Part shown: positions 1 to 64,000 of the stretch, piece by piece
Numbering within the stretch: the first letter of the stretch is position 1
How the letters are laid out: each line of letters opens with the position of its first letter
Assembly (NCBI GenBank): GCA_002315535.1
Contig: DCHA01000057.1
Coordinates: 676 to 64,675, forward strand
Origin: Firmicutes bacterium UBA1764
GTDB lineage: Bacteria; Bacillota; Clostridia; Peptostreptococcales; Anaerovoracaceae
Reading direction: 5' to 3'
DNA: 64,000 nt
Notes under the pieces: generated by a model
Told to the model about the DNA's origin: nothing
Seen by the model: only the letters and a program-made list of their open reading frames with translations
Database searches by the model: none
Position numbers and translations under genes: made by a program

Positions 1-52
1 GGGGGATTTGTCCCCAAATAACCGATAAGCCGAATAGGCATAAGGAGAAAAA

Positions 53-1579
53 ATGAAAAAAGTATTAGCACTCGTTTTAGCAATGACTATGCTTGTGGGC
101 CTTGCAGCATGCGGAGGCTCCGGCAGCAGCCAGCCGGTTGAACCTGCCAAAAAAGAACACGGCAATGAAATTGTTGTTGGTATTCCACAGGACCTCGGCG
201 ACAGCCTTGATCCTTATCAGATGTCCTCTGCGGGCACAAGAGAGATTCTTACCAATGTTTTTGAAGGCCTTTATAAGCCTAATTCAGACGGAGACTATGT
301 TCCTGCAATCGCAAGCTCATGCGAGATTTCAGAGGATGGTCTCACCTATACCTTCCATCTTAATGAAGGCGTAACATTCCACAACGGAAAAACACTCACA
401 AATGCTGACCTTGAGTATTCCTTCGCAAAGTGCGCAGAGACTACACTCGACAGCAGTCTTCCGAAGTTCTTTGCAAATGCTGACATCACAGTAAACGGCA
501 AGGGACAGGTTATCGTGCAGCTCAAAGAGGCTATGAGCGACATATTTGCTTATATTTCTCTTATCTATATTATTCCTGCTGACTATGCTGACCAGCTTAC
601 CGCACCTATAGGAACAGGTCCGTACAAGTTTGTCAGCCGCAGCGTTCAGGAAAATGTAATCCTTGAAAAGTTCGAAGAATACTACGGTGAAAAGGCAAAG
701 ATCGACAAGATTACCTGTAAGGTATTCGAGGATGGCACCGCTCTTGTTACAGCACTTAATGCCGGAGCAATCGACTTCGCAACACATCTTTCACTCGATC
801 AGGTAGCAGGCGTTGGCTCTGATTACCAGGTAATCGAAGGAACAACAAATGTAGTTCAGGCTCTTTACATTAACAATGCTGCTAAGCCATTTGACGACAT
901 CAGAGTTCGCCAGGCTCTTTGCTATGCAGTAAACGTAGATGATGTTCTTCAGCTTGTTGCTAATGGACATGGAACAAAGCTTGGTACATCAATCTATCCT
1001 TCATTTAAGAAGTACTTTGACAGCAGCCTTGTTGGATATTATAAGTACGATGTTGAAAAGGCTAAGTCACTTCTTGCAGAAGCAGGCTATCCAAACGGCT
1101 TTGATATGACTATTACAGTTCCATCTGTTTATCCAATTCACGTTAACACTGCACTTGTTATTGCAGAGCAGCTCAAGGCTGCAGGAATCAATGCACAGGT
1201 TCAGGAAGTTGAATGGAACACCTGGCTGACAGATGTATATTCAAACAGAGATTTCGAAACAACAGTAAGCGGCTTTGATGCATCAACACTTACTGCAAAT
1301 GCTCTTCTTGAAAGATGGACAAGTGGTCACAAGAAGAACATGATCAATTTCGCAAATTCAGAATATGATGAATATATGACAAAGGCTAACTCAACAACAG
1401 ATGAGGCTGAAAGAACAAAGCTCTTTATTGCCGCATCCAGAGTTCTTACTGAGAATGCCGCAAACGTATATATTCAGGATGCTGCAGAATTTACAGTTAT
1501 GAATGGACTCCTTGACGGATACCAGTCATATCCTCTTTATAGAATTAATTTTGCAAGTCTATACTACACAGATTTATAG
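53..1579 (+). CDS. ABC transporter substrate-binding lipoprotein, family 5 (peptide/nickel; DppA/OppA-like)
   Basis: 508-aa ORF with AAGGAGA RBS just upstream; lipoprotein signal ending LAAC-GGSG; first gene of an SBP-permease-permease-ATPase-ATPase operon. Confidence 0.85.
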   Translation: MKKVLALVLAMTMLVGLAACGGSGSSQPVEPAKKEHGNEIVVGIPQDLGDSLDPYQMSSAGTREILTNVFEGLYKPNSDGDYVPAIASSCEISEDGLTYTFHLNEGVTFHNGKTLTNADLEYSFAKCAETTLDSSLPKFFANADITVNGKGQVIVQLKEAMSDIFAYISLIYIIPADYADQLTAPIGTGPYKFVSRSVQENVILEKFEEYYGEKAKIDKITCKVFEDGTALVTALNAGAIDFATHLSLDQVAGVGSDYQVIEGTTNVVQALYINNAAKPFDDIRVRQALCYAVNVDDVLQLVANGHGTKLGTSIYPSFKKYFDSSLVGYYKYDVEKAKSLLAEAGYPNGFDMTITVPSVYPIHVNTALVIAEQLKAAGINAQVQEVEWNTWLTDVYSNRDFETTVSGFDASTLTANALLERWTSGHKKNMINFANSEYDEYMTKANSTTDEAERTKLFIAASRVLTENAANVYIQDAAEFTVMNGLLDGYQSYPLYRINFASLYYTDL

Positions 1580-1620
1580 GAAGAGTTTGATTAGCCTCAG
1601 GGCTGACCAAAAAATTAGCA

Positions 1621-2559
1621 ATGAAGTATTTTCTTAAAAAACTTATTACGCTGATTGTAACTCTGATTATAATCTCGTTCCTCGCATTTTGTGCCTTCCA
1701 GCTGATAGGCGATCCTATCGCAAGCATGCTGGGGACAAATGCAACTCCCGAGGCTGTTGCTGAGCTCAAAGAATCTCTTGGCTTTAACAGGCCGATTTTA
1801 GTGCGCTATTTTGAGTGGCTCACCAATTTCGTAAAGGGTGATTTCGGAACATCATACAGCTATAATCTGCCTGTATTCGGCATGGTTATGCCAAAGCTCG
1901 GCGTAACTGTGTTCCTTACCATTATTGCGTTCCTTTTGACCGTAGTAGTATCCATTCCTCTGGGGGCTCTGGCCGCAAGAAAAGAGAATGGTATATTCGA
2001 TCGACTCATATTAATCATCGATCAGGTCGTTATGGCAATTCCGCCGTTTTTCATCGGAATACTTTTAACATGTATATTCGGAGTAGCCCTGCGTTTATTT
2101 ACGCCGGGTCTGTTTGTGTCCTTTAAAGAAAATCCGAGCGGCTTTATCGGCTACATGATTTTCCCTGCAATCTCAATTGCAATTCCGAGAATCGCAATGA
2201 CGGTAAAGATGTTCCGCTCATCTATCATTTCGCAGATGCAAAAAGATTACATCAGGACCGCATATGCCAGAGGCGCAAACAGCAAGAGAGCGCTGAAGGA
2301 GCACGCAATTAAAAACGCAATCATTCCGGTAATCAGCTTCCTTGCAGTTTCTCTTTCCGAGATGCTCGCAAGCTGCATAGTAATCGAGCAGATTTTCTCT
2401 GTTCCGGGAATCGGCAGACTGCTTGTATCATCTATTGGTACAAGAGACTTCACCGTAGTTCTTGCAATAGTAATGATACTTGCAAGCTGGGTTGTAATTG
2501 TAAACTTTATCGCAGATATCATCTACCAGGTAATAGATCCGAGGATTAGGTTTAATTAA
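1621..2559 (+). CDS. ABC peptide/nickel transporter permease (DppB/OppB-like)
   Basis: 312-aa polytopic membrane ORF; DYIRTAYARGA...LKEHAIKNA segment matches the DppB-type EAA loop; operon context. Confidence 0.85.
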   Translation: MKYFLKKLITLIVTLIIISFLAFCAFQLIGDPIASMLGTNATPEAVAELKESLGFNRPILVRYFEWLTNFVKGDFGTSYSYNLPVFGMVMPKLGVTVFLTIIAFLLTVVVSIPLGALAARKENGIFDRLILIIDQVVMAIPPFFIGILLTCIFGVALRLFTPGLFVSFKENPSGFIGYMIFPAISIAIPRIAMTVKMFRSSIISQMQKDYIRTAYARGANSKRALKEHAIKNAIIPVISFLAVSLSEMLASCIVIEQIFSVPGIGRLLVSSIGTRDFTVVLAIVMILASWVVIVNFIADIIYQVIDPRIRFN

Positions 2560-2560
2560 T

Positions 2561-3382
2561 ATGCAAAAGAATAAGATTAAAAAACTTAATTGGATGGTCT
2601 ATACCGGCGGCATTATTACGGCGATTATTTTTATCATTGTATTAATCGGTCGTTTTTACACACCATATGATCCGTCCGCAATGAACGGCCAGCTGAGACT
2701 CGCAGGCCCGAGCCTTGCGCATATTATGGGCTGCGACAACTTCGGCCGCGATATTTTCTCGCGCGTTGTTGAGGGCGCAGGAACAACGCTTACCATTGCG
2801 GTGCTTGTAATATTAATTGGCGCAAGCGTAGGCATTTTCATCGGTGCACTGACAGGTTATTTCGGCGGCGTAGTTGATGAAGTGTTTATGAGAGTGTGCG
2901 ATCTTATCACCGCCTTCCCAAGCATCATGCTTGCACTTATCATCATCGCAATTCTGTCCCCGAGCGAAAAGAATATTATCTGGTGTCTTGCGATTCTGTT
3001 TATTCCGAGCTTTGCCAGAGTTACCAGATCGGAAATGGTAAAGCAAAAGAGTCAGAACTATGTCAAGCTAGCCAAGCTTATGGGCGCAGGCTCATTTAGA
3101 ATTATTTTCGTTCACATTTTGCCGAACATGGTTCCGGTACTTCTTCCGACTATTACTATAGGATTTAATAACGCAGTGCTTGCCGAAGCGAGCATGAGCT
3201 TTTTAGGCGTTGGCGTAAGCGCAAATAAGCCATCGCTTGGACGCATGCTGTCCGAGTCTCAGAACTTCCTTGTTACAGGGGCTCCCTGGTATGCGATAAG
3301 CGTAGGACTTGCAATTGTGCTTCTTATTTTGGGACTTTCACTTCTTGGTGAAGGACTGCAGCAGTGGAGGAGAAATCGCTAA
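2561..3382 (+). CDS. ABC peptide/nickel transporter permease (DppC/OppC-like)
   Basis: 273-aa membrane ORF starting 2 nt after the upstream stop; DppC-like N-terminal TM and EAA region (YVKLAKLMGAGSFRIIFVHILPN). Confidence 0.85.
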   Translation: MQKNKIKKLNWMVYTGGIITAIIFIIVLIGRFYTPYDPSAMNGQLRLAGPSLAHIMGCDNFGRDIFSRVVEGAGTTLTIAVLVILIGASVGIFIGALTGYFGGVVDEVFMRVCDLITAFPSIMLALIIIAILSPSEKNIIWCLAILFIPSFARVTRSEMVKQKSQNYVKLAKLMGAGSFRIIFVHILPNMVPVLLPTITIGFNNAVLAEASMSFLGVGVSANKPSLGRMLSESQNFLVTGAPWYAISVGLAIVLLILGLSLLGEGLQQWRRNR

Positions 3383-4170
3383 TGCTCGAGGTTAAGGATT
3401 TAAGAATAAAGTTCATATCAAGACCTGATAAGTACGCGGTTGACGGGGTTAGCTTCGAAATAAATGACGGGGAGATACTCGGACTCGTTGGTGAGAGCGG
3501 CTCCGGTAAATCAGTTACTGCGATGACCATTTCGGGGTTGCTGCAAAAGTCCTTAATTGAATTTGAAGGAAACGTTTTGGTTGGCGGCAAGGAAATGCTT
3601 GCAACCGATCGTGAGGATATTCACGAGATGCAGGGCACCGATATCGCTGTTGTATTCCAGGAGCCGATGACGGCGCTTGACCCTGTAATGAAGGTTGGTC
3701 CTCAGGTTGAGGAGGCTATCAGGATTCATTATCCCGAGATTAGCGCAGAGGAAAGAAAGAAGATGGCGCTTGATGCGATGAAGCAGGCAGAGCTTTACGA
3801 TGTCGAGAATGTTTACGAGAAATATCCTCACACGCTTTCAGGCGGCATGCTTCAGAGAATATGCATTGCGGCGGCAATCATATCAAAGCCGAAGCTTCTT
3901 ATCGCGGATGAACCGACAACTGCCTTGGACGTGACAACACAGTCCCATATTATTGCGCTTCTTAAAAAGATTAATAAAGAGCAGGGCACAACCATTCTCT
4001 TTATTTCGCATAACCTTGCAGTAGTGCATGCGCTTTGTGATAAGGTTATTGTTATGCAGAGGGGCAAGATTGTTGAAAACGGCAGCGCCGATGAAGTGTT
4101 TAACAATCCGAAAAATGACTATACCAAGAATTTACTTGCGTCTATTCCAAGTCGCGATAAAAGATACTAA
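3382..4170 (+). CDS. ABC transporter ATP-binding protein (DppD/OppD-like)
   Basis: Walker A GESGSGKS, signature LSGGMLQR, Walker B LLIADEPT. I prefer the ATG at 3382 (TAATG overlap with the permease stop, GGAGGAGAAA RBS at 3367-3376) over the GTG at 3364 in the ORF track. Confidence 0.85.
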   Translation: MLEVKDLRIKFISRPDKYAVDGVSFEINDGEILGLVGESGSGKSVTAMTISGLLQKSLIEFEGNVLVGGKEMLATDREDIHEMQGTDIAVVFQEPMTALDPVMKVGPQVEEAIRIHYPEISAEERKKMALDAMKQAELYDVENVYEKYPHTLSGGMLQRICIAAAIISKPKLLIADEPTTALDVTTQSHIIALLKKINKEQGTTILFISHNLAVVHALCDKVIVMQRGKIVENGSADEVFNNPKNDYTKNLLASIPSRDKRY

Positions 4171-4174
4171 TTAG

Positions 4175-4912
4175 ATGGAAAAAGAATTAATACTCAGTGT
4201 AAAGGATGTGTGCAGCACCTATAAAATGACAGGCCTCGCAGGACGCAAGAAGAGCGTCGGCGTACTTGACCATGTCAATTTTGAAATACGCAGTGGCCAG
4301 GTTTTCGGCCTTGTGGGGGAGAGTGGCTCCGGCAAATCAACCCTGGCAAAGGCTATACTTGGCATGACTGATTACACCGGGGAAATTACGCATTACAGCA
4401 AGCGTCCTCAGATGGTTTTCCAGGATCCGTATTCATCGCTGAATCCTTATATGACTATCGGCCGCCTGCTCGAGGAGCCGCTTCGCATTTACGGCAAATA
4501 TGATAAGGATGAAATAGATAAGAGGGTCAGGAAGACCATCGTTGAGGTTGGGCTTAGCGAGGACATGCTGAGTCACAAGCCCGCCCAGCTTTCCGGAGGC
4601 CAGCGCCAGAGAGTTTCAATTGGCGCCGCACTTATCACTCGTCCGAAATTCCTTATTCTCGACGAGCCGGTATCAGCTCTGGATGTTACCATTCAGGCGC
4701 AGATCTTGCAGCTTTTGGCAGACCTAAGGCGTGAGCTTGATCTTAGCTATCTCTTTATCTCGCACGATTTAAATATTGTGTACCAGCTTTGTGATTATGT
4801 TCTCGTTATGAAGAACGGCCGCGTTGTTGAGCAGGCCTCTGTACAGAAGCTGTTTGAAAATCCGCAGGAAGAATATACAAAGCAACTGCTTGCCGCATCA
4901 AGCTTTGAATAA
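4175..4912 (+). CDS. ABC transporter ATP-binding protein (DppF/OppF-like)
   Basis: Walker [10 protein letters not shown], signature LSGGQRQR, Walker B LILDEPVS; last gene of the operon. Confidence 0.85.
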
Positions 4913-4927
4913 TACTAAATATAGTAC

Positions 4928-4956
4928 TTGCAATGCTCCGGCATTTTGCATATAAT
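4928..4956 (+). promoter_or_regulatory. sigma-A type promoter for rpsF-ssb-rpsR
   Basis: TTGCAA (4928-4933), 17-nt spacer, TATAAT (4951-4956). Confidence 0.6.
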
Positions 4957-4962
4957 AATTAG

Positions 4963-5055
4963 GCGTTCGTCTGCGCAGGTATTTTCCTGTGTCCAAATTC
5001 ACACAGACGAAGTTCTCTGCCGGGAGGGAGAATCCCGGCCACACACGACCATAGG
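4963..5055 (+). promoter_or_regulatory. structured 5' leader of rpsF (candidate S6:S18 autoregulatory leader)
   Basis: Nested pairings visible: TTCGTCTG/CAGACGAA enclosing CAGG..CCTG, then GCCGGGA/TCCCGGC directly upstream of the GGGAGG RBS. Confidence 0.4.
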
Positions 5056-5066
5056 GAGGTGAAAGA

Positions 5067-5351
5067 ATGAACAAGTATGAACTGATGTTTATCATCGATC
5101 CAACTCTCGAAGATGCTAAGAAGGAAGCTTATATTGAAGACGTTAAGAACATTATAGGCGCTGAAGCAGTATCTGACACAGATGTATGGGGACTCAAGAA
5201 GCTTGCTTATCCTATCCAGAAGAAGACAGAAGGTTACTTCGTAGTTATGCACTTTAATGCAGAACCAACTCTTCCAAAGGAACTGGACAGAAGACTTAGA
5301 ATTTCCGACAACTGCATGAGACACATCATCGTTAATTTAGACGAGAAGTAG
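5067..5351 (+). CDS. rpsF: 30S ribosomal protein S6
   Basis: 94 aa; MNKYELMFII...KKLAYPI motif; conserved rpsF-ssb-rpsR synteny. Confidence 0.95.
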   Translation: MNKYELMFIIDPTLEDAKKEAYIEDVKNIIGAEAVSDTDVWGLKKLAYPIQKKTEGYFVVMHFNAEPTLPKELDRRLRISDNCMRHIIVNLDEK

Positions 5352-5368
5352 AAAAGGTGGTATAAGGT

Positions 5369-5785
5369 ATGAATTCAGTATCATTAATCGGAAGATTAAC
5401 AAAGGACCCTGAGGTTCGCTACGGAGCTGAAAGCCAGAGCGCATATTGCAGATTTACTATTGCAATTGATCGCGGCAAGGATCGCAACGGCGAAGACATG
5501 GGCGCAGATTTTCCTGGTATTGTTTGCTTTGGCAAGACAGCTGAGAACTGCGAAAGATTCCTGAAGAAGGGCCGTTTAGTCGGTGTTCAAGGAAGAATCC
5601 GTACCGGAAAATATGAAAAGAACGGCCAGACCGTTTATACTACTGACATCTATGCAGACAGAGTCGAATTCCTTGAATGGGGAGATAAATCCGAGGGCGC
5701 AAGCGCAAAGCCTGCAAGCTCAATGGGTGAGACATCACTGCCTGGCGGATTCAGCCAGCTGACAGATGATGATATTCCATTCTAG
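5369..5785 (+). CDS. ssb: single-stranded DNA-binding protein
   Basis: 138 aa; N-terminal OB-fold (MNSVSLIGRLTKDPEVRY) and acidic C-terminal tip DDDIPF. Confidence 0.95.
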   Translation: MNSVSLIGRLTKDPEVRYGAESQSAYCRFTIAIDRGKDRNGEDMGADFPGIVCFGKTAENCERFLKKGRLVGVQGRIRTGKYEKNGQTVYTTDIYADRVEFLEWGDKSEGASAKPASSMGETSLPGGFSQLTDDDIPF

Positions 5786-5822
5786 GAGAATCTAGGTTAG
5801 TTAAGTTTTAAGGAGAAATAAA

Positions 5823-6086
5823 ATGCCATACGAAGGAAAAGAAAACAGAGGCGGCAGAAAGAACTTCAATACAATGCATCGTAAGAAGGTTTGCCAGTTC
5901 TGTGCAGAAAAGTCTGAATACATCGACTTTAAGGATGTAGATACTCTTAAGAAGTATGTTACCGAAAGAGGTAAGATTCTTCCAAGAAGAATTACTGGTA
6001 CATGCACAATGCACCAGAGAGAAGTTACAAAGGCTATCAAGAGAGCAAGAACAGTTGCTTTAATGCCATTTGACGCAGATCTCTAA
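5823..6086 (+). CDS. rpsR: 30S ribosomal protein S18
   Basis: 87 aa; KKVCQFC...[26 protein letters not shown] motif; synteny. Confidence 0.95.
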
Positions 6087-6095
6087 AGAGTAAAT

Positions 6096-6123
6096 AAACC
6101 GGACCAAGTGGTCCGGTTTTTTC
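6096..6123. terminator. bidirectional rho-independent terminator (rpsR / convergent lyase gene)
   Basis: ACCGGACC-AAGT-GGTCCGGT followed by a T-run; A-run on the other side. Confidence 0.8.
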
Positions 6124-6129
6124 GTGCAA

Positions 6130-7341
6130 TTAATTAAAAACAAATTGTTCCAATCTGTTAAAGGCTTCTATTAGCCTGCTCTTTGGCAGAGCCAGATTCA
6201 TGCGTATGCAGTTTTGCCCAAAGAAGTCTTCGCCGTTTTGCCAGTCGACTCCGGCCTCAAGGCCCTTCTTCATAAGCTCGGCATGAGTCATATTATGCTT
6301 TGCTAAATACTCGCTGCAATCAATAAAGAACATGTAGGTTCCCTGAGGCTTTGAAACGCTGACTCCGGCAAGCTTTTCATTTACAAACCTTGTTGCGTAG
6401 TTTGCATTGTCTGTCAGTACTGTTAAAAGCTCTTCAAGCCATTCTTCGCCTCCGGCATTAAAGCCCCCAATCAGGGCATATTGAGAGAGGATATTCATTG
6501 AGTTGTAGAAGCACTCGCCCTCGGTCTTTAATATTTTATCCCTAAGCTCTTTGTTATATATTATGTGATAAGATCCGATAAAGCCCGCAAGATTAAAGGT
6601 CTTTGTCGGAGCATATAAAGCAACAGTGCGCATTCTTGCGTCTTCGCTGATGCTTTGAGTCGGGATATGTTTATGGTCGCCCAAAATAATATCAGACCAA
6701 ATCTCGTCAGAGATAACTGTCATATCGTACTTTGCGAAAAGCGTCATTGCTTTTTCGATTTCCCACTTTTCCCACACACGGCCGGTTGGGTTGTGCGGAG
6801 AACAGAATATAGCGACCTTAATCTTTTCGTCCATGATGCGCTTTTCCATATCATCAAAGTCCATTCTGTAGACGCCTTCGGCATCTCTTTTCATCGGGCT
6901 GTGAACAGGCGTAAAGCCGGCATCTGCGAAAACGTGAGTAAAGCCAACATATGTCGGACTGTGAACAAGAACCTTTTCACCCTTTACAAGAAGCGTTCTC
7001 AGAACGCTTGATACGCCGCCGAGCACTCCGTTTTCATAGCCTATGTTTTCCTTTGAAAGACCCGCAACGCCGTTTCTCTTTGCCTGCCAATTGATTATGG
7101 CCTCATAGTATTCATCCTTTGGAAGATAATAGCCAAAGCAAGGATGGGCAAGTCTTTGTGCAACAGCCTCTTGAATTCCCGGGTAGGTCGCAAAGTTCAT
7201 GTCGGCAATCCACATCGGAATATGATCGGTGATTCCGTTTTTCAGTTCAATGCCTTTTCTGTACGGGCTTTCAGCCGGTGGATCTACTGCCAGAGCATCA
7301 CATCCGTGGCGGTCAATTATTGTTTCAAAATCGTATTTCAT
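6130..7341 (-). CDS. PLP-dependent class I/II aminotransferase-fold C-S lyase (PatB/MalY-like cystathionine beta-lyase)
   Basis: MKYDFETIIDRHG... N-terminus and PTKTFNLAG PLP-lysine motif. Start moved to the ATG at 7341; the ORF-track start at 7437 adds 32 non-homologous residues. Confidence 0.75.
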   Translation of the reverse strand: MKYDFETIIDRHGCDALAVDPPAESPYRKGIELKNGITDHIPMWIADMNFATYPGIQEAVAQRLAHPCFGYYLPKDEYYEAIINWQAKRNGVAGLSKENIGYENGVLGGVSSVLRTLLVKGEKVLVHSPTYVGFTHVFADAGFTPVHSPMKRDAEGVYRMDFDDMEKRIMDEKIKVAIFCSPHNPTGRVWEKWEIEKAMTLFAKYDMTVISDEIWSDIILGDHKHIPTQSISEDARMRTVALYAPTKTFNLAGFIGSYHIIYNKELRDKILKTEGECFYNSMNILSQYALIGGFNAGGEEWLEELLTVLTDNANYATRFVNEKLAGVSVSKPQGTYMFFIDCSEYLAKHNMTHAELMKKGLEAGVDWQNGEDFFGQNCIRMNLALPKSRLIEAFNRLEQFVFN

Positions 7342-7488
7342 TCTCATCCTGCCTTTCGTGCAAAGTGATCTTGAATATAGTATAGCAATTGCAGACGGAA
7401 TTGGAAGTATATGTGACGAATTGCCCGCACACTTCATCGTGATAAAGTGCTATAATTAATTATTCAAAACACTAAAAGGAGTACCCTT

Positions 7489-8619
7489 ATGACCAAAAAA
7501 ATATCTACATGGGAAGCCGCATGTATCATCACGGGATACGGAATAGGCGGCGGAGTTTTGGCAATGCCTTATCTCGCAGAAAAGAACGGAATCGTTGTTG
7601 CGATGCTGATTCTTATTGCAGCTTTTGTGCTCAGCATATTGCTGCATCTTATGATTGCGGATATTTGCCTAAAGACGGGCCCGGGCGCTCAAATCGTATC
7701 AGTCTTTTCAAAGTTCATGTTCAAGGGTAAATATAAAAAGCCTTTGACAATTCTGCTCTTTGTATTGATGGCTATTGTTTTGTTTGCAAACCTTGCCGCA
7801 TATAATGCTGCGGCATCAGAGGTTATAAACAATATAATCGGAATAGGGGATACACTCTGCGACATCATCTTTTATGTACTTGCCGCAAGTGTAGTTCTGT
7901 TTGGACTAAAGGCCGTTGCAGTCAGCGAGAAACTGATGGTTGCAATTATCTTTGCGCTTATTGCGGTTTTGGCTGTTGCATCCTTTGCGAATATCCACAA
8001 TCCGCTTCCTATCAGAGCGGGAAGTCTTCATGACGGAATCAGATATTACGGCATGGCAATGCTCGCCTTCGCGGCATTCTTCTCTGTCCCGCAGGCTGTT
8101 GAGGGCCTTGGCGGCGACGAAAAAGAAATAAAGAAAGCAGTATTCCTCGGACTCGGTAATAACTTCATTATTATCACCGTGGTAATGGTATGCGCTATTC
8201 TTGCATCCCCGGAGGTTACAGAGGTTGGCATGGTTGGCTGGTCACAGGGCATCGGCCTTTGGGCAAAGATTGTCGGCGGACTCTTTACTCTCTTTGCAAT
8301 GCTTACAACTTATTGGTCAGTAAGTCTTGCGCTCAAGGATATATTAATTGAGCAGACAAAACTCAACGGAAATATATGCTGGCTTATTTCTACATTGCCA
8401 TCACTGATTCTTGCACTTTCAAATCTCGGAAGCTTCCTCGATTTTCTCGAGCTTGCCGGAGGCGCAATTGCAATTATTATTGCGATGCTCTTCGTGCCTT
8501 GCTATAGGCTCGCTTTAAAAGAGGTCCCCGGAGCGCTTATTAATCCGCTTTCAAAGTCATGGATACACTTCCTTGTCATGGCGGCATATATTTTAATGGG
8601 AATAGGAAATTTGATTTAG
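7489..8619 (+). CDS. amino-acid permease (aromatic amino acid/Trp-Tyr permease-like, APC fold)
   Basis: 376-aa polytopic ORF; AAGGAG RBS; N-terminal TGYGIGGGVLAMPY motif typical of Mtr/TnaB/TyrP-like carriers. Confidence 0.6.
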   Translation: MTKKISTWEAACIITGYGIGGGVLAMPYLAEKNGIVVAMLILIAAFVLSILLHLMIADICLKTGPGAQIVSVFSKFMFKGKYKKPLTILLFVLMAIVLFANLAAYNAAASEVINNIIGIGDTLCDIIFYVLAASVVLFGLKAVAVSEKLMVAIIFALIAVLAVASFANIHNPLPIRAGSLHDGIRYYGMAMLAFAAFFSVPQAVEGLGGDEKEIKKAVFLGLGNNFIIITVVMVCAILASPEVTEVGMVGWSQGIGLWAKIVGGLFTLFAMLTTYWSVSLALKDILIEQTKLNGNICWLISTLPSLILALSNLGSFLDFLELAGGAIAIIIAMLFVPCYRLALKEVPGALINPLSKSWIHFLVMAAYILMGIGNLI

Positions 8620-8628
8620 GGTAGCAAA

Positions 8629-10215
8629 ATGTCCACACTTTTTTACAACGGAAAAATTCACACTATGGTATCCGAGCTTGATGAAAAAAGCTGGATGCTG
8701 GTTCGCTCCGGCAAAATCGAAAGGATGGGCACCGGAGAGCCTGATGGTGATTTAAAGTATAAAGAAAAAATTGATCTCGGAGGAAAGCATGTATATCCTT
8801 GCTTGATTGATGCTCATGTCCACATGCTGCTGACCATTGCTGTTATGGCAATGGGCTTTAGCGCGTGTGAGATTACAAGCGAGGGGGTTCGTCCGAATAC
8901 GATTAAGGGCGTCGGCGAGCGGATTCGCAGCTACGCCGAAAAGCAAAAGCCCGGAGCTGTCATTGCGCTGAATAATTATATTCTGACCGCAATTGACGAG
9001 CTGCGCATGCCGACAAAGGATGAGCTTGATGACTGGGCAGGCGGCAGAGCCATCGTAGTATACAGCATTGATGGTCACAGCACATCGCTTTCCACTAAGA
9101 TGCTTGAGCTTGTCGGGCTTGATCCGGCAAAATCTAACGGCGTTCTGCAGGGCGAGGAAAACGAGAGGATGCAGGGGCAGATTGTAAATAAGATAAGCTC
9201 GCTGATCAGCCTTCCGATGCTTGCAAAGGGAATTGCGAATTTTCATAATTATTGTGCGGACTACGGAATCAATATTGTCGGCGCGCTCGAGGGAAATGCA
9301 AATTGTGACAAGGATCCTATCACAGAGCTGGCGGTTAAGCTTGCGAGACATTTTGATGTCGGCGTCAGACTGTATCTGCAGTACACCGATATCAATAAGG
9401 TTCGCCCGTACGAAAAATACATGAAGAAAAAGCGTGTCGGCGGCTGCGGTGAATGGGAAACCGATGGTGCCAGCGGATCGCACTCTGCGGCATTTAGAGC
9501 GCCGTATAAGGACAACGGAATTATCGCAGGCACCTACTATACTCAGGATCAATTTGACGGCTTTGTAAAAAGCTACGCAGATGAAGGCTACCAGATTGCG
9601 ACACACGCAATCGGCGAGCTTGCAATAGAGCAGGTCCTGAATGCATATGATAAAAATGAAAACGGCAGATTCTTTAGAATAGAGCATTGCGAGTTCCATG
9701 ATGATGACGCATTCGAGAGGCTCGCAAAGGGACGCTATGCAGTCATGATGCAGCCCGGCTATGCATGGATAGATAAAAGATATCTTCACACATACGAACA
9801 ATTCCTAAACGAAGATATTTGCGCAAGACTTAAATTCAAAAAGCTACTTGATGCCGGAGTTTGCGTATGCGGTTCATCCGATGCTCCTGTTCAGGACATG
9901 GATCCGTATCTGCAAATGCTTGGAGAGACTCAGTTCTATAACGAGGCAGAATCAATTACCCCGTATCAGGCTCTGTGTACATATACAAAGAATGCGGCAA
10001 GGGCAATTGAGGAAGAGGACGAGTACGGAAGCCTCGAAGAGGGTAAGACCGCCGATTTCTTTACTGCGGATAAGGACTTCTTCAGTCTCAGTCCGGAGCA
10101 AATCGCTGATTTCAGACCGCTGCAAACCTACTACGGCGGTAAGCCCTGCAAGCGCTATAAAGGCACAATGCTTGAGCTTGCAAGGATGATGTTAGGCAAA
10201 GCAAAGTTAATATAA
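8629..10215 (+). CDS. metal-dependent amidohydrolase (Amidohydro_3 / YtcJ-like)
   Basis: 528 aa; DAHVHM metal-binding HxH motif near the N-terminus; C-terminal GSSDAP...; directly follows the permease. Confidence 0.7.
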   Translation: MSTLFYNGKIHTMVSELDEKSWMLVRSGKIERMGTGEPDGDLKYKEKIDLGGKHVYPCLIDAHVHMLLTIAVMAMGFSACEITSEGVRPNTIKGVGERIRSYAEKQKPGAVIALNNYILTAIDELRMPTKDELDDWAGGRAIVVYSIDGHSTSLSTKMLELVGLDPAKSNGVLQGEENERMQGQIVNKISSLISLPMLAKGIANFHNYCADYGINIVGALEGNANCDKDPITELAVKLARHFDVGVRLYLQYTDINKVRPYEKYMKKKRVGGCGEWETDGASGSHSAAFRAPYKDNGIIAGTYYTQDQFDGFVKSYADEGYQIATHAIGELAIEQVLNAYDKNENGRFFRIEHCEFHDDDAFERLAKGRYAVMMQPGYAWIDKRYLHTYEQFLNEDICARLKFKKLLDAGVCVCGSSDAPVQDMDPYLQMLGETQFYNEAESITPYQALCTYTKNAARAIEEEDEYGSLEEGKTADFFTADKDFFSLSPEQIADFRPLQTYYGGKPCKRYKGTMLELARMMLGKAKLI

Positions 10216-10277
10216 GCGTACCAGCATAATGAATCAAATAGTTCGCTGATTTAGAGTGAGACTTTTAATTAGTAGGA

Positions 10278-10322
10278 AAAACAATCCGCAGGATAATAAT
10301 CTATCCTGCGGATTGTTTAATT
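10278..10322 (+). terminator. rho-independent terminator
   Basis: AACAATCCGCAGGATA ... TATCCTGCGGATTGTT long perfect stem followed by TTAATT. Confidence 0.7.
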
Positions 10323-10375
10323 AATATAAAAAGAGTGAAATTTAATTATACTAAACCTAATGCCATCCACAATAA

Positions 10376-10843
10376 TACAGATGCTTCAACAGCGATGATG
10401 TTAACTACCATATTCGTGAAAGACCGACAGATATTACATTGCTGGCGAAGACTTTCTTTGAAGAATACTATTCCGCTTTTAACTTTGATAAAACATACAT
10501 CCCAATAGAATTGCTGCCGCTTTTGCATCAATATAATTGGCCCGGAAATATCAGGCAATTAAAGGCTTTTGTCGAGATGGTGTCTGTCTTATCTGATAAT
10601 GGGAAAGTTGATATAGCAGTGTTTAATAAAGCCATAGAAGAGTTGCCATTCTCATCGAATAACAATGGGGCTGATGAAAATAATAGTATACCTAAAGTAT
10701 CGTCTTTAAGAAAAATAGAAGAAGAACAAATCCGTTATGTTTATAAAAAGCATAACGGAAACCTCTCGAAAATCAGGGAGGAGCTTGGAATCAGCAGAAC
10801 AACGCTTTGGAAGAGGCTAAAGGAGTTGGGAATAACAGAATAA
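10376..10843 (+). pseudogene. 3' remnant of a sigma-54-dependent activator gene (end of AAA+ lid plus Fis-type HTH only)
   Basis: Frame is open only from 10376. It encodes ...IRERPTDITLLAKTFF...YNWPGNIRQLKAF...[14 protein letters not shown], collinear with the C-terminus of the intact regulator at 10890-12854. No Walker A/B or GAFTGA, and no RBS. Confidence 0.7.
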
Positions 10844-10845
10844 AT

Positions 10846-10877
10846 AAAGCCCGGGTTCATAATTGAACTCGGGCTTT
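10846..10877. terminator. bidirectional terminator between remnant and intact regulator
   Basis: AAAGCCCGGGTTCA-TAAT-TGAACTCGGGCTTT stem (one G-U). Confidence 0.7.
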
Positions 10878-10889
10878 ACTAACGATTGA

Positions 10890-12854
10890 TTACGAAAAAA
10901 TACTTTTATCTAATCCCATCTCTTTAAGTCTTTTCCAAAGGGTGGTTCTGCTGATTTGGAGCTCTTCACAGCACACTTTGATATTGCCATGGTGCTTTAA
11001 ATATGCTTCCTTAACGGCATCTTCTGATGCCTTCTTTTTTATTTCTTTGTCAGTAAGATTTGATTTGCCTTTTTCATCGTAATTTACATTGTTGATGTTT
11101 AATTGTTCTTTAGATTTAAGCACAGGAAGGTTAGATAATTGATATCTGACTTCAGTTTCCGTAATAAAACCATTATCGGATAAAACCGCTATTCTTTCAA
11201 TAAAGGCTTTAAGCTGTCTTACATTTCCGGGCCAATTATATTCGGTAATACACTTAATTTGTGCTTTAGGGATAGGATAGTTGTATCCGAATTCTTTATA
11301 TTTTTCCTCAAGGAATCTACATGCTAGAAGGTAAACATCATTACCTCTATTTCGAAGCGGTGGAAGGAATAACGGAAGGACGTCAAGTCTATAGAAAAGG
11401 TCATCTCTGAAACTTCCATCCCTAACGCTTTCTATTAAGTCTCTGTTACTTGCGCAAATAATCCTATTGTTGATAGGGATGAGCTGAGTCCCTCCTAAAC
11501 GGCAAATTTGTTTTTCCTGAATAAATCTTAATAGCTTTGATTGGAGTGACATGGGCATGGTTGATATTTCATCCAAAAAAAGTGTCCCATTATGAGATAG
11601 CTCAATCAATCCGGCCTTTCCTTGCTTTTTTGCCCCGGTAAAAGCACCTTCCTCGTAACCGAACAGTTCGCTTTCAAGTAAGGTTTCCGGTAATGCTGCA
11701 CAGTTTATTGCGACAAAGGGTCCGTTTGCAAAAGGGCTTGCATTGTGAATGCTTTGCGCAAGAACTTCTTTTCCGGTACCGCTTTCGCCGGTGATGAGTA
11801 TAGTGCTGTTTGTGGATGCATATCGCTTGGATTGTCTGCGTAGTTCATTCATTCCGGAGTCCGAGGTAATAATATCCGCAAAGTAACTTGTTGCGGTAAA
11901 GTTTTGCTCTGCGATTTTTTTTCGTATCTGTTGCTCTTTCTTTTGCAGTTCAGAAATGTTAGTTATTGTTCGAACCTTCGCAATGATATCAGTTGAAAAG
12001 GATGGCAGGGAGTTGATGGCATATTTTTTCCCTTGGAATTCAATAATTTCATTATCATTGCAATTAATCATATGAGATAATACGGGCCATCTGTATTTTA
12101 TGTAGTTTGGGTAATGCCCGATTATAGCCTCTCTGTTTAATTTAAAAATATTTAACAAAATATCGTTGCATTCAACGACTCTGTCATTATCATCAATAGC
12201 AATAATACCATCTGAAAGCTTGTTAAAGCTCTCGGACAGAGCGGTTCTGTACGCAAGTCTTTTTCTGTATGTAATTCCCTCATCTATTGCCCTTTGGAAG
12301 GTGTCTTTAATATTGTCTTTTTGGAATGGAACAAATATTACATCTAGTCCATTGTTTTCGCAGGAATTTGAGACAGACGAAACAGATGTAATTACTCTGT
12401 TCAATCCTGCCTCTTTTACAACAACACTGTAATCTCTTTCGAAATCCATTTGCTCTGCATAGTAGGGTACAATTTCAACCCCTGATACTTGAGATAACAG
12501 GTTGACATCGTATATTTTAGGGCTTCCTTTGAACTGAATGAACATTATCGGAGATTTATTAGTTTTGCAGTTGTTATTTAGTGCAAGTGCAAAATCAAAA
12601 AGATCCAAATCCAAATCAACAACCGGAATATCGACAGATTGTCTTATAAAGGCTGCTGAGTTAAATCTTGCAATGAAAGCTGTAATATCAGGATTGTCAT
12701 GCAATATTTTAACTGCAATAGGTCCGGATTCTTTAAATTTTCCTTCAGACAATACCAATTCGATGTTCATTTCGTTAGCAACACTTTCAATGGTCTGTAT
12801 TAAGAGTTCTGATCGATTAGGTAAAAAGACGCATATTTTATTTTTTTCAACCAT
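10890..12854 (-). CDS. sigma-54-dependent transcriptional activator (bEBP) with non-receiver N-terminal sensor domain (PrpR-N-like by eye) and PAS-like segment
   Basis: 654 aa; Walker A GESGTGKE, sigma-54 contact loop EEGAFTGA, Walker [18 protein letters not shown]-terminal [17 protein letters not shown]. Confidence 0.9.
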
Positions 12855-12898
12855 AATAATGACCTCTTGTAATTATTTCTACAGTGTTGGTTGCTAAT

Positions 12899-12992
12899 AT
12901 GTTAAATATTATTAACATATTGACATCATTGTTTAACATTATGTTAATTTTGTCAAGTGTTAAATAGAGCTGTATTAGCACAATGTTAAATA
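12899..12992. promoter_or_regulatory. candidate enhancer (UAS) array for the sigma-54 activator
   Basis: ATGTTAA-N6-TTAACAT (12899-12918); TTAACAT-T-ATGTTAA (12933-12947); further TGTTAAATA copies at 12958-12966 and 12984-12992. Located about 65-160 nt upstream of the -24/-12 element. Confidence 0.55.
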
Positions 12993-13057
12993 ATAAACTA
13001 TCAACAATATCCTATCTGCAAGATTAGAAGGCATATTTAACAAGGGGAAAATAAAAA

Positions 13058-13073
13058 TGGCACAACTTTTGCA
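13058..13073 (+). promoter_or_regulatory. sigma-54 (-24/-12) promoter
   Basis: TGGCAC-AACTT-TTGCA, an exact match to the TGGCAC-N5-TTGCA consensus; 79 nt upstream of the 13152 start; divergent from a bEBP gene. Confidence 0.85.
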
Positions 13074-13151
13074 TTAAGAAACAGATAGTTAAATAATTAT
13101 CGCCCAAACCCGGGACGGGTGGTAATAGAAAAATTGTTTTAGGAGGAAAAC

Positions 13152-14363
13152 ATGGGAAACATTTTTGATGGCTTAAAAGTAATTGACATCACCAATAATC
13201 TCGCAGGTCCGCTTTGCGCACAACTGTTTGGAGATTATGGCGCTGAAGTTATTAAAGTTGAACGTCCAGGCGCTGGAGACGATTCCAGAGGACTTGCTCC
13301 AAAGATTGAGGGAGTATCACTCTTTCCACAGTGGTCAGCAAGAAACAAAAAATCAGTAACACTTGCGCTTGATGATCCAAGAGCACAAAAGATAATTCTT
13401 GAAATGGCAAAAGAGGCTGACGTATTTATTGAGTCCTATAAGCCGGGCATGATGAAGAAGTTCAACCTTGATTATGAAGCAGTATCAAAGGTAAACCCGG
13501 GAATTGTTTACGCATCTATTTCCGTAGCTGGACAGGTTGGCCCAAAGAGCAAGGTTCCTGGATTTGATATCATTGCTCAGGCAATGTCAGGATTCATGGA
13601 TAATACCGGTGAAAAGACCGGCAACCCGACAAAGTGCGGAACAGTAATAGGCGACTATGTTGGCGGACTTAATGCATTTGCCTCCATTTTGGCAGCACTG
13701 TTATACAAGCAAAAGACAGGCGAAGGACAGTATTGTGATGTATCACTTTTAGCTGGACTTGTTGGTGTTAATACACTTATCGACAGAGCTGCAACACTTG
13801 GAGATAATCCAACAAGAAGCGGTAACCACCACGGTTCTATGGCTCCTTATGGTCTGTACAATGGTAATAATGGCCAGAGCTGTATCATAGCAGCTTATAC
13901 AGGCAAGATGTGGCCAAATCTTTGCCAGGTAATCGGACAGCCGGAACTTGCAACAGATCCAAGATTCGACAGCAATGTAACACGTACAAAGAATATCGGA
14001 CAGCTTGTTGAAGTATTAGAGACATGGCTTAAGACATTCGATGATATCGATGAACCGGTTAAGCTTATGGCTGATGCAGGAATCGCAACATGCAAGGTTT
14101 ATACAACTCAGGATGTAGCAGACGATCCGGAATACAGAAACCTCGGTCTTATCGTAGATATGGATACTCCACCATCACTTCAGGGCAAGAGAGACAAGGT
14201 TACAACAAGAGGTTCTTGGTTCAAGTTCAGCAAGTGCCAGCCGGTTTATCACCGTGCACCAGACCTTGGTGAGCACAACGAAGAAATACTTCTCAAGTAT
14301 ATTTCCAAGGAAGAACTCGATCAGTGCTTAGCAGATTGGGCCGGAAAGTTTAAGAAGCAGTAA
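13152..14363 (+). CDS. family III CoA-transferase (CaiB/BaiF/Frc family), paralog 1
   Basis: 403 aa; GLKVIDITNNLAGPLCAQLFGDYGAEVIKVERPGAGDDSRG N-terminal signature; conserved Asp in GTVIGDYVGG; AGGAGG RBS. Confidence 0.85.
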   Translation: MGNIFDGLKVIDITNNLAGPLCAQLFGDYGAEVIKVERPGAGDDSRGLAPKIEGVSLFPQWSARNKKSVTLALDDPRAQKIILEMAKEADVFIESYKPGMMKKFNLDYEAVSKVNPGIVYASISVAGQVGPKSKVPGFDIIAQAMSGFMDNTGEKTGNPTKCGTVIGDYVGGLNAFASILAALLYKQKTGEGQYCDVSLLAGLVGVNTLIDRAATLGDNPTRSGNHHGSMAPYGLYNGNNGQSCIIAAYTGKMWPNLCQVIGQPELATDPRFDSNVTRTKNIGQLVEVLETWLKTFDDIDEPVKLMADAGIATCKVYTTQDVADDPEYRNLGLIVDMDTPPSLQGKRDKVTTRGSWFKFSKCQPVYHRAPDLGEHNEEILLKYISKEELDQCLADWAGKFKKQ

Positions 14364-14390
14364 AACGTATTATTATTCAGGAGGATGAAT

Positions 14391-15191
14391 ATGTACACTA
14401 GCCAATGTGAAAATATAGCATTTAGCGTAGATGAAAGAGGCATTGCAACTGTAGCACTCAATAGAGAGGAAGCTCTCAATGCACTTACCTGGGATATGGA
14501 ACAGGAGCTTGCAAATGTATTTAACTATTGCTCAACCGCTGAGGAAGTAAGAGTTGTTGTATTAACAGGTGCCGGAAAGCATTTCTGCGCAGGCGGAGAC
14601 ATCAAGGCATTTAAGAAGAGAATTGATGCCGGTGAGGCTCTCCCTCAAACAGGCGTTCGTTATGTAGGTGCCGCAGCAAAGGCTATCAGATTCTGCAACA
14701 AGCCGGTTATTGCAAAGATAAACGGAGCAGCAACAGGTGCCGGAAGTGCATTTACATTTGCCTGTGATTTCCGTGTAGGCGATGTAAAGACAAAGATTGG
14801 TGCAGGCTTTACAGGAATGGGATTCTCCGGAGACACAAACGGAGTTTACACCCTTTCAAAGCTTATTGGCCCAATGAGAGCAACAGAATTTTATATGCTT
14901 GCGCAGACGCTCACAGCAGAGGAAGCATTCCAGCTTGGAATCTTAAACAGACTCGCTGAAGAAGGAAAGCTTGATGAAGAAGTTGATAAGCTCGCAGCAA
15001 AGCTTGCAAACAGCCCAACAACTGCATTCACTTTCCAGAAGAAGATGATTAATCTTATCAACTACACAGACATGGATCTTCAGACAGAATTTGAGGCAAA
15101 CTTCATGCCTGCATGTTCAAAGACAGCAGACCATGCAGAAGCAGTTAATGCTTTCCTTGAAAAGAGAGCTCCAAAGTTTACAGGCAAATAG
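14391..15191 (+). CDS. crotonase-fold (enoyl-CoA hydratase/isomerase superfamily) protein, atypical active site
   Basis: LNREEALNAL...FCAGGDIK oxyanion-hole motifs. ATG at 14391 fits the AGGAGG RBS better than 14385. Both canonical hydratase Glu positions appear substituted (see findings). Confidence 0.75.
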   Translation: MYTSQCENIAFSVDERGIATVALNREEALNALTWDMEQELANVFNYCSTAEEVRVVVLTGAGKHFCAGGDIKAFKKRIDAGEALPQTGVRYVGAAAKAIRFCNKPVIAKINGAATGAGSAFTFACDFRVGDVKTKIGAGFTGMGFSGDTNGVYTLSKLIGPMRATEFYMLAQTLTAEEAFQLGILNRLAEEGKLDEEVDKLAAKLANSPTTAFTFQKKMINLINYTDMDLQTEFEANFMPACSKTADHAEAVNAFLEKRAPKFTGK

Positions 15192-15225
15192 CTATAGTTT
15201 TACTAATTTATTAAGGAGAAAAAAA

Positions 15226-16374
15226 ATGGATTATAACTTTACAGAGGATCAACTCGGTTTAAAAGAAATGACCAGAGACTTTGCGAATAAGGTTCTTATT
15301 CCGCAGGCAGCAGAAGCTGACAGAAAAGGCGAATTCATGGCTGATGCTTTTGCAGAAGCAGCAAAGATGGGTATTACATGCCTTGACCTCCCAGAAGAAT
15401 GGGGTGGAGCAGGCGTAGATCTTCTTACTACAGCTTTAGTAAGAGAAGAGCTTTCTCGTGGTGATGCAGGCTTTAGCTCAGCAGTTGGCGCATGCGGTCT
15501 TGGCTTTAAGCCAATAAACTTCGCAGGAACAGAAGCACAGAAAAAAGCATATGCAGATGTTGTAACAGGTGGCGGACTCCTTGCACTCGGACTTACAGAA
15601 CCGGAAGCTGGATCAGACGTTGCAAATAATAAGACTACTGCAGTTAAGAAGGGTGACAAGTACATTCTTAACGGAAGAAAGTGCTTCATTACAAACGCTC
15701 CAATTGCTGACATTATTACAGTATTTGCTATTACTGATAAGTCTGCCGGAGCAAAGGGCTTCTCAATGTTTATGGTTCCAAAGGGAACACCGGGACTCTC
15801 AACAGGAAAGCATGAAGACAAGATGGGTATCAGAACTTCTATGACATCTGATGTAATCATGGAGGACTGCGAAATTCCTGTAGAAAATATCATCGGTCAG
15901 GAAGGTGACGGATTCAAGATCGTAATGCAGACACTTGACAAGGGCCGTGTATGCTGTGGTGCAAGTGCTCTGGGAATTGCTCAGGCTGCATTTGAAAATG
16001 CAATGCGTTACTCTCAGGAAAGAATCCAGAAGGGTAAGCCAATTTGCAAGCATCAGATTATGCAGGCAAAGCTTGCTGATATGGGTATCAGACTTGAAGC
16101 AGCTCGTCAGCTCGTTTGGAGAGCATCTATGGCATTTGATGCAAATGCTAAGGATACTTCTAAGCTTGCTTCAATGTGCAAATGCTTCGCAGGAGATATG
16201 GCAGTATATGTAACATGTGAAGCTCTTCAGGTATTCGGTGGATATGGCTACAGCAGAGAATATCCAATGGAAAAGCTTTATCGTGATGCAAAGATTACTC
16301 AGATTTTCGAAGGAACAAACGAAATTCAGAGAACAATTATCGCCGGCAATTTAATTAAGGAATATCAGATTTAA
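15226..16374 (+). CDS. acyl-CoA dehydrogenase family flavoprotein
   Basis: MDYNFTEDQ... start with AAGGAG RBS (the ORF-track start at 15091 overlaps the upstream gene); GLTEPEAGSD, catalytic-base region IFEGTNEIQ. Confidence 0.85.
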   Translation: MDYNFTEDQLGLKEMTRDFANKVLIPQAAEADRKGEFMADAFAEAAKMGITCLDLPEEWGGAGVDLLTTALVREELSRGDAGFSSAVGACGLGFKPINFAGTEAQKKAYADVVTGGGLLALGLTEPEAGSDVANNKTTAVKKGDKYILNGRKCFITNAPIADIITVFAITDKSAGAKGFSMFMVPKGTPGLSTGKHEDKMGIRTSMTSDVIMEDCEIPVENIIGQEGDGFKIVMQTLDKGRVCCGASALGIAQAAFENAMRYSQERIQKGKPICKHQIMQAKLADMGIRLEAARQLVWRASMAFDANAKDTSKLASMCKCFAGDMAVYVTCEALQVFGGYGYSREYPMEKLYRDAKITQIFEGTNEIQRTIIAGNLIKEYQI

Positions 16375-16386
16375 TTGTTTGGTACG

Positions 16387-16410
16387 GGTGATGGGCGCAA
16401 GCCCATCACC
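16387..16410 (+). promoter_or_regulatory. intercistronic stem-loop (no T-run)
   Basis: GGTGATGGGC-GCAA-GCCCATCACC, perfect 10-bp stem with GNRA-type loop, between the ACAD and NMO-like genes. Confidence 0.5.
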
Positions 16411-16427
16411 TGAATAAAGGAGAAAAC

Positions 16428-17408
16428 ATGGGAAGTATAAAAACTCGAATGACTGAAATTCTCGGCATAGAATATCCGATTATGTGTGGCGGAATGCAGA
16501 ATGCTGCAAATCCGGAGCTTGCTGTTGCAATTTCAGAAGCAGGTGGTTTGGGAATAACAAATATCAGTATGTATCCTGATTTTGATGATTTCCGCAAAGC
16601 ACTAAAATGGATGCGTGCCCAGACTGATAAGCCTTTAGCAGTAAACATCTCAATGATCCCTAATGTAGATATGGGAGATAAAATAACAAAATATATCAAT
16701 ATCTGTGGAGAAGAAGGAATTAATGTAATTGAAACCTCCGGAAAAGATCCTGTAGATATTGTGCCGCTGATTCATTCATTTGGAATGAAAGTAATACACA
16801 AAGTACCAATGGCAAAGCATGCTCTTAAAGCACAAAAAAGCGGTGTTGATTTAGTAACCGTTGTTGGCTCTGAGGCTGCCGGTCATCCTTCCCCTGACCT
16901 CATTGGAACCTTTGTTGTTGCAAATAAAGCGGTTGAGCTTTGCGATATTCCAGTCCTCGTCGGAGGTGGTGTATGTAACGGCAGAAGCCTTGCATCTGCT
17001 CTGGCAATGGGAGCTGAGGGTGTAGTAATAGGAACAAGATTCCTTACTGCAAGTGAGTGCTCAATCTCCAATAATCACAAGCAATGGATTGTTGAACATA
17101 CGGAAAAGGACACCATTCTTTGCCAGAAAGCAATCAGAAATATGATTCGTACAGCTCATAATCAAGCTGCGGATGAATGTCTCGAAATGGAGAAAAAACC
17201 TGGTGTAACTCTTCAGGACCTTATGCCGATTATTGCCGGAGCAGTAGGCAAAGAAGCCTATGCTAGTGGCGATACAAGCAAGGGTATGTTTGCGGTTGGA
17301 CAAGACATCGGACTCATCGATGATGTAAAGCCGGCTGCTGAAATTATCAAGGAAATGGTTGAAGAGGCTTGTGCATCCATTGACAGATTATCAAATATAG
17401 TAAAGTAA
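16428..17408 (+). CDS. FMN-dependent NMO/FabK-like oxidoreductase (nitronate monooxygenase / enoyl reductase II family)
   Basis: 326 aa; YPIMCGGMQNAANPELAVAISEAGGLG and GSEAAGH motifs. Confidence 0.75.
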   Translation: MGSIKTRMTEILGIEYPIMCGGMQNAANPELAVAISEAGGLGITNISMYPDFDDFRKALKWMRAQTDKPLAVNISMIPNVDMGDKITKYINICGEEGINVIETSGKDPVDIVPLIHSFGMKVIHKVPMAKHALKAQKSGVDLVTVVGSEAAGHPSPDLIGTFVVANKAVELCDIPVLVGGGVCNGRSLASALAMGAEGVVIGTRFLTASECSISNNHKQWIVEHTEKDTILCQKAIRNMIRTAHNQAADECLEMEKKPGVTLQDLMPIIAGAVGKEAYASGDTSKGMFAVGQDIGLIDDVKPAAEIIKEMVEEACASIDRLSNIVK

Positions 17409-17420
17409 GGAGATGTAACT

Positions 17421-18620
17421 ATGAAGGATAAACTGAAATTATCAGTTCCATTGTTATGTGCACTTACATGGTTTGGACATTCTTGCGGAGCATCTCTGGC
17501 AACAGGTCGTTTAGCAGCTCAGTATTGCACAAGACACGGTGCATATGGATTTATTGCAGCCGTATTTATCTGGGTTGTAACATGTGGCTTTTGCTTTATT
17601 GTAATGGACTATGCGCGTTTAATTAAAGCAAATAGTTACCACGATTGTGTTGAGACGATATATTATCCAAATAAAATATTGGGTAAAGTATTAAATATCA
17701 TTTGGGATATTACGGTTTTAGTTTCAACAATTGTAACATCCGGAACCTGTATAGCAGGTTGTGGTTCACTGCTGCAGAAATTATTCGGTATTAATTATTA
17801 TGTCGGCATGGGTATTTTCCTGGTAATTATGCTTTTTGTATTCCTTATAGGACCTGGAATACTTGAGAGACTTGGAAAAATGTCATTGCCTATGCTCATT
17901 CTTCTTTTAGTATTATGCGTTGTAATGTTTACCAATAATATTGGAAATATGAACGCAAGCATCGCAGGAACATACAACGACATTCTTGATCCTAAGGCTG
18001 TAGGCATTGGATCCGCATTAAATGATGGATTAACTTACGGAATGACTCAGTCAGGATTTGTTGCAACAGGTATTGTTTATGCCGGAAGATATACAAAGAG
18101 AAAAGAAACAGTAAAATCCTGCTTCCTCGCATTTATCTTTGGCGCAGTAGCAATGGTACTGACAACCATGTCGGTATTTGCATATTTCCCGGATTCACAA
18201 GGGGAAACGCTTCCATTGCTTTATGCAATGCAGCAATACAACTCTACAGGCGCAACCATTTTATACGCAATCTATAACATTATTGTTTTGCTTGCATATA
18301 TATCTACTGCAGGCTCAATTATTACCGGTGCAACAGCAAGGTATAAGCTTATTGTCGGTAAGGTGGTAAAGAGCGAAAAGGCTTGCACGATTATCTTACT
18401 CGTATTCTTCCTTTGTGCTTCAGTTATCTTAGGAAGATTCGGTCTTACGGTTCTTGTAGATAAGGGATTCAAGCTTGTAGGAAAAGTTAGAACCTTTGTA
18501 TGGTTCTGGCCTCTGCTTGTTCTTGGTCCAATCGCTATTATGCGTGTATCAAAGAAAATCAAGGAAACCGGTAAAATTCCTTTCGGCCCACATGCCGGAG
18601 AGGATGCAAATATTAATTAA
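17421..18620 (+). CDS. polytopic membrane protein, YkvI-like putative transporter
   Basis: 399 aa, about 11 hydrophobic segments; the N-terminal GHSCGASLATGRLAAQY resembles the YkvI GAGFASGxE motif. Function unverified. Confidence 0.45.
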   Translation: MKDKLKLSVPLLCALTWFGHSCGASLATGRLAAQYCTRHGAYGFIAAVFIWVVTCGFCFIVMDYARLIKANSYHDCVETIYYPNKILGKVLNIIWDITVLVSTIVTSGTCIAGCGSLLQKLFGINYYVGMGIFLVIMLFVFLIGPGILERLGKMSLPMLILLLVLCVVMFTNNIGNMNASIAGTYNDILDPKAVGIGSALNDGLTYGMTQSGFVATGIVYAGRYTKRKETVKSCFLAFIFGAVAMVLTTMSVFAYFPDSQGETLPLLYAMQQYNSTGATILYAIYNIIVLLAYISTAGSIITGATARYKLIVGKVVKSEKACTIILLVFFLCASVILGRFGLTVLVDKGFKLVGKVRTFVWFWPLLVLGPIAIMRVSKKIKETGKIPFGPHAGEDANIN

Positions 18621-18640
18621 TTTTTTAAGGAGGAAATTTA

Positions 18641-19957
18641 ATGGGTTCAGCAACTTTAAGTTTCATCGGTATTATTCTCGGTGTAGCTTTGTTCATTTTC
18701 CTGTCCTTTAAGGGCAACAACCTCGCTATTTCCGCTGGCGCAGGTGCAGTAATTATTCTGCTTCTTAGCGGAAACAATATTGTTACAGGACTTACAGATT
18801 ATTGGGTAGTAGGTCTTTCCGGTGCTGTTAAATCATACTTCATGATTTTCACACTCGGTGGTATCTTTGGAAAGATCATGGACGTTACAGGTGGCGCAAA
18901 GTCAATTGCTTATGCATTGCTCAAAGTAATTGATAAAGCAAATGACAAAATGAAGCCATCCTTCTGCGTTTACTTCCTCGTAATGATGTACTTCATTTGC
19001 ACATACGTAGGTATTCACGGATTCATCGTAGTATTCACAGTACTCCCAATCGGACGTGAACTTTTCCACGACAAGAACATCCCATGGAGATACTATTGCT
19101 ATGGCTCCGGCGGATGCATCGCTGCATACTATCTCCTTGGTTCTGTATCCTCAGTTCCAAATCTTGCAGCAAGCTTATCCGGAACTCACGTAGGTGCAGC
19201 TCCAGTCTACGCAGTAATTCTTACACTTATGTACTTCGTACTTGACTTCTTCTTCATTCATCTTGATGTTTCCAGTCATATGAAGAAGGGCGAAGGCTTC
19301 CTCCCTGGTGGTCAGGAAATTTGGGCTCTCCAGATGGAATCTTATAAAGGCAATGAAGGCAGTGTTCCAAAGCTTTGGCAGGCAGCTATTCCTATGGTTG
19401 TAATGATCGTAATCGCAGCTTCCGGAATTTCAACAATCATCGCTCTTGCAGTTGGTTGCGTACTTGGAATCATCTTTATGTGGTCCCGTCTTAAGGGCAA
19501 GATTAAGTCAACAATCGGTGGTGGTGCAACATCAGTATTCGTTGCATTAATCAACGTTTGCGGCGCAGCTGCTCTTGGTACAGTTATTAAAAACGTTCCT
19601 GGTTATGGATTTATTGGTGATAAGCTTGATGCCGCTAATCCACTCTTCGCAGGTGTATTCCTTGCAATGTTTGGAACTCTTCTCCTTGGATCATCTTCAT
19701 CATCCATGCCAGCATTCGGCGAACAGATTATCGGATACTTCACAAATGCAGGCCTTTCCAATGCAATGCAGTTTAAGCTTTTAACAGTAGCTGGAAACTG
19801 GGTATATCCACCTCATAACACAGGTGTTGTTAATGCTTCCGGAACAGGAAAGATTGCTTATAAGGATGCCGTTATTATTTATATCAAGTCAACATTCTAC
19901 CCGAACTTCTTCATCTTGATCTTAACAGTAATCCTTGCAGCTATGGGAGTATTCTAA
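18641..19957 (+). CDS. GntP-family (gluconate/carboxylate:H+) permease
   Basis: 438 aa polytopic; FTLGGIFGKIMDVTGGAKSIA motif typical of GntP carriers; AAGGAGG RBS. Confidence 0.65.
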   Translation: MGSATLSFIGIILGVALFIFLSFKGNNLAISAGAGAVIILLLSGNNIVTGLTDYWVVGLSGAVKSYFMIFTLGGIFGKIMDVTGGAKSIAYALLKVIDKANDKMKPSFCVYFLVMMYFICTYVGIHGFIVVFTVLPIGRELFHDKNIPWRYYCYGSGGCIAAYYLLGSVSSVPNLAASLSGTHVGAAPVYAVILTLMYFVLDFFFIHLDVSSHMKKGEGFLPGGQEIWALQMESYKGNEGSVPKLWQAAIPMVVMIVIAASGISTIIALAVGCVLGIIFMWSRLKGKIKSTIGGGATSVFVALINVCGAAALGTVIKNVPGYGFIGDKLDAANPLFAGVFLAMFGTLLLGSSSSSMPAFGEQIIGYFTNAGLSNAMQFKLLTVAGNWVYPPHNTGVVNASGTGKIAYKDAVIIYIKSTFYPNFFILILTVILAAMGVF

Positions 19958-19965
19958 ACCCTTCA

Positions 19966-19994
19966 AATGTGGCGTACATATAGTGCGCCACATT
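19966..19994 (+). terminator. terminator-like hairpin ending the sigma-54 operon
   Basis: AATGTGGCGTAC-ATATA-GTGCGCCACATT, 12-bp stem (one G-U); weak T tract. Confidence 0.55.
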
Positions 19995-20115
19995 CCACAC
20001 AATTATGGCAAGATTATATTCGTAATCTATATAACTCCTAAGAAGCGTGACGTATTAGTGTGAGAGCAAATACAAACGCAACGTCAATAATACTATTATT
20101 TATCTTGACGTATTA

Positions 20116-20149
20116 AACCTCTTCACTTTATCCGCGAAGAGGTTTTTTG
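20116..20149 (+). terminator. second, orphan rho-independent terminator
   Basis: AACCTCTTC-11 nt loop-GAAGAGGTT followed by TTTTTTG; no ORF between it and the previous terminator. Confidence 0.55.
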
Positions 20150-20199
20150 TTTCAAAGCTTATAATAAAATAGGAACAGGATGAGAAAAGAATAACAGGG

Positions 20200-21564
20200 A
20201 TGACTACATTACATATCATAGGTTTTGTATTATGTATATTGGCAATTATTACTCTTGGATATTTTTCAGGTAAAAAAGTATCAACTGGGTCTGATTATAT
20301 TTCGGGCAGTGGGAAGGGGGGCTTACTTCTTGTAACAGGGGTCCTTTTCAGTACAAATATCGGTGGCGCGTCTACTATAGGGGCAGCTCAAGGCGCTTTT
20401 ACTGGTGGACTTTACGGAATGTGGTGGAACGTTGGCGTTTTTCTTGCCAATTTTGTAATAGGTTTGTGCCTTGCAAAGCATATTAAGAGTAGCGGCTGTG
20501 TTACAATGCAGCAATTCATTCGTATTAAGTATGGATCAAAAGCTGCTCTAACATCTGCTGTGCTGTCAAGCATAGGTGTTTTAGTATCAATAGTGACTCA
20601 AATTCTTTCTGCCACAGCATTATTGATGTCTATCCTTAAAGTATCATTTGTTCTAGCAACAGCTATTGCTACGGTATTGATGATAATATATGTAATTTTT
20701 GGAGGAGCAATCGGGGCCGGTATGGTTGGCATAGCAAAGGCAGGACTTTTGTTTGTCTTTTGTATTGTAGGCGGAATAATAGTTATTAGAAATACCAGCA
20801 ATATTCCCGGAGGGTTTTCCAACCTTGATCCTAACGTGTATTTTAATTTAAACACAGGTGGAATTCTCAATAATATAGGAGGCGTAATAAGTTCAATTGT
20901 AGGGCTTGCAGTTTCTCAGGTTTTCTTTACATGCTTTTCAACAGCAAAGGATGTTAAAACTGGACAGCGTGCTTGTTATATAGCATCACTTCTAATTCTT
21001 CCGATTTCAATTGCCTCTGTGGCTATTGGAATGTATATGCAGCTTACCCATCCTGAAATAAGTTCTAAAGAAGCCTTCCCAAGCTTTTTGCTTATGAATT
21101 TAAATCCTTTTTTATCAGGTGTCGCTTTGGCAACATTATTAATAACTGTTGTTGGTTCCGGAGCAAGTGTAACCCTTGGTATCGCAACCGTTATTTCGAA
21201 GGATTTGTATGGGCATTTTAAACCCAATGCGAACGAAAAAGAAATGTTATATGCAACCAGGCTTGCAATAATTCTGGTGTTGATCGTTGCATTTATTTTT
21301 ACATGTCTTTGCGGGAATAGTTATATTTCTCTTTTTACTATGCTTTCAATGGCATTGAGAGCGGCGGTAAATTTTGTTCCAGTTATGTTGGCATTTTTCT
21401 CAAAGAAAATTATTGGGGAAAAGCATTGCCTATCGTCAATGTATTTTGGAATTGTATCCTATTTGGCAGTTTATTTTGTGAGCAAATCAACTATGTACGC
21501 ACTTTTAGCAAGCATTATTGTTGCACTTGTTCCTATTATGTTAAAAAATAAAAAACAATTATAA
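20200..21564 (+). CDS. sodium:solute symporter (SSS/SSF) family transporter
   Basis: 454 aa polytopic; N-terminal GKKVSTGSDY...GGLLLVTGVLFSTNIGGASTIGAAQGAF is SSF-like. Confidence 0.7.
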   Translation: MTTLHIIGFVLCILAIITLGYFSGKKVSTGSDYISGSGKGGLLLVTGVLFSTNIGGASTIGAAQGAFTGGLYGMWWNVGVFLANFVIGLCLAKHIKSSGCVTMQQFIRIKYGSKAALTSAVLSSIGVLVSIVTQILSATALLMSILKVSFVLATAIATVLMIIYVIFGGAIGAGMVGIAKAGLLFVFCIVGGIIVIRNTSNIPGGFSNLDPNVYFNLNTGGILNNIGGVISSIVGLAVSQVFFTCFSTAKDVKTGQRACYIASLLILPISIASVAIGMYMQLTHPEISSKEAFPSFLLMNLNPFLSGVALATLLITVVGSGASVTLGIATVISKDLYGHFKPNANEKEMLYATRLAIILVLIVAFIFTCLCGNSYISLFTMLSMALRAAVNFVPVMLAFFSKKIIGEKHCLSSMYFGIVSYLAVYFVSKSTMYALLASIIVALVPIMLKNKKQL

Positions 21565-21662
21565 AGTAACTTTTGGCAAATGCATAAAAGACTAATAGTA
21601 TGGTTAAAACCATTCAAATAGTGTCATTTTTTATATGACGAAAAAAAGAAAGGAGCTTAATT

Positions 21663-22856
21663 ATGGCAGATATGTTATCAGGAGTAAGAGTCATTGACTT
21701 CACAGCTAATGCAGCAGGTCCAACAGCAACCGCTATGCTCGCAGACTATGGCGCTGAAGTAGTCAAGATTGAAAAGCCTAATACTGGAAACGATCAGAGA
21801 GCATATGGAATTCAGGTCGATGGAGTATCGCTTCTTGGCGCTTGGCTTGATCGTGGCAAAAAATCAGTTACACTTGATTTGAAAGATCCTGAATCAATTG
21901 AGATTATTAAGAGAATGTTGCCTGATTTTGATATTCTTGCAGAATCTGGCCGTCCGGGAGTAATGGACAAGCTTGGTTTAGGATACGAGGAAGTTCATAA
22001 GATTAATCCGAAACTAGTCTATTGTTCTGTTTCAGCATTTGGACAAAATGGTCCTTATGCGAGAAAGCCGGGCTACGATTTGATAGCGCAGGCAATGTCT
22101 GGAATCATGGATATTTGCGGAGATCCTAATGGAGCTCCGGTAAAATCGGGAACAACACTTTCTGACTATGTAGGTGGCATTGCAGGCTTTGGTAGCATTG
22201 TTACAGCTCTAAGATACGCTGAAAAAACCGGCGTGGGTCAGCATGTAGATGTATCATTACTCATGTCGATGATTTATCTTAATGGTGCTGTTGAATACCT
22301 GAATGTTGGACAAAAGCTTTCCCGCACTGGAAACCATCACAGTACATTGGCTCCTTATGGACTCTTTGAAGGCAAAAATGGCCAGAGCATAGTTCTCGCT
22401 GTAATCAGTCCAAAGCTTTGGGGAATATTATGCCAGACAATCGACAAGCCAGAGCTTGAAAACGATCCGAAATTTAATACCCTTCAGCAGCGTAGAGCTA
22501 ACAAGGAAGAATTAATAAAGATTATAGAAGATTGGCTTAAGGGCTTTGATGATATTAAAGACGCAATTAAGATTCTTGACGGTGCAGGTCTGCCTTGTGC
22601 AAAGGTTTTCGACCAGGAAGACGTAATGAACGATGTACATGTACTGGATCAAAAGTATATGGTTGAGGTTCCTACACCTGACTCAGTTACTTCAAAAGAT
22701 ACATTTATGGCACGTAATTGTATTGCTGGATTCTCTGAAACTCCGGGCAGTATAAAGAAGGGGCCAGCACTTGGTCAGCATAATGTTGAGATCCTTACCA
22801 AGTACGGTTTAAGTGAAGCCGAGGTAGAGGCTTTAGAAGGAAAATGGAAAAAGTAA
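21663..22856 (+). CDS. family III CoA-transferase (CaiB/BaiF/Frc family), paralog 2
   Basis: 397 aa; GVRVIDFTANAAGPTATAMLADYGAEVVKIEKP signature; Asp in GTTLSDYVGG; collinear with the 13152-14363 product. Confidence 0.85.
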   Translation: MADMLSGVRVIDFTANAAGPTATAMLADYGAEVVKIEKPNTGNDQRAYGIQVDGVSLLGAWLDRGKKSVTLDLKDPESIEIIKRMLPDFDILAESGRPGVMDKLGLGYEEVHKINPKLVYCSVSAFGQNGPYARKPGYDLIAQAMSGIMDICGDPNGAPVKSGTTLSDYVGGIAGFGSIVTALRYAEKTGVGQHVDVSLLMSMIYLNGAVEYLNVGQKLSRTGNHHSTLAPYGLFEGKNGQSIVLAVISPKLWGILCQTIDKPELENDPKFNTLQQRRANKEELIKIIEDWLKGFDDIKDAIKILDGAGLPCAKVFDQEDVMNDVHVLDQKYMVEVPTPDSVTSKDTFMARNCIAGFSETPGSIKKGPALGQHNVEILTKYGLSEAEVEALEGKWKK

Positions 22857-23926
22857 TGAACGTATTTGATAAATGTACAATAGGTAATGTTACTCTGAAT
22901 AATCGCTTTGTTCGTTCTGCAACTGCAGGGCCCTTTTCTCCCGGCGGCAAGATTTCTGAGGCGGGGTTGAGAAGATATGCAGAGCTTGCTAAAAATCATG
23001 TAGGGCTTATCATAACCGAAATGGCCTATGTGTCAGAAGATGGTAAAGCATCACGCTCCTGCATGTCTATTACAAGCGACGCAGATGTTGAGCAACATAC
23101 CATGGTCGCAAAAACTATTCACGACAATGGCTCGAAAGTATTTTTGCAAATAAATCATGGGGGTGCGGCTGCATTAGTTGATAATCCCCCAAGTCCGTCA
23201 GGTCTCCCTTCTCCTTACACGAACGCTCCCACTATAGAGATAAGTGAAGAAGATATTATTCGTATTACAAGAGATTTCGCAGATGCTGCAGTTAGGGCTG
23301 TGAAGGCCGGTTACGATGGCGTTCAAGTGCAGTGTGCACATGGTTGGCTTATTAGTCAATTTATTGACCCTGCATTTAACAAACGTCAGGACAAGTATGG
23401 TGGAAACGCACAAGGCCGTTTTCTTTTTGCAGAGGAGATTATCAGAGCTATCAAAGAAGCAGTTGGAGAAGAATTTCCTGTGTGCATTAAGATTAACAGT
23501 AATCTTGCAGAAGGTGATGATGCATATGAAGCAGATCTTTTATATTTTGCAGAGAAGTGTGCAGAGCTAGGAGTGTGCTGCATAGAGCTTAGCGGTTGCG
23601 ATTTCACGCCTTTAGGAAGAAAGCAATTACATAATTATTATTTGGATAGAGCTTTAAAAATCAAAGCACAAGTTCAGATGCCAATTATGTTAATTGGTGG
23701 GATACGTACACAGGCAGATATAGAAGAGCTAATGGAAAAGGGAATAGACTTTGTATCGATGGCGAGACCCTTCCTTTGTCAGCCGGATATAGTGCTTCGT
23801 TTGGAGCAAGGCGAGGATTCTAAATGTGTAAGCTGCAGTAAATGCTTTATCATGTCTAGAAAGTTTAGCGAAGAAGGACGTTTATGTTTTAATCATGAAC
23901 CGATGTCTGACACATACAAGGACTAG
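22844..23926 (+). CDS. old-yellow-enzyme/2,4-dienoyl-CoA-reductase-like FMN TIM-barrel with C-terminal Cys cluster (no NAD(P)H/FAD domain)
   Basis: NNRFVRSAT..., QINHGG, AHGWLISQFIDPAFNKRQDKYGG, C-terminal CVSCSKC...C motif. The start could be 22856 (TAATG overlap) instead of 22844. Confidence 0.75.
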   Translation: MEKVMNVFDKCTIGNVTLNNRFVRSATAGPFSPGGKISEAGLRRYAELAKNHVGLIITEMAYVSEDGKASRSCMSITSDADVEQHTMVAKTIHDNGSKVFLQINHGGAAALVDNPPSPSGLPSPYTNAPTIEISEEDIIRITRDFADAAVRAVKAGYDGVQVQCAHGWLISQFIDPAFNKRQDKYGGNAQGRFLFAEEIIRAIKEAVGEEFPVCIKINSNLAEGDDAYEADLLYFAEKCAELGVCCIELSGCDFTPLGRKQLHNYYLDRALKIKAQVQMPIMLIGGIRTQADIEELMEKGIDFVSMARPFLCQPDIVLRLEQGEDSKCVSCSKCFIMSRKFSEEGRLCFNHEPMSDTYKD

Positions 23927-23955
23927 GGTATTTCATATACTTTGATTACCACATA

Positions 23956-23990
23956 AAAACCCCGGACCTTTCGGTCCGGGGTTTAGTTCT
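23956..23990. terminator. bidirectional rho-independent terminator
   Basis: AAAAA-CCCGGACC-TTTC-GGTCCGGG-GTTT between convergent genes. Confidence 0.85.
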
Positions 23991-24019
23991 TCTTTTATAT
24001 ATAATAGAGGGTTTTTGAA

Positions 24020-25159
24020 CTATCTAATCATAGATCCGCCAACTACCATCATCTGTACTTCGGATGTTCCTTCGTAGATTTCTGTAATCTTAGCATCTCT
24101 CATCATACGTTCGATTGGATATTCTCTTGTGTAGCCATAGCCACCGTAGAGCTGGAGGCAACGACGTGTTACATCACTAGCATTTCTTGCTGCGAAGAGC
24201 TTAGCTTCTGCTGCAAGGATGGAGTATGGTTCGCCATTGTCGAGAGCGTTAGCTGCTCTGTAAACGAGCATCTTAGCTGCGTCTGTGTTAGCCTTCATCT
24301 GAGCAAGTTCGAACTGTGTGTTCTGGAATGCTGCGATTGGCTTTCCAAACTGTACTCTCTGCTTTACGTATTCAACTGTTACGTCAAGAGCGCCTTCTGC
24401 AATACCGAGAGCCTGAGCAGCGATACCGATACGGCCGCCATCAAGTGTCTGCATTGCAAGAGCAAATCCCTTACCAAGCTTTCCAAGGAGGTTTTCCTTT
24501 GGAACCTTAACGTTTTCGAAAATGAGTTCGCATGTGTTAGATCCGCGAATACCCATCTTGTGTTCCTTCTTACCTACGGAGAATCCTTCCATTCCCTTTT
24601 CCATAATGAATGCGGAGATTCCCTTTGTTCCCTGTGACTTGTCTGTCATAGCCATTACGATGAAAATGTCAGCATATGCTGCATTTGTAATGAACATCTT
24701 GGAACCATTAACGAGGTAGTAGTCGCCCATATCTTCAGCAACTGTCTTCTGGCCAGCAGCGTCTGTACCAGCGTTAGCTTCTGTAAGACCGAAAGCACCA
24801 AGCTTCTTTCCTGCGAGGAGGTCAGGGAGGTATTTAGCCTTCTGCTCTTCTGTACCGAAGTGGAAGATTGGCCAGCAGCAAAGTGAAGCGTGTCCTGAAA
24901 GTGTAACGCCTGTGGAAGCGCACTTCTTGGAGATTTCTTCTACGCACTGTACGTATGAAAGTTCGTCCATACCCATTCCGCCGTATTCTTCAGGGAATGC
25001 AATACCCATGAGACCCATTTCAGCCATTGTTGGGATAAGTTCTTCTGGGAATCTTTCCTGTTCGTCGAGTTCTGCTGCGAGTGGAGCTACTGCCTTTTCA
25101 GCGAAATCCTTATAAACTGCTAATAACTCTTCATGCATTTCGTCATTTCTAAAATCCAT
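24020..25159 (-). CDS. acyl-CoA dehydrogenase (butyryl-CoA dehydrogenase-like, Etf-dependent)
   Basis: 379 aa; GLTEANAGTD, IYEGTSEVQ; AGGAGG RBS; directly downstream of etfB-etfA. Confidence 0.85.
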   Translation of the reverse strand: MDFRNDEMHEELLAVYKDFAEKAVAPLAAELDEQERFPEELIPTMAEMGLMGIAFPEEYGGMGMDELSYVQCVEEISKKCASTGVTLSGHASLCCWPIFHFGTEEQKAKYLPDLLAGKKLGAFGLTEANAGTDAAGQKTVAEDMGDYYLVNGSKMFITNAAYADIFIVMAMTDKSQGTKGISAFIMEKGMEGFSVGKKEHKMGIRGSNTCELIFENVKVPKENLLGKLGKGFALAMQTLDGGRIGIAAQALGIAEGALDVTVEYVKQRVQFGKPIAAFQNTQFELAQMKANTDAAKMLVYRAANALDNGEPYSILAAEAKLFAARNASDVTRRCLQLYGGYGYTREYPIERMMRDAKITEIYEGTSEVQMMVVGGSMIR

Positions 25160-25240
25160 AGTATCCTCCTAAATAATACTATTATCATGCCGGAGCCGTA
25201 CAAGTGAGTTTGTAAGGCTCCGGAAATTAACATCAGTTAA

Positions 25241-26245
25241 TTAAGCCTTAAGCTTCTTTACTTCTTCTGTGAGAAGTGGAACGATTTCCTTGAGGTCGCC
25301 TACGATACCGTATGTTGCAACTTCGAAGATTGGAGCGTCAGCGTCCTTGTTGATAGCAACAATAACGTCTGAACCAGCCATACCAGCTCTGTGCTGGATA
25401 GCTCCGGAGATTCCGCAAGCTACATAGAGCTTTGGAGCAACTGTCTTACCAGTCTGTCCAACCTGGTGTGCGTGTGAGATCCAGCCAGCATCTACTGCTG
25501 CTCTGGAGCAACCAAGTGTAGCACCGAGGAGATCGCAGAGTTCCTGAAGTGGAGCGAATCCTTCTGCGTTACCTACGCCACGTCCGCCGGAGACAATGAT
25601 GTCTGCGCCTTCGAGATCAACAACTTCTTCAGCACCTTCTTGGATCTTGCGAACGAGTTCTGTTCTGATGTCAGCTGCTGCAACATGGATATCTTCCTTG
25701 ATGATTTCAGCGTGTGGAGCTTCTTCTTCAGCCTTCTTGAATACGCCAGGACGTACTGTACCAATCTGTGGTCTAGCTGTCTTGCAAAGAATAGTAGCCA
25801 TGAGGTTACCACCGAATGCAGGACGTGTCCAAGCGATGCAGCCTGTTTCTTCGTCGATTCCGAGTGATGTGCAGTCAGCTGTAAGACCAGTCTGAAGTCT
25901 TGCACTTACACGTGGAGCGAAGTCTCTGCCGTTTACGGATGCGCCTACGAGCATAGCTGTTGGGCCATACTTTTCAACTGCAGCAACGAGAGCTGTAGCA
26001 TAAGCATCTGTTGAGAACATCTGATATTCAGGACCTTCAATAACGATAACCTGGTCAGCACCATGCTTTGCAGCGTCATCAACAGCAGCCTGAACATTAT
26101 TTCCGATAACTACTGCAACGAGCTTTCCGCCCTGCTTTGCAGCGAGTTCTTTTCCTGGGTTAAGAAGTTCGATACCAACGTTACGAGCGGAGCCGTCTTC
26201 CTTAGTTTCTACGAATACCCATAAATCTTTTGTCTTAGGATCCAT
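25241..26245 (-). CDS. etfA: electron transfer flavoprotein alpha subunit
   Basis: 334 aa; C-terminal FAD motif [16 protein letters not shown]; GGAGG RBS. Confidence 0.9.
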
Positions 26246-26260
26246 AATTACGCCTCCTCC

Positions 26261-27064
26261 TTAAATAACATGACTCTCGGTGAGCTTGCCAACGAGAAGT
26301 TTAACTACATCTTCAGGTGTTTCAGCCTTGAGGATTTCTCCGCCAGCAGCAACTGGTGGTGTGAATGACTTTCTTACGAATGTCGGGGATCCCTTAAGAC
26401 CGATCTTTGCATCGTCCATATCCGGATTGAATCCGTCGCCAAGAACTTCGATAACTGCCTTGTTTGCAGCCATCTTTCTCTTGATGGTCGGGAATCTTGG
26501 ATCGAAGCTTGGCTTTGTGAATGTTACAACTGCCGGAGCCTTAATTGAAAGTACGAGATTTCCATCAGCGCCTTCCTTGAGAACTTCAAGCTTGTCGCCG
26601 TTCATTTCGCATTCGAGACCATTTGTGATCTGGCCATATCCGAGCCATTCTGCCATTTCTGGACCAACCTGTGCTGTATCTCCATCGATAGCCTGCTTGC
26701 CGCAGAAGATGAAGTCGAACTTGCCTTCAACTTTTTCGATTTCCTTTACAGCGTTGTAAAGAATGTAGGATGTTGCGAGTGTGTCGGAGCCTGCGAATGA
26801 TCTGCCGCTAACGAGATAAGCCTTGTCAGCTGCGATTGCGAGGCATTCCTTGGAAACAGCCTTTGCTGCTTCTGGGCCCATTGTTACAACAACGATTTTA
26901 ACTTCTGGGTCTTTGTCCTTAAGACGTGCTGCTGCTTCCAGAGCATAACCATCATATGGGTTAAGGATTGCTGGAACGCCATCACGGATAAGGGTGTTGG
27001 TTACAGGATCGATCTTAATCTCGGTCGTATCCGGAACCTGCTTTGCGCATACTAAGATGTTCAT
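26261..27064 (-). CDS. etfB: electron transfer flavoprotein beta subunit
   Basis: 267 aa; MNILVCAKQVPDT... N-terminus; AGGAGGG RBS. Confidence 0.9.
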   Translation of the reverse strand: MNILVCAKQVPDTTEIKIDPVTNTLIRDGVPAILNPYDGYALEAAARLKDKDPEVKIVVVTMGPEAAKAVSKECLAIAADKAYLVSGRSFAGSDTLATSYILYNAVKEIEKVEGKFDFIFCGKQAIDGDTAQVGPEMAEWLGYGQITNGLECEMNGDKLEVLKEGADGNLVLSIKAPAVVTFTKPSFDPRFPTIKRKMAANKAVIEVLGDGFNPDMDDAKIGLKGSPTFVRKSFTPPVAAGGEILKAETPEDVVKLLVGKLTESHVI

Positions 27065-27153
27065 TTTTCCCTCCTAAAAATATTTAGTGTTTATAAGCAT
27101 ATATTTATGCGCAATTATTATATCACAAATACACATACAATAGTATATAGGAA

Positions 27154-27169
27154 TGTGATTTTTTTCACA
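27154..27169. promoter_or_regulatory. TGTGA-N6-TCACA palindrome (Rex- or CRP/FNR-type operator candidate)
   Basis: aaTGTGAttttttTCACAca, 90 nt upstream of the etfB start and 53 nt upstream of the divergent CDF gene. Confidence 0.45.
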
Positions 27170-27221
27170 CAATAGATAAAAACTTTAAGAAGACCACAAT
27201 ATGTAGTATAATTTATCCGAT

Positions 27222-28388
27222 ATGAAAAAATTTATTATTAAACATTTCGTAAAAAACCCTGATGATCTCAAATCTGTTGAGACCAGAGAGAGCTACGGCT
27301 CTGTCGCAGGCATAGTTGGAATCATCTCCAACCTCATATTATGCATTTTCAAAATTGGCTCCGGCATTATATTCGGCAGCATTGCAATCCTTGCTGATGG
27401 TATCAACAACCTTGCTGATGCCAGCGGATCCTTAATTACTTTAATCGGCTTTAAGCTTGCGGGAAGGAAGCCTGATAAGGATCATCCGTACGGACATGGA
27501 CGCACTGAATATCTCGCGGGGCTTGTTGTTTCGGTAATGGTTCTCGTTATCGGTATTTCGCTGATGAAGACTTCCATTGAAAAAACAATACATCCGGAGG
27601 AGCTTGAGTTCAGTGTGCTCAGTATTGTGGTGCTTGTTGTCGCAATCGCAATTAAGCTGTGGCAGACAAGCTTTAATATGAGCATAGGCAAGATAATTGA
27701 TTCTGATGCACTTTTGGCAACAGGCGCAGACAGCAGAAATGATGTAATTTCTACCTCTGCGGTTTTGCTGTCGGTAATTATCGGAAAGCTTTTCGGAATT
27801 AATTTGGACGGCCCTGTGGGCATTATCGTTGCGGGCTTTATTATCTGGAGCGGAATCGGGCTTGTTAAAGAGACTGTTGCTCCAATCCTCGGCCAGGCAC
27901 CGGATCCGGAGCTTGTCCAAGAAATTGCTGACCTGCTTGAGTCCGAACCGAAGGTCCTCGGAATTCATGATCTAATCGTTCATGACTACGGTCCGGGTAG
28001 ACTTTTCGCAAGCGTACACGCTGAGGTTGATGGCTTTGATAACATCTTTGAAATCCACGATTTTATTGATAATCTGGAGTATCAGTGCATGGATGAAATT
28101 GGTGTAATGCTGACCATTCACATGGATCCTGTTGATCCTAAGGACCCGGTAGTTGCCATGGCAAAGGAGTTTATCTCGGAAATCGTTCATTCTACCGAAG
28201 GCGTTGTCAATTTCCATGATGTTCGCGCTGTATCCGGTCCGACACATACGAATATAGTATTCGACATTGTTGTGGAATTTGACTGTAAGTATTCGGACGA
28301 AGAGCTGCAAAAGATTTTCAGCGATGGACTTAAATCGCATAATCCAAAATATAACTGCGTAATGAACATCGATCATAAGTATGCATAA
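27222..28388 (+). CDS. cation diffusion facilitator (CDF) family metal efflux protein
   Basis: 388 aa; six N-terminal TMs with ADGINNLADA and HPYGHGRTEY motifs; C-terminal cytoplasmic domain. Confidence 0.8.
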   Translation: MKKFIIKHFVKNPDDLKSVETRESYGSVAGIVGIISNLILCIFKIGSGIIFGSIAILADGINNLADASGSLITLIGFKLAGRKPDKDHPYGHGRTEYLAGLVVSVMVLVIGISLMKTSIEKTIHPEELEFSVLSIVVLVVAIAIKLWQTSFNMSIGKIIDSDALLATGADSRNDVISTSAVLLSVIIGKLFGINLDGPVGIIVAGFIIWSGIGLVKETVAPILGQAPDPELVQEIADLLESEPKVLGIHDLIVHDYGPGRLFASVHAEVDGFDNIFEIHDFIDNLEYQCMDEIGVMLTIHMDPVDPKDPVVAMAKEFISEIVHSTEGVVNFHDVRAVSGPTHTNIVFDIVVEFDCKYSDEELQKIFSDGLKSHNPKYNCVMNIDHKYA

Positions 28389-28451
28389 ATATGTACCATT
28401 CATGTTGATATATAATAATGTAGAATATTTTATTACAGATGATGAAATGAC

Positions 28452-28487
28452 AGGCTGCTCAGTAAAATGAGCAGCTTTTGTATTTTT
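28452..28487 (+). terminator. rho-independent terminator
   Basis: GCTGCTCA-GTAAAA-TGAGCAGC followed by TTTTGTATTTTT. Confidence 0.8.
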
Positions 28488-28490
28488 CGC

Positions 28491-28519
28491 TTGAACTTAG
28501 GCGCAGATGATAATATAAT
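28491..28519 (+). promoter_or_regulatory. sigma-A promoter for tRNA-Pro
   Basis: TTGAAC, 17-nt spacer, TATAAT (28514-28519), 11 nt before the tRNA 5' end. Confidence 0.6.
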
Positions 28520-28530
28520 TGAAAGGCTAT

Positions 28531-28606
28531 CGGGGTGTAGCGCAGTTGGTAGCGTGCTTGGTTCGGGACCAAGAGGCCATGGGTTCGAATCCCGTCACTC
28601 CGACCA
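28531..28606 (+). tRNA. tRNA-Pro (anticodon CGG), CCA encoded
   Basis: Cloverleaf by hand: acceptor CGGGGTG/CACTCCG (one G-U), anticodon arm CTTGG-TTCGGGA-CCAAG, T-arm GGGTTCGAATCCC, 3' ACCA. Confidence 0.9.
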
Positions 28607-28615
28607 TGAATGTGA

Positions 28616-28642
28616 AAGGACAGGTATAGCCTGTCCTTTTCC
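28616..28642 (+). terminator. rho-independent terminator after tRNA-Pro
   Basis: AAGGACAGG-TATAG-CCTGTCCTT followed by TT. Confidence 0.7.
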
Positions 28643-28672
28643 ATAGTTTGGCATAATTTCGCTTGGTTATCT

Positions 28673-30082
28673 ATGAAAAATACAGCTGTAATTCCAAAAG
28701 ATGAAGAGGCAAAGGTTCTGGGCTTGTTTGTAAAAGAGAAGTCTTTTTACAAGTCCTTTTTTGGCTTGCTGATAATAATAGCGCTCCAGCAGTTTGCGGC
28801 GCTGATGGTGAACCTTGTTGACAATCTCATGCTCGGCAGATACACCGAGCTTGCCCTCTCCGGAGCAACCCTCGTCAACCAGCTTCAATTTGTTCTTCAG
28901 CAGGTTGCATCGGGCGTAGGCCTTGGAATCGTCGTTTTGGCTTCTCAGTACTGGGGCCAGAAAAGAATTACTGAAATCAAAAAGATCATTTCAATCGGCA
29001 TGAAATTCGGAATGCTGGCGGGCCTGGTATTCTTTGTGCTTGGACTCACAATTCCGACTCAGCTTCTTTCGCTTTTCACAAACGATCAGCAGGTTATCGC
29101 TGAGGGCGTTAAATACCTGAAAATAATGGTGTGGACCTATCCTCTTTTCGCAATGTCAAATACCCTTATGTATGCACTGCAAAGCGTCGAGACAGCCATG
29201 ATAGGAACCATCATGTCTATCAGCACGATTATCATAAACTTCTGTTGCAATTATTGCCTTATCTACGGTAATCTCGGTGCGCCGGAGCTTGGAATCAGGG
29301 GCGCCGCTATCGCAACCGTGGTCAGCCGCAGCGTCGAGCTGATCCTGATACTCGTCTACGTTTTATTTATTGATAAGAAGCTCAAGCTTAAAATAAAGGA
29401 TTTAATTTCATTTGACATGACCTTTATGAGCGACTATATCAAGGTCGCCGCTCCGGTCATCATTACAGGCTTTTTATGGGGCTTTGCTATGGCAGCGCAG
29501 ACCGCAGTTCTTGGTCATATCAGTGCTTCGGTAATAGCCGCAAACAGCATCGCCGTAACCATATCCGAGCTCTTCGCGGTATTCGGCACATCCTGCGTTA
29601 ATGTTTCATCTGTAATAATCGGAAAGACTATAGGCTCGGGTCAGCTTAGCAAAATCAGGGCATACACCAAGACCATGCAGGGCATTTTCATTTGCCTGGG
29701 TGTCAGCCTGGGTCTGCTGATTTTCATCTTCAGAAAGCCTCTTGTCGGCTTTTACAATATCTCGGATGAGACCCGCAGCCTGACTCTCAGTTTCCTGGCG
29801 ATTCTCAGCGTTACATATATGGGTTCATGCTATGAATACCCCGTAATGAGCGGGATTATTGCCGGAGGCGGATCAACTAAATACGCGGCATGGATGGATA
29901 ATCTTTTCATGTGGCTGTTCACAATTCCGCTATCCGTGCTGAGTGCCTATGTATTTGACTTCCCGCCGGTTGTGACCTATTGCTGCCTCAAGGCCGATCA
30001 GCTTATCAAATGCATTCCTAATGCCATTGTTGTAAACAGATTCAAGTGGGTAAAGATACTTACCAGAGAGTCCGAAAAATAA
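28673..30082 (+). CDS. MATE family efflux transporter
   Basis: 469 aa, 12 predicted TMs; N-terminal LIIIALQQFAALMVNLVDNLMLGR typical of MatE repeats. Confidence 0.8.
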   Translation: MKNTAVIPKDEEAKVLGLFVKEKSFYKSFFGLLIIIALQQFAALMVNLVDNLMLGRYTELALSGATLVNQLQFVLQQVASGVGLGIVVLASQYWGQKRITEIKKIISIGMKFGMLAGLVFFVLGLTIPTQLLSLFTNDQQVIAEGVKYLKIMVWTYPLFAMSNTLMYALQSVETAMIGTIMSISTIIINFCCNYCLIYGNLGAPELGIRGAAIATVVSRSVELILILVYVLFIDKKLKLKIKDLISFDMTFMSDYIKVAAPVIITGFLWGFAMAAQTAVLGHISASVIAANSIAVTISELFAVFGTSCVNVSSVIIGKTIGSGQLSKIRAYTKTMQGIFICLGVSLGLLIFIFRKPLVGFYNISDETRSLTLSFLAILSVTYMGSCYEYPVMSGIIAGGGSTKYAAWMDNLFMWLFTIPLSVLSAYVFDFPPVVTYCCLKADQLIKCIPNAIVVNRFKWVKILTRESEK

Positions 30083-30102
30083 GTAATTTCATATTAAAAG
30101 CC

Positions 30103-30143
30103 AACACAGAGTTATTTTCTCGTAGAAAACTCTGTGTTTTTTT
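30103..30143 (+). terminator. rho-independent terminator
   Basis: AACACAGAGTT ... AACTCTGTGTT stem followed by TTTTT. Confidence 0.8.
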
Positions 30144-30153
30144 AATATTTAAC

Positions 30154-30201
30154 TTGACATGCAAGCGATATTGTATTACTGTATTAATCGCTTAATACAG
30201 T
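30154..30201 (+). promoter_or_regulatory. promoter region with perfect palindromic operator (candidate YtrA/GntR site)
   Basis: TTGACA at 30154-30159; ACTGTATTAA-TCGC-TTAATACAGT (30178-30201) perfect 10-bp arms, 20 nt upstream of the GntR gene. Confidence 0.55.
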
Positions 30202-30221
30202 TTTCAAAAAGGGGTATTTAA

Positions 30222-30584
30222 ATGGAATGGAATTTCAGAAATGATTTACCGATTTACACACAGCTTATGGAACAACTAAGCCGTGCGATAGTCTCCGGCG
30301 AGCTGCTTCCCGGAGCTAAGCTTCCGTCTGTCCGTGATATGGCAATGGATGCGGGCGTAAATCCAAACACGGTGCAGCGGGCTCTTGCAGATCTTGAGCG
30401 CGAGGGGCTTGTGTTTTCTCAGCGGACATCCGGGCGCTATGTTACGGATGATGAGGCCTTGATAGGGGAAAGAAAAGAGGCCATGGCAGAGGAAATCGCA
30501 AGGCAGTTTGTTGATTCCATAAGCAGCTTGGGATTGGACAAGGAAGAGATTATTAAGGTAATTGAAAGGGTAAGGGGCAAATAA
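30222..30584 (+). CDS. GntR-family transcriptional regulator, YtrA subfamily
   Basis: 120 aa; wHTH LPSVRDMAMDAGVNPNTVQRALADLEREGLV; short C-terminal domain; followed by an ABC ATPase. Confidence 0.85.
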   Translation: MEWNFRNDLPIYTQLMEQLSRAIVSGELLPGAKLPSVRDMAMDAGVNPNTVQRALADLEREGLVFSQRTSGRYVTDDEALIGERKEAMAEEIARQFVDSISSLGLDKEEIIKVIERVRGK

Positions 30585-30585
30585 A

Positions 30586-31281
30586 ATGGAGACATTAAAG
30601 TGCAGTGGACTCGGAAAGAGATACGGATCCACAAGGGTATTTGAAAACCTTAATCTAGAGCTCGAGGGCGGCCATATCGTCGGTCTGCTTGGGCCAAACG
30701 GCAGCGGAAAGACAACGCTGATAAAGCTTTGCTGCGGACTGCTGACTCCTGATGCAGGGGAAATCAAAATCGGAGGAGAAAAGATTGGTCCAAAGTCAAA
30801 AGCTATCACATCATATTTGCCGGAGCGTATGGCTCTGGCGGAATGGATGACCGCGGCGCAGGCAATGGATTATTACGCAGATTTCTTTGAGGATTTCAGC
30901 CGCAGCAGTGCGACTGAAATGATTCACAGCCTGGGACTTGATGAGAATCAGTCCATCAAGACAATGAGCAAGGGCACCAAGGAAAAGCTGCAGCTGATAC
31001 TTACTATGAGCCGCAAGGCAAAGCTCTACTTGCTTGACGAACCGATTGGCGGCGTAGATCCTGCAACAAGAGATTATATTCTTAACACTATTATTAATAA
31101 CTACAATCCTGAGGCAACTGTCCTGATTTCAACTCACCTTATCAGCGATGTTGAGCAGGTTCTCGACCAGGTTATTTTCCTGCGCGAGGGGAAAATCATT
31201 CTTCAGTCAGACGTTGATGATTTGCGCATGGAAAGAGGAAAGAGTATTGATGAGATCTTTAGGGAGGAATTCAGATGCTAG
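30586..31281 (+). CDS. ABC transporter ATP-binding protein (YtrB-like)
   Basis: Walker A GPNGSGKTT, signature MSKGTKEKL (degenerate), Walker B LYLLDEP. Confidence 0.8.
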   Translation: METLKCSGLGKRYGSTRVFENLNLELEGGHIVGLLGPNGSGKTTLIKLCCGLLTPDAGEIKIGGEKIGPKSKAITSYLPERMALAEWMTAAQAMDYYADFFEDFSRSSATEMIHSLGLDENQSIKTMSKGTKEKLQLILTMSRKAKLYLLDEPIGGVDPATRDYILNTIINNYNPEATVLISTHLISDVEQVLDQVIFLREGKIILQSDVDDLRMERGKSIDEIFREEFRC

Positions 31282-32099
31282 GGAAATTAATTAAGCATGA
31301 ATTTAAGGCCACCGCAAGAATAATCTGGCCTATGTACGCCGGCATGGTTGTACTTGCACTTATCACAAGACTTGCCGCTATGCCGCTTCTTGACAGCCAG
31401 CACAGCTTCTTTATTAACGCTATCAGCATATTAATCATATTCCTGTTTGGGCTTTGCATGATAGCTCTGGCATTCATGCCACTGATAATAAGCGCAGTTC
31501 GCTTTAAAAAGAACATACTCGGCAGCGAGGGTTATTTAACCATGAGCCTTCCGGTCAACACAGATCAGGTGCTTTGCTCAAAGATGATTACGAGCCTTGT
31601 GTGGTATTTCGCAAGCGCGCTGCTCGGCCTTGCAATTATTCTGATGATGGTATTCTGGGGACAGGATATTCAGCTCTTTTCCGGAGGCATCGATCTTAAA
31701 GGCTTCTTCGAAGAGGCCGCAAGACTTTCTGCAGAAAACAAGAAAATTATTTGGAATGTAGTGCTTCTCATTACTGAGTTCGTTGTTGACGGCGTAATCC
31801 TAATCAACCTCGGAACGCTTATCGTCTATGCCTCCTATTCAATCGGCTATAGCGTCAACAAGCATAAGTCACTGCTGACTGTGGTATTATTCTTTGTGTT
31901 GTTCCACATTTCAAACTGGGTTTGTGTTTTGGGAATCTTCATCTTTGGCAGACAGAGCCAGAGGTGGATTGATTTCATGACCGGAGTAAACGGCCTTCAG
32001 AGCTTCCTCGCAGGCATGCTGCTTTTGATGCTGATATCAAGCGCAGTATTATACTTCATTACAAGATTCTTTATCACAAGAAAGCTGAACCTGGAGTAA
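31275..32099 (+). CDS. membrane protein, probable permease partner of the YtrA-type ABC module
   Basis: 274 aa, about 6 hydrophobic segments; overlaps the ATPase stop; GGGAGGA RBS. No recognisable family motif. Confidence 0.5.
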   Translation: MLGKLIKHEFKATARIIWPMYAGMVVLALITRLAAMPLLDSQHSFFINAISILIIFLFGLCMIALAFMPLIISAVRFKKNILGSEGYLTMSLPVNTDQVLCSKMITSLVWYFASALLGLAIILMMVFWGQDIQLFSGGIDLKGFFEEAARLSAENKKIIWNVVLLITEFVVDGVILINLGTLIVYASYSIGYSVNKHKSLLTVVLFFVLFHISNWVCVLGIFIFGRQSQRWIDFMTGVNGLQSFLAGMLLLMLISSAVLYFITRFFITRKLNLE

Positions 32100-32112
32100 C
32101 AGTCTAATATGA

Positions 32113-32141
32113 AAAGCCCCGAGCGTTTTGCTCGGGGCTTT
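32113..32141. terminator. bidirectional terminator
   Basis: AAGCCCCGAGC-GTTTT-GCTCGGGGCTT between convergent genes. Confidence 0.85.
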
Positions 32142-32144
32142 GTG

Positions 32145-33506
32145 TTATTCTTCGTCGCTATATTCAATCTGGTTGTTAAGCTCCAGATATCTTTCGCTGT
32201 CGTCATCTGTAAGGCTTTGAACCTCGCGGAGCTTTCTGTTAATTGCCTTGGTTCTCGTTCCGATCAGAGTATCAAGATCCTTTGAAGTCTGATTAAGATG
32301 CGTCTGCATCTTGACTGCAACCTCTTCGAATTTTTCAAACTCGGTTTTTACTGCACCAAGCAATGTCCAAACCTCGTCTGATCTCTTTTGGATCGCCAGG
32401 GTCCTGAAGCCCATCTGAAGGCTGTTAAGCAGCGCCGCCATAGTGCTTGGCCCCGCAACATTAACTCCATCCTTTTGAAGCTTTTCCAAAAGACCTCTGT
32501 TTACAACCTCTGCATACAGGCCCTCAAACGGAAGGAACATGATGCCGAAGTTTGTTGTATAAGGAACCGAAACGTATTTTTCCTTAATGTCCTTTGCTTC
32601 TTTTTTCAGCTCTGTTTCAAGAGCCTTATAAGCGGCCTCGATTTCGAGTCTGTCTCCGCCTTCCTGAGCCTCTATCAGCTGCTGATAGCGCTCTCCGGCG
32701 AACTTAGAGTCAATTGGCAAATATACACTGCCTTCGGAGCCCGGAAGCTTAACCGCAAACTCAACTCTTTCTGTGCTGCCCGGAACGGTTGCGACATTGG
32801 TTTCGTATTGCTCCGGCGAAAGAATTTCCTCGAGGATTGCGCCAAGCTGGATCTCGCCAAGTATTCCGCGGGTTTTAACTCCGGAGAGAACCTTCTTAAG
32901 GCCCCCGACGTCGCTGGCAAGATTCTTCATCTGGCCTATGCCCTCGTATACCTGTGCAAGCTGATCGCTGACTGTTTTAAAGGATTCGCTGATGCGCTTT
33001 TCGAGGGTTGTCTGAAGCTTTTCATCTACAGTGCCCTTGATCTCATCAAGCTTTTTACTGTTTTCATCACGGACGTCTCTGAGGCTGTCGCTCATGCTGT
33101 TTCTGATTTTTTCCAGAGCATCCTTGTTGCTGGACTCCAGAGATTCCATGCGTCTGTATATAGTTTCAAGACGATCGTTCATATCGTCCTGCATTTGGTC
33201 TATGAGCTTTACCTCATTGTCGTTCATGCTGCGCTGGATTTCTCCGAAATGATCGAATCTGTCGTTTTGGTGATCCTGGCGTTCTTTTATTTGATCACCA
33301 ATAAGCTCGAGATTCTTTTGGTTACCGTCATTGATGTTGTTTACAATTCCGATAATATCATTTCGGAGAGCTGCGTTCTGGCTTGCGATATCCGCCTTTA
33401 CGGCGTCTGTAATGTCTTCTGCTCTGTCTCTTGAATTGCTCTTTATCAGAACAATCAGAAGCAGAATAATAGTTATAGCCAGTAATACTATTGTCAATAT
33501 TTCCAC
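32145..33506 (-). CDS. rmuC: DNA recombination protein RmuC
   Basis: 453 aa; N-terminal TM, long coiled-coil, C-terminal RmuC nuclease-like region (GEIQLGAILEEIL...MFLPFEGLYAE); GTG start with AAGGAGAG RBS. Confidence 0.8.
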   Translation of the reverse strand: MEILTIVLLAITIILLLIVLIKSNSRDRAEDITDAVKADIASQNAALRNDIIGIVNNINDGNQKNLELIGDQIKERQDHQNDRFDHFGEIQRSMNDNEVKLIDQMQDDMNDRLETIYRRMESLESSNKDALEKIRNSMSDSLRDVRDENSKKLDEIKGTVDEKLQTTLEKRISESFKTVSDQLAQVYEGIGQMKNLASDVGGLKKVLSGVKTRGILGEIQLGAILEEILSPEQYETNVATVPGSTERVEFAVKLPGSEGSVYLPIDSKFAGERYQQLIEAQEGGDRLEIEAAYKALETELKKEAKDIKEKYVSVPYTTNFGIMFLPFEGLYAEVVNRGLLEKLQKDGVNVAGPSTMAALLNSLQMGFRTLAIQKRSDEVWTLLGAVKTEFEKFEEVAVKMQTHLNQTSKDLDTLIGTRTKAINRKLREVQSLTDDDSERYLELNNQIEYSDEE

Positions 33507-33574
33507 GTTACTCTCCTTTGCACATATGTTCTTTTATCTATTATAGCATAAAAAACAGCAAAAGAGATTTGAAA

Positions 33575-33886
33575 CTAATTATTGAGTATTTCGAGGACTG
33601 TATTCTTTTGATCTTTAATTTTCTTTTTGAATAAGAAATAATGAACAAATCCCAAGACAGCTATTGCCGGAGATATAGCCATGAAAACAATTCCGAACTT
33701 AACTACTTCGGGATTGTCAATAAACTCGAACATACCTATTCCTGCGGCAAAGACAGAAATAGCTGTTCTTATATAGGCTAAAAGAGATTGCGTGTTAGTT
33801 AAAGATGTACGATCAAAGGCCATTTCGGTTCTTACCTTGGCCATGTTGGTTTGTTCGATAGTCAGCCCAAGCTTTTTGTCTTCCAT
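33575..33886 (-). CDS. DUF202/YidH-family small membrane protein
   Basis: RTEMAFDRTSLTNTQSLLAYIRTAISVFAAG motif. Start moved to the ATG at 33886 (GAGGAAA RBS); the upstream 44 codons of the track ORF lack support. Confidence 0.55.
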   Translation of the reverse strand: MEDKKLGLTIEQTNMAKVRTEMAFDRTSLTNTQSLLAYIRTAISVFAAGIGMFEFIDNPEVVKFGIVFMAISPAIAVLGFVHYFLFKKKIKDQKNTVLEILNN

Positions 33887-34128
33887 TTTCCATTTCCTCT
33901 GCTGAGATCCCCACCTCAGTTTTCTAAATGTTATAATAACAGAAAAAATGGAATGATACAAGATGAAACATGTTGAAAATAATTGCTCACTAATTACTTT
34001 TTTAACACTGTAGGGCATAATCCCACTTAAAAAAATTATTCAAATCCGCAAAACCTGATATCGTTTATTTTTCAATGCATCCACGCGTAGGGTGTATGAG
34101 ATGGGACAGAAAAGTGCAAATAAAAGCC

Positions 34129-34157
34129 TTGATTTAAATAGCTCAAATCCGTATAAT
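34129..34157 (+). promoter_or_regulatory. sigma-A promoter for the CUT1 sugar ABC operon
   Basis: TTGATT, 17-nt spacer, TATAAT (34152-34157). Confidence 0.55.
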
Positions 34158-34215
34158 TACAGTGTATTGTTATAAAGAATTCCAATTTATAATCTTAAAA
34201 CAGGAGGAATTAGTC

Positions 34216-35043
34216 TTGCAGCTTGGAAAAAGACCTGTATGGCAAACAACACTGATTTACATAGGACTCATCCTTGTATGTTTATTTTTCTTAATGCCTC
34301 TTTTGTGGATACTGAGAACATCTCTTATCACAAAGGCTGAAGCATATCAGATTCCACCGAACTTTAACGTTGCATTGACATTAGAGAACTATATAGAAGT
34401 TATTTCAGATAACGGCTTCGGCAGATATTATCTGAACAGCGCTATAGTTGCTCTTATCTCTACAGTTCTTTCTGTAGTGCTTGGTGCGATGTCTTCATAT
34501 TGGCTTTCAAGACAGCCGGGCAATATGACCGGTGCTAAGCTTGCGATTCTTGCAACTCAGATGATTCCGCCAATTGTACTTGTTATTCCTATTAATACTA
34601 TGATCAGATCCGTCGGACTTAATGACACCTGGATGGCTCTGGTTCTTGCATATCTTACATTTAATCTTCCTTATGTTATTTGGATGCTCCTGGGCTTCTA
34701 TGATAATGTCTCGAAAGAGCTTGATGAGGCGAGCGCCATTGACGGCTGTAGCTCGCTGCAGACCTTCTTTAAAGTTATTTTCCCGCTTATTGCTCCGGGC
34801 ATGATGGCAACAGCCGTATACAGCTTCCTTGTCAGCTGGAACGAATTCGTATTCGCGCTTGTTCTTTCCGGAAATGCCACCAGAACAATACCGGTTGCTA
34901 TTGCCGCACTTGAAACACAAAACGGTGTAAAGATCGCTGAGCTTTGCGCATCAACAATACTCGCAATTCTCCCAATCGTTCTTCTTTCTTCATTTATTAA
35001 GAAGTACCTGGTTAACGGCCTTACATTCGGTTCAATTAAATAG
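34216..35043 (+). CDS. carbohydrate ABC transporter permease (MalG/UgpE-like)
   Basis: EAA loop DEASAIDGCSSLQTFFKVIFPLIAPG. TTG start at 34216 preceded by AGGAGGA; the track GTG at 34162 has no RBS. Confidence 0.8.
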   Translation: MQLGKRPVWQTTLIYIGLILVCLFFLMPLLWILRTSLITKAEAYQIPPNFNVALTLENYIEVISDNGFGRYYLNSAIVALISTVLSVVLGAMSSYWLSRQPGNMTGAKLAILATQMIPPIVLVIPINTMIRSVGLNDTWMALVLAYLTFNLPYVIWMLLGFYDNVSKELDEASAIDGCSSLQTFFKVIFPLIAPGMMATAVYSFLVSWNEFVFALVLSGNATRTIPVAIAALETQNGVKIAELCASTILAILPIVLLSSFIKKYLVNGLTFGSIK

Positions 35044-35109
35044 GTTGGTTTCTGCACAATGCAGATTCAATATATTAAGAATATGTTAATTCTATGGAGG
35101 AACAAAAAA

Positions 35110-36405
35110 ATGAAAAAGATTTTAGCAGTTCTTCTCGCACTCGCAATGATTTTCTCAATGACAGCATGCGGAAACAAGAAGGGTGAAGAAGTTGCTGAGA
35201 CAAAGACTCTCAAGATCCTTATGGAAGACCTGAACGCAACAGATCAGGTTCTCGCTGTACTCGACGAATTCGAAGCACAGACAGGAATTAAGGTTGAAGC
35301 AGAAGTTATCAACTATGCTACAATGCACGATAAGCTCGTTACACAGCTTACAGCATCAACAAGCGATTATGACGTACTCGTAGTAGACTGCTACTGGGTA
35401 GGCGAATTCGCTGAAGCTGGTTGGATGGAACCACTTGATTCTTACATTGAAAGAGATGGATTCGATACATCCGTATATCTCGACACAATGATGGAAATGG
35501 TTGGAGAACTTGATGGCGTTACATACGAACTCCCGTTCTACAACTACATGATGGCTCTTATTTATCGTCCTGACGTATTTGCAGATGAGGGACTCCACGC
35601 TGCATATCAGGAAAAGTATGGTACAGATTTCGTAATGCCATGCGCAACACTTGCAGAATACGTTCAGATTGTTGAATTCGTAACAGAATACAACAAGGCT
35701 CAGGGCGTAGAAATGTACGGTACAGTACAGCAGGCAGGCCGTGGTGACCCGATCGCTGTAGAATTCTGCAACTACATGTATTCCAACGGTGGTGACTTCT
35801 ATGATAAGAACGGAAACATCACAGTTAATAATCCGGAAGTTGTTGAAGCCCTCGAGCTTTACGTAGATGCAGTTAATAACGCATCTCCGGCAGGCGCTGC
35901 AGGATTCAACCTTGATGACGCTCAGGCTGTATACTTCTCAGGCAAGGCTGCATCATTCGTATCCTACAACACATTCATGCCAATCCTTGACGATCCTTCA
36001 CAGTCACAGATTTGCGGACTTAGTGAAATCGCTAATATCCCTGGCGGACACGCACTCAACGGTGGTTGGGGTTGGGCTATTCCAAGCAACGCAAAGGATA
36101 AGGATGCTTCTTGGGAATTCATCAAGTTCATCGAAAGCCACGACATCGCTAAGAAGCGTGCTCTCGGCGGATCCGCTCCTACACGTACAGACATCTTCCA
36201 GGATGCAGACATCCAGGCACAGTATCCGTACTATGACACAGTTCTCGACATCATGTCAGAAGCTGTAATGCTTCCAATCATGCCGGATTCAACCGCATTA
36301 ATGGAAATCTTCGGCAGAGAATTAAGTGAAGCTGTATCCGGAGCTAAGACAGCTCAGGAAGCTCTTGATCAGGTTGCTCTCGAAATGAAGGACCTCAAGA
36401 GATAG
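35110..36405 (+). CDS. carbohydrate ABC transporter substrate-binding lipoprotein (CUT1)
   Basis: MKKILAVLLALAMIFSMTAC-GNKK lipobox; GGAGGA RBS; ATG at 35110 preferred over the track start at 35059. Confidence 0.85.
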   Translation: MKKILAVLLALAMIFSMTACGNKKGEEVAETKTLKILMEDLNATDQVLAVLDEFEAQTGIKVEAEVINYATMHDKLVTQLTASTSDYDVLVVDCYWVGEFAEAGWMEPLDSYIERDGFDTSVYLDTMMEMVGELDGVTYELPFYNYMMALIYRPDVFADEGLHAAYQEKYGTDFVMPCATLAEYVQIVEFVTEYNKAQGVEMYGTVQQAGRGDPIAVEFCNYMYSNGGDFYDKNGNITVNNPEVVEALELYVDAVNNASPAGAAGFNLDDAQAVYFSGKAASFVSYNTFMPILDDPSQSQICGLSEIANIPGGHALNGGWGWAIPSNAKDKDASWEFIKFIESHDIAKKRALGGSAPTRTDIFQDADIQAQYPYYDTVLDIMSEAVMLPIMPDSTALMEIFGRELSEAVSGAKTAQEALDQVALEMKDLKR

Positions 36406-36428
36406 TTAGACGTTTAATTACTACCTTT

Positions 36429-36464
36429 CTATGTCACCGGTGGATTAAGCCACCGGTGGCATAG
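36429..36464 (+). promoter_or_regulatory. intercistronic 15-bp stem-loop after the SBP gene
   Basis: CTATGTCACCGGTGG-ATTAAG-CCACCGGTGGCATAG (one G-U), no T-run. Confidence 0.55.
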
Positions 36465-36483
36465 AGAAATTTGGAGGAACTAT

Positions 36484-37356
36484 ATGTTATCCGATAGAAG
36501 AAAGAATATTGCAATATTCCTTTTACCGTCTTTGGTAATGCTTATTGTTACAGTAGTCGTACCATTGCTTTATTCTTTTGCAACAAGCTTCTTTTCTTTA
36601 GACCTTAAATATAAGGGCTGGGGCGAATTTGTAGGCCTCGGAAATTATTTTTCAGCTCTGAAGGATCAATATTTCATGGGTTCAATTAAGACCACAGTAA
36701 TATTCTCTGTTATTGTAGTAGCTATTGAATTCATTGTGGGTTTTGCAATTGCATTACTCTTTAACACAAATGTTAAGGGAAAGAATTTCTTCTTCTCTAT
36801 TGTAATCATCCCTATGATGATTACACCTGTTGCAGTAGGTCTTACTTGGAGACTTCTCCTGCACAGTACACTTGGCGTAGTAAATTGGTTTCTGTCACTC
36901 CTCGGAATTGCCGGAAAAGCATGGCTCGCAGATAATGCAACCGCTCTGGCAACAGTAATATTCATCGATGTATGGCAGCAAATTTCATATATGGTACTGG
37001 TGCTTCTCGCCGGTCTCGTTTCACTTCCAAAGGAACCTTATGAGGCCGCAAGCATTGACGGAGCTTCAAAGTGGCAAAGCTTTAAGTTCATCACAATGCC
37101 GCTTATGGCACCTACCTTCCTCGTAGCTATTCTTCTTCGTTTAATTACCGCATTTAAGACCTACGATCTTATCTACGTACTCACAAAGGGTGGCCCGGGA
37201 ACATCAACAGAAGTTGTAAGTTATTATATTTATAAGACAGCATTTACTCATCTGAAGACAAGTAAGGCTGCAGCAATGTCATTTATCTTGCTGATAATTC
37301 TTATTCCGGTAAGTTATATCGCAACACGAATTCTTAAGAACAGAAATGAAGGTTAA
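36484..37356 (+). CDS. carbohydrate ABC transporter permease (MalF/UgpA-like)
   Basis: EAA loop YEAASIDGASKWQSFKFITMPLMAP; 6 TMs. Confidence 0.85.
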   Translation: MLSDRRKNIAIFLLPSLVMLIVTVVVPLLYSFATSFFSLDLKYKGWGEFVGLGNYFSALKDQYFMGSIKTTVIFSVIVVAIEFIVGFAIALLFNTNVKGKNFFFSIVIIPMMITPVAVGLTWRLLLHSTLGVVNWFLSLLGIAGKAWLADNATALATVIFIDVWQQISYMVLVLLAGLVSLPKEPYEAASIDGASKWQSFKFITMPLMAPTFLVAILLRLITAFKTYDLIYVLTKGGPGTSTEVVSYYIYKTAFTHLKTSKAAAMSFILLIILIPVSYIATRILKNRNEG

Positions 37357-37362
37357 CGGACT

Positions 37363-38568
37363 ATGGCAACAGTAACATTAAAAGGAATTAAAAAGATTTA
37401 CCCACTTAGCGATGATGATAAGAAAAAGGGTAAGAAGGGCCTCTTTAAAAAGCATGAAGAGGAAATCGAACACGAAGAGAAAGTCAACCTTCAGATTACC
37501 GATCAGGGAACAGTTGCAGTTCAGGAATTCAATCTTGATATCGCAGACAAAGAATTTATTGTTCTCGTAGGTCCATCAGGCTGCGGAAAATCAACAACTC
37601 TTCGTATGATCGCAGGCCTTGAAACTATTTCAGAAGGTGAACTTTATATCGATGGTCAGCTTGTAAACAACAAGCCACCAAAGGACAGAGATATAGCAAT
37701 GGTTTTCCAGAACTATGCTCTTTATCCTCATATGTCAGTATATGATAACCTTGCATTCGCTCTGAAGATCAGAAAGACTCCAAAGGATATCATTGATAAG
37801 AAGGTTAGAGATGCCGCAGAAATCCTCGGTATCACAGAATATCTTCACAGAAAGCCAAAGGCACTCTCCGGCGGACAGAGACAGCGTGTAGCAATCGGCA
37901 GAGCTATCGTTCGTGAGCCACAGGTATTCCTTATGGACGAGCCTCTTTCCAACCTTGATGCTAAGCTGCGTAACCAGATGCGTGCTGAAATCATTAAGCT
38001 CCGTCAGCGTATTGATACAACCTTTATTTACGTAACACACGACCAGACAGAAGCTATGACTCTTGGTGACAGAATTGTTATTATGAAGGATGGTTTCATT
38101 CAGCAGATCGGTACTCCGTACGAAGTATTCCATCACCCTGCAAACCTCTTCGTAGCAGGCTTCATCGGAACACCTCAGATGAACTTCTTCAAGACAGAGC
38201 TCGCAGAAGAAAATGGACAGTATTATGTTCCTCTCTTCGGAGTTAAGTTCCCTATGGATGCGGCACACATGGAGCAGATTAAAGAAAAGGGTATTAAGCC
38301 TCAGGAAATTACCATGGGTATCAGACCTGAAGACGTATCCATTTGCTATGAGGGTGGCGTAGAAGCAACAGTAGATGTATGCGAAATGATGGGTTCATCA
38401 CTTCACATTCACACCACAATTGAGGATAAGGAAATCGTTGTTATCGCTCAGTCAAAAGAGCTTCCTGAAGACAAGCAGCTTGGATTCGCTCACGGTGATA
38501 AGATTAGACTTCACTTCGACGGACACGTTCTGCATCTCTTCGGACTTGATGAAAAGAACTTATTCTAA
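37363..38568 (+). CDS. carbohydrate ABC transporter ATP-binding protein (MsmX/MalK/UgpC-like) with charged N-terminal insertion
   Basis: Walker [29 protein letters not shown]; C-terminal TOBE-like domain. A Lys/Glu-rich insert lies between the first beta-strand and Walker A. Confidence 0.9.
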
Positions 38569-38581
38569 AAGAAATAATGAA

Positions 38582-39214
38582 TTAAAGAATTTCGCGGATC
38601 AGCTTTTCCAGAGCATCCGCGATTTTTTTATGCTCGGAATTAATCATATGAAGACCGTCAATATTTGATGCCTTCGCAACGCTTGCGGCATCAAAGAAAT
38701 ACGCATCAAATCTCTCTGCTACGGCTTTAATTCTGCCGCCTAGATCCTTGGATCTGTCGATGGACTCCTGGTTAAATTCTTCTCCGGCCTTAAGTACGGT
38801 TTTGCCAACATGAATCGGGGAAACTAACAGGATCTTTGGAACCTGCTGGTTTTCAGCGGCGCAGATATTTCTGATTTTATTGCAGTAAAGCCCCAGTGCT
38901 TCTGCGCTTGCGTAATTTGAGCTTGGAAGATAGTCCTTAAAGTCGTTGGTTCCAAGCATAATTATTACGAGATCAAGAGGGCTCTGGCTGAGAACTGCCG
39001 AGTCTAGGCTCTTGTATCCGTTTCTGTCAATGCAAATGGGATCATCGTATATAGTTGTTCTGCTGTTGAGCCCGTTTTCGATGATTTTGTAATCGCTGCC
39101 AAGCTGCTTTTGAAGCAGGCCTGTCCATCTTGTATCTATATCATGACGCTGCGCTTGTGATCCGGGAATATAGCCCCATGTGTTGGAATCGCCGTAGCAT
39201 AAAATATTCTTCAT
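38582..39214 (-). CDS. SGNH/GDSL hydrolase (MsAcT-like esterase/acyltransferase), cytoplasmic
   Basis: 210 aa; block I ILCYGDSNTWGY, block II GLNSRTT, block III MLGTND; no signal peptide. Confidence 0.8.
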   Translation of the reverse strand: MKNILCYGDSNTWGYIPGSQAQRHDIDTRWTGLLQKQLGSDYKIIENGLNSRTTIYDDPICIDRNGYKSLDSAVLSQSPLDLVIIMLGTNDFKDYLPSSNYASAEALGLYCNKIRNICAAENQQVPKILLVSPIHVGKTVLKAGEEFNQESIDRSKDLGGRIKAVAERFDAYFFDAASVAKASNIDGLHMINSEHKKIADALEKLIREIL

Positions 39215-39216
39215 AA

Positions 39217-40407
39217 CTAATCCTTTCTCTGATTTTGAGCAATAGCCTTTGGAACCGCAAACAGGATGATAAAGAATCCTATTAATGCGAAGAATACGGA
39301 TGATTTAAGCATGAATCTGAGTCCGAAGCCTGTGATAAACAGACCTCCGAAGAGATTCCCCACAGCAAGCCCGAGTGAATAAGCCGCTGTAATGGTGGAC
39401 TGACCCTTAACCATGTCCTTGTTATCTATGCATTCCCTCGCATAGTACATTTGCACCGGAGAGATGAATACGTAAGATACAGCCTGCATCAGCTCGATTA
39501 AAACTACGTGGAAGCTCATGCTTGCAAGCACAAAGAGCAGCATTTTTACCACATAGAAGAAGCCTCCGAGGCACATTATCTTATAGGATCCGAACTTCTT
39601 GTGCAGTCTTCCGAATACTATCATTGCCGGAGCCTCGATAACTGTGGCAAACAGCAGCGCCAGGCCGACTGTTGAGCTGTCTCCGCCGAGAGGCCTTACT
39701 ATCTCGATAAGATAGTTTTCGGTCATTATGTGTACGAGTGAGCAGAACAGAATGCCTACAATTGAAGCGCAGTACCAGCGGTATTTTTTAATAAACTGGA
39801 TAAGACTTGAGCTTTCGGTTGCACTTACCTTTATTTTAACATCTCCGGCCGGAGTTTTCGGATAGGAAATGCAAACAAATGCGTAAATGATTGTGGTAAC
39901 TATTGAAATAATAGGCATCCAGTCGATGCTGTAATGCTGCATGACAAAGCCGATTATTGGGGACGCGATTGCAAAGCCTATTGCTCCGGCGGCACGTCCG
40001 GCTTCATAGTTTATATTCCACATGCGTATGCTGTAGTAGACGCTGATTGAGTTAAGCAGAGGAATTTGCATGTCCATTACGCAAATTGCTATTACGTAAA
40101 CGACAGAAAATACGAGCTTTGGCAAATCAAACAGGGCTATAAGCAGGAAGCAAAGCCCGCTGAGCAGGGCCATGCCTGCCATGATAGCCGGAAGAACGTT
40201 TTTTGTAGCCTTGTCTACGTAGTCTGCGAGGAATGGCTGGAATAAAAATGACAGGAAATTCCCGAGGAACAGTATTACACCGATATAAGCCGCGGAATAT
40301 CCCTTGCCGAGCATAAAGGTCGCAGCAAAAGAGAACATGCCACAGTACGCGAGCCAGTAGCATGCTTGACTTAAAACATATTTAAATGTCAGGTTTTTTT
40401 TCGTCAT
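39217..40407 (-). CDS. MFS transporter
   Basis: 396 aa, 12 hydrophobic segments; its stop abuts the SGNH gene start (same operon). Confidence 0.7.
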   Translation of the reverse strand: MTKKNLTFKYVLSQACYWLAYCGMFSFAATFMLGKGYSAAYIGVILFLGNFLSFLFQPFLADYVDKATKNVLPAIMAGMALLSGLCFLLIALFDLPKLVFSVVYVIAICVMDMQIPLLNSISVYYSIRMWNINYEAGRAAGAIGFAIASPIIGFVMQHYSIDWMPIISIVTTIIYAFVCISYPKTPAGDVKIKVSATESSSLIQFIKKYRWYCASIVGILFCSLVHIMTENYLIEIVRPLGGDSSTVGLALLFATVIEAPAMIVFGRLHKKFGSYKIMCLGGFFYVVKMLLFVLASMSFHVVLIELMQAVSYVFISPVQMYYARECIDNKDMVKGQSTITAAYSLGLAVGNLFGGLFITGFGLRFMLKSSVFFALIGFFIILFAVPKAIAQNQRKD

Positions 40408-40467
40408 AAAAACCGGAATATATTAATGTACGTTTTCTTTTCTTAAATTTTATCACAATTATTTGAG

Positions 40468-40515
40468 TGAAACAATATGAAACATATTGAAAAAAAGTGC
40501 TCATAGTAATATAAT
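40468..40515 (+). promoter_or_regulatory. promoter with three tandem 10-bp direct repeats (candidate DeoR operator)
   Basis: TGAAACAATA-TGAAACATAT-TGAAAAAAAG (40468-40497) overlapping TTGAAA (40487-40492), 17-nt spacer, TATAAT (40510-40515). Confidence 0.5.
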
Positions 40516-40578
40516 TGAATCAATAAAAGACTAGAAGTCACATATTTTAATTTTTTGTAATGAATAAGGAGAATAAAA

Positions 40579-41391
40579 ATGAGTTGGTTACAAGAAACAT
40601 TTAATGTAGAAAAGCCTATTATCGCTATGTGTCATCTTCAGGCAATGCCTGGTGATCCTTACTTTGACGCTGCAAAGGGTATGAAGGACGTTGTTGAAAA
40701 AGGTAAGCACGACCTGGAAGCTCTTCAGGAAGGCGGAGTAGATGGAATCATGTTCTCTAACGAATTCTCACTTCCATATCTCACAAAAGTTAAGCCGGAA
40801 ACAGTTGCTGCAATGGCAAGAGTAGTTGGCGAACTTATGCATGAAATTTCAGTTCCTTACGGCGTTAACTGCCTCTGGGATCCTATTGCCTCCATCGATC
40901 TTGCTGCAGCAGTAGATGCAAAGTTCATCCGCGAAATCATGACAGGTGTTTACGCTTCTGACTTCGGTCTCTGGAATACAAACGTAGGCGAAACAGTTCG
41001 CCACAAGCACGAGCTTGGTCTTGATAACTTAAAGCTTCTCTTCAACATCGTTCCTGAAGCAGCTCGTTATCTTGCAGACAGAAGCATGGCTGATATTGCT
41101 AAGTCAACAGAATTCAACAACAAGCCGGATGCAATCTGCGTATCAGGACTCACAGCTGGTTCAGAAACAGATACACAGGCACTCAAGGTTGTTAAGGATT
41201 CCGTAAAGCGCACACCGATTCTTGTTAACACAGGATGCAACAAGGACAACATCGTTCGTCAGCTTTCAGTAGCAGACGGTGCAGTTTGCGCAACAACATT
41301 CAAGTTTGACGGCGTATTCGAAAACCTCGTAGATGTTAACCGTGTAAAGGAATTCATGGGCGTTGTTAAGGAATTCCGTAAGACACTCTAA
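40579..41391 (+). CDS. BtpA/SgcQ-family TIM-barrel protein
   Basis: 270 aa; PIIAMCHLQAMPGDPYF..., GVDGIMFSNEF motifs typical of BtpA/SgcQ. Confidence 0.7.
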   Translation: MSWLQETFNVEKPIIAMCHLQAMPGDPYFDAAKGMKDVVEKGKHDLEALQEGGVDGIMFSNEFSLPYLTKVKPETVAAMARVVGELMHEISVPYGVNCLWDPIASIDLAAAVDAKFIREIMTGVYASDFGLWNTNVGETVRHKHELGLDNLKLLFNIVPEAARYLADRSMADIAKSTEFNNKPDAICVSGLTAGSETDTQALKVVKDSVKRTPILVNTGCNKDNIVRQLSVADGAVCATTFKFDGVFENLVDVNRVKEFMGVVKEFRKTL

Positions 41392-41397
41392 TAAATT

Positions 41398-42159
41398 ATG
41401 ATTAAAGCAGAACGTTGGGAAACTATTGAAAAGCATTTGGAAACCGCAGGTTATGCCTCGGTTTCCGAATTAATGAGTTTAACGGATTCGTCAAGGGCAA
41501 CCACGAGAAGAGATCTTGATTCCCTTGCTGAGGCAGGCAGACTTTCCCTTACTCACGGCGGCGCAGTATCAATCTTTCAGAAGGCTCCAATCGAAGGCAG
41601 CTACGAAGAAAAGATTGTATCCAATGCTGATGAAAAGGACAGAATTGCAAGGCTTGCAGCCAGCATGATTAAGCCGGGCGATAAGGTCTTCGTAGACTCC
41701 GGAACAACCACCTTCAAGATAGTTCCTTATCTCAGCAAAATTGAAAATCTGACCGTAATAACCAATGATGTAAATATCGCATCAAGGCTTTACAACATGT
41801 CAAACATCAGCATGGTTATTTTGGGCGGAGTAGTAAGACCGGGATATTGTTCAATTATAGGATATTCCGCAGAGATGCAGGCCAAGGAAATGAACGCAGA
41901 TATCTGCTTCGTTGGTACAGACTACATCAATGAAAAGGGAATATACATTTCCAATCTTGATGAGGTTGGAATCAAGACCAGTATCATGAGTAACTCAAGC
42001 AAGATTGTGGTCCTTTGCGATCACAGCAAGATGGGGCTCGAGGGCTTCGCAAGAATTAATACTCTTGAGAATCTTGATATGGTAATTACGGGTAAGGAAT
42101 CTTTAAAGAATCCCAAAACTGCAAAAATGGAAACAAAATGTAAGTTTATGTTCGCATAG
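41398..42159 (+). CDS. DeoR-family transcriptional regulator
   Basis: 253 aa; N-terminal HTH (ASVSELMSLTDSSRATTRRDLDSLAEAG); C-terminal DeoR sugar-phosphate sensor domain. Confidence 0.85.
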   Translation: MIKAERWETIEKHLETAGYASVSELMSLTDSSRATTRRDLDSLAEAGRLSLTHGGAVSIFQKAPIEGSYEEKIVSNADEKDRIARLAASMIKPGDKVFVDSGTTTFKIVPYLSKIENLTVITNDVNIASRLYNMSNISMVILGGVVRPGYCSIIGYSAEMQAKEMNADICFVGTDYINEKGIYISNLDEVGIKTSIMSNSSKIVVLCDHSKMGLEGFARINTLENLDMVITGKESLKNPKTAKMETKCKFMFA

Positions 42160-42184
42160 ACTTTGATAAATCGGAGGTAACAGA

Positions 42185-43687
42185 ATGGAAAAATATGCTC
42201 TTGGTATAGACATCGGAACCACATCGGTAAAGGTAGTTCTGATCTCATCAAGTGGCCGTATGGTTTGTGAATCAAATCAGGCACACAACCTTCTTTCACT
42301 TCATCGTAACTGGGCAGAAGAAAATGCAGACGAGTGGTGGCAGAATGTAATCGATGCCGTAAAGGATATCGCAAATCAGGCGCCAGACAAGATGAAGGAC
42401 ATCGTCTCAATTGGCTGCAGCGGCATGGTTCCTGCAATTGTTTTACTTGATAAGGACGGAAATGTATTGAGAAATACAATTCAGCAAAACGATTCAAGAT
42501 GCATCGAGCAGATTGATTACTTATCAAAGAAAATTGACCAAGATGAGCTTTTCGCTAAGACAGGCGGAAGGACAAACCAGCAGCACATTCTTCCAAGACT
42601 CCTTTGGGTAAAAGAAAATGAGCCTGAAGTCTGGGGAAAAGTTGACTGTGTAATGGGCTCGTATGACTATATCGCTTACAAGCTCTCTGGTATCAAGACA
42701 CTCGAATTAAACTGGGCCGCTGAAAGCGGATGCTATGATATCAGAGAACGTAAGTGGTTAGTCGATCAGATTGAACTTTGCGGAATGAATCCTGCAATGC
42801 TTCCTAAGGTAAATGATCCTATGGAAGTAATCGGACAGACACTTCCTGAAATGGAAGAGCTTATGGGTCTTCCGGGCGGCATCAATATCATTGGTGGCAG
42901 CGCAGATCACGTTGCATCAACACTTGCTGCAGGAATTCTTGACGAAGGCGATCTTCTCATTAAGTTCGGTGGTGCCGGAGATATCCTCTACTGCACAGAA
43001 GAGCTTAAGACAAGTGATAAATTATTCTTTGACTATCATGACCTCCCTGGTAAGTATCTCTTAAACGGATGCATGGCTTCCAGCGGATCACTCGTAAAGT
43101 GGTTTACTCATGATATTCTCAAGTCAGATGACAAGGACATTTTAAAGAAACTTGATAAGGAAGCAGCAGAGCTCCCACCTGCATCTGATGGATTAATCAT
43201 CCTTCCATACTTCCTCGGAGAAAAGACTCCGATCTTCGATCCTTCTGCAAGAGGAATTATGTTTGGACTTACACTCAGCCATGGATATGCACATATCTTC
43301 AAGGCTATTATGGAATCTGTTGTATACGGCTTCAGACATCACGTAGACGAACTCAAGGCTATGGGATATGAACCACAGCAGATTATCGCAAGTGACGGCG
43401 GCGCAAAGAGCCCGCTCTGGTGCCAGATTTCTGCTGATATTCTCGGCAAGGAAATCAAGGCATATCCTAGCCATCCGGGCTCAGGACTGGGCGTTGCATT
43501 TGTTGCAGGTATGAGCGCAGGCCTCTTCACTGATTGGAGTCAGATTACAAGCTTCCTCGATGACTATAAGACATACACTCCGAATCCGGAAGCTGTAAAG
43601 GTATATGACAAAGCTTATCAAATCTATCGCAGACTCTATCCTGAATTAAAGGAAGACTGCAGCTTACTCGAGGAATTATATAAATAA
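42185..43687 (+). CDS. FGGY-family carbohydrate kinase
   Basis: 500 aa; YALGIDIGTTSVK phosphate-1 motif; C-terminal GGGAKSPLWCQI motif. Confidence 0.85.
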   Translation: MEKYALGIDIGTTSVKVVLISSSGRMVCESNQAHNLLSLHRNWAEENADEWWQNVIDAVKDIANQAPDKMKDIVSIGCSGMVPAIVLLDKDGNVLRNTIQQNDSRCIEQIDYLSKKIDQDELFAKTGGRTNQQHILPRLLWVKENEPEVWGKVDCVMGSYDYIAYKLSGIKTLELNWAAESGCYDIRERKWLVDQIELCGMNPAMLPKVNDPMEVIGQTLPEMEELMGLPGGINIIGGSADHVASTLAAGILDEGDLLIKFGGAGDILYCTEELKTSDKLFFDYHDLPGKYLLNGCMASSGSLVKWFTHDILKSDDKDILKKLDKEAAELPPASDGLIILPYFLGEKTPIFDPSARGIMFGLTLSHGYAHIFKAIMESVVYGFRHHVDELKAMGYEPQQIIASDGGAKSPLWCQISADILGKEIKAYPSHPGSGLGVAFVAGMSAGLFTDWSQITSFLDDYKTYTPNPEAVKVYDKAYQIYRRLYPELKEDCSLLEELYK

Positions 43688-43700
43688 AAGGAGAAATACT

Positions 43701-44477
43701 ATGCTTCAGAACGAAGGACAGATTGCATTTATCACAGGCGCAGGCGGCGGAATCGGTCGCGCAATCGCACAGAAATTTGCTGAGTTTGGTTGCTCAGTTA
43801 TCGTTGCTGACCTTAATCTTAAGGGAGCAGAAGAAACAGTATCAATGCTTGCTAACCCAACAGGTAAGGCAAAGCACGCTGCTATTACAATCGATGTTAC
43901 AAAGAAGGCTGACGTAGTTGAAAAGCTTAACTGGGTTAAGGAAAACTACGGCAAGCTCGATATTCTTATGAACAACGCAGGTGTATCCACAATGCACCGC
44001 CTCGTTGATCTTACAGAAGAAGAATGGGATTTCAACTTCAACGTAAACACAAAGGGCGTATTCCTCGTATCACAGGCTGCTGCTCCTCTCATCGTTGAAG
44101 GTGGACGCATTGTTAATACATGCTCCATGGCTGCTGTTAAGCCGGACCCAACACTTCCACACTACACAGCTTCCAAGTTCGCAGTACTCGGACTTACAAA
44201 GGCTATGGCACTTGAATTCGCTGCAAGAAAGATCACTGTTAACTGCGTTTGCCCAGGCTGGGTAAAGACACCGATGCAGGACAGAGAAATTGTTTGGGAA
44301 GGCGAAATGAAGGGAATGGCTCCGGAAGACGTAAGACAGAGCTATATCGACAACACACCGCTCGGAAGACTTTGCTATCCTGAAGACGTTGCTGATGTTG
44401 TTGGATTCCTCGTATCACCACAGGCTCAGTTCCTCACAGGCGAGGCACTTGACGTTGCAGGTGGCGCACAGCTTTAA
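43701..44477 (+). CDS. short-chain dehydrogenase/reductase (sorbitol-6-phosphate dehydrogenase SrlD-like)
   Basis: TGAGGGIGRA cofactor motif; YTASK catalytic motif; C-terminal YIDNTPLGRLCYPEDV resembles SrlD. Confidence 0.75.
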   Translation: MLQNEGQIAFITGAGGGIGRAIAQKFAEFGCSVIVADLNLKGAEETVSMLANPTGKAKHAAITIDVTKKADVVEKLNWVKENYGKLDILMNNAGVSTMHRLVDLTEEEWDFNFNVNTKGVFLVSQAAAPLIVEGGRIVNTCSMAAVKPDPTLPHYTASKFAVLGLTKAMALEFAARKITVNCVCPGWVKTPMQDREIVWEGEMKGMAPEDVRQSYIDNTPLGRLCYPEDVADVVGFLVSPQAQFLTGEALDVAGGAQL

Positions 44478-44569
44478 TATTGTTTTTTTAGGAGATGTCT
44501 GCTAATCAAAAATTGCAGACCTCACCTTTTCGTTTATTTACATGTCTGCAAATAGGGAGGCAAACATAA

Positions 44570-45328
44570 ATGGCAAGAGTAGTTGCTAATGGAGTTGAAA
44601 AGGATATTGACCTTTTCGTATTTGATAAAGACGGTCTCATGTTCAAGACCCAGGGCTTCTGGGCCGAGATCGGAAATAGACGCATGTTCTATTTAAAGAA
44701 GTATCTCAATGATGCCGCACTTAAGGAATGGGCAAGAGTATTCGGACTTACACTTAATGAACAGGGTGAAGTAACTTATACAGATCCTAAGGGAATTCTT
44801 GCAGTTGCCGCTCCGAGAGAAGAAGTAGTTGTTACCGCAGGACTCATCGTTCAGGCTAATAACATTCAGTGGGATACAGCACTTAATTATGCACACTCAG
44901 TATTTAAGGATGCTGATGACAACTTCCAGCTTGCAAAGGCTCTGGTTCCGCAAAAAGGCTTCCCTGAAATCTTCGCAAGACTTCGTGCTGTTGGTATCAA
45001 ATACGCAATCGCAACATCAGACACTATTCCAAGAGCACAGCAGTCAATGGAGCTCTTCGGAGAAGTACCTCCTGAAGTAATCGTAGTTTCAGACATGGTT
45101 AAGAGAGGAAAGCCGGCACCTGATATGCTCGTTCTCGCAGCAGAAAAGTGCGGAGTTCCACTCGACAAGACAGTTATGATAGGTGATTCCTTTGTTGACG
45201 TAAAGATGGCATTTGATGCCGGAGCTGCAATGGGTATCGGCATTCCTGAAACAGAGGAAATGCGTGAAGAGATGAAGCCGTATACCAAGGCAATCGTTGA
45301 CAGTTTGGACGATATTATATTAGGATAG
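44570..45328 (+). CDS. HAD-superfamily hydrolase (phosphatase/beta-phosphoglucomutase-like)
   Basis: Motif I FDKDG, motif II ATSD, motif III KRGKP, motif IV GDSFVD. Confidence 0.75.
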   Translation: MARVVANGVEKDIDLFVFDKDGLMFKTQGFWAEIGNRRMFYLKKYLNDAALKEWARVFGLTLNEQGEVTYTDPKGILAVAAPREEVVVTAGLIVQANNIQWDTALNYAHSVFKDADDNFQLAKALVPQKGFPEIFARLRAVGIKYAIATSDTIPRAQQSMELFGEVPPEVIVVSDMVKRGKPAPDMLVLAAEKCGVPLDKTVMIGDSFVDVKMAFDAGAAMGIGIPETEEMREEMKPYTKAIVDSLDDIILG

Positions 45329-45379
45329 TTAATTATAGCCACTCGTATAAAATCTGCGTAGTGCAGAATCGGAGAAAAA

Positions 45380-46495
45380 ATGAGTAATAATATTTCAATC
45401 AAACATGCAGTTAAAGCATATGGCTCAAATGCCCCGGTAATTCCGGATCTCAGCGTTGAGATTAATGGAGGCGAATTCTTTACTCTGCTTGGACCTTCCG
45501 GATGCGGAAAGACAACACTGCTTAGAATGATCGCCGGATTTAACAGCATCGAGGGTGGTGACTTTTATTTTAACGAAACAAGAATTAACGACCTCGATCC
45601 TGCAAAGAGAAACATAGGTATGGTATTCCAGAACTATGCTATCTTCCCGCATCTCACAGTTCGCAAGAACGTAGAGTTTGGTCTTAAATATAAGAAGTTC
45701 CCGAAGGAACAGATTAAGGATATCGCAGACAAGTTCATGAAGCTTATGCAGATTGATCAGTATGCAGACAGACTCCCTGAAAACCTTTCCGGTGGACAGC
45801 AGCAGAGAGTCGCTCTGGCAAGAGCTCTTTGTATCGAGCCTGACGTACTTCTCATGGACGAGCCTCTTTCAAACCTCGACGCAAAACTGAGAGTTGAAAT
45901 GCGTTCGGTAATCAAGGATATCCAGAAGGAAATCGGAATCACCACAGTATATGTAACACACGATCAGGAAGAAGCTATGGCTGTTTCCGACAGAATCGCT
46001 GTTATGAATGCCGGAGTTATCCAGCACATAGGAACCCCGAAGAATATTTACCAGAGACCATCCAATTTGTTCGTATCAACCTTCATTGGAAGATCAAACG
46101 TAATCGAAGGAAAGCTTATTGCTGAAGGCGGCAAGACATATATCGAAACAAAGTGCGGATATCGCGCTGAAATGACTAACGTTCTTGATGAACAGAAGGT
46201 CAGCCAGGACATTATCCTTTCAATCAGACCTGAAGAGTTTATTCTCGACAGAAACGCATCTGAGGGTATTGCCGCAACAGTAAATTCCTGCGTATTCCTC
46301 GGACTTAACACTCACTACTTCGTAACCCTGTCATCAGGCGAAGATGTAGTAATTATCCAGGAATCATCAATTGACAGCACAATTGAACCTGGTACACAAA
46401 TCAAGCTTACATTAAATACAGATAAACTAAACATTTTCTCAAAAGAAACAGAACGCAACTTACTCAAGGGCGTACAGAACGATTGCATTCTGTAG
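45380..46495 (+). CDS. ABC transporter ATP-binding protein (PotA/FbpC-like, TOBE C-terminus)
   Basis: Walker [29 protein letters not shown]. Confidence 0.85.
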   Translation: MSNNISIKHAVKAYGSNAPVIPDLSVEINGGEFFTLLGPSGCGKTTLLRMIAGFNSIEGGDFYFNETRINDLDPAKRNIGMVFQNYAIFPHLTVRKNVEFGLKYKKFPKEQIKDIADKFMKLMQIDQYADRLPENLSGGQQQRVALARALCIEPDVLLMDEPLSNLDAKLRVEMRSVIKDIQKEIGITTVYVTHDQEEAMAVSDRIAVMNAGVIQHIGTPKNIYQRPSNLFVSTFIGRSNVIEGKLIAEGGKTYIETKCGYRAEMTNVLDEQKVSQDIILSIRPEEFILDRNASEGIAATVNSCVFLGLNTHYFVTLSSGEDVVIIQESSIDSTIEPGTQIKLTLNTDKLNIFSKETERNLLKGVQNDCIL

Positions 46496-46503
46496 GGGGA
46501 ATT

Positions 46504-48156
46504 ATGGCTAAGAAACGCTTTGATGGATGGTTCATTCTATCCATAGTAATGTTTGTAGCTTTCATGTTCATACTGGTTTATCCGATGTTCGGACTTTTAA
46601 AGCAGTCCGTCATCATGCCGGATGGAAGCTTCTCGCTTGAAGAATTCCAGAAATTCTTCTCGCACTCATACTATACTCAAACAATACTAAACAGTTTTAA
46701 GATAACAATAACTACAACATTTTTATCTTTGCTGCTTGGTGTTCCTTTCGCATACTTTTATTCTTTCTACAAGATTAAAGGTTCAAAGCTGTTGTTTGTA
46801 GTAAGTATTCTGTGCTGCATGTCAGCACCTTTCCTTGGCGCATATTCATGGATCATGCTCCTCGGAAGAAGTGGCGTAATCACAAAGTTCCTCAAGGCAA
46901 CCTTCGGAATCGTGCTTCCGAGCATTTACGGTTTCAGAGGCGTTGTTCTTTCTCAGGTTTTGAACTATTTCCCGCTCGTATTTATTTATATGAACGGTGC
47001 ATTTAGAAATACTGACAGCACTCTTATGGAGGCCGCTGAGAACATGGGCTGCACAGGTATTAAGAGACTGTTCAAGATAGTTCTTAATCTTTCAATGCCT
47101 ACACTGCTTGCATCTACTCTTATGGTATTCATGCAGTCATTCTCAGACTTCGGTACACCATCAACACTCGGTGAAGATTACAAGACCTTCCTTGTTCTTC
47201 TTTATAACGAGTACCTCGGTGAAACCGGCCAGGACTATAACTACGCCGCAGCACTTGCTATCATCGCCGTAGTTCTCGCAGGAATCGTATTCTTCCTCCA
47301 GAAATGGGCAACAAGCAAGTACAAGTTCTCAATCAACGCACTGCATCCTGTACAGAAAAAGGATCCAAAGGGAATCCTCGCAGTAATCATTTATGTATAC
47401 TGCTATCTCCTTTGCGCTATAGCTATTCTGCCACAGGCATACGTTGTATTCCTCAGCTTCAGAAACTGCAAGGGCTCTGTTTGGGGAAAGGGACTTTCAT
47501 TCAACAACTATGCAAACGCAATGAAGAAAAAGCTTGTTCTCGCATCGAGAAACAGCATCCTCATGGGCGTATTTGCATTAGTAATAATCATTGTTATCGC
47601 AGTACTGATTGCATACCTGGTTGTTCGTCGTTCTAACGCACTCAACCATCTGATTGACTCCTGCTCAATGCTCCCGTACATTATGCCGGGCGCAGTAATC
47701 GGTATTGCACTTATCATTGCATTCGGTAAGAAGCCATTCGCTCTTACAGGTACAATGATTATCATGATTCTATCGTTTGTAATACGAAGGATGCCGTACA
47801 CGATAAGGTCGGCGACGGCGACGTTGATGCATATACCGGAGAGTATAGAAGAGGCTGCAATCAGCCTTGGTGCATCAAAGCTCGCAACCTTTGTTAAGGT
47901 AACTGTACCTATGATGTCCAGCGGAATTCTTTCCGGAGCCATCCTCAGCTGGGTTGCTATCGTAACAGAACTTTCAAGCTCTGTAATTCTTTACAGTAAC
48001 AGAACGACAACGCTTACGATGCAGGCCTATGTATACATTGGCCGTGGAGAATATGGTACAGCCGCCGCATTTGCTGCTATTCTTAACGTAATTACTACAA
48101 TTTCCCTACTTATATATATGAGAATAAGCAAATCCGAGGACAATGTTAAATTATAA
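46504..48156 (+). CDS. fused two-module ABC permease (FbpB/ThiP/iron(III)-type)
   Basis: About 550 aa with two EAA loops (MEAAENMGCTG..., EEAAISLGASK...). ATG at 46504 with GGGGGA RBS preferred over the TTG at 46483. Confidence 0.8.
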   Translation: MAKKRFDGWFILSIVMFVAFMFILVYPMFGLLKQSVIMPDGSFSLEEFQKFFSHSYYTQTILNSFKITITTTFLSLLLGVPFAYFYSFYKIKGSKLLFVVSILCCMSAPFLGAYSWIMLLGRSGVITKFLKATFGIVLPSIYGFRGVVLSQVLNYFPLVFIYMNGAFRNTDSTLMEAAENMGCTGIKRLFKIVLNLSMPTLLASTLMVFMQSFSDFGTPSTLGEDYKTFLVLLYNEYLGETGQDYNYAAALAIIAVVLAGIVFFLQKWATSKYKFSINALHPVQKKDPKGILAVIIYVYCYLLCAIAILPQAYVVFLSFRNCKGSVWGKGLSFNNYANAMKKKLVLASRNSILMGVFALVIIIVIAVLIAYLVVRRSNALNHLIDSCSMLPYIMPGAVIGIALIIAFGKKPFALTGTMIIMILSFVIRRMPYTIRSATATLMHIPESIEEAAISLGASKLATFVKVTVPMMSSGILSGAILSWVAIVTELSSSVILYSNRTTTLTMQAYVYIGRGEYGTAAAFAAILNVITTISLLIYMRISKSEDNVKL

Positions 48157-48262
48157 ATTAATTGTTCCATACGCTGAAAAGAGCGTATAATTAAAGGGCA
48201 GGTATTAATGACGGAAGTCAATAATATATTAGAATAGTTATTCTTTATTGAGGAGGAAAAAA

Positions 48263-49324
48263 ATGAAGAAATTATTAGCAGTTCTTTTAGCTCTCTCCAT
48301 GATCCTTTGCTTCGCAGCATGTGGAGACAAGCAGCAGGAACAGGCAGCTCCGGCAGCTGATGAAACATCAATCAGTGGTCCACTCGTTCTTTACACACCG
48401 ATGACAGAGTCTGATATTGATGCACTTCTTACATGCTTCGGTCAGGTATATCCTGATGTAGAAGTTGAAATCGTATCCGGATCTATCGGAGAACTCACAG
48501 CTAAGATTACAGCTGAAAAAGACAACCCACAGGGCGACCTCGTTTGGGGTGGTGCACAGGATTCCGACGGCGAAACATATGCTGACATTTATGAAGCATG
48601 GATTTCAGATTATTGCAAAGACAATCTTTCTGACTATGTATCCTGCAACACATACTACAGCATCAACCACCTTTCACCGGTTTGCTTCTGCGTAAACCTT
48701 GAGCTCGAAAAGGAACTCGGACTTGACATTCAGTCATACGAAGACCTTCTTGACCCAGCTCTTAAGGGCAAGGTTATCATCTCTGATCCTAACAGCTCAT
48801 CCGCAGCTTGGAACAACCTCTGCAACTTCATGGCTGTTTATGGATATGACACAGACGAAGCTTGGGATTACATCGCTAAGTTCATGGAAAATGTAGTAAT
48901 CGTTGAAAAGTCATCAATGTGCTTCAACTCCATCAATGATGGTGAATACGTTGTTGGTCTTACATACGAAGACGGCGCTGTAAAGCTTCTCCAGAACGGT
49001 TCTACAGCAGTAGAAATGAGATACCCGACAAACGGAACATCCGCTTCCGCATTCGCTGCAGCAGTTATCAAGAACGCTCCACACATGGACGCTGCTAAGG
49101 CTATGGTAGACTTCATCTGCTCACCGGAAGGACAGACAATGATGGCTGAATACATGGAAGGAACACTTCGTTTCACAAATACAAAGTACACAGTTCCTGC
49201 AAATTCATGGCTCCCAGATTCATCAGAGCTTAAGTGGGTTTCCAGACCAGTTACTGAACTCACAGAAAACAAGGAAGCTATCCTTGAGCACTGGAACGAA
49301 CTCCTTACAGAAGTTCAGAAGTAA
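48263..49324 (+). CDS. ABC substrate-binding lipoprotein (Fe3+/polyamine/thiamine-type SBP family)
   Basis: MKKLLAVLLALSMILCFAAC-GDK lipobox; AGGAGG RBS; ATG at 48263. Confidence 0.75.
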   Translation: MKKLLAVLLALSMILCFAACGDKQQEQAAPAADETSISGPLVLYTPMTESDIDALLTCFGQVYPDVEVEIVSGSIGELTAKITAEKDNPQGDLVWGGAQDSDGETYADIYEAWISDYCKDNLSDYVSCNTYYSINHLSPVCFCVNLELEKELGLDIQSYEDLLDPALKGKVIISDPNSSSAAWNNLCNFMAVYGYDTDEAWDYIAKFMENVVIVEKSSMCFNSINDGEYVVGLTYEDGAVKLLQNGSTAVEMRYPTNGTSASAFAAAVIKNAPHMDAAKAMVDFICSPEGQTMMAEYMEGTLRFTNTKYTVPANSWLPDSSELKWVSRPVTELTENKEAILEHWNELLTEVQK

Positions 49325-49346
49325 TTTATAAAGATTACATAAAAAT

Positions 49347-49380
49347 AAAAGGCTCTTCATTTTGAAGAGCCTTTTTGATT
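49347..49380. terminator. bidirectional terminator
   Basis: AAGGCTCTTC-ATTTT-GAAGAGCCTT followed by TTTGATTTTT. Confidence 0.85.
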
Positions 49381-49386
49381 TTTCGA

Positions 49387-50499
49387 TTAGATTCTTTTTC
49401 CGTCAATATAGACTGCTTTTACCTTTAGATCTTTATCAATAATTACGAAGTCAGCAGCCTTATTCTTTTCAAGTGATCCTATTTCTTTGTCCATCTTGAT
49501 CGCCTTTGCCGGGGCCATAGTTGCAGCATAGACTGCCTTTTCAAGTGGAACTCCGAAGCTTACAGTCCTGCGCAGACCCTCCATTAAGTGAATACTGCTT
49601 CCCGCAAGGGTATCGGTTCCTGACAGGCAAGCCTTTCCGTTTTTCATTGTAATCGGTTGCCCTCCGAGCTCGTAATCTCCGTCAGGCATTCCTGCGCAGC
49701 GCAGGGAGTCCGATATCAGACACAGTTTTTCACCAAAGAGCTTTGAGGTAAGCCTTACAACGCTTGGGTGAATGTGAAAGCCATCTGTTATCAGTTCTAC
49801 GCTTGCGCCGCAGTCAAGAGCGGCGGCAATTACTCCGGGAGCCCTGTGAAGCAGCCCCGGCATTCCGTTATAGAGGTGGGTTGCGTGGCTTGCACCTGCC
49901 TTATACGCGGCCATTGCGGTATCGTAATCAGCTGTTGTGTGTCCTATGGATACAGTACATATCTTTGAGACCTTTTCGATAAACCCAATTGCCCCTTCTT
50001 CCTCCGGAGCAACTGTGATTAGCTTTACTATTCCGCCACAAGCTTCGTTAAGTCGCATAAACATATCTACATCCGGAGCATGAAGATTGTCTTCGTTTTG
50101 AGCTCCTTTTTTCGCACGGCTGAGGAAGGGCCCTTCAAGGTTGATTCCCGCAAGCTTTGCCCCATCCGAAGGACGCTTGTAGCTTGCGATAGCCTTAACG
50201 GCCTTGCATAGTACCGGCTCTTTGAGGGTCATGGTCGTAGGGAGCCAGCTTGTGACACCTTCTTTTGCATAATAGCGTCCGAGTATTTCCATTGCCTCTG
50301 GCTTACCGTCGCTGGCATCTTCGCCTGCGGCAGCGTGAGTGTGAATGTCTACAAGACCCGGGATGATGTAATCACCATTTGCATCTATATCGCCATTCCC
50401 TTTAACCTGATAGCCTGCTTCTATTATCTTTTCGCCGAATTCAATTCCCCCATCGGTGAAATATCCGTTTGTATAAACCTTTGCATTAACAATGCGCAT
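49387..50499 (-). CDS. nagA: N-acetylglucosamine-6-phosphate deacetylase
   Basis: DIHTHAAAGED, NLEGPFLS, ITDGFH motifs. ATG at 50499 (AGAGGTGA RBS) preferred over the GTG at 50508. Confidence 0.85.
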   Translation of the reverse strand: MRIVNAKVYTNGYFTDGGIEFGEKIIEAGYQVKGNGDIDANGDYIIPGLVDIHTHAAAGEDASDGKPEAMEILGRYYAKEGVTSWLPTTMTLKEPVLCKAVKAIASYKRPSDGAKLAGINLEGPFLSRAKKGAQNEDNLHAPDVDMFMRLNEACGGIVKLITVAPEEEGAIGFIEKVSKICTVSIGHTTADYDTAMAAYKAGASHATHLYNGMPGLLHRAPGVIAAALDCGASVELITDGFHIHPSVVRLTSKLFGEKLCLISDSLRCAGMPDGDYELGGQPITMKNGKACLSGTDTLAGSSIHLMEGLRRTVSFGVPLEKAVYAATMAPAKAIKMDKEIGSLEKNKAADFVIIDKDLKVKAVYIDGKRI

Positions 50500-50510
50500 T
50501 TGTATCACCT

Positions 50511-51890
50511 CTATTTGACGATTTCCGGAAGAGATGCTGCAGCGGCTGATTGTCCGACGCGGCGGAATTTTTCATCCGGAAGTGAAAGCTTGATATCCTT
50601 TGAGAATTCAGGGTATTCGTCTTCGAGAACTCTCTGAGCTTCGGCAATAATGATATCTCCACCCTTACCACTCATTACGCGTCCGAGGAGCAGAACGTGA
50701 TTCATATGATAGAGATCGTAGTAGTATGCAAGAGTGTGTCCGAGATATGTTCCAATTGAAAGATAGATATCAGATGCGGCTTTGTCGCCTGATTCCATAA
50801 GGCCCTGTACAATCTTGAGCTTTTCTGCAGGTGAAAGAGCTTCATCAAGCTTTATTCCCGCTCTTGGAGCAAGCTTGATTACGCTGTCTTGTGAGAAATA
50901 CTTTACTCCGCAGCCGATATCATGGCTCCATTCGTCTATCATTGCATCAGGCTGAGCATCAACCGGAACAAAGGCCAACTCATTGAGCCATCCTGTGATG
51001 CATCCATCTTTATCTACGAATCCAACGGCCTCACTTGTGCCCATTGCGATTCCGATTACATTTGTTGCCTCAAGGCTCATCATTCCTGCCAGTGCGCTTA
51101 CATCACCATCATTAATAACTGAGAAAGGAACATTCCCGAAGGTGTCGGTGATGGCTCTGATATAAATATCCTTTACCTTTGTATCGTAAAGCTCCTTAGG
51201 AACCTTTAGGAACAATGAGGCATTCATTGCTCTGTCATTGATATAGATTCCCGCAGAGGATACGCCGACCGCATCTACTCTTGGCATATGTGATGCTGCT
51301 GATTTTAGAGCGGATACGATTCCGTCATAATGGTACTGAGGATCTTCTGTTGTCTTCGGGAACCATACAACCTCTTCAGAGTATACGCTTTCACCATCTA
51401 TTACTGCGCTTACCTTTCTGTCGGAGCCTCCGGCATCAAAGCCTATTCTGCAGCCATCAAGATGACCGCCTATCTTTTTCGGGCAGTCCTTGCTTTCAGG
51501 GACATTGTCAGTGTAAACTACTTCGACAACATGCTCGAAAACATTCGACATGAAATCATAATCGAAATCCTGGATGCCCCCGGTGCTGTATGCAGCCTTG
51601 AGATAGTCTGCCGTATCCTTGTCGTTAATAAATATTCTGAAACCACCCTTCATCCAAAGAATGGTCTTAACAAGTCTGTTTATATAGTATTGATCAGCCT
51701 CTTTCATCTCGGCGGTGCCGTGAATAAAAGAATCAACTCTGGCCATTTCACCACTTGCACGTTCAATCGCAAGGGAAACAGGCTTCTTTGCGGTTTTTAA
51801 AAATTCTCTGTTAAAAACAAAGAGAGGTGCAAAGCTTTGATCAAGCTTTGGGATGTTTTTAATGTTTACTTCTATTCCGTATATGTTCAT
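50511..51890 (-). CDS. ASKHA/ROK-like sugar kinase with about 145-aa N-terminal extension (candidate N-acetylhexosamine kinase)
   Basis: GFDAGGSDRK phosphate-1 motif at about residue 150; GIAMGTSEAVG phosphate-2-like motif; nan-cluster context. Confidence 0.6.
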   Translation of the reverse strand: MNIYGIEVNIKNIPKLDQSFAPLFVFNREFLKTAKKPVSLAIERASGEMARVDSFIHGTAEMKEADQYYINRLVKTILWMKGGFRIFINDKDTADYLKAAYSTGGIQDFDYDFMSNVFEHVVEVVYTDNVPESKDCPKKIGGHLDGCRIGFDAGGSDRKVSAVIDGESVYSEEVVWFPKTTEDPQYHYDGIVSALKSAASHMPRVDAVGVSSAGIYINDRAMNASLFLKVPKELYDTKVKDIYIRAITDTFGNVPFSVINDGDVSALAGMMSLEATNVIGIAMGTSEAVGFVDKDGCITGWLNELAFVPVDAQPDAMIDEWSHDIGCGVKYFSQDSVIKLAPRAGIKLDEALSPAEKLKIVQGLMESGDKAASDIYLSIGTYLGHTLAYYYDLYHMNHVLLLGRVMSGKGGDIIIAEAQRVLEDEYPEFSKDIKLSLPDEKFRRVGQSAAAASLPEIVK

Positions 51891-51992
51891 AATTATTGCT
51901 TTCCTTTCTGCTTGTGTGGAGAAATCTCCTACGAGTACAGTATATCATTGGTTTCTAGGATATCAATCTGGATTTTAATATATAAATAATTA

Positions 51993-52011
51993 TCAATATT
52001 CCTGATATTGA
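51993..52011. promoter_or_regulatory. palindrome in the divergent nan promoter region
   Basis: TCAATAT-TCCTG-ATATTGA, perfect 7-bp arms, between the kinase (-) and epimerase (+) genes. Confidence 0.35.
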
Positions 52012-52082
52012 ATAAAAAACGAAGCAAAGTATAATAGATATTAATTGAAATGTTATTTTTAACAAGTGGAGGAACTGCAATA

Positions 52083-53297
52083 ATGAATATTAATGAGTTG
52101 AAAAGTATTCATTCTTGGGTAAAGAGTGAACTTAATTCATGTACAAACTTTTGGCTTAAATATGGAATAGATCATGAGCACGGTGGCGTTTATACCTGTC
52201 TTGACCGTGAGGGAAAGATTTTTTCCAGAGATAAGAGCGTTTGGATGCAGGGAAGATGTGCTTGGACCTTTGCTTTCCTCTGCACAAATTACGGGAAGAA
52301 TGATGAATGGCTTAGTGCAAGCAAGTCTTGTCTTGATTTCCTTGAAAAGTATTGCAGGAACTGGGCTGCTGATGGCAGGCTGTATTTTACCGTAACAGGA
52401 GACGGCAAGCCACTTAGACAGAGACGATATTGCTTCAGTGAAGGTTTTTATGCAATGGCTAATGCAGAGTATTACGCAAACACCGGAGATAAACTTTGTC
52501 TTGAAAGAGCTCGATGGGCATACGAAATGATATATAAGCTCAACAATGGACTTATCAAGGATCCTACAGGTATGGGTCCGAAAACTATCCCCGAGACAAG
52601 ATCGGGCAGAGCCTTTGCTGATGCAATGATTTATCTTAATATTACCAATGTTCTACGCAGATGTGATCCGGATATGACAGAATTATATGATGCCAGAGCT
52701 AAAGAATGCGTTGATAATATATTTAAATATCATTTCAAGCCTGAACTTAAGTGTACGCTGGAAGTTGTTGGGCCAAAGGGCGAACTTCAGACGGATACTG
52801 TTGCGGGCAGAGTTGTAAATCCGGGGCATGACATTGAAGGAAGCTGGTTCGTTCAGCAGGAAGCTCTTTATGAAAAGGATGAAGAAATGAGTAAGCAGGC
52901 GCAGGCAATGTTCAGATGTGCGCTTGAGGCCGGATGGGATAAGCAGTACGGCGGACTTTTATACTTTATCGATGCTCTGGGGATGCCGCCTGAAGCATAT
53001 GAACACGATATGAAGCTCTGGTGGACACACAATGAACTTCTCATTGCATCGGCAATGTATTACAGAGATACAAAGGACGAATACTATTGGGATTGGTTCG
53101 TTAAGACAGCGCAGTATTGTAAGGACCATTTTGCAGATCCTCAGTATGGAGAATGGTTTGGATATCTGAGACGTGACGGAAATCCTACAGAGCCGCCTTG
53201 CAAGGGTAGCACCTTTAAGGGCCCATTCCATGTTCAGCGCAGTCTTATTTATGTTGATAAAATACTCGATGATATTGAGGCCGAAATAAATGCTTAA
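52083..53297 (+). CDS. N-acylglucosamine 2-epimerase (AGE/RENBP family)
   Basis: FWLKYGIDHEHGGVYTCLDREGK..., GHDIEGSWF, WWTHNE motifs; GGAGGA RBS before the ATG at 52083. Confidence 0.8.
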   Translation: MNINELKSIHSWVKSELNSCTNFWLKYGIDHEHGGVYTCLDREGKIFSRDKSVWMQGRCAWTFAFLCTNYGKNDEWLSASKSCLDFLEKYCRNWAADGRLYFTVTGDGKPLRQRRYCFSEGFYAMANAEYYANTGDKLCLERARWAYEMIYKLNNGLIKDPTGMGPKTIPETRSGRAFADAMIYLNITNVLRRCDPDMTELYDARAKECVDNIFKYHFKPELKCTLEVVGPKGELQTDTVAGRVVNPGHDIEGSWFVQQEALYEKDEEMSKQAQAMFRCALEAGWDKQYGGLLYFIDALGMPPEAYEHDMKLWWTHNELLIASAMYYRDTKDEYYWDWFVKTAQYCKDHFADPQYGEWFGYLRRDGNPTEPPCKGSTFKGPFHVQRSLIYVDKILDDIEAEINA

Positions 53298-53991
53298 TCA
53301 GGTTTTTGACCCGGAAAATTTATTTTGGCGAATAGTATCAAGACTTGTTGACTTTGTCGGATTGAGTATATTTTGCGCAATACTTTGCATCCCGGTTGTT
53401 ACCGCGGTGCCGGCACTGTGCGCTTTGTATTATACGGTCGTAAAAGTCTTTTTGTACAAGCAAACTAGGACCTTCAGGATTTTCTTCCAGACTTTTGCGA
53501 GGGATTTCCTGAAAAATGTTGTAGTGGGATTGATATGTATCCCCATTATTGCCCTATGTGTGTTTGGATACTTGGTAATGTTCGCAAACAGTGGAACGAA
53601 TTTAGGGGCAATAGCCTTTGTAATCTATTACATATGCTTGATTGTTCCGGTTGGAACGGTTCTGTATGTAATATTTATTAATGCAAGATTCAGTTTGGGA
53701 AAGCTTGAGCTTTTCAAGCAGGCTCTATCCATGACCTTTGCGCATTTGCCGAGCACCCTGGTTTTGGTTCTGCTCAGCCTTGAGCTTTGTCTGTGGTCTG
53801 TGAATAATTGGACTCCCGCGTTGATTACCCCTTGCCTTTGGGCTCTTGTTTCGTCATTCTTTGTTGAGCGAAATTTCGAAAAGCATCTTTCTGATGAAGA
53901 AAAAGCTGCTTTCAGAGGCGTATCCCTCGAGGATTTTTACGAACAAGAAGCAAACAGGAAAAAAGCAAGGGCTACACTATTTCGGAAATAA
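53290..53991 (+). CDS. YesL/DUF624-family membrane protein
   Basis: 233 aa, 5-6 TMs; family commonly embedded in CUT1 sugar loci; overlaps the AGE stop. Confidence 0.6.
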   Translation: MLNQVFDPENLFWRIVSRLVDFVGLSIFCAILCIPVVTAVPALCALYYTVVKVFLYKQTRTFRIFFQTFARDFLKNVVVGLICIPIIALCVFGYLVMFANSGTNLGAIAFVIYYICLIVPVGTVLYVIFINARFSLGKLELFKQALSMTFAHLPSTLVLVLLSLELCLWSVNNWTPALITPCLWALVSSFFVERNFEKHLSDEEKAAFRGVSLEDFYEQEANRKKARATLFRK

Positions 53992-54610
53992 TTGGGACAA
54001 GTAGCTTTGCAAGCTGACTGTGCCCTTTTCTGGATAGATGCATAAAGTCAATTTTGTTAAATTCACAGCCCTCAGCATCAACGAAATAGCATCCATTGCG
54101 AAGAGCTACATCCTTTAAATAGGGTGCAAGCTGTCGGCTTTTTTCAATGCAGCCTTCTCCCATTACTGGATCGTTAAAGCCTTCCTTGATTTGGGGAGGG
54201 CAAACAATTAGAATGTTTTTCTTTTCAGTTTGCCAGCAATCTACGCTCTTTGCTTTATTTATCAGTCTTTCCATTCCTACTGCTATTGCTGCGGCATTGG
54301 CATTAAATCTTTCTTTTGTATCATTTGTACCAAGCATAATTACCAGCAGATCAATGAATTCGTGACTTTTCAAAAGAGGATAGGCAACGGACAGGGCATC
54401 CATGCTTTCATGAAGGGGGTCTTGAAATACTGTGGTACGTCCTGATAGTCCCTCTTCAGTTACAAGATAATTGCTTCCGAGTTTCTTTTGGAGAAGGCAT
54501 GTCCAACGCTCGTTTTCATTGAATCTTATTCCACCGTCTGCGCAGTCGCTTGGGTCCGCACAGTATCCGTGAGTGTTTGAATCTCCCAGACATAATATAT
54601 GTTTTCTCAT
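53972..54610 (-). CDS. SGNH/GDSL hydrolase (candidate sialate O-acetylesterase), cytoplasmic
   Basis: ILCLGDSNTHGY, GLSGRTT, MLGTND blocks. ATG at 54610 with GGAGGT RBS. Paralog of 38582-39214. Confidence 0.75.
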   Translation of the reverse strand: MRKHILCLGDSNTHGYCADPSDCADGGIRFNENERWTCLLQKKLGSNYLVTEEGLSGRTTVFQDPLHESMDALSVAYPLLKSHEFIDLLVIMLGTNDTKERFNANAAAIAVGMERLINKAKSVDCWQTEKKNILIVCPPQIKEGFNDPVMGEGCIEKSRQLAPYLKDVALRNGCYFVDAEGCEFNKIDFMHLSRKGHSQLAKLLVPIISEIV

Positions 54611-54819
54611 TGTTAACCTCCTGAATTGTATACAATTTATTATTATAGCATCGAATGAATTCGTTTTGTCAGGATTTAACACAAATAATAATTAATAATA
54701 ATTAAGAAAATAAATATTTGAGCTAAAGCTTGTTTTGTCTAACAAAAATTGTATACTTTAAGTGAGTAAGTTAGATAGGGATTTCTATCTGTTTAAGTTA
54801 CTATATTAGGAGGAAAACA

Positions 54820-56121
54820 ATGAAGAAATTATTAGCAGTACTTCTTGCACTGGCTATGGTACTTTCTCTCGCAGCATGCGGAACTAAGAAAGAAGAACCT
54901 GCACCAGTAGCAGAACCAACAAGCATCACACTCTGGACATACCCAATCGGTAACTGGGGCGATGAAGCTTCTGTAAAGGCATTAACAGATGCTTTCACAG
55001 CAGAAACAGGAGTTGTAGTAAATGTTGAATACCTTTCATACACAGATGGTGATGATAAGGTTAACACAGCTCTTACAGCAAACCAGGCTCCAGACCTCAT
55101 CATGGAAGGACCTGAAAGACTCGTTGCTAACTGGGGCGCAGCAGGCTACATGGTAGACCTCTCTGACCTTGTTGATGCTGAAGACAGAGCACAGCTCAAC
55201 CCGGCAGCATTCGCAGCATGTGAAACAGCTGATGGAAAAGTTTACGAATACCCACTCGTAATGACAGCTCACTGCATGGGAATCAACTATGATGCATTTG
55301 TTGAAGCAGGTGCTGATCAGTATGTTGATATTGAAAATCACACATGGACAACAGAAGGCTTCTTCAAGGCTGTTGAAGCTCTTAACGCTAAGTTTGGTGA
55401 CAACGTAGCAGCAGTATACTGCGGTGGCCAGGGCGGCGACCAGGGAACAAGAGCTATCGTAAATAACCTCTATGGCGGAACATTTACAAGCGCAGATCAC
55501 ACAAGCTATACATGGGATTCTGCTGAAAACGTAAAGGCTATTTCAGAACTTTATAACACAAAGGGAATCACATTTGATCCTGCTATTGTTGGCGGAGATG
55601 AAATCAACCTCTTCCGTCAGGGCGTTCTTAAGATGGCATTCTGCTGGAATATTGCTCAGCAGCTCAATACAGATAATAATGATGCAGGCTTAACAAACGA
55701 TGGACAGAGAATCGAATTTATGTCATTCCCATCAGAGACAGGCGCAAGCCAGCTTTGCGGTGGTATCTGGGGCTTCGGTATCTTCAACAATGGAGATGAG
55801 GCTAAGATCGCAGCAGCTAAGCAGTTCATTACTTATATGTGCGACAGTGCTCATACAGCAGAAGCTGTAAAGACAGCTAACTATTTCGCAGTTCGCAGCA
55901 CAGCAGGCGGCACAGATATCAGCAATGTTTGGGCAGACAATGAAATCATGAATGAATATAACGTACTTATGCAGTACCTCGGAGATTACTATCAGGTAAC
56001 AAAGGGTTGGGCAGCAGCACGTACAGCATGGTGGAATATGCTTCAGGCAGTTGGCGCTGGCACAGATGTACAGACAGCTGTATCTCAGTTCGCAGCAGAA
56101 GCTAACGCAGCTGCAAAATAA
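54820..56121 (+). CDS. carbohydrate ABC substrate-binding lipoprotein (CUT1; candidate sialic-acid SBP)
   Basis: MKKLLAVLLALAMVLSLAAC-GTKK lipobox; AGGAGG RBS; nan-cluster context. Confidence 0.8.
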   Translation: MKKLLAVLLALAMVLSLAACGTKKEEPAPVAEPTSITLWTYPIGNWGDEASVKALTDAFTAETGVVVNVEYLSYTDGDDKVNTALTANQAPDLIMEGPERLVANWGAAGYMVDLSDLVDAEDRAQLNPAAFAACETADGKVYEYPLVMTAHCMGINYDAFVEAGADQYVDIENHTWTTEGFFKAVEALNAKFGDNVAAVYCGGQGGDQGTRAIVNNLYGGTFTSADHTSYTWDSAENVKAISELYNTKGITFDPAIVGGDEINLFRQGVLKMAFCWNIAQQLNTDNNDAGLTNDGQRIEFMSFPSETGASQLCGGIWGFGIFNNGDEAKIAAAKQFITYMCDSAHTAEAVKTANYFAVRSTAGGTDISNVWADNEIMNEYNVLMQYLGDYYQVTKGWAAARTAWWNMLQAVGAGTDVQTAVSQFAAEANAAAK

Positions 56122-56166
56122 GGTAATACAGACTATTAAGTTTAGAACCTAAAAAAAGCATTACCG

Positions 56167-56208
56167 CGTCCTATCACCGAGTATTCGCGGTGGTAGGACG
56201 TTTTCTTT
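56167..56208 (+). terminator. attenuator/partial terminator after the SBP gene
   Basis: CGTCCTATCACCG-8 nt-CGGTGGTAGGACG followed by TTTTCTTT. Confidence 0.55.
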
Positions 56209-56226
56209 ATAAGGAAAGGTGCGTTT

Positions 56227-57135
56227 ATGAAACAGACAAATAAACCATCAATGAGCCGTGTGCTCAGACGAAGAGAGACTTTTTCAGCCTATCTCTTCCT
56301 TCTTCCGAGTCTGATCTTTTTTATAGGCTTTGTAATCATTCCAATGGTTCTTTGCCTTTATACAAGTTTCTTTGATTCAAAACTAAATGCAAATACCCCG
56401 GATGTTTTCGTGGGCTTTGCAAATTATGTAGAACTTTGGAGAGATCCGGTATTCAAGAAAGCATTAGTTAACACTTTAGTAATTGTTGTAGTAAGTGTTC
56501 CTACAGTAGCGGCATTTTCGCTTTGGGTTGCTTCGGCAATTTACAAGATGAAGGACTGGATGCTGAGTGCTTTCAGATGTATTTTTTATCTTCCTGTAGT
56601 AACAGGTTCCGTAGCTGTTACCGTAGTATGGAAGTGGATGTACAACAACTATTACGGAATTTTTAATTATGTATTAAAAGGCGTTGGTGCAATTGATAAC
56701 AACATAAACTGGCTTGGCAATCCAAGTACGGCGTTATGGTGTATCATCATCATTTTGTTTACCACATCTGTCGGCCAGCCAATTGTTTTATATGTTTCTG
56801 CTCTCGGAAACGTAGATGCAAGCTTGGTTGAGGCCGCAAATGTAGACGGCGCAAACAATCTTCAGTCATTCTGGAAGGTTAAGTGGCCATCAATTATGCC
56901 AACAACTCTTTATATTATCGTTATTACAACAATCAACAGCTTCCAGTGCTTCGCTCTGATCCAGCTGCTCACTTCAGGTGGCCCGAATAATGCAACACAA
57001 ACAGTAATGTATTACATTTACTACACTGCATTTAAGCTTTACCGTTTCGGATACGGAAATGCTATGGGTATTATTCTCGCTATCTTTATTGCAGTCCTCA
57101 GCGCATTCCAGTTCTGGCTTGCCAAGGAAAAGTAG
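56227..57135 (+). CDS. carbohydrate ABC transporter permease (MalF-like)
   Basis: EAA loop VEAANVDGANNLQSFWKVKWPSIMP. Confidence 0.85.
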   Translation: MKQTNKPSMSRVLRRRETFSAYLFLLPSLIFFIGFVIIPMVLCLYTSFFDSKLNANTPDVFVGFANYVELWRDPVFKKALVNTLVIVVVSVPTVAAFSLWVASAIYKMKDWMLSAFRCIFYLPVVTGSVAVTVVWKWMYNNYYGIFNYVLKGVGAIDNNINWLGNPSTALWCIIIILFTTSVGQPIVLYVSALGNVDASLVEAANVDGANNLQSFWKVKWPSIMPTTLYIIVITTINSFQCFALIQLLTSGGPNNATQTVMYYIYYTAFKLYRFGYGNAMGIILAIFIAVLSAFQFWLAKEK

Positions 57136-57150
57136 AAAGGAGAAATACAA

Positions 57151-58032
57151 ATGCGTACTAGGAAAAACAAAGGTGCATATTATGTAGTATCTCTGATTAT
57201 ACTGATAATACTTGCATTGCTGTTCTTGTTCCCTCTGTATTGGATTGTTACCGGGGCATTTAAAACCGGAGCAGAAATTAATTCTGTAACACCTGTTTGG
57301 TGGCCAACAGAGTGGGTTACAAATAATTTTGAAAAGCTCTTCTCTAAGAGATCAGCTCCGCTGTTTGAAATCGGATCACTGACAGGACCTGTCGTGCCCG
57401 GAGCAATCAGATGGCTGGTAAACACTGTGTTTATGGCTGTCGTTGCAATGGTACTTACTTGTATCACAGCTTCTATGGCAGGCTATGCTCTGGCAAAGAA
57501 GCGCTTCACAGGTCGCCATATACTGTTTACCTTGATAGTATGTGCTATGGCACTTCCGAAACAGGTAATACTGATTCCGCTTATCAGAGAAATGAGTACC
57601 CTGGGCTTGTACGATAAGATTTGGGCTGTAATATTCCCAACCGTCGGCTGGCCATTTGGAGTATTCCTTATGAAACAGTTCTCTGAGGGCGTGCCGGGAG
57701 AAATACTCGAAGCCGCAAGAATTGATGGCGCAAGTGAAGCCAGAACATTCAGCAGCATTGTAGTTCCGATTATTAAACCGGGAATTGGTGCTTTGGCTAT
57801 ATTCACATTTATTAATAGCTGGAACGATTACTTTATGCAGTTGATTATGTTGTCAAGCTCCAGCAAGTTGACGATATCTCTTGGTATTGCAACTATGCAG
57901 GCTGAAAACAGCACAGATTTTGGAATCATCATGGCAGGGGCTGCCCTTGCTGCACTTCCAATTATTATCGTATTCCTAATATTCCAGAAATACTTCACTC
58001 AGGGAATTACCATGGGTGCAGTTAAGGGTTAA
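57151..58032 (+). CDS. carbohydrate ABC transporter permease (MalG-like)
   Basis: EAA loop LEAARIDGASEARTFSSIVVPIIKPG. Confidence 0.85.
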   Translation: MRTRKNKGAYYVVSLIILIILALLFLFPLYWIVTGAFKTGAEINSVTPVWWPTEWVTNNFEKLFSKRSAPLFEIGSLTGPVVPGAIRWLVNTVFMAVVAMVLTCITASMAGYALAKKRFTGRHILFTLIVCAMALPKQVILIPLIREMSTLGLYDKIWAVIFPTVGWPFGVFLMKQFSEGVPGEILEAARIDGASEARTFSSIVVPIIKPGIGALAIFTFINSWNDYFMQLIMLSSSSKLTISLGIATMQAENSTDFGIIMAGAALAALPIIIVFLIFQKYFTQGITMGAVKG

Positions 58033-58047
58033 AATCGGAGGTCGGAA

Positions 58048-59160
58048 ATGGCAACATTACAATTAAAAAACATAAAGAAAATTTATGAAGGTGGAGTAGA
58101 AGCTGTTCATTCTTTCAACCTTGATATTGCTGATAAGGAATTTATAGTACTTGTTGGGCCTTCCGGTTGCGGAAAGTCCACAACTCTTAGAATGATTGCA
58201 GGTCTTGAAGAAATCAGCGAAGGCGAACTTTATATCGGGGATAAGCTTGTAAATGAAGTTGAGCCAAAGGACAGGGATATCGCAATGGTATTCCAGTCAT
58301 ATGCTCTTTACCCGTACATGACAGTTTACGAAAATATGTCGTTTGCTCTCAAGCTTCGTCATCTCCCCAAAGATGAAATTGATCAGAGAGTCAGATGGGC
58401 TGCAGAGGTTCTTGATATTACAAAGTATTTGGACAGAAAGCCAAAGGCTTTGTCAGGCGGTCAGCGCCAGCGTGTAGCAATTGGTCGAGCAATCGTAAGA
58501 GAGCCAAAAGTCTTCCTTATGGACGAGCCTTTGTCAAACCTGGACGCTAAGCTCAGAAACCAGATGAGAGCTGAAATCATTAAGCTCCGCAAGAAAGTAA
58601 ATACTACATTCATTTATGTAACTCATGACCAGACTGAGGCTATGACTTTGGGAGATCGTATAGTTATTATGAAGGATGGTTGGATTATGCAGATTGGTAC
58701 CCCTCAAGAGGTATTTGATCACCCTGCAAATATTTTTGTGGCAGGATTCATTGGAATGCCACAGATGAATTTCTTTGATGGAGAGCTTGCTAAAAACGGA
58801 GAAAAGTATCAGCTGACAGTAAACGGATGCCCGGTTGAAATTGGCGAAAGTTTACAGCAGGCTTTAAAGGAAAAGGATGTTCCTTCAAAGAAGGTAATCG
58901 TAGGATGCAGACCGGAGCATATCGAGCTTTCATCAGCTGATAATGCACTTAAGGCGACAGTAGATGTATCTGAAATGATGGGAAGCGAAATCCATCTTCA
59001 TCTTAATTGTGAAGGAAAGGATATCGTAATTCGTGTTCCAAGCACAAAGCTAAGTGCAGAACATCGCGGCGGATTTGAATTTGGAACAGATCTTAAATTT
59101 GCATTCCCGGCAGATCTTATTCATCTCTTTGATCCTGAAACGGAGAATAATCTTATATGA
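58048..59160 (+). CDS. carbohydrate ABC transporter ATP-binding protein (MsmX/MalK/UgpC-like)
   Basis: Walker [29 protein letters not shown]. Long runs identical to the 37363-38568 product. Confidence 0.9.
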   Translation: MATLQLKNIKKIYEGGVEAVHSFNLDIADKEFIVLVGPSGCGKSTTLRMIAGLEEISEGELYIGDKLVNEVEPKDRDIAMVFQSYALYPYMTVYENMSFALKLRHLPKDEIDQRVRWAAEVLDITKYLDRKPKALSGGQRQRVAIGRAIVREPKVFLMDEPLSNLDAKLRNQMRAEIIKLRKKVNTTFIYVTHDQTEAMTLGDRIVIMKDGWIMQIGTPQEVFDHPANIFVAGFIGMPQMNFFDGELAKNGEKYQLTVNGCPVEIGESLQQALKEKDVPSKKVIVGCRPEHIELSSADNALKATVDVSEMMGSEIHLHLNCEGKDIVIRVPSTKLSAEHRGGFEFGTDLKFAFPADLIHLFDPETENNLI

Positions 59161-59603
59161 TTCTGGCAAAAATAAAGGATGCCGCACAATATCGTGGCAT
59201 CTGTGTGTATTTAGATCGCGCATTGGAGCGTTTTGAGTCTGATTTGCCTGGACTTACTCCAGGGCATGTAGAAATTGACGGAAATAATCTGTATCTGAAT
59301 TGCTTTGACTATGAAAGTCTGCCGGAGTCAGAAACCATGTATGAGGCCCATGATCATATGGGGGATATCCATATTTGTTTAAAGGGTGAAGAAAAGGTTT
59401 ACATTGCGGAAACAACTCGATTGAGGGAAGTAAGCAGAAACAGAGAAGGCGATGTCTTTATGCTTGAGGGCGATGCAGATCAGGTTGTTATACTTAGGGA
59501 AGGGGACTTTCTTGTAGTATTTCCCGGAGACGCCCATAGAATAAAAATGCAAGTAAACGGACCTTGCGCCGTTCGCAAGGCGGTATATAAATTTAAATTA
59601 TAA
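59157..59603 (+). CDS. YhcH/YjgK/YiaL (DUF386) family protein (NanQ-like)
   Basis: 148 aa; ATGA overlap with the ATPase stop; H-x-...-D/H cupin-like motifs (EAHDHMGDIHI, FPGDAHR); nan-cluster context. Confidence 0.65.
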   Translation: MILAKIKDAAQYRGICVYLDRALERFESDLPGLTPGHVEIDGNNLYLNCFDYESLPESETMYEAHDHMGDIHICLKGEEKVYIAETTRLREVSRNREGDVFMLEGDADQVVILREGDFLVVFPGDAHRIKMQVNGPCAVRKAVYKFKL

Positions 59604-59618
59604 TCACAGAAAAGAAGG

Positions 59619-60554
59619 TTGATTTCATTGAAAGATATTACTAAATATCAAGGCATTTTTCCGGCTTTTTATGCATGTTATGACAAGGACGGCAATATTT
59701 CCTTGGAAGGTGTAAAAAAGCTGACAGAGTATTTTATTAAGGTTGGAGTAAAGGGAGTATATGTTGGCGGAAGCTCCGGCGAATGCATCTACCAGGACAA
59801 GGAAGAAAGAAAGCAGCTTCTGGAAACGGTTGTTAAGACTGCTGCTGGCAGACTTACAATTATTGCGCACGTTGCTTGTAATAACACAAGGGACTCCGAA
59901 GAGCTTGCAAGACATGCAGAGTCTTTGGGCGTAGACGCAATCGCATCTATACCTCCGATTTATTTCAAGCTTCCTGATTATGCGATTGCAGAGTATTGGA
60001 ACGATATGTCTAAGGCTGCACCGAATACGGACTTTATCATTTACAATATTCCTCAGCTTGCAGGTGTATCTCTCGGTATTCCCCTTCTTAAGGAAATGCT
60101 CAAGAACCCAATGGTTGTTGGCGTAAAGAATTCATCCATGCCTGTTCAGGATATCCAGATGTTCAAGGATGAGGGTACAATGGGCGGTCGTCCTTTCGTT
60201 GTATTTAACGGACCTGACGAACAGCTTTGTTCCGGATTGGCAATGGGTGCCGACGGTGGAATAGGCGGAACCTACGCCGTAATGCCGGAGCTTTACCTGA
60301 AGATATATGATTGCATTCAGAAGGGCGATATTAAGACTGCAAGAGAAGTACAGAATGATGCAGACAGAATTATATATGCACTTTGTGCCTGCAAATGTAA
60401 TTTGTACGCTTCAATGAAGGAGATAATGAAGAGAAGAGTCGGAATTGATCTTGGCGGAGTGCGTAAACCTCTTTATAATATTACTGATGCAGATACAGAT
60501 CAGCTCAACGTATGTGAAAAAATGATTAACGAAGCAGTAAGCAAGTGGTCATAA
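59619..60554 (+). CDS. nanA: N-acetylneuraminate lyase (DHDPS/NanA family)
   Basis: GIFPAFYACYDKDG..., GVYVGGSSGE, VGVKNSS Schiff-base Lys region. TTG start; the in-frame TTG at 59628 fits the GAAGG RBS slightly better. Confidence 0.8.
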   Translation: MISLKDITKYQGIFPAFYACYDKDGNISLEGVKKLTEYFIKVGVKGVYVGGSSGECIYQDKEERKQLLETVVKTAAGRLTIIAHVACNNTRDSEELARHAESLGVDAIASIPPIYFKLPDYAIAEYWNDMSKAAPNTDFIIYNIPQLAGVSLGIPLLKEMLKNPMVVGVKNSSMPVQDIQMFKDEGTMGGRPFVVFNGPDEQLCSGLAMGADGGIGGTYAVMPELYLKIYDCIQKGDIKTAREVQNDADRIIYALCACKCNLYASMKEIMKRRVGIDLGGVRKPLYNITDADTDQLNVCEKMINEAVSKWS

Positions 60555-60565
60555 AAAAGCTCTTT

Positions 60566-60599
60566 AACGGGATCGACTATGTCGGTCCCGATTTTTTTC
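60566..60599 (+). terminator. rho-independent terminator ending the nan operon
   Basis: CGGGATCGAC-TAT-GTCGGTCCCG followed by ATTTTTTT. Confidence 0.85.
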
Positions 60600-60702
60600 G
60601 ATAGTTTCATATTCCAAAAGGGATTAAGAGACGAACAAGTATAAAAAATAACACAGGTACTCTGATGATATAATATAATCGCTATATTAAGGAGTGAAGA
60701 CT

Positions 60703-62634
60703 ATGGAAAGCAAATATTCAGGCTACATGGGACGTGTCGTAATGTACGACCTCAGCACCCAAACACTCACGGATTATCCGTGGTCTGACAGAGAGCGCGA
60801 GCTTTTCATTGGCGGTAAAACAATGGCATCAAAGATCATGCTGGACAATTTTACCGGACAGGAAAAACCGTTCTCCGAAGAAAACTTAATCGTTATCACG
60901 ACAGGTCCGCTCACAGGAACAGGGGCCCCAAGTTCCAGTCGTTTTAACATCTCAACATTATCTCCACAGACTCTTATTACAACATCATCAAACTGCGGTG
61001 GCCGCTTCGGATGGTATCTGAAGAAGGCCGGTTTTGATGCGCTTATTCTCAAGGGTAAGTGCCCGGAGCATTCATGGCTTGAAATCAACAATGACAAGTT
61101 CGTAATGCACAACGCTGATGATTTATGGGGTCTTAAGACCGGAGAAACGCAGGAAGCACTGCAGGAAAAGCACAAGATGCCTAACGGTAAGCTTATGAAG
61201 TACGGACAGCTTGCAATAGGACCTGCCGGAGAAAACCAGGTTCTCTATGCATCGGTAATAAGCGATGAAAGAGCATCCGGAAGAGGCGGCGTTGGTGCTG
61301 TATTCGGATGGAAGAACCTCAAGGCTATTACGGTTCGCGGTAACAAGACAGTCCCTGTTAAGGATCCTGAAAAGACAAAGCAGTGGATCATCAAGTGGGA
61401 TAAGTACATCAAGTCTCATCCGCTTACAGGAAACCAGCTGCCGAGACTCGGAACAGCAGGCCTTGTATCATCAATGCAGATGCGCGGAATGCTTTCATCA
61501 AAGAACTATAACTACGGTAAGTATGAACACTTCGACAAGGTAAACGGCGAAACTCTGGCAGAGGATTTCAATATCGTGAACAAGGGCTGCCTCACTTGCC
61601 CGATGAAGTGCGCAAGAACAGTAGAGGTTAACGGCAAGCCTGTTAAGGGTCCGGAGCTTGAAACTCTGGGACTTTTGGGCGGCGGAATCCTAAATCCTAA
61701 CCTTGCCGATATTCTAAAATGGAATTACGAGATAGATGAGCTGGGTATGGATACAATCTCTGCATCATCAACTCTGGCATACGCTATGGAGGCAAATGAA
61801 AAGGGCCTCTGGAAAAACGGACTCGAGTTCGGTAAGACCGATAACATCTCTCAGATTTGGGATGATGTTGCTCACAGAAGAGGAATCGGCGCAGAGCTCG
61901 CAGACGGATCCAAGAGACTTTCCGAAAAGTACGGCGGAAAGGAATTTGCAATCCATTCCAAGGGTATGGAGCTTGCGGCATATGAACCAAGACGTGCGGT
62001 TGGTCAGGGCCTCGGATATGCAGTATCCAACAGAGGAGGCTGCCACTTAAACGGCGGCTACCTGGTAATTGTTGAGGGCCTCGGTCTTTATACAAATCCG
62101 CTTACCCACCACGCAAAGGCAGACTTCACAATGCTATTCCAGAATCTCATGGAAACAATTTCAGCATCAGGACAGTGTCTCTTCACATCCTATGCGTTTT
62201 TCCCGGGATTCCTTATCACAAGACCTAATGGTGTAATTACAACAATTGCAAATAAAGCAATTCCGTTCATCGGAGGCGTGCTGAGACTTATCAACAGAGT
62301 ATCTCCGGCCTTGGCTTTGCATTTGCCTGTATTCCACCACACAAAGATCTTCAGCTATGCTTTGGGCATGCCAATGACCTTTGGTAAGTACATAAGAACA
62401 GGTGAAAGATCCTACAACGTTGAAAGGCTGGTAAACAGCAAATTCGGTGTAAATGCTTCTTGGGATACACTTCCTAAGAGACTTACTGATACTCCGCAGG
62501 ATCCAAACAATCCAAAGACTAAGGTACCTCTTGAAACGCTCAAGAAGACCTATTATAAAGCCCGTGGATGGGATCAGAACGGACTTCCGACCAAGCATAC
62601 CTTAAGAAAGCTTGGCCTTGGCGAATATTGTTAG
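60703..62634 (+). CDS. aldehyde:ferredoxin oxidoreductase (tungstopterin AOR family)
   Basis: GYMGRVVMYDLSTQ...FIGGKTMASKIM N-terminal AOR domain; CLTCPMKC [4Fe-4S] motif. ATG at 60703 with AAGGAG RBS; the GTG at 60694 overlaps the RBS. Confidence 0.85.
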   Translation: MESKYSGYMGRVVMYDLSTQTLTDYPWSDRERELFIGGKTMASKIMLDNFTGQEKPFSEENLIVITTGPLTGTGAPSSSRFNISTLSPQTLITTSSNCGGRFGWYLKKAGFDALILKGKCPEHSWLEINNDKFVMHNADDLWGLKTGETQEALQEKHKMPNGKLMKYGQLAIGPAGENQVLYASVISDERASGRGGVGAVFGWKNLKAITVRGNKTVPVKDPEKTKQWIIKWDKYIKSHPLTGNQLPRLGTAGLVSSMQMRGMLSSKNYNYGKYEHFDKVNGETLAEDFNIVNKGCLTCPMKCARTVEVNGKPVKGPELETLGLLGGGILNPNLADILKWNYEIDELGMDTISASSTLAYAMEANEKGLWKNGLEFGKTDNISQIWDDVAHRRGIGAELADGSKRLSEKYGGKEFAIHSKGMELAAYEPRRAVGQGLGYAVSNRGGCHLNGGYLVIVEGLGLYTNPLTHHAKADFTMLFQNLMETISASGQCLFTSYAFFPGFLITRPNGVITTIANKAIPFIGGVLRLINRVSPALALHLPVFHHTKIFSYALGMPMTFGKYIRTGERSYNVERLVNSKFGVNASWDTLPKRLTDTPQDPNNPKTKVPLETLKKTYYKARGWDQNGLPTKHTLRKLGLGEYC

Positions 62635-62645
62635 GAGGTCTAAAG

Positions 62646-62915
62646 ATGATAAACGTTGAATTATTTGGTCTCTTCAGACTCGATACAAAGATAAAGGGCT
62701 TTGAGCTTGACCCTTCTGCAGAAGGCGTTAGCACAGTCAAAGACATTTATCCGATACTTCTAAAGAAGGCAAAGGAAGTTAATCCTGCAACCAAAATATG
62801 TGCAAAGGACATAGATGGTTGTATAATAATAATTAACGGAGTCCAGTCAAAAAAGAGTGCTCATGTAAATGATGGTGATAAGATCCAGCTCATGAGTCCT
62901 GTATGCGGAGGTTAA
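62646..62915 (+). CDS. MoaD/ThiS-family ubiquitin-like protein (C-terminal Gly-Gly)
   Basis: 89 aa ending ...SPVCGG-stop; GGAGG RBS before the ATG at 62646. The track ORF start at 62568 overlaps the AOR gene. Confidence 0.7.
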   Translation: MINVELFGLFRLDTKIKGFELDPSAEGVSTVKDIYPILLKKAKEVNPATKICAKDIDGCIIIINGVQSKKSAHVNDGDKIQLMSPVCGG

Positions 62916-62919
62916 TGAT

Positions 62920-64000
62920 ATGAGTGAAGAAGTAAAAAAAGATCAAGAGCCTCAGACTGAAGCTCCAAAGAAGAAGGTTGCTGCAAAGAAAGAGGAGGCT
63001 CCGGCAGAAAAGCCTGCTGCAAAGCCCGCGGCACCTAAGAAACCAAAAGACAAGCCTTATATTGATATGCCGACATGTGTAGGCTGCAGTGTCTGCATAG
63101 AAGCTTGCCCTATGGATTGCATCCAGCTTAGTGAGCCGAAGTTCCACGGCGACATTCGTACATATGCTTACCTTTCAGATGAAAAGAAATGTATCGGATG
63201 CGGAATGTGCGAAAAGGCTTGCCCGATTGATGTAATCACAATGTGCCAGCCGGGAGAAATTCCAGACAAATATACGAAGGGAGAAACTAGTATGTGTCAA
63301 GATTTATTTAAGGTTTACTGCAGAGTATTCCAGGCCGTTATGAAGGTGGGTAACTACTTCATGGGCTACAGAATGCCGGACTACATTCAGGGAGCAGGTT
63401 GCATCAAGCAGCTTCCGGGAATCATCAAGAGCAAGGGACTTACAAAGGTACTTGTAGTAACTGATGGAGGACTCCTCAAGCTGGGCGTTCCTGATGGACT
63501 TTTCGAAGCAATGAAGGAAGTTGGACTTGAATATGAAGTATTCAGCAACATTATTCATAACCCAACATCAGATAACGTAGAAGAGGGCTACAAGCTCTTC
63601 AGAGAAACAGGATGCCAGGGACTTATCGCATTCGGTGGCGGCGCTCCAATGGACTGTGCAAAGGCTATCGCTGCAAAGAACGCACATCCAAATAAGACTG
63701 TTGCACAGATGCAGGGACTCCTCAAGGTTCACAAGAAGATTTGTCCGTTCTGGGCAGTACCAACAACATCAGGTACAGGCTCCGAAACAACAGTAGCTGC
63801 TGTAATCACAGATTCCGCTACTCACCACAAGGCATCTATCAACGACCCATCAATTCTTCCAAAGTATGCGGTTCTCGATCCGGAGCTTACAATTGGTCTC
63901 CCACCATATGTAACAGCTCAGACAGGTATGGATGCTCTCTGCCACGCAGTAGAAAGCTACACCAACTGGACATATTGCACAGCACTTGAAAAGGATCTTT
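62920..64000 (+). CDS. fusion protein: Lys/Ala/Pro-rich tail + 2x[4Fe-4S] ferredoxin domain + iron-containing alcohol dehydrogenase (3' end beyond window)
   Basis: Hand translation from the ATG at 62920 is stop-free to 64000. It shows CVGCSVCIEACP and CIGCGMCEKACP, then Fe-ADH motifs GGGAPMDCAK, PTTSGTGSE, DALCHAVE. Not in the ORF track because no stop lies inside the window. Confidence 0.8.
   Translation, partial: MSEEVKKDQEPQTEAPKKKVAAKKEEAPAEKPAAKPAAPKKPKDKPYIDMPTCVGCSVCIEACPMDCIQLSEPKFHGDIRTYAYLSDEKKCIGCGMCEKACPIDVITMCQPGEIPDKYTKGETSMCQDLFKVYCRVFQAVMKVGNYFMGYRMPDYIQGAGCIKQLPGIIKSKGLTKVLVVTDGGLLKLGVPDGLFEAMKEVGLEYEVFSNIIHNPTSDNVEEGYKLFRETGCQGLIAFGGGAPMDCAKAIAAKNAHPNKTVAQMQGLLKVHKKICPFWAVPTTSGTGSETTVAAVITDSATHHKASINDPSILPKYAVLDPELTIGLPPYVTAQTGMDALCHAVESYTNWTYCTALEKDL

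Follow-up and report, generated by a model that had tools for sequence, protein, structure and literature searches.

Related CoA-dependent pathways

The Cai pathway combines a CoA-transferase and a hydratase with an acyl-CoA dehydrogenase (ACAD). Two class III CoA-transferases and an ACAD form the core of the Bbu system, in which BbuB and BbuC are active only jointly (PMC8364193). An island at positions 10890-27064 of the window (the whole 64-kb stretch of DNA analysed, from a gut Clostridia bacterium, to which all coordinates refer) brings together enzymes of these general kinds. Our best explanation, to which we give a probability of about one half, is that it is an inducible operon whose products reduce an organic acid in several CoA-dependent steps, probably as an electron sink. 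We infer the electron-sink function, the substrate class and the reductive direction, the last from gene content only.

Organisation and regulation of the locus

The ORF list, Pfam and NCBIfam place every gene named in the original prediction at its predicted position, including the SSS symporter gene, the second family III CoA-transferase, the stand-alone OYE/Fe-S protein and the convergent etfB-etfA-acd unit. Ten same-strand genes between 13152 and 23926 form an operon, with a sigma-54 promoter at its head, next to a PrpR_N-type activator gene dedicated to it, and a strong terminator at its end. Across this terminator, a bidirectional intrinsic element with a 12-bp stem (23957-23984, no strand assigned) that ends both units, the operon faces etfB-etfA-acd. 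Besides the listed genes and their shadow frames, 10890-27064 contains no ORF of 80 or more residues, and the island therefore really lacks a BCCT carrier, acyl-CoA ligase, 2-hydroxyacyl-CoA dehydratase or activator, thiolase and 3-hydroxyacyl-CoA dehydrogenase, as had been predicted.

The divergent activator gene (10890-12854, reverse strand) encodes 654 residues matching the Pfam families PrpR_N, Sigma54_activat, AAA_lid and HTH_8, laid out as a PrpR_N sensor, a central PAS-like region, an AAA+ sigma-54 interaction domain, a lid and a Fis-type helix-turn-helix. Its top NCBIfam models, PrdR and PrpR, both score far under their cut-offs. Orthologues with 37-39% identity adjoin the cluster in loci L009, L012, L014, L016, L027 and L029. 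The predicted consensus promoter is also present: TGGCACAACTTTTGC (13058-13072, forward strand), 80 nt 5' of the first ATG, is the sole exact match to TGGCAC-N5-TTGC in the 64 kb. Allowing up to two mismatches, 56 matches were observed against 58.6 expected, which is chance level, so that weight is given to the exact, well-placed site only. The element TGGCA[CT]-N5-TTGC is kept 5' of the first enzyme gene in L008, L009, L012/13, L014, L016 and L027, and is reported for every activator-bearing orthologous locus. Between 65 and 160 bp upstream of the -24/-12 element, a repeat search found TGTTAAA/TTTAACA repeats (12896-12994, no strand assigned), among them the perfect palindrome AATATGTTAA-N6-TTAACATATT at 12896-12921; these are probably activator binding sites. 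No rpoN gene was seen among ORFs of at least 200 residues at 30.6-53.3 kb of the window.

Conservation of the cluster

The original prediction had suggested comparing gene neighbourhoods in other genomes, and this comparison shows that the genes travel together. The activator, CoAT1, crotonase, ACAD, NMO protein, two membrane carriers, CoAT2 and short OYE/Fe-S protein are found again in an unchanged order, together with the promoter, in several Oscillospiraceae contigs as well as in Intestinimonas aquisgranensis and Ca. Intestinimonas stercoravium. At least eight independent contigs or genomes, of which three belong to named species or MAGs, share this order, and loci L005, L009-L016 and L029 carry the core of 9-10 genes. 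Identities to the window proteins are 70-83% for CoAT1, crotonase, ACAD1 and CoAT2, 81-84% for the NMO protein (39% in L005), 68-79% for Mem2, 53-58% for the OYE protein and 43-53% for Mem1. The OYE gene, the SSS gene and the etf-acd unit vary between loci, with Etf genes recurring nearby.

Could these simply be unrelated acyl-CoA genes that lie side by side without a common pathway? The absence of the etfBA-acd unit, the SSS gene and the OYE gene from some loci would allow this. However, the order persists in two named Intestinimonas species and across genomes that differ widely in G+C content, both the activator and the sigma-54 promoter are retained, and a single terminator closes the unit. 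The synteny already contradicts chance adjacency, which we regard as scarcely credible, and bears out the predicted dedicated gene unit.

The enzymes

The crotonase-fold protein (14385-15191, forward strand; Pfam ECH_1) had been placed in a scheme of CoA-transferase, crotonase and ACAD like that of the Cai route. In alignments, both catalytic glutamates of the hydratases are replaced, by Ala and Phe, which rules out a CaiD-like hydratase, and the Cai analogy breaks at a defining residue. An aspartate within GLIPDCGG aligns with the Asp of PaaG (the protein is 31% identical to E. coli PaaG), and both features are common to all orthologues and distant relatives. Because the two glutamates are gone and the PaaG-type Asp is present, the protein is, by its residues, an isomerase-type enzyme of the PaaG/FabM kind and not a hydratase.

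CoAT1 (13152-14363, 403 residues) and CoAT2 (21663-22856, 397 residues), both on the forward strand, match PF02515 (CoA_transf_3) with E-values of 2e-103 and 6e-110. They share 43% identity, and each keeps the Asp equivalent to the catalytic D169 of CaiB. The original prediction had listed two CaiB-type transferases; they are not equivalent. CoAT2 is found in every cluster variant and is the sole CoA-transferase retained in L023 (61% identity) and L027 (66%), whereas the CoAT1 slot is filled by an AMP-forming ligase in L023/24 and the minimal variant L027 has no CoAT1. By this distribution CoAT2 is the core transferase and CoAT1 is replaceable. We propose that CoAT1 is a priming or activating transferase and that CoAT2 runs a loop from product-CoA to substrate.

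ACAD1 (15226-16374, forward strand, 382 residues, true ATG at 15226) has three ACAD Pfam domains and its catalytic Glu in FEGTNEIQ. The closest structures are two Bcd proteins, 4l1f from A. fermentans and 5ol2 from C. difficile. No NCBIfam equivalog threshold is attained, AcrC scoring 409 where 640 is required, and the alignment shows no recognisable specificity signature. ACAD2 (24020-25159, reverse strand, 379 residues), assigned by Pfam and Bcd/AcrC-like, scores 501 against the same AcrC cut-off of 640 and is 45% identical to ACAD1. The Etf subunits that accompany ACAD2, likewise assigned by Pfam, are EtfA (large subunit, 25241-26245) and EtfB (small subunit, 26261-27064), both on the reverse strand. 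EtfA scores 330 bits with CarE, 310 with A. fermentans Etf and 299 with C. difficile Etf, against 176 with human ETF; EtfB scores 229 with 4kpu_B, 213 with CarD and 191 with 5ol2_B, against 89. By similarity, the pair would be of the bifurcating type. Etf genes are neighbours of the cluster in the window and in L005, L014, L018 and L023, and EtfA-FixC is in L008. In L014 an ACAD2 copy (65% identity) and EtfA stand immediately upstream.

Two extra ene-reductases had also been predicted. The NMO-family FMN protein (16428-17408, forward strand, 326 residues, PF03060) occurs in every variant examined, whereas the OYE-type protein comes and goes. The NMO protein is related to FabK and PA1024, with PDB matches of 186 and 219 bits, respectively, and 211 bits with the NCBIfam FabK model against a cut-off of 453; both of these likenesses are NADH-dependent (PMC10033279). 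We propose that it uses NADH to reduce an activated C=C bond. It pairs with the PaaG-like crotonase even in L025, where the two genes adjoin within a beta-oxidation cluster, and the pair matches the two auxiliary activities of unsaturated-acid beta-oxidation. Since PA1024 reduces quinones, the NMO protein could instead be an NADH:acceptor diaphorase and not an ene-reductase. The short OYE-type protein (Oxidored_FMN, PF00724; 22844-23926, forward strand, 360 residues) matches YqjM and residues 6-340 of FadH. It is similar to the N-terminal part of FadH or of an enoate reductase and has no NAD(P)H/FAD half. Its C-terminal CxxCxxC...C motif, whose four cysteines probably bind a [4Fe-4S] cluster, aligns with CxxCxxxC...C of FadH and is kept in L008, L011, L014, L015 and L016. 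The OYE gene is missing from L005, L009 and L027. As the otherwise complete loci L009 and L027 also lack Etf, both the dienoyl step and the link to Etf may be dispensable or come from elsewhere.

An oxidative role has to be weighed here. ACAD1 might desaturate a saturated or branched acyl-CoA, the isomerase and flavoproteins adjust double bonds, and housekeeping hydratase, dehydrogenase and thiolase complete a beta-oxidation-like catabolism for carbon and energy. The beta-oxidation set around the NMO-crotonase pair of L025 is complete, with thiolase, 3HCDH, hydratase and family I CoA-transferase. A FadB-like protein, thiolase and ACAD stand beside a related CoA-transferase in L007 and L019. 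However, hydratase, 3-hydroxyacyl-CoA dehydrogenase and thiolase are missing from the 9-10 gene core in all orthologous loci examined, bar one extra canonical hydratase in L005 that would suit the oxidative scheme, and the Etf that goes with the cluster belongs to the bifurcating, reductive type. Strict fermenters, moreover, profit little from beta-oxidation unless an external acceptor is available, and CoA-transferase loops typically belong to reductive branches. We consider oxidation distinctly unlikely. A reductive electron sink fits the locus because the core is free of hydratase, dehydrogenase and thiolase, bifurcating-type Etf genes recur nearby and a distant Desulfitobacterium relative has EtfA-FixC beside its cluster.

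Carriers and the nature of the substrate

Of the three predicted importers, the GntP-like carrier is found throughout the subfamily, minimal L027 included, and Mem1 in all variants except L027, but the SSS symporter is variable. Mem1 (17421-18620, forward strand, 399 residues) matches no Pfam or NCBIfam model, and its earlier label, YkvI-like, is weaker than was stated; 10 of 16 relatives have a weak Trp_Tyr_perm match. Its AF2 model (pLDDT 80.8) matches AdiC, BasC, CHT1 and AgcS in Foldseek with probability 1.0, and only 33 representative clusters were found at E<=1e-30 among 1.84 billion proteins. It belongs to a small carrier family with the LeuT/APC fold. Mem2 (18641-19957, forward strand, 438 residues) had been called a GntP permease, a label that is likewise weaker than was stated; the window protein has no Pfam match, but its orthologues match PF02447 (GntP_permease), and it is probably a carboxylate importer. 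The SSS symporter (20200-21564, forward strand, 454 residues, PF00474, SSF) lies in a region of local G+C 0.37. Its slot holds a 45%-identical SSS protein in L029 and an unrelated one in L027, and it is absent from L005, L009, L011, L014, L015 and L016.

Would the same enzyme logic serve an unsaturated di- or tricarboxylate, such as itaconate/mesaconate, glutaconate, aconitate or muconate/3-hexenedioate? A SUGCT-like transferase would activate the acid, the PaaG-like isomerase would conjugate a beta,gamma bond (itaconyl-CoA to mesaconyl-C4-CoA, or 3,4- to 2,3-dehydroadipyl-CoA), and ACAD/Etf or the NMO protein would yield the saturated dicarboxylate. The PrpR_N sensor class is tricarboxylate-responsive in PrpR, and 3,4-dehydroadipyl-CoA is a PaaG substrate. 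The solved structures closest to the CoA-transferases are the dicarboxylate-type SUGCT and YfdE (9br6 and 4hl6 for CoAT1), and distant related clusters in Caproicibacter, Desulfitobacterium and L018 have CitMHS or DASS carriers; together these favour di- or tricarboxylates over C5-C7 monocarboxylates. In aerobes, a CoA-transferase and an ACAD act on methylsuccinate (PMC12290011). However, although mesaconate and glutarate transferases are the top NCBIfam models of the CoA-transferases, all fall far under cut-off and no equivalog threshold is approached. The window's own subfamily, defined by crotonase identity of at least 58%, never occurs with CitMHS or DASS but always with a GntP-like and an APC-fold or SSS carrier. 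The distant clusters (CoA-transferase 53-55%, crotonase ~35%, ACAD 50% identity) may, at such crotonase and ACAD values, act on another substrate. We judge a di- or tricarboxylate substrate unlikely. Our leading guess is a C5-C7 acid processed via a 2,4-dienoyl-CoA, for example 5-hydroxy- or 5-aminovalerate (to valerate), a sorbate-like dienoate or a hydroaromatic acid.

Proposed pathway

In the proposed reductive pathway, the acid would enter through Mem2, with Mem1 and/or the SSS symporter possibly aiding import or exporting the product. CoAT1 would prime the loop from a common acyl-CoA, as the AMP-forming ligase would in the sister variant, and CoAT2 would then transfer CoA from the end-product thioester to fresh substrate, saving energy. 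The acyl-CoA would pass through conjugated-dienoyl-CoA and 3-enoyl-CoA intermediates. ACAD1, with FAD, would make or reduce the 2,3 double bond, and the NMO protein would reduce the conjugated C=C with NADH, as might the OYE/[4Fe-4S] protein, where present, using electrons from an external low-potential donor. The isomerase would convert 3-enoyl-CoA to 2-enoyl-CoA, and the last enoyl-CoA would be reduced by an ACAD with the bifurcating-type EtfBA, either that of the convergent unit or ACAD1 with the same Etf.

Comparison with described systems

A Cai- or Bbu-type pathway would act on a quaternary or primary omega-amino acid (crotonobetaine, gamma-butyrobetaine, delta-valerobetaine, GABA or 5-aminovalerate), with CoAT1 and CoAT2 as a hetero-oligomer like BbuB/C, ACAD1 eliminating the amine like BbuA, and the isomerase tidying the enoyl-CoA. 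The Bbu core composition is indeed present, and the Mem1 fold is that of amino-acid, choline and agmatine carriers. The ORF list of the island, however, includes no BCCT carrier, BbuD ferredoxin or thioesterase; identities are 26-29% to CaiB and 30-32% to CaiA, with NCBIfam Cai models far under cut-off; and the crotonase cannot be the CaiD-type hydratase. That CoAT1 is dispensable or ligase-replaced in sister variants argues against an obligate heteromer with CoAT2. A pathway of this type is very unlikely here.

The original prediction that the island matches no described system stands by sequence, gene context and literature, the systems tested or used for comparison being Cai, Car, Bbu and Bai. 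In the reductive pathway that we prefer, the CoA loop of CoAT2 would resemble those of CaiB, FldA and CarA, and the AMP-forming ligase of the sister variant would be the counterpart of CaiC and CarB.

Operon layout and sigma-54 control

All of the genes listed in the original prediction for the island (window 10890-27064) are present there, with no other open reading frame (ORF) of at least 80 aa, and the activator gene does lie divergent from a consensus -24/-12 site, as had been claimed. The sigma-54 enhancer-binding activator (bEBP), a 654-aa protein encoded on the minus strand at 10890-12854, carries PrpR_N, Sigma54_activat, AAA_lid_14 and HTH_8 domains (PF00158, E 9e-67). The 297-bp divergent spacer contains an exact TGGCAC-N5-TTGC element, TGGCACAACTTTTGC, at 13058-13072, its single occurrence in 64 kb; relaxed versions of the motif are found in the window at chance-level frequency, so that only the exact site is meaningful. 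As marks of a sigma-54 operon we took a GG-N10-GC element at -24/-12 and an adjacent activator with the sigma-54-interaction AAA+ domain, and both the promoter element and the adjacent bEBP are found here. TGTTAAA/TTTAACA repeats, including a perfect palindrome with 10-bp arms, lie 65-160 bp upstream of the promoter and are likely to be activator sites. No rpoN gene was found among the ORFs scanned over 6.1-53.3 kb of the window.

Nine to ten co-oriented genes follow the promoter (13152-23926), beginning with a family III CoA-transferase (CoAT1, 13152-14363), a crotonase-fold protein (14385-15191) and an acyl-CoA dehydrogenase (ACAD1, 15226-16374). The latter has an ATG start; the TTG start at 15091 given by ORF prediction is too long, since gene callers on identical contigs use the ATG. 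There follow an FMN protein of the NMO family (16428-17408), the carriers Mem1 (17421-18620) and Mem2 (18641-19957), an SSS symporter (20200-21564), a second CoA-transferase (CoAT2, 21663-22856) and a 360-aa OYE protein with four C-terminal Cys residues (22844-23926). A terminator with a 12-bp stem (23957-23984) closes both this operon and the convergent etfB-etfA-acd unit, which runs from 27064 to 24020 on the minus strand and includes the second dehydrogenase, ACAD2. Over the SSS gene (window 20001-22000) the G+C content is 0.37, compared with 0.40-0.44 in the adjoining 2-kb bins, and the gene is preceded by a 242-bp gap, features that are consistent with a later insertion of the symporter into the operon.

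The leader between the sigma-54 promoter and the first gene measures 80 nt in the window, as against 166-167 nt in the Intestinimonas-type loci, as seen in the regions 4308-4719 of L012, 5176-5593 of L016 and 5234-5656 of L014. A conserved leader hairpin, CACTTGGA(A/T)TTGGCCAACCAAGT, is shared by L012 and L016 and matches no Rfam family; in searches for riboswitches and other leader RNAs, nothing in the window leader or in the longer L016 leader exceeded the Rfam gathering threshold.

Directly upstream of the island (6130-10215) are genes for a class I/II aminotransferase (minus strand), a Trp/Tyr-type permease and a 528-aa Amidohydro_3 protein. These are kept in same-species contigs and are absent from all orthologous loci, so that they probably form a separate unit, and we do not count the Amidohydro_3 protein and the permease as members of the pathway. 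Two other loci, L007 and L019, do have an Amidohydro_3 gene beside a related CoA-transferase, but its product is only 22% identical to that of the window. A 134-aa ORF on the plus strand at 10439-10843 consists of an AAA+ lid and a Fis-type HTH only; it shares 40% identity with the C-terminal end of the adjoining intact activator, and the 220 bp upstream of it are stop-rich in frame. It appears to be what is left of a second bEBP, a paralogue that perhaps once served the adjacent permease and amidohydrolase genes. Downstream of the island, a tRNA gene (28531-28603, plus strand, Rfam 66.9 bits) sits between cation-efflux and MATE efflux genes, and window 30586-53297 holds unrelated genes of sugar metabolism and transport (two ABC sugar systems, BtpA, a DeoR regulator, an FGGY kinase, an SDR, a HAD phosphatase, a GlcNAc 2-epimerase, a ROK protein and an amidohydrolase), together with RmuC.

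Conservation and variants of the cluster

Protein look-ups and scans bear out the expectation that these genes travel together across genomes. The same order recurs in independent loci, namely those of the cultured strain Intestinimonas aquisgranensis CLA-AA-H199 (L016), Ca. Intestinimonas stercoravium (L014), an Oscillospiraceae MAG (L015) and several metagenome contigs (L009/10, L011-13 and L029), and a permuted order is found in a ruminant Oscillospiraceae MAG (L005/6). Tblastn identities to the window proteins are 70-83% for CoAT1, the crotonase, ACAD1 and CoAT2, 81-84% for NMO (but 39% in L005), 68-79% for Mem2, 53-58% for OYE and 43-53% for Mem1. The G+C contents of the orthologous loci are widely different, so the cluster does not stem from one recent transfer. 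Wherever an orthologous locus has the activator, TGGCA[CT]-N5-TTGC stands before its first enzyme gene, and a sigma-54 site is also present in a distant Desulfitobacterium locus (L008) and in a minimal variant of the cluster (L027), making six related loci altogether. We conclude that the island is a real, conserved, sigma-54-controlled orphan pathway. Variants of the cluster occur in human, chicken and ruminant gut assemblies.

The minimal variant (L027/28, crotonase 58% identical) comprises a Mem2-like carrier, the crotonase, ACAD1, NMO, an unrelated SSS protein, CoAT2 and a PrpR_N activator, without CoAT1, Mem1 and OYE. A second variant, on human-gut metagenome contigs (L023/24, 2090-18955, crotonase 72% identical), is the most frequently indexed relative, with 127 blocks; it encodes NMO, an AMP-forming acyl-CoA ligase, the crotonase, ACAD1, Mem2, Mem1, CoAT2 and two further NMO paralogues (three in all), and the ligase fills the CoAT1 slot. 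L029 has, in the same slot as the window, an SSS protein 45% identical to that of the window. Comparison of these variants gives an invariant enzyme set of CoAT2, the PaaG-like crotonase, ACAD1 and NMO, to which a GntP-like carrier is always added. CoAT1 is interchangeable with a ligase, and OYE, SSS and Mem1 are frequent add-ons. The Etf genes are absent from some loci, yet in five arrangements (the window, L005, L014, L018 and L023) they adjoin the cluster, and in L008 EtfA-FixC does so, the FixX position being taken by a small unassigned ORF.

The ligase variant also has a LytTR two-component system instead of the sigma-54 activator, EtfBA next door, an MFS carrier and a BluB/nitroreductase-like protein. 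In Caproicibacter sp. BJN0012 (L017, 222-4480) a second set of genes adjoins a related cluster under a LacI regulator and encodes an AtuA-like protein, AtuA_ferredoxin, a family III CoA-transferase and a CitMHS/Na_H_antiporter carrier; this is another carboxylate module, as yet uncharacterised.

The genome scan for Mem1, which found a match in only three species genomes, used strict patterns, so that the lack of a match elsewhere, for example in C. viride, does not establish absence. The crotonase-profile scan of metagenomes used patterns that were too general, and returned 79 unrelated soil and marine crotonases with one useful locus, L029.

Enzymes of the cluster

Both CoA-transferases match PF02515 over their full length (E 2e-103 for CoAT1, 6e-110 for CoAT2), and the Asp equivalent to CaiB D169 is kept in both and in their orthologues, marking them as family III (CaiB/BaiF/Frc) enzymes. 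They are 43% identical to each other, and their nearest solved relatives are SUGCT and YfdE, both dicarboxylate-type enzymes, with CaiB far more distant. This resemblance speaks for an unsaturated di- or tricarboxylate as the substrate, as does the presence of CitMHS or DASS carriers with distant relatives of the cluster in Caproicibacter, Desulfitobacterium and L018. The clusters with such carriers share only about 35% crotonase identity, however, and the window's own subfamily never has them. As to the division of labour, the Cai and Car systems each use a ligase for priming and a transferase that hands CoA on from the product to the substrate. The replacement of CoAT1 by a ligase mirrors these pairs (CaiC with CaiB, CarB with CarA), suggesting that CoAT2 runs the CoA loop and that CoAT1 primes it.

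What does the crotonase-fold protein do? In an alignment with E. coli PaaF, PaaG and CaiD, a hydratase is recognised by a Glu in GGG-x-E-L and a second Glu in P-E-x-x-L-G. PaaF (GAGCELALLCD and FGLPEITLG) and CaiD retain both, whereas the window protein (GAGSAFTFACD and IGAGFTGMG) has Ala and Phe in their place, which rules it out as an enoyl-CoA hydratase, or crotonase sensu stricto. The Asp of the PaaG segment GLIPDCGG, which we take to be the catalytic residue D136, is present in the window protein as GFSGDTNG. This Glu-less, Asp-bearing pattern is common to all orthologues and to the 35%-identical relatives; an extra crotonase in L005 is, by its residues, a normal hydratase. With no Glu pair and with the PaaG Asp, the most plausible reading of the protein is a PaaG/FabM-type double-bond isomerase. 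It appears PaaG-like in its active site and not a PaaG orthologue, scoring 182 bits against a cut-off of 345 with the PaaG NCBIfam model at 31% identity.

ACAD1 and ACAD2, each with three ACAD domains in Pfam and the catalytic Glu in FEGTNEIQ and YEGTSEVQ, are assigned by these features to the acyl-CoA dehydrogenase family. They are 45% identical and both are closest to butyryl-CoA dehydrogenases; none of the equivalogs AcrC, Bcd-type, GcdH, cyclohexanecarboxyl-CoA dehydrogenase and CaiA reaches its NCBIfam cut-off. ACAD1 has clade-specific motifs (GDAGFS, a Gly-rich helix and KHQ), pocket motifs that only a ligand-bound structure would make interpretable. The window EtfA and EtfB score 191-330 bits against 4kpu, 6fah and 5ol2 and 89-176 bits against human ETF, that is, about twice as high against the bifurcating Etfs of A. 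fermentans, CarDE and C. difficile, and by similarity EtfBA would be of the bifurcating type.

Two further flavoproteins complete the set. NMO (PF03060, E 3e-48; 211 bits against the FabK cut-off of 453) is closest to Pseudomonas aeruginosa PA1024, its best solved relative, and to FabK; PA1024, an FMN-dependent NADH:quinone oxidoreductase, is strictly specific for NADH (PMC10033279). OYE (PF00724, E 1e-60) is YqjM-like, and its four Cys residues, kept in six orthologues, line up with those of the [4Fe-4S] motif in E. coli FadH. Enzymes of the full FadH, enoate reductase or BaiCD-BaiH type have about 640-670 aa and a FAD/NAD(P)H domain, whereas OYE ends at 360 aa, where the FAD/NADPH half of FadH begins, and has no such C-terminal domain; the BaiCD model gives it 159 against a cut-off of 825. 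The isomerase-type crotonase is persistently paired with the FabK-related NMO, often also with the FadH-like FMN/Fe-S module, and in L025 the NMO-crotonase pair lies inside a complete beta-oxidation set. Such a pairing would supply dienoyl-CoA reduction and enoyl-CoA isomerisation, the two auxiliary activities by which unsaturated-acid metabolism deals with conjugated dienoyl-CoA and 3-enoyl-CoA.

Carriers

The original prediction called Mem1 YkvI-like, a label that has to be dropped: neither Mem1 nor any of 10 remote relatives matches a Pfam or NCBIfam family. An AlphaFold model (pLDDT 80.8) matches the LeuT/APC-fold proteins AdiC, BasC, CHT1 and AgcS and supports that general fold alone. An exhaustive profile search for Mem1 found 33 representative clusters at E<=1e-30 among 1.84 billion proteins. 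The GntP permease label for Mem2 needs weakening: the window protein itself has no PF02447 match at E<=0.001, and orthologues 68-74% identical to it are recorded with PF02447, one cleanly and one weakly, so that Mem2 can be called GntP-like through its orthologues only.

Proposed mechanism

The core has no hydratase, 3-hydroxyacyl-CoA dehydrogenase or thiolase, and Etf genes that are by similarity of the bifurcating type lie nearby, which makes a reductive model the simplest. We put the probability that the cluster carries out a multi-step CoA-loop reduction of an imported acid at about one half. The acid would be imported and converted to its acyl-CoA, with CoAT1, or the ligase in the sister variant, priming the pathway and CoAT2 running the loop. 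ACAD1 would then convert the acyl-CoA to a 2-enoyl- or 2,4-dienoyl-CoA, NMO or the OYE Fe-S protein would yield the 3-enoyl-CoA, and the isomerase-type crotonase would shift this to the 2-enoyl-CoA. Reduction to the saturated acyl-CoA would fall to an ACAD with EtfBA, after which CoAT2 would release the product for export.

Candidate substrates

Which acid would enter such a loop? Three classes compete: C5-C7 acids handled through a dienoyl-CoA, the unsaturated di- and tricarboxylates suggested by the CoA-transferases, and hydroaromatic acids. For the first, the model is C. viride, whose 5-aminovalerate fermentation is biochemically defined with its genes largely unassigned; its steps include CoA transfer, water elimination, delta-isomerisation and a reductive branch (PMC8473912, PMC13495136). 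A 2026 study left the CoA-transferase, dehydratase and isomerase genes unassigned and proposed AbfD-type dehydratases and 4-hydroxybutyrate-type CoA-transferases as candidates instead (PMC13495136). The island's gene content agrees closely with what this route would require, namely CoA transfer, a FAD enzyme of ACAD size acting on 5-hydroxyvaleryl-CoA, a 2,4-pentadienoyl-CoA intermediate, and isomerisation of 3- to 2-pentenoyl-CoA followed by reduction to valeryl-CoA, and the host lineage is close (Oscillospiraceae). An aminotransferase and a 5-hydroxyvalerate dehydrogenase are missing from the island, and the likeness is one of logic only.

The island might, though we regard this as improbable, be the missing CoA-dependent core of a classical gut fermentation, and the dienoyl-CoA branch from 5-aminovalerate or 5-hydroxyvalerate to valerate would be the best candidate for it. 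CoAT2 or CoAT1 would serve as the 5-hydroxyvalerate CoA-transferase, ACAD1 as the green FAD enzyme 5-hydroxyvaleryl-CoA dehydrogenase/dehydratase, NMO or the OYE Fe-S protein as 2,4-pentadienoyl-CoA reductase, the PaaG-like crotonase as 3-pentenoyl-CoA isomerase, and ACAD2-EtfBA as a bifurcating 2-pentenoyl-CoA reductase.

A reading of similar standing would be the reduction of shikimate or quinate to cyclohexanecarboxylate by eight electrons, a conversion that gut flora carry out and for which we know of no assigned genes. Such a route would call for CoA activation, four reductions of C=C bonds and an isomerase, presumably as with the Streptomyces Ans/Chc genes. A carrier of the gluconate type would fit shikimate or quinate, but no dehydratase is evident in the cluster.

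The pool of short-chain acids in the gut is shaped by Oscillospiraceae such as Intestinimonas and related bacteria, of whose electron-sink pathways, to our knowledge, only a minority have been described. Gut Clostridia commonly have orphan acyl-CoA clusters; this one, having a cultured carrier in I. aquisgranensis CLA-AA-H199, is unusual in being directly testable. It would be a genetic marker for valerate formation if the substrate is 5-aminovalerate or 5-hydroxyvalerate, for plant-acid hydrogenation if it is a hydroaromatic plant acid, and for immune-metabolite removal if it is an itaconate-type dicarboxylate. The parts of biochemical interest are the split FadH-like reductase, the FabK/PA1024-like enzyme proposed to act on CoA esters, and an APC-fold carrier family not represented by any Pfam or NCBIfam model.

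Comparison with known systems

The original prediction had matched the island to no described system, and NCBIfam scans of 13 proteins, the literature and comparisons with Cai, Car/Fld, Bbu and Bai lead to the same result. None of the 13 proteins reaches a curated NCBIfam cut-off among the models checked (CaiA/B/D, AcrABC, BaiCD, bilirubin reductase, FabK, PaaG, GcdH, cyclohexanecarboxyl-CoA dehydrogenase, and the mesaconate, glutarate, oxalate and formyl-CoA transferases). A published reconstruction of Clostridiales sigma-54 regulons lists no such operon, and full-text literature searches that covered cluster composition, the candidate substrates and their organisms (among them C. viride, Intestinimonas and Lawsonibacter), PA1024, the bbu cluster and Clostridiales sigma-54 regulons found no paper assigning the cluster.

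With the Cai system (E. coli caiTABCDE and fixABCX) the island shares a family III CoA-transferase loop, an ACAD-type enoyl-CoA reductase, a crotonase-fold protein and an Etf-like electron supply; the ligase CaiC primes the Cai loop, as the ligase would in L023. The island differs in having no CaiE and, as the original prediction had it, no ORF for a BCCT antiporter or a CaiC-type ligase in 10890-27064; a FixCX ORF is likewise absent, and the island Etf is by similarity of the bifurcating type. BLASTP identities are 26-29% to CaiB, 30-32% to CaiA and 31% to CaiD, and CaiD has the two Glu residues that are missing from the island crotonase. The island also adds the NMO and OYE/Fe-S proteins and sigma-54 control. 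The CaiB model gives 122 and 144 bits against a cut-off of 413, and the CaiA model 212 and 189 against 540; with scores so far below cut-off, the hydratase residues missing, and no BCCT carrier, ligase or FixCX, a Cai/Fix system is rejected.

In Car (CarABCDE of Acetobacterium woodii) and Fld (FldA with AcdA-EtfBA of Clostridium sporogenes), too, a CoA loop activates an organic acid, and an ACAD in complex with a bifurcating Etf then reduces the enoyl-CoA. The window EtfB and EtfA have CarD and CarE (213 and 330 bits) among their best structural-sequence matches. CarC (6fah_C), however, scores 288 bits with ACAD1, below plain Bcd at 364 bits, and the N-terminal ferredoxin domain of CarE has no counterpart in the window EtfA, whose alignment starts at CarE residue 69. 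The island has no 2-hydroxyacyl-CoA dehydratase, and Car and Fld have neither its isomerase-type crotonase nor its two extra types of FMN reductase.

The bbu cluster of Emergencia timonensis (bbuABCDEF) is a substrate-induced cluster of gut Clostridia with two class III CoA-transferases and one ACAD-like flavoenzyme, and its product feeds enoyl-CoA reduction (PMC8364193). The transferases and the ACAD are present in form in the island, but a BCCT carrier, ferredoxin and thioesterase are absent, and by gene content it does not qualify as a bbu cluster. CoAT1 and CoAT2 are 43% identical, compared with 30% for BbuB and BbuC, and CoAT1 is dispensable or replaced by a ligase in the sister variants. 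The Bai operon is ruled out, there being no SDR, BaiE or BaiB and the OYE protein lacking the C-terminal half.

The pairing of a reductase with an isomerase recalls FadH with PaaG or delta3,delta2-enoyl-CoA isomerase in the beta-oxidation of unsaturated acids and in phenylacetate catabolism, and the same logic operates in streptococcal fatty-acid synthesis with FabK, a relative of NMO, and FabM. The crotonase has the PaaG active-site pattern and OYE corresponds to the FMN/[4Fe-4S] half of FadH; identities are 31% to PaaG and 28% to FadH, and the NADPH/FAD half is missing. The proposed substrates in the island are CoA esters of an imported acid, in contrast to ACP esters or ring-cleavage products. 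The island is a variant of a kind already known, CoA-loop enoyl-CoA reduction, and is distinguished by its isomerase-type crotonase, its FabK/PA1024-like FMN enzyme, its split FadH-like module and an APC-fold carrier outside all Pfam and NCBIfam families.

Follow-up and report, generated by a model that had tools for sequence, protein, structure and literature searches.

[quoted passage not shown] The initial annotation had described three tightly spaced co-directional genes behind a nan terminator and a TATAAT-containing spacer, and both the gene arrangement and the terminator have been confirmed. The genes are separated, on direct reading, by 11 nt (AOR/worX) and 4 nt (worX/fusion), with a GGAGG-type ribosome-binding site in each gap, and the third is cut by the end of the window. 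The intrinsic terminator (60568-60590, + strand), in which a 10-bp stem containing 7 GC pairs precedes the T-run ATTTTTTT, lies directly past the stop of a DHDPS/NanA-like gene (59619-60554), closing the upstream sialic-acid (nan) operon and forming the 5′ boundary of the module. As for the spacer, the motif is indeed present, both within an extended -10-like element, TGATATAAT (60666-60674, + strand), and as a second TATAAT (60674-60679, + strand), each read directly from the sequence; however, a consensus two-hexamer promoter scan did not list TGATATAAT, and for this reason it is regarded only as a candidate promoter. An AGGAG (60689-60693) precedes the AOR start codon, ATG 60703. The extension beyond position 64000 that had been suggested as a check is provided by a longer public contig (L001), in which the fused gene is complete and a convergent gene follows it immediately, and therefore the operon consists of three genes. 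From their spacing and from the flanking terminator and convergent gene, these are predicted to be co-transcribed.

The first gene, worL/aor (60703-62634, + strand), encodes a 643-aa pyranopterin aldehyde:ferredoxin oxidoreductase, predicted to be of the tungsten type, which carries the domain pair of the WOR/AOR family with Pfam scores far over the cut-offs (AFOR_N, 216 bits; AFOR_C, 361 bits). Its highest-ranking solved relatives are the large subunit of A. mobile WOR1 (388 bits) and P. furiosus AOR (PfAOR, 385 bits), as against 245 bits for FOR, 195 for BCR, 135 for WOR5 and 19 for GAPOR, scores that favour the AOR type and not the FOR/GAPOR type, which the initial annotation had named as an objection to its own reading. 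AOR sensu stricto is clade 87 of Schut et al., whose published tree has 92 clades. The four [4Fe-4S] cysteines C296/C299/C303/C492 align with C288/291/295/494 of PfAOR, and T251/E320/Y427/H448 align with the aldehyde-oxidising residues T243/E313/Y427/H448, all of them unchanged in an alignment of 12 relatives. The metal would be tungsten, as we infer by analogy: many related cassettes are flanked by MoeA, ThiF and MoaA/B/C genes, by Moco/Tuco riboswitches and by TupA/TupB-like transporter genes (the latter being best NCBIfam matches that fall under the cut-off), whereas within the 64-kb window itself no tungsten uptake or cofactor genes were found.

The second gene, worX (62646-62915, + strand), starts 11 nt past the AOR stop and encodes a ThiS/MoaD-like beta-grasp protein (Pfam ThiS, 27.5 bits vs. 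a cut-off of 22.5; the score against the TIGR01687 MoaD profile is under its cut-off). The 89-aa length and the Gly-Gly end first reported were borne out, the C-terminus being SPVCGG; the protein matches the maturation factor WorX, however, and not a component of the pathway. AOR-linked MoaD genes have been described as cofactor-maturation factors (Iyer, Burroughs & Aravind 2006, PMC1779556; PMC13328260), and here the likeness extends to the small ThiS/MoaD-like gene, the Gly-Gly end and the strict adjacency to AOR, since the gene stands directly after AOR in nearly all related loci; MoeB/ThiF, MoeA and MoaA genes are often close by, and there is no notable difference. WorX is thus presumed, by analogy, to be a sulfur carrier for the pterin cofactor and not a subunit or pathway enzyme, its role being limited to cofactor maturation, and this part of the finding was already known.

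The third gene confirms the fusion of a 2x[4Fe-4S] ferredoxin domain with an Fe-ADH, as a single frame runs uninterrupted through both domains from ATG 62920 to the end of the window. The complete protein has 528 aa (P0001), its stop lying about 506 nt past the window end. A K/A/P/E-rich tail (residues 1-45; 62920-63054, + strand), predicted to be disordered and modelled with a pLDDT of 26-42, sits where four-cluster relatives carry a first 2x[4Fe-4S] domain (alignment A1). This tail of about 45 aa, with a comparable one in P0012/L004, had gone unmentioned in the initial annotation. There follows the ferredoxin domain (residues ~46-110; 63055-63249, + strand; Fer4, Fer4_7, Fer4_9), with two CxxCxxCxxxCP motifs whose eight cysteines (C53/56/59/63 and C91/94/97/101) are all invariant among 14 aligned relatives. 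A helix (predicted at 125-149, modelled with low-to-moderate confidence) then forms the linker (residues ~125-150; 63292-63369, + strand), whose YCRVFQAVMKVGNYF motif is also N-terminal in unfused ADH members; it corresponds to the helix with which members of this ADH subfamily typically begin. The remainder (63370-64000, + strand, cut by the window end) is a group III Fe-ADH domain: Pfam Fe-ADH (167 bits) and ADH_Fe_C both match, the metal ligands D338/H342/H408/H422 align with D194/H198/H263/H277 of ZmADH2 and are invariant in relatives, a conserved GGG dinucleotide motif is found at 239-241, D182, likewise conserved, is the equivalent of Asp39 of ZmADH2 and FucO, and this part of the model has a TM of ~0.9 to the MDH, FucO, ADH2 and DhaT folds. 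Judged from sequence, the predicted enzymes keep the residues for catalysis, for cluster binding and for an NAD-type cofactor. No NCBIfam equivalog (lactaldehyde reductase, EutG, DhaT-like, ErcA and others) reaches its curated cut-off, the best being lactaldehyde reductase with 297 bits vs. 523, and consequently none of them assigns a substrate.

It could be objected that the fused frame is an artefact of assembly or gene calling, or that AOR is its neighbour by chance, given that the relatives come mostly from metagenome-assembled genomes and that two of the loci (L017 and L073) appear frameshifted. The frame is nevertheless uninterrupted, a protein identical to P0001 is recorded in three sources, the architecture recurs in at least 120 distinct 90% clusters, and the fusion lies behind AOR in 56 independent loci (genome and metagenome together); these cluster and locus counts effectively refute the objection, to which we assign a negligible probability.

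The survey of related cassettes was made in two ways. Among genome loci, retrieved through the ADH and counted for the fused genes where upstream DNA was available, each of the 28 fused genes has an AOR of the same clade immediately upstream (AOR identity 54-85%), and in 26 cases a ThiS-like (WorX) gene is detectable as well. In 11 further genome loci a separate Fd gene stands between WorX and ADH, and in 12 AOR and ADH occur without Fd (WorX being detectable in 10). The same ADH subfamily is also common where no AOR is present, as in 17 genome loci with 4 kb or more of upstream sequence, which counts against the coupled reading. Retrieval through the AOR gave 64 informative metagenome loci. 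The fusion is present in 27 of them, Fd and ADH are separate genes in 8, and ADH stands without Fd in 4; a further 20 are of the AOR-WorX-polyFd type, lacking ADH, and 5 have nothing beyond AOR and WorX. The fusions themselves take more than one form: besides Fd-ADH there are single-chain ADH-AOR proteins (e.g., P0246, P0247; ~69 distinct 90% clusters) and the reversed order ADH-Fd (P0249), and the same ADH subfamily includes an ADH-ALDH fusion (P0259). In a neighbour-joining tree of the AORs, the fused types are scattered over several separate places. The coupling of AOR with Fd-ADH thus recurs across gut and rumen Clostridia, and the co-occurrence and functional linkage initially supposed are both sustained by the 28/28 synteny and by the repeated independent fusions, among them the direct ADH-AOR. 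Separate ferredoxin and ADH genes, which together with a lack of functional linkage had been foreseen as evidence against the proposal, do exist (the 11 loci, and the 12 without Fd), but always with operon linkage kept. The fusion is therefore not obligatory for the cassette, and tethering is not essential, because some lineages have the cassette with no Fd or with Fd and ADH unfused. The ADH has been joined to the AOR system repeatedly. In all, the comparative support for a putative, physically coupled two-step system of acid, aldehyde and alcohol is strong.

To which of the two enzymes, then, would the Fe-S module belong? Behind this AOR clade it occurs free, fused or not at all, and hence it is most probably AOR's own partner, as was first proposed: the same module is free behind AORs of the same clade that have no ADH. 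One such locus encodes a free poly-Fd that shares 65% identity, across 136 aa, with the module at the N-terminus of a fused protein, and the ferredoxin domain of the window shares 61% identity, across 61 aa, with the latter half of a free poly-ferredoxin from an ADH-less AOR locus. The alternative is that the domain serves the ADH, as a redox sensor or switch, or that the whole protein is a regulatory, ErcA-like "ADH" with no catalysis. One-electron clusters are not obviously needed by the hydride chemistry of Fe-ADHs, and ErcA is among the sub-threshold NCBIfam matches (259 bits vs. a cut-off of 550); against this, the same module is found behind AORs with no ADH in 20 of the 64 loci, the ADH metal ligands and NAD-binding motif are invariant, and catalytic families (lactaldehyde reductase, MDH, ADH2, DhaT) outscore ErcA. 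We judge this alternative very improbable.

If the module belongs to AOR, worL-worX-(fd::adh) would probably, although far from certainly, constitute a coupled two-step system for the interconversion of carboxylic acid, aldehyde and alcohol. AOR, a tungstopterin [4Fe-4S] enzyme, would interconvert acid and aldehyde with low-potential electrons, and the Fe-ADH domain would interconvert aldehyde and alcohol with NAD(H). Placed ahead of the ADH, the 2x[4Fe-4S] domain would act as the electron-transfer partner of this AOR clade, a free four-cluster poly-ferredoxin in the relatives having been reduced here to two clusters, with the disordered Lys/Ala/Pro-rich tail in place of its first half. By docking near the AOR cluster it would wire AOR to the cellular ferredoxin pool and, at the same time, keep the ADH beside AOR, in such a way that a toxic and thermodynamically unfavourable aldehyde would be used where it is formed. 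The stable complex, the channelling, the metal, the substrate and the direction are what we infer, whereas the gene content, the intact motifs, the conserved synteny and the free, fused and AOR-fused variants are observed. A more tentative proposal, with appreciably less than an even chance of being correct, is that a defined particle is built from AOR and Fd-ADH (in relatives, from the single-chain ADH-AOR), with the Fe-S domain connecting ferredoxin to the tungsten site and a shared tunnel passing the aldehyde between W and Fe.

The opposite could also be imagined, namely that AOR and Fd-ADH form no stable assembly and channel nothing, the Fe-S domain being a private ferredoxin fused to a co-regulated protein for reasons of stoichiometry or stability. 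The unfused and Fd-less cassettes are presumably functional, the low-confidence models of the linker helix and N-terminal tail fit a flexible tether, and in sequence the Fe-S module does not resemble the WorS subunits of fixed complexes. Nonetheless, repeated fusion in three topologies (Fd-ADH, ADH-Fd, ADH-AOR) is what proteins in physical contact typically show, and in the ~69 clusters of single-chain ADH-AOR both active sites are in one particle regardless; an arrangement with no assembly is thus rather unlikely, although it merits more attention than a regulatory role would.

With regard to direction, the coupled system is reversible. In the gut and rumen, short-chain acid is far above alcohol, which by mass action would favour reduction. 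Net reduction of acids in vivo is given a slight preference over oxidation of alcohol or aldehyde; reduced ferredoxin and NADH would be consumed, acting as an electron sink and yielding alcohol from short-chain acids in an ATP-sparing manner. Because the acid/aldehyde couple has a potential of roughly -520 to -560 mV (PMC10816221), removal of the aldehyde helps in either direction. The same architecture could serve an oxidative flux, in which alcohols, or aldehydes derived from diet or fermentation, are oxidised to acids, the ADH supplying NADH and AOR, via the fused Fe-S, supplying reduced ferredoxin for H2 production or biosynthesis, as a module of detoxification or utilisation. This is a serious candidate that falls a little short of an even chance. 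Characterised gut and other WORs have been assigned to aldehyde oxidation or detoxification, and the work on the gut enzymes favours oxidative detoxification (PMC13328260, PMC11725836), which counts against our lean to acid reduction; ethanol is oxidised by an unlinked Fe-ADH and AOR in Solidesulfovibrio (PMC10084766); the ADH Asp is typical of NAD, not NADP, enzymes; and NAD+-linked oxidation of alcohol, being endergonic, would be helped by an adjacent aldehyde sink. On the other side, acid reduction by AOR and ADH is also documented (PMC10816221), and the sequence holds nothing that fixes direction. The name "acid-to-alcohol" used in the initial annotation fixes a single direction, but unlinked AOR and ADH pairs are reported to run both ways (PMC10084766, PMC10816221).

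The two enzyme families are known to cooperate. In Moorella, engineered Pyrococcus furiosus, Thermoanaerobacter sp. X514 and gas-fermenting acetogens, the AOR-ADH pathway converts acids into alcohols (PMC10816221), by means of a tungsten AOR with reduced ferredoxin and then an ADH with NAD(P)H; in the account of that paper, however, the enzymes are separate and the ferredoxin free, with no mention of an operon, gene cluster or fusion, whereas in the window the ADH is in the AOR operon and bears the Fe-S module, and in relatives ADH and AOR are even fused. Similarly, in Solidesulfovibrio/Desulfovibrio (PMC10084766) an Fe-ADH and an AOR cooperate in ethanol formation and oxidation, but from distant loci, unfused and with free ferredoxin. 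Class II WORs (WorL with a four-cluster WorS; E. limosum WOR2, PfASOR, CbGOR; PMC13328260, PMC11725836) share a large pterin subunit, an adjacent poly-[4Fe-4S] partner and a WorX gene, a content that the ADH-less relatives of the window AOR match exactly, including the separate four-cluster subunit. Their gene order is S-L-X and that of the window clade L-X-S; the window module has two clusters covalently joined to an Fe-ADH, instead of four in a separate subunit, and is of the clostridial-Fd and PsaC/FwdF type. No similarity to solved WorS could be detected: in the PDB the module comes closest to FwdF/MvhB poly-ferredoxins and to ferredoxin domains of the clostridial type, and no solved WorS small subunit is among the top 60 hits. 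In AorABC (Aromatoleum aromaticum) and the bifurcating WOR1, the Class III/IV "nanowire" WORs (PMC10413684, PMC12318220), an AOR-type large subunit likewise passes electrons out through an attached Fe-S subunit toward a nicotinamide-linked module; in those, FAD subunits reduce NAD+ with the electrons of the aldehyde, while the window has no flavoprotein and its NAD(H) enzyme would act on the carbon intermediate and not on the electrons.

A functional parallel is offered by the aldehyde-channelling enzymes AdhE/BdhE (ALDH-ADH, ADH-ALDH), in which an Fe-ADH is physically joined to an enzyme that makes or consumes the aldehyde; these fusions have arisen more than once in evolution, and a limit on aldehyde leakage is their presumed benefit (PMC12454647). 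Fd-ADH may work like them, by analogy, without being a member: Pfam finds no Aldedh domain in it, and its partner is a tungstopterin AOR, which depends on ferredoxin but not on CoA and takes the free acid, instead of an NAD-dependent, CoA-acylating ALDH that works on acyl-CoA. None of the published classes of tungsten oxidoreductases has an ADH partner. The AOR-ADH pathway and the AOR-MoaD linkage are thus already known, but of the fused Fd-ADH and ADH-AOR architectures we could not find a description in the literature searched, including the 2026 tungsten oxidoreductase classification, in agreement with the initial annotation. If AOR and Fd-ADH do form a defined particle with a shared tunnel, this would be a natural carboxylate-to-alcohol reductase (or the reverse) independent of CoA and ATP; the tungsten oxidoreductases would gain a sixth subunit class, and a large uncharacterised AOR clade of gut and rumen bacteria a physiological role.

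One feature of that clade, absent from the initial annotation, is an insertion in AOR directly after the fourth [4Fe-4S] cysteine (about 45-50 aa relative to known AORs; residues ~497-556; 62191-62370, + strand). In the single-chain model of AOR, which is poor (mean pLDDT 58.6), this region has low confidence. In the alignment the insertion is missing from PfAOR and the AmWOR1 large subunit, as it is from two of three outgroup AORs, and by sequence comparison it sets the clade apart. It holds conserved motifs, is found also in the ADH-AOR fusion P0247, and measures 60-61 residues in 127 of 127 clade members of any operon type, not being specific to those linked to ADH.

The coupled AOR/ADH arrangement is widespread and not unique to the window genome. 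When the protein database was queried with the window fragment of the ferredoxin-alcohol dehydrogenase (Fd-ADH) fusion, at least 120 distinct 90%-identity clusters were found to combine Fer4 with an iron-dependent ADH (Fe-ADH), in two length classes, ~485-500 aa and ~550-580 aa, the longer having, by alignment, an extra N-terminal 2x[4Fe-4S] domain and four clusters in total. In an ADH-based survey, with one genome per species and each locus typed at the ORF level, the two-cluster fusion was found in 12 loci (window included), the four-cluster fusion in 17, and a stand-alone poly-ferredoxin gene, lying between those for the ThiS-like protein and the ADH, in 11; another 12 presented AOR-ADH without a ferredoxin or space for one, a ThiS-like gene being detectable in 10 of them, and 17 loci with at least 4 kb upstream contained the same ADH subfamily (53-72% identity) without an AOR. 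Nearly all the relatives are metagenome-assembled, and two loci, L017 (~8019-9469) and L073 (~3782-5206), were left out of the counts, since their Fd-coding stretch is out of frame with the ADH, probably because of a frameshift error in a gene that is otherwise fused.

The co-occurrence of this domain architecture with AOR, which the initial annotation had proposed to look for in databases, is borne out: an AOR (54-85% identity) lies directly upstream in all 28 fused genes having upstream DNA, with a ThiS-like gene detected in between in 26 of them. Separate ferredoxin and ADH genes, which that annotation had seen as contrary to its reading if functional linkage was also lacking, do occur (the 11 loci), but the linkage to the AOR operon is invariant.

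The same two activities are also joined in other ways, according to an exhaustive search, among 50%-identity representatives, for further fusions of this ADH subfamily. In the proteins P0246 and P0247 the ADH is joined directly to a complete AOR (~1,026 aa), and such single chains (~1,000-1,050 aa; Fe-ADH + AFOR_N + AFOR_C) form ~69 distinct 90% clusters; the contigs that carry them reach 868 kb. The AOR half of P0247 contains the clade insertion and shares 48% identity with the window AOR across 635 residues. The P0247 gene is followed by one for an 84-aa protein ending in GGG; in locus L162 the ADH-AOR gene (6001-9081) precedes a ThiS-like gene whose product ends in GGG (9086-9340). In their sources these chains are annotated only as "aldehyde:ferredoxin oxidoreductase" or "iron-containing alcohol dehydrogenase". 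The search also returned the reverse order, in which a four-cluster ferredoxin module follows an Fe-ADH of this subfamily at the C-terminus (P0249, 543 aa), as well as fusions of this subfamily to a YhhN membrane domain (P0263, P0276), to a PfkB-like (sugar-kinase-like) domain (P0244), and to an ALDH in a BdhE-like order (P0259).

A second survey started from the AOR and covered metagenome contigs whose AORs show 64-75% identity; downstream DNA sufficed for typing at 64 loci. The fused Fd-ADH is found in 27 of the 64, separate Fd and ADH genes in 8, an ADH without Fd in 4, AOR-ThiS-polyferredoxin without an ADH in 20, and AOR-ThiS only in 5. Three ADH-less loci were inspected directly. One of them encodes a free poly-ferredoxin that shares 65% identity with the N-terminal module of a fused protein across 136 aa, and 61% identity with the Fe-S domain of the window across 61 aa. 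Since ADH-less AOR loci encode a similar free poly-ferredoxin, the Fe-S module is a possession of the AOR, to which the ADH has been added. In a neighbour-joining AOR tree, which is descriptive only, the arrangement types cluster, and two- and four-cluster fusions each appear in more than one place, a scatter that suggests repeated fusion or fission.

In the window, the three genes share one direction and are bounded by an intrinsic terminator (60568-60590; 10-bp stem, then a T-run) and the window end. A candidate extended -10 element, TGATATAAT (60666-60674), comes from direct reading of the sequence and was not listed by the consensus promoter scan. The AOR gene (60703-62634; 643 aa; Pfam AFOR_N 216 bits, AFOR_C 361 bits) has AGGAG 9 nt 5' of its ATG; it is followed, after 11 nt, by the ThiS/MoaD-like gene (62646-62915; 89 aa, C-terminus CGG; Pfam ThiS 27.5 bits, cut-off 22.5) and, after 4 nt, by the Fd-ADH fusion gene, which opens at the ATG at 62920 and remains in an uninterrupted frame up to the window end. 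Extension of the sequence, as the initial annotation had advised, was possible on a longer public contig, where the complete third protein (P0001) has 528 aa and a convergent NTPase gene comes directly after it, so that the operon consists of exactly three genes. At a threshold as loose as E<=1, Rfam has no match in the operon leader or elsewhere in 58000-64000; a tRNA-Pro (CGG) at 28531-28606 is the sole Rfam/ARAGORN match across the 64-kb window. Horizontal transfer was considered and set aside: the GC content is only mildly raised (0.43-0.48 vs ~0.42), and base composition is not diagnostic.

The initial annotation had kept in view that the AOR might belong to a FOR/GAPOR-type clade, and the alignment scores speak otherwise. 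The window AOR scores 388 bits with the large subunit of A. mobile WOR1 and 385 with P. furiosus AOR (PfAOR), and because the scores for FOR (245), benzoyl-CoA reductase (195), WOR5 (135) and NCBIfam GAPOR (19) fall below these, it is assigned by similarity to the AOR type. Its cluster cysteines C296/C299/C303/C492 are invariant in 12 relatives, as are T251/E320/Y427/H448, equivalent to PfAOR T243/E313/Y427/H448. Immediately 3' of the fourth [4Fe-4S] cysteine there is a conserved insertion of 45-50 aa (residues ~497-556; window 62191-62370), found in 127 of the 127 collected clade members and missing from two of three outgroup AORs and from the solved AORs; it defines the clade and is present whether or not an ADH or Fd is linked. 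As specific evidence for docking of the ADH or Fd this element is discounted, as every clade member has it, AOR-WorX-only loci included. A structure model of the AOR, built on a shallow 12-sequence alignment, has a mean pLDDT of 58.6 and renders the insertion as helices (pLDDT 40-62), with too little confidence to place it with respect to the cluster or substrate tunnel.

The fusion protein is composed, in order, of a ~45-aa K/A/P/E-rich tail, two CxxCxxCxxxCP motifs, a conserved helix, YCRVFQAVMKVGNYF, and the Fe-ADH domain. The tail (residues 1-45; 62920-63054), predicted to be disordered and present also in P0012/L004, sits, by alignment, where the longer relatives have their first ferredoxin domain. 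All eight ferredoxin-domain cysteines are invariant in 14 relatives; the Asp/His/His/His metal site of the ADH is kept (D338, H342, H408 and H422, aligned to Z. mobilis ADH2), as is the GGG motif at 239-241, and D182 is the equivalent of Asp39 of the NAD-dependent ADH2 and FucO. The AlphaFold model (mean pLDDT 75.6) is disordered in the tail (1-39), moderate in the Fe-S domain, weak in the linker helix and confident in the ADH, and is informative for domain boundaries only. The modelled ADH aligns structurally with methanol dehydrogenase, FucO, ADH2 and DhaT (target-normalised TM ~0.9); the fold search returns ordinary Fe-ADHs and is not informative on the Fe-S domain. For the Fe-S module, no similarity to the solved WorS/AorA subunits was seen among the top 60 PDB matches, and no curated family equivalog that would name a substrate scored above its cut-off.

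That the same two activities are fused in three topologies, with invariant operon linkage, is classical evidence for AOR and ADH acting together, probably in contact. As we infer the system, complex, tunnel, metal, substrate and direction alike, the most economical mechanism is one in which the AOR would interconvert acid and aldehyde using low-potential electrons, the Fe-S module would carry these from the AOR cluster to the ferredoxin pool or back, and the ADH, kept close by this module, would interconvert aldehyde and alcohol with NAD(H). The ThiS-like protein matches WorX, which would make it a cofactor-maturation factor and not a pathway enzyme; an AOR-linked MoaD has long been known and is now so named (PMC1779556, PMC13328260).

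In terms of energetics, the oxidation of alcohol by NAD+ is thermodynamically uphill. Since, in addition, the acid/aldehyde couple is very low, -520 to -560 mV (PMC10816221), a low level of aldehyde would favour both directions; it would also limit toxicity. For AdhE and BdhE the same reasoning on proximity is accepted (PMC12454647). Of the "acid-to-alcohol" reading in the initial annotation, the coupling of AOR and ADH stands, and the reductive direction is reduced to a slight lean. Gut- and rumen-type habitats are acid-rich. This, together with the fact that the acid-reduction route keeps the ATP of acid formation (PMC10816221), tips the balance a little towards net acid reduction; an oxidative flux, from alcohol or aldehyde to acid, is nearly as likely. 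An oxidative role is the one preferred for tungsten enzymes of the gut (PMC13328260, PMC11725836), and the unlinked pair in Solidesulfovibrio was shown to run oxidatively (PMC10084766).

Several parts of this picture have been described before: an AOR-ADH pathway run by separate enzymes, the AOR-MoaD linkage, Class II WORs, in which the AOR has its own poly-ferredoxin subunit, and aldehyde-channelling ALDH-ADH fusions. The literature searched describes no Fe-ADH within an AOR operon, none bearing the AOR's Fe-S module and no single-chain ADH-AOR, in agreement with the remark in the initial annotation that no such AOR system was known to it. The June 2026 classification distributes more than 4,000 tungsten oxidoreductases (WORs) among five subunit classes; alcohol dehydrogenase is unmentioned in its main text, and the portion covered of its supplementary gene-neighbourhood table has no alcohol dehydrogenase entry beside AOR. 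WORs are abundant in gut microbes, and only five of 92 clades have a defined physiological role (PMC13328260); a clade repeatedly wired or fused to an ADH would offer a concrete, testable one, the interconversion of short-chain acids, aldehydes and alcohols. If reductive, Clostridia would make alcohols from free acids while retaining the ATP of acetate or butyrate formation, which bears on gut and rumen redox balance and on endogenous alcohol formation; if oxidative, the outcome would be aldehyde and alcohol detoxification, yielding reduced ferredoxin. Compared with AdhE-type aldehyde channelling, the Fd-ADH and ADH-AOR proteins are a CoA-independent parallel, and these natural fusions are ready designs for the AOR-ADH route that is now engineered from separate parts.

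The surroundings of many related cassettes give a tungsten context. Many cassettes are flanked by MoeA, ThiF/MoeB, MoaA, MoaB and MoaC genes, many adjoin an ABC transporter whose best NCBIfam matches, sub-threshold, are TupA and TupB, and Moco/Tuco riboswitches are found on genes neighbouring many of them; within the window's own 64 kb there are no MoeA/ThiF/Moa genes, TupA/TupB-like transporter or Moco/Tuco riboswitch. The aptamers (RF01055) include one in L002, 5' of the TupA-like transporter gene (14793-14917, minus strand), one in L003, 5' of a second, distant AOR (9509-9622, plus strand), and one in L009 that adjoins a related cassette (10774-10894, plus strand); those of L002 and L003 are not in front of the AOR-WorX-ADH operon itself. 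Second, distant AORs (26-28% identity) lie in L003 (9664-11496), L051 (10837-12777) and L059 (10854-12794), all near an ADH or cassette, and those of L051 and L059 are each followed by their own ferredoxin gene. Upstream of the AOR operon in the window, and separated from it by the terminator, is a sialic-acid utilisation cluster (~52050-60554) with genes for a GlcNAc 2-epimerase-like protein, DUF624, a GDSL esterase, an ABC sugar transporter (binding protein, two permeases and a MalK-like ATPase), DUF386/YhcH and a DHDPS/NanA-like lyase.

Follow-up and report, generated by a model that had tools for sequence, protein, structure and literature searches.

A conserved ferredoxin-Fe-ADH fusion gene in a tungsten-type AOR operon of Clostridia, with a probable second start at the domain joint

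The window (the whole stretch of 64,000 nucleotides analysed here, from Firmicutes bacterium UBA1764) ends inside a gene that is almost certainly a real, conserved in-frame fusion of a ferredoxin (Fd) module with an Fe-ADH, as judged from its sequence and those of its relatives. It is the last gene of its own three-gene operon (AOR, MoaD/ThiS-like gene, Fd-ADH), and this operon was found across gut and rumen Clostridia, where fused, split, and Fd-free forms of it are interchangeable. At the joint between the two domains lie an SD and, in frame, a start codon, from which a free ADH is probably made in addition to the fusion protein. The explanation towards which we lean slightly combines an Fd module that is linked to the AOR, an ADH that is tethered through it, and two starts on one mRNA. 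The features on which the following account is based are listed here.

60568..60600, + strand: intrinsic terminator 3' of a nanA-like gene, with a 10-pair stem (7 G-C) and then ATTTTTTT
60703..62634, + strand: putative tungsten-type AOR (WorL), 643 aa, first gene of the operon (AFOR_N 4e-64, AFOR_C 1e-107)
62646..62915, + strand: MoaD/ThiS-like small protein ("WorX" type), 89 aa (Pfam ThiS 4.7e-6, TIGR01687 moaD_arch)
62907..62911, + strand: GGAGG, SD of the main start, 8 nt before the ATG at 62920
62920..64000, + strand: Fd-Fe-ADH fusion gene, the first 360 of 528 codons lying in the window
62920..63057, + strand: Lys/Ala/Pro/Glu-rich N-terminal tail, aa 1-46, predicted disordered, lineage-specific by sequence comparison
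63058..63255, + strand: ferredoxin domain with two [4Fe-4S] clusters, aa 47-112 (Pfam Fer4, Fer4_7, Fer4_9)
63256..63291, + strand: interdomain linker, aa 113-124, of low pLDDT, carrying the internal SD
63277-63285, + strand: internal SD AAGGGAGAA, with its GGGAG core 8 nt before the internal ATG
63292..63294, + strand: internal in-frame ATG, Met125 (codon 125), which is the ADH start in split and stand-alone orthologues
63292..64000, + strand: Fe-ADH domain, aa 125 onward (Pfam Fe-ADH; alignment to Mdh 8zrl)
63292-63363, + strand: subfamily-specific N-terminal helix of the ADH, aa 125-148
63634-63654, + strand: GGGAPMD NAD-binding motif, aa 239-245, invariant in 73 sequences
63931-63945, + strand: metal ligands D338 and H342, which align to Mdh 8zrl

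Translation of the window confirmed the claim of the first-pass annotation that the frame from the ATG at 62920 is free of stops up to the window end, a run of 360 codons to base 64000. The end of the gene lies about 506 nt past the window edge, as read from an independent Logan assembly contig that contains the identical 528-aa gene (locus L001, positions 10001-11587). The gene is indeed absent from the ORF list, as had been remarked, but this is a mere effect of the window edge, where ORFs that run off the end were omitted. The distance of 5 nt given between the MoaD stop and the ATG is also correct as a count to the ATG, since the TAA occupies 62913-62915 and four bases lie between. More than 100 protein clusters with 59-77% identity share the same Fer4 plus Fe-ADH architecture, which was present in all of the best 120 homologues listed, with the closest relatives found among MAGs of Anaerovoracaceae, Lachnospiraceae, and Oscillospiraceae. 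Across 73 sequences there is no variation in the GGG..D motif or in the Asp/His metal ligands and little or none in the cluster cysteines, and both the Fd and the ADH domain are folded in the AF2 model. An assembly artefact, in which a missed stop or a frameshift merged two separate genes, was ruled out by the identical independent contig and by the same uninterrupted frame in 28 other genomes; split Fd/ADH pairs are present in other genomes and would agree with such an error, but together with the more than 100 protein clusters these observations leave it hardly any probability.

The fusion protein begins with residues 1-46, MSEEVKKDQEPQTEAPKKKVAAKKEEAPAEKPAAKPAAPKKPKDKP, which are of low complexity much as first described (for residues 1-45). 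In the AF2 model this tail has a pLDDT of 29-40, and a tail of more than 40 aa was found only in P0001 and P0012, i.e., in two of 29 two-cluster homologues. Because of this restricted occurrence the tail is considered lineage-specific, and the proposal that it is a conserved docking arm was rejected for that reason, the pLDDT of about 30 and the predicted disorder likewise speaking against it. A search for a tandem repeat in the tail DNA found none, and a tandem-repeat origin of the Lys/Ala/Pro tail was rejected. The ferredoxin domain that follows contains the two CxxCxxCxxxCP motifs that had been noticed earlier, both complete, at C53-P64 (63076-63111) and C91-P102 (63190-63225); they lie within the approximately 55-70 residues of a 2x[4Fe-4S] ferredoxin-type domain, match Pfam Fer4/Fer4_7 at E ~3e-12, and have all eight cysteines invariant or nearly so in the 73 sequences. 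The pLDDT of this domain is 77-91.

The Fe-ADH after the linker, whose N-terminus had first been described as typical, is a complete one. The part in the window matches Pfam Fe-ADH PF00465 over residues 154-321 (E 2.8e-49), and PF25137 is recorded for the full-length protein. Foldseek gave TM scores of 0.90-0.94 to Mdh, FucO, DhaT, and ADH2 for its Fe-ADH fold, which consists of an N-terminal dinucleotide-binding and a C-terminal helical domain. With B. methanolicus Mdh, Z. mobilis ADH2, K. pneumoniae DhaT, and E. coli FucO it shares this fold at 31-34% identity as well as the NAD-binding and metal-binding motifs; a highly conserved additional helix at its N-terminus (aa 125-148), absent from the solved group III structures, is distinct from both the Fd module and the tail. 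GGGAPMD and VVTD182 are invariant in the 73 sequences and align to B. methanolicus Mdh 8zrl. D338, H342, H408, and H422 are also invariant and match the D..H and VHA...PHG motifs of Mdh, the latter two residues lying past the window edge and being read in the full-length P0001. The Asp after the second strand is taken by us, from FucO and Mdh, to indicate a preference for NAD over NADP, and the ADH is expected to use NAD(H). No NCBIfam equivalog passed its cut-off for the ADH, the best being lactaldehyde reductase (297 bits vs 523).

The AOR gene upstream starts at an ATG according to the gene call on the independent contig. Its product carries both AFOR_N and AFOR_C, by which it belongs to the AOR/WOR family, and its nearest solved relatives are A. 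mobile WorL (9mqx_D, 4e-115), P. furiosus AOR (1aor), and AorB (8c0z, chain 8c0z_A); these relatives point to an enzyme of the tungsten type, the metal being putative. The small protein encoded next ends in ...SPVCGG*, as do the MoaD/ThiS proteins, which are small, sulfur-carrier-like beta-grasp proteins with a Gly-Gly C-terminus, and adjoins the AOR. MoaD genes that are strictly adjacent to AOR genes are known (PMC1779556), and WorX has been described (PMC13328260). The GGAGG that serves as the SD of the main start also forms the Gly-Gly codons of this MoaD-like gene. The terminator at 60568..60600 separates the AOR operon from a sialic-acid cluster upstream, and a convergent NTPase_1 gene lies 3' of the Fd-ADH gene on the independent contig, so that the AOR operon stands alone. 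A tie to the sialic-acid cluster was ruled out by the intervening terminator and by the lack of linkage elsewhere, nanA and YhcH homologues being absent in all 80 other loci that were compared. Neither a Moco/Wco riboswitch nor any other RNA element was matched in Rfam at E <= 1 within 59500-64000, and no consensus promoter was called on the + strand 5' of the AOR gene, where only A/T-rich TATAAT-like strings occur.

The comparison set consisted of 80 other Clostridia loci, which are interrelated, so that the counts given here are not counts of independent events. This 80-locus set contained 29 fused loci, 15 split loci with Fd and ADH adjacent (many of them from MAGs, in which frameshift errors can mimic a split), and 12 loci with AOR and ADH without Fd, the rest being lone ADHs. 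Among the split loci, the Fd stop lies anywhere from an 8-nt overlap to 105 nt 5' of the ADH ATG, and most have an SD-like purine-rich stretch 5' of that ATG; the SD duplex energy at the ADH start is -6 kcal/mol or lower in 93% of them. A stop codon at the junction in orthologues had been suggested as something to look for, and the split operons have precisely this, a stop and an SD exactly at the joint. On the ADH tree the fused forms are intermingled with the split ones, which indicates several fusion and/or fission events, and the fused state is common to the whole clade of the window. Thus, the earlier view that two genes were fused through the loss of a stop holds in that the fusion is a true in-frame one with existing split orthologues, but the event was neither recent nor specific to this genome.

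The RBS-like stretch reported immediately 5' of the Met at 63292 was found again as AAGGGAGAA at 63277-63285, with a duplex energy of -7.1 kcal/mol. Among the 29 fused loci the codon at the joint is ATG in 26, GTG in L014, TTG in L061, and CTT in L032; the SD is kept in the GTG and TTG loci and lost in the CTT locus. As amino-acid changes, M->V and M->L are conservative too, and there are three replacement cases in all. The median SD duplex energy of the fused loci is -9.1 kcal/mol (27 of 29 at or below -6), which equals the strength at real ADH starts, for which the corresponding values are -7.4 in split loci, -9.9 in AOR-linked loci without Fd, and -7.1 in lone ADHs. In 24 of the 29 loci the SD at the joint ranks within the top 5% of codon positions in the same ORF. 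The mRNA at the joint is A-rich, and in 28 of 29 loci its structure is weakest there; an A-rich linker alone would yield weakly structured mRNA. An in-frame start, an SD at working distance, and their conservation, which together are characteristic of a gene with two products, are therefore all present, and the use of the internal start at Met125 is rated as fairly likely on sequence grounds. The earlier suggestion that a fusion protein and a stand-alone ADH come from one message fits the conserved SD and start codon, the strength of the SD, and the unstructured mRNA.

A serious though rather unlikely alternative is that the gene, though a real fusion, yields the full-length Fd-ADH alone, the SD and ATG at the joint being leftovers from the earlier gene start or a by-product of the linker and helix. 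The by-product in question would come from a flexible Lys/Gly/Glu-rich linker and a hydrophobic residue that opens the ADH helix. The amino acids of the linker already encode SD-like strings, and synonymous-codon resampling with the amino acids fixed showed an SD only mildly stronger than expected, with a median fraction of 0.24, which is not extreme, and 7 of 29 loci at or below 0.1. Because this effect is mild, selection at the RNA level is not cleanly separable from selection for a Lys/Gly/Glu-rich linker. The replacement of Met by V and L, which are conservative, and the non-start codon CTT with loss of the SD in L032 also favour leftover signals, and frequent switching between fused and split states could keep re-supplying fresh ones. 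On the other hand, the SD is present in 27 of 29 fused genes despite variation in linker sequence, in linker length, and in the codon phase of GGAG, and the amino acids that encode it range over KGE, KEK, KGG, EEE, KEV, QGG, and ARR. It is no weaker than at real starts, and when the scanned segment was moved along the same genes the SD core was found at the joint in 86% of fused loci vs 0-24% at 12 other offsets. Fused clades that are 20-40% divergent in the conserved ADH domain still retain it.

It is also conceivable, but very unlikely, that the SD-like motif acts on elongating ribosomes and slows them, so that the Fd folds and loads its clusters before the ADH emerges. In nearly all fused genes the motif coincides with the domain boundary, which would suit such a pause site. 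However, pausing of ribosomes at internal SD sequences is itself disputed, and a pause would explain neither the conserved start codon 6-10 nt downstream with its GTG and TTG replacements, nor why the motif and ATG are a real start in the split orthologues. In-frame internal starts that give two protein forms occur in E. coli infB (the IF2 forms), clpB, and cheA. The proposed internal start resembles these in that an in-frame start with its own SD lies within a longer ORF and would give a full-length and an N-terminally shortened form. Unlike them, the short form here would equal a whole ancestral gene product, and the same signals are a real gene start in split orthologues.

As for the Fd module, the gene neighbourhood suggests that it probably works with the AOR. 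In every locus with enough flanking sequence (28 fused, 14 split) the AOR lies 5' of the Fd, the order AOR, MoaD-like gene, Fd(-ADH) is kept in all 42 testable loci, and an Fd module was never seen on the lone ADHs of the 80-locus set. Class II WOR (WorL and WorS, as in P. furiosus WOR5/ASOR and C. bescii GOR) and A. aromaticum AorAB likewise have an AOR-family subunit beside a small multi-[4Fe-4S] protein. Electrons leaving the cluster of the AOR subunit itself are passed on by the WorS-type protein, and a ThiS/MoaD-like gene, "WorX", is found in the operon (PMC13328260, PMC12318220); WorS and AorA are the cluster-bearing partners of WorL (PMC12318220, PMC13328260). Like WorS, the Fd(-ADH) is encoded in the operon of a catalytic WorL-type subunit in 42 of 42 testable loci, and long relatives of the Fd-ADH gene have four cluster motifs (43 of 73 homologues). 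Unlike WorS and AorA with their four clusters, the Fd module of the window protein has two. In contrast to class II WOR and AorAB, the cluster module here is fused to, or directly 5' of, an Fe-ADH, and it resembles tandem clostridial-type ferredoxin domains. When a four-cluster relative was compared with the PDB, its best 60 matches were headed by the polyferredoxins FwdF and MvhB and included RnfB, HydB, and PsaC, and no WorS or AorA chain was among them; solved WorS/AorA chains are not detectably nearer to the Fd part than other polyferredoxins are.

The Fd could instead serve the ADH, for example as a redox switch or in the protection or repair of an oxygen-sensitive iron site, with the AOR a mere neighbour. 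In favour of this, it is the ADH, not the AOR, to which the Fd is covalently attached, whether on the N-terminal or on the C-terminal side. Such a role is nevertheless improbable, given an adjoining AOR in 42 of 42 testable Fd-bearing loci and the existence of closely related ADHs without Fd, both beside an AOR and alone. Furthermore, the chemistry of the Fe-ADH family requires no one-electron carrier.

In the explanation that we favour, the Fd module would be the dedicated electron-transfer partner of the AOR, the role that WorS and AorA have in other tungsten oxidoreductases, and would link the [4Fe-4S] cluster within the AOR to soluble ferredoxin by electron transfer. With the Fd joined to it, the ADH would be held beside the AOR, and the reactive aldehyde could be handed directly from one step to the other. 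The ADH step would be alcohol + NAD+ <-> aldehyde + NADH and the AOR step aldehyde + H2O + 2 Fd(ox) <-> acid + 2 Fd(red), a two-step pathway that could run either way. Initiation at 62920 would give an Fd-ADH of about 58 kDa, and initiation at 63292 on the same mRNA a free ADH (about 44 kDa) with the same boundaries as the stand-alone orthologues; the two starts would fix how many tethered subunits the ADH oligomer has for each untethered one. The Lys/Ala/Pro tail would be a disordered, lineage-specific addition outside this core mechanism. A physical complex of AOR and Fd-ADH with hand-over of the aldehyde is plausible, though we put it a little short of an even chance. The Fe-ADH is without flavin, so that its reaction cannot be fed by the Fd clusters, and a benefit of tethering may at most be supposed. 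Single-chain ADH-AOR proteins occur in two independent cases, P0123 and P0124 (the AOR part of the latter is 48% identical to the window AOR over its full length), and in P0126 the same four-cluster Fd module is attached to the C-terminus of an ADH. Such ADH-AOR and ADH-Fd single chains give indirect support for a complex with the AOR.

The combination of an ADH and a tungsten AOR is known as a route from ethanol through acetaldehyde to acetate (PMC4275255), and in syntrophic ethanol oxidisers and acetogens such as Pelobacter and Thermacetogenium the same interconversion of alcohol, aldehyde, and acid is carried out with NAD and ferredoxin (PMC4275255, PMC6436200). No description of an Fd fusion or tether was found for the Pelobacter and Thermacetogenium enzymes, and unlike in that route the genes here form one compact operon. 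AdhE has a homologous ADH domain and joins the aldehyde step to the Fe-ADH in one chain in which the aldehyde stays bound; it consists of a CoA-acylating ALDH domain and the ADH, and both of its steps use NAD. Unlike in AdhE, the aldehyde step here would belong to a separate ferredoxin-using tungsten enzyme, and the presumed electron-transfer module alone is joined to the ADH. Full-text searches of the literature yielded no description of an Fd-Fe-ADH fusion or of such an AOR-ADH operon, and neither "alcohol dehydrogenase" nor "ADH" occurs anywhere in the text of the 2026 WOR classification paper. It is tentatively suggested, with more doubt than conviction, that these operons represent an unrecognised class of tungsten AOR, with an AOR-docked Fd relay whose fusion to an NAD-dependent Fe-ADH would make a two-enzyme assembly for alcohol <-> aldehyde <-> acid, a composition (tethered Fd-ADH and free ADH) set by dual starts, and repeated switching between fused and split states since the internal start is kept functional in either.

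Tungsten AORs are common in gut microbes, and most of their clades are without an assigned role (PMC13328260). The current five-class WOR scheme has cluster-bearing, flavin-bearing, and membrane partners only. This scheme would gain another type with an AOR that has its partner module joined to an alcohol dehydrogenase. Such an AOR could take part in interconverting short-chain alcohols and acids directly while the aldehyde stays bound, which would bear on aldehyde detoxification and on the balance of alcohol and short-chain fatty acids in the gut. AOR is the sole known type of enzyme that reduces non-activated acids (PMC9295118), and for biocatalysis a natural AOR-ADH assembly would take an acid through to the alcohol. 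The fused, split, and ferredoxin-free operons, together with the kept internal start, also make a clean natural case for gene fusion, one that can show the reversibility of fusion and fission and the formation of two products from one ORF.

The frame opening at the ATG at 62920 was stop-free as far as the window end, as the first-pass annotation had described; it spanned 360 codons and encoded a ferredoxin (Fd)-iron-containing alcohol dehydrogenase (ADH) fusion. This frame was indeed absent from the ORF list, although not as a missed gene, because the list leaves out ORFs running off an end. The other features described were confirmed, including a low-complexity N-terminus rich in Lys/Ala/Pro/Glu (aa 1-46), two complete CxxCxxCxxxCP motifs (C53-P64 and C91-P102), an Fe-ADH part (Pfam PF00465 over aa 154-321, E 2.8e-49), and an internal ribosome-binding site, AAGGGAGAA at 63277-63285, with its GGGAG core located 8 nt 5' of the ATG at 63292 (codon 125 of the fusion frame). 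An independent assembly (Logan SRR5323881) contained the identical gene of 528 aa, followed by a convergent gene. Fer4 and Fe-ADH occurred together in 120/120 best homologues (59-77% identity), which were labelled merely "iron-containing alcohol dehydrogenase" in the source records. The identical independent assembly and the same architecture in these homologues ruled out an error; the Fd-ADH fusion is a conserved gene. It was preceded by the following features:

60568-60590 and T run: strong terminator, 3' of a nanA-like gene
60703-62634, + strand: tungsten-type aldehyde:ferredoxin oxidoreductase (AOR), Pfam AFOR_N and AFOR_C
62646-62915, + strand: MoaD/ThiS-like protein, 89 aa, Gly-Gly end

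AOR, MoaD-like and Fd-ADH genes formed their own three-gene unit because a terminator follows the upstream nanA-like gene; no Rfam elements were found in the region around this unit. Among solved relatives, A. mobile WorL, P. furiosus AOR, and A. aromaticum AorB resembled the AOR most closely. Strict adjacency of MoaD and AOR genes has been described before (PMC1779556), and such a MoaD-like protein was named WorX in the 2026 tungsten oxidoreductase classification (PMC13328260). At the 3' end of the MoaD-like gene (62907-62920), the Gly-Gly codons GGA GGT supply the GGAGG Shine-Dalgarno (SD) for Fd-ADH translation, and the TAA stop lies between this SD and the ATG. This packing of the two genes suits coupled translation. 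A sialic-acid utilisation cluster (52050-60554) was located 5' of the AOR operon beyond the terminator, and contained a GlcNAc 2-epimerase, DUF624, a GDSL esterase (opposite strand), a sugar ABC transporter, a YhcH/DUF386 protein, and a NanA-like lyase. These genes were rejected as operon partners, as they were linked to the AOR unit in no other genome examined.

A scan with one genome per species identified 80 loci (L-numbers), which were classed by comparison with the AOR, MoaD, Fd, and ADH parts of the window.

Gene content of the 80 loci
AOR, MoaD, fused Fd-ADH: 29 loci
AOR, (MoaD), Fd and ADH as separate genes: 15 loci
AOR, (MoaD), ADH without Fd: 12 loci
Lone ADH: remaining loci

AOR was located upstream of the Fd module in 28/28 fused and 14/14 split loci with enough flank, and no lone ADH in the 80-locus set carried an Fd module. 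In split loci, the distance from the Fd end to the ADH ATG ranged from an 8 nt overlap to 105 nt, and most had a purine-rich SD-like stretch 5' of the ADH ATG. The first-pass annotation had proposed that two genes were fused by stop loss and that orthologues be compared at the junction. Separate orthologues with a stop at the joint (the Fd/ADH boundary at Met125) do exist; in L021, L025, and L040, Fd and ADH were in the same frame with a plain stop codon between them, and paired independent MAGs (L021/L041, L045/L077, L040/L065) shared the same split structure. However, a single fusion event did not hold, and the direction could be either way: fused, split, and lone forms were intermixed on a neighbour-joining tree of the ADH domain, indicating several fusion or fission events. 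The clade of the window (L001-L004) was entirely fused, and its sister was the split locus L017. Among Fd-free loci, L043, L044, and L046 (Faecousia/Oscillospiraceae) carried two tandem AOR(+MoaD) paralogues 5' of ADH. L051 and L059 had a distant AOR (26-28% identity) 1.6 kb 3' of ADH, with its own separate ferredoxin gene.

The codon at the Met125 position was ATG in 26/29 fused genes; L014 (GTG) and L061 (TTG) retained the SD. L032 (CTT) was the sole fused gene that lacked both start codon and SD, and provides a natural "fusion-only" control. SD strength, calculated as duplex energy of the 17 nt upstream of the joint codon with the anti-SD, had a median of -9.1 kcal/mol, was -6 or lower in 27/29 fused loci, and in 24/29 placed the joint among the best 5% of codon positions within its own ORF. 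At 12 other positions to which the SD window was moved within these genes, 0-24% of loci had an SD core vs. 86% at the joint, and 0-21% had an energy of -6 or lower vs. 93%. The joint SD matched that of genuine ADH starts in strength (split, -7.4; AOR-linked without Fd, -9.9; lone, -7.1). The residues that it encodes varied (KGE, KEK, KGG, EEE, KEV, QGG, ARR), with GGAG in differing codon phases, and the 60-nt window at the joint had the lowest structure and highest A content of 15 windows in 28/29 loci. Synonymous-codon resampling with the protein fixed showed that the observed SD exceeded expectation only slightly (median 0.24; <=0.1 in 7/29); the amino acids of the linker themselves account for much of the SD signal. 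The predicted N-terminus of the short product was the exact start of stand-alone orthologues, and a start site appears to be retained at the joint of fused genes.

Homologues fell into two length classes: proteins of ~490 aa carried two cluster motifs, those of ~555 aa four. The segment 5' of the first Cys motif was 11-26 aa in two-cluster homologues (n=29), except in the window's protein (52 aa) and P0012 (43 aa); no tandem repeat was found in the tail DNA. The Lys/Ala/Pro tail is a lineage-specific expansion, and its proposed role as a docking arm found no support, as it is predicted to be disordered and lineage-specific. In the AF2 model (pTM 0.78), the tail (aa 1-39) was disordered (pLDDT ~30), the ferredoxin domain folded, the linker (aa 113-126) of low confidence, and the ADH confident. 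Cluster cysteines, GGG..D, the VVTD aspartate, and metal ligands D338, H342, H408, and H422 were (near-)invariant across 73 aligned sequences. The ADH domain shared 31-34% identity (TM 0.90-0.94) with solved Fe-ADHs (B. methanolicus Mdh, Z. mobilis ADH2, DhaT, and FucO) and passed no NCBIfam equivalog cut-off. Unlike these enzymes, whose matches start near aa 152, the subfamily has an extra N-terminal helix (63292-63363, aa 125-148, YCRVFQAVMKVGNYFMGYRMP; AF2 confidence just ~66), also found in lone ADHs and single-chain ADH-AOR proteins. R135, F137, Q138, M141, K142, Y146, Y150, and P153 were invariant in the 73 sequences. This helix may be an interface.

Each component is of a familiar type: AOR/WorL, WorX/MoaD, a two-cluster ferredoxin, and a group III ADH. 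No description of the Fd-ADH/AOR arrangement was found in the searchable literature, and no ADH partner appears in the 2026 classification (PMC13328260). WorS has four clusters, whereas the Fd module of the window has two, and the best 60 PDB matches of a four-cluster relative included no specific tie to solved WorS/AorA chains. The module was therefore filed outside the WorS family, as a probable WorS-type partner in function.

Searching 1.84 billion representative proteins revealed further fusions in this ADH subfamily, which has the same N-terminal YCR.FQ helix as its hallmark: two independent single-chain ADH-AOR proteins (P0123 and P0124, 1026-1029 aa; the AOR half of P0124 and the window's AOR shared 48% identity along the full length), an ADH with a C-terminal four-cluster Fd module of the same kind (P0126), and an ADH-ALDH fusion in the reverse order of AdhE (P0136). 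Further relatives were fused to YhhN or PfkB domains. That ADH, Fd, and AOR are found covalently joined in three different pairings suggests that these parts work in physical contact. In class II-IV tungsten oxidoreductases, the four-cluster WorS/AorA subunit is the electron relay (PMC12318220, PMC13328260). The Fd module is most likely the electron relay of the AOR and, because it is joined to the ADH, would hold the latter at the AOR; its clusters could not serve the ADH reaction itself because Fe-ADH lacks flavin. An NAD-dependent step would oxidize alcohol to aldehyde and a ferredoxin-dependent step aldehyde to acid, or both steps would run backwards; this two-enzyme route is also that of Pelobacter and Thermacetogenium (PMC4275255, PMC6436200). 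Two starts on a single ORF would supply both tethered and free ADH subunits.
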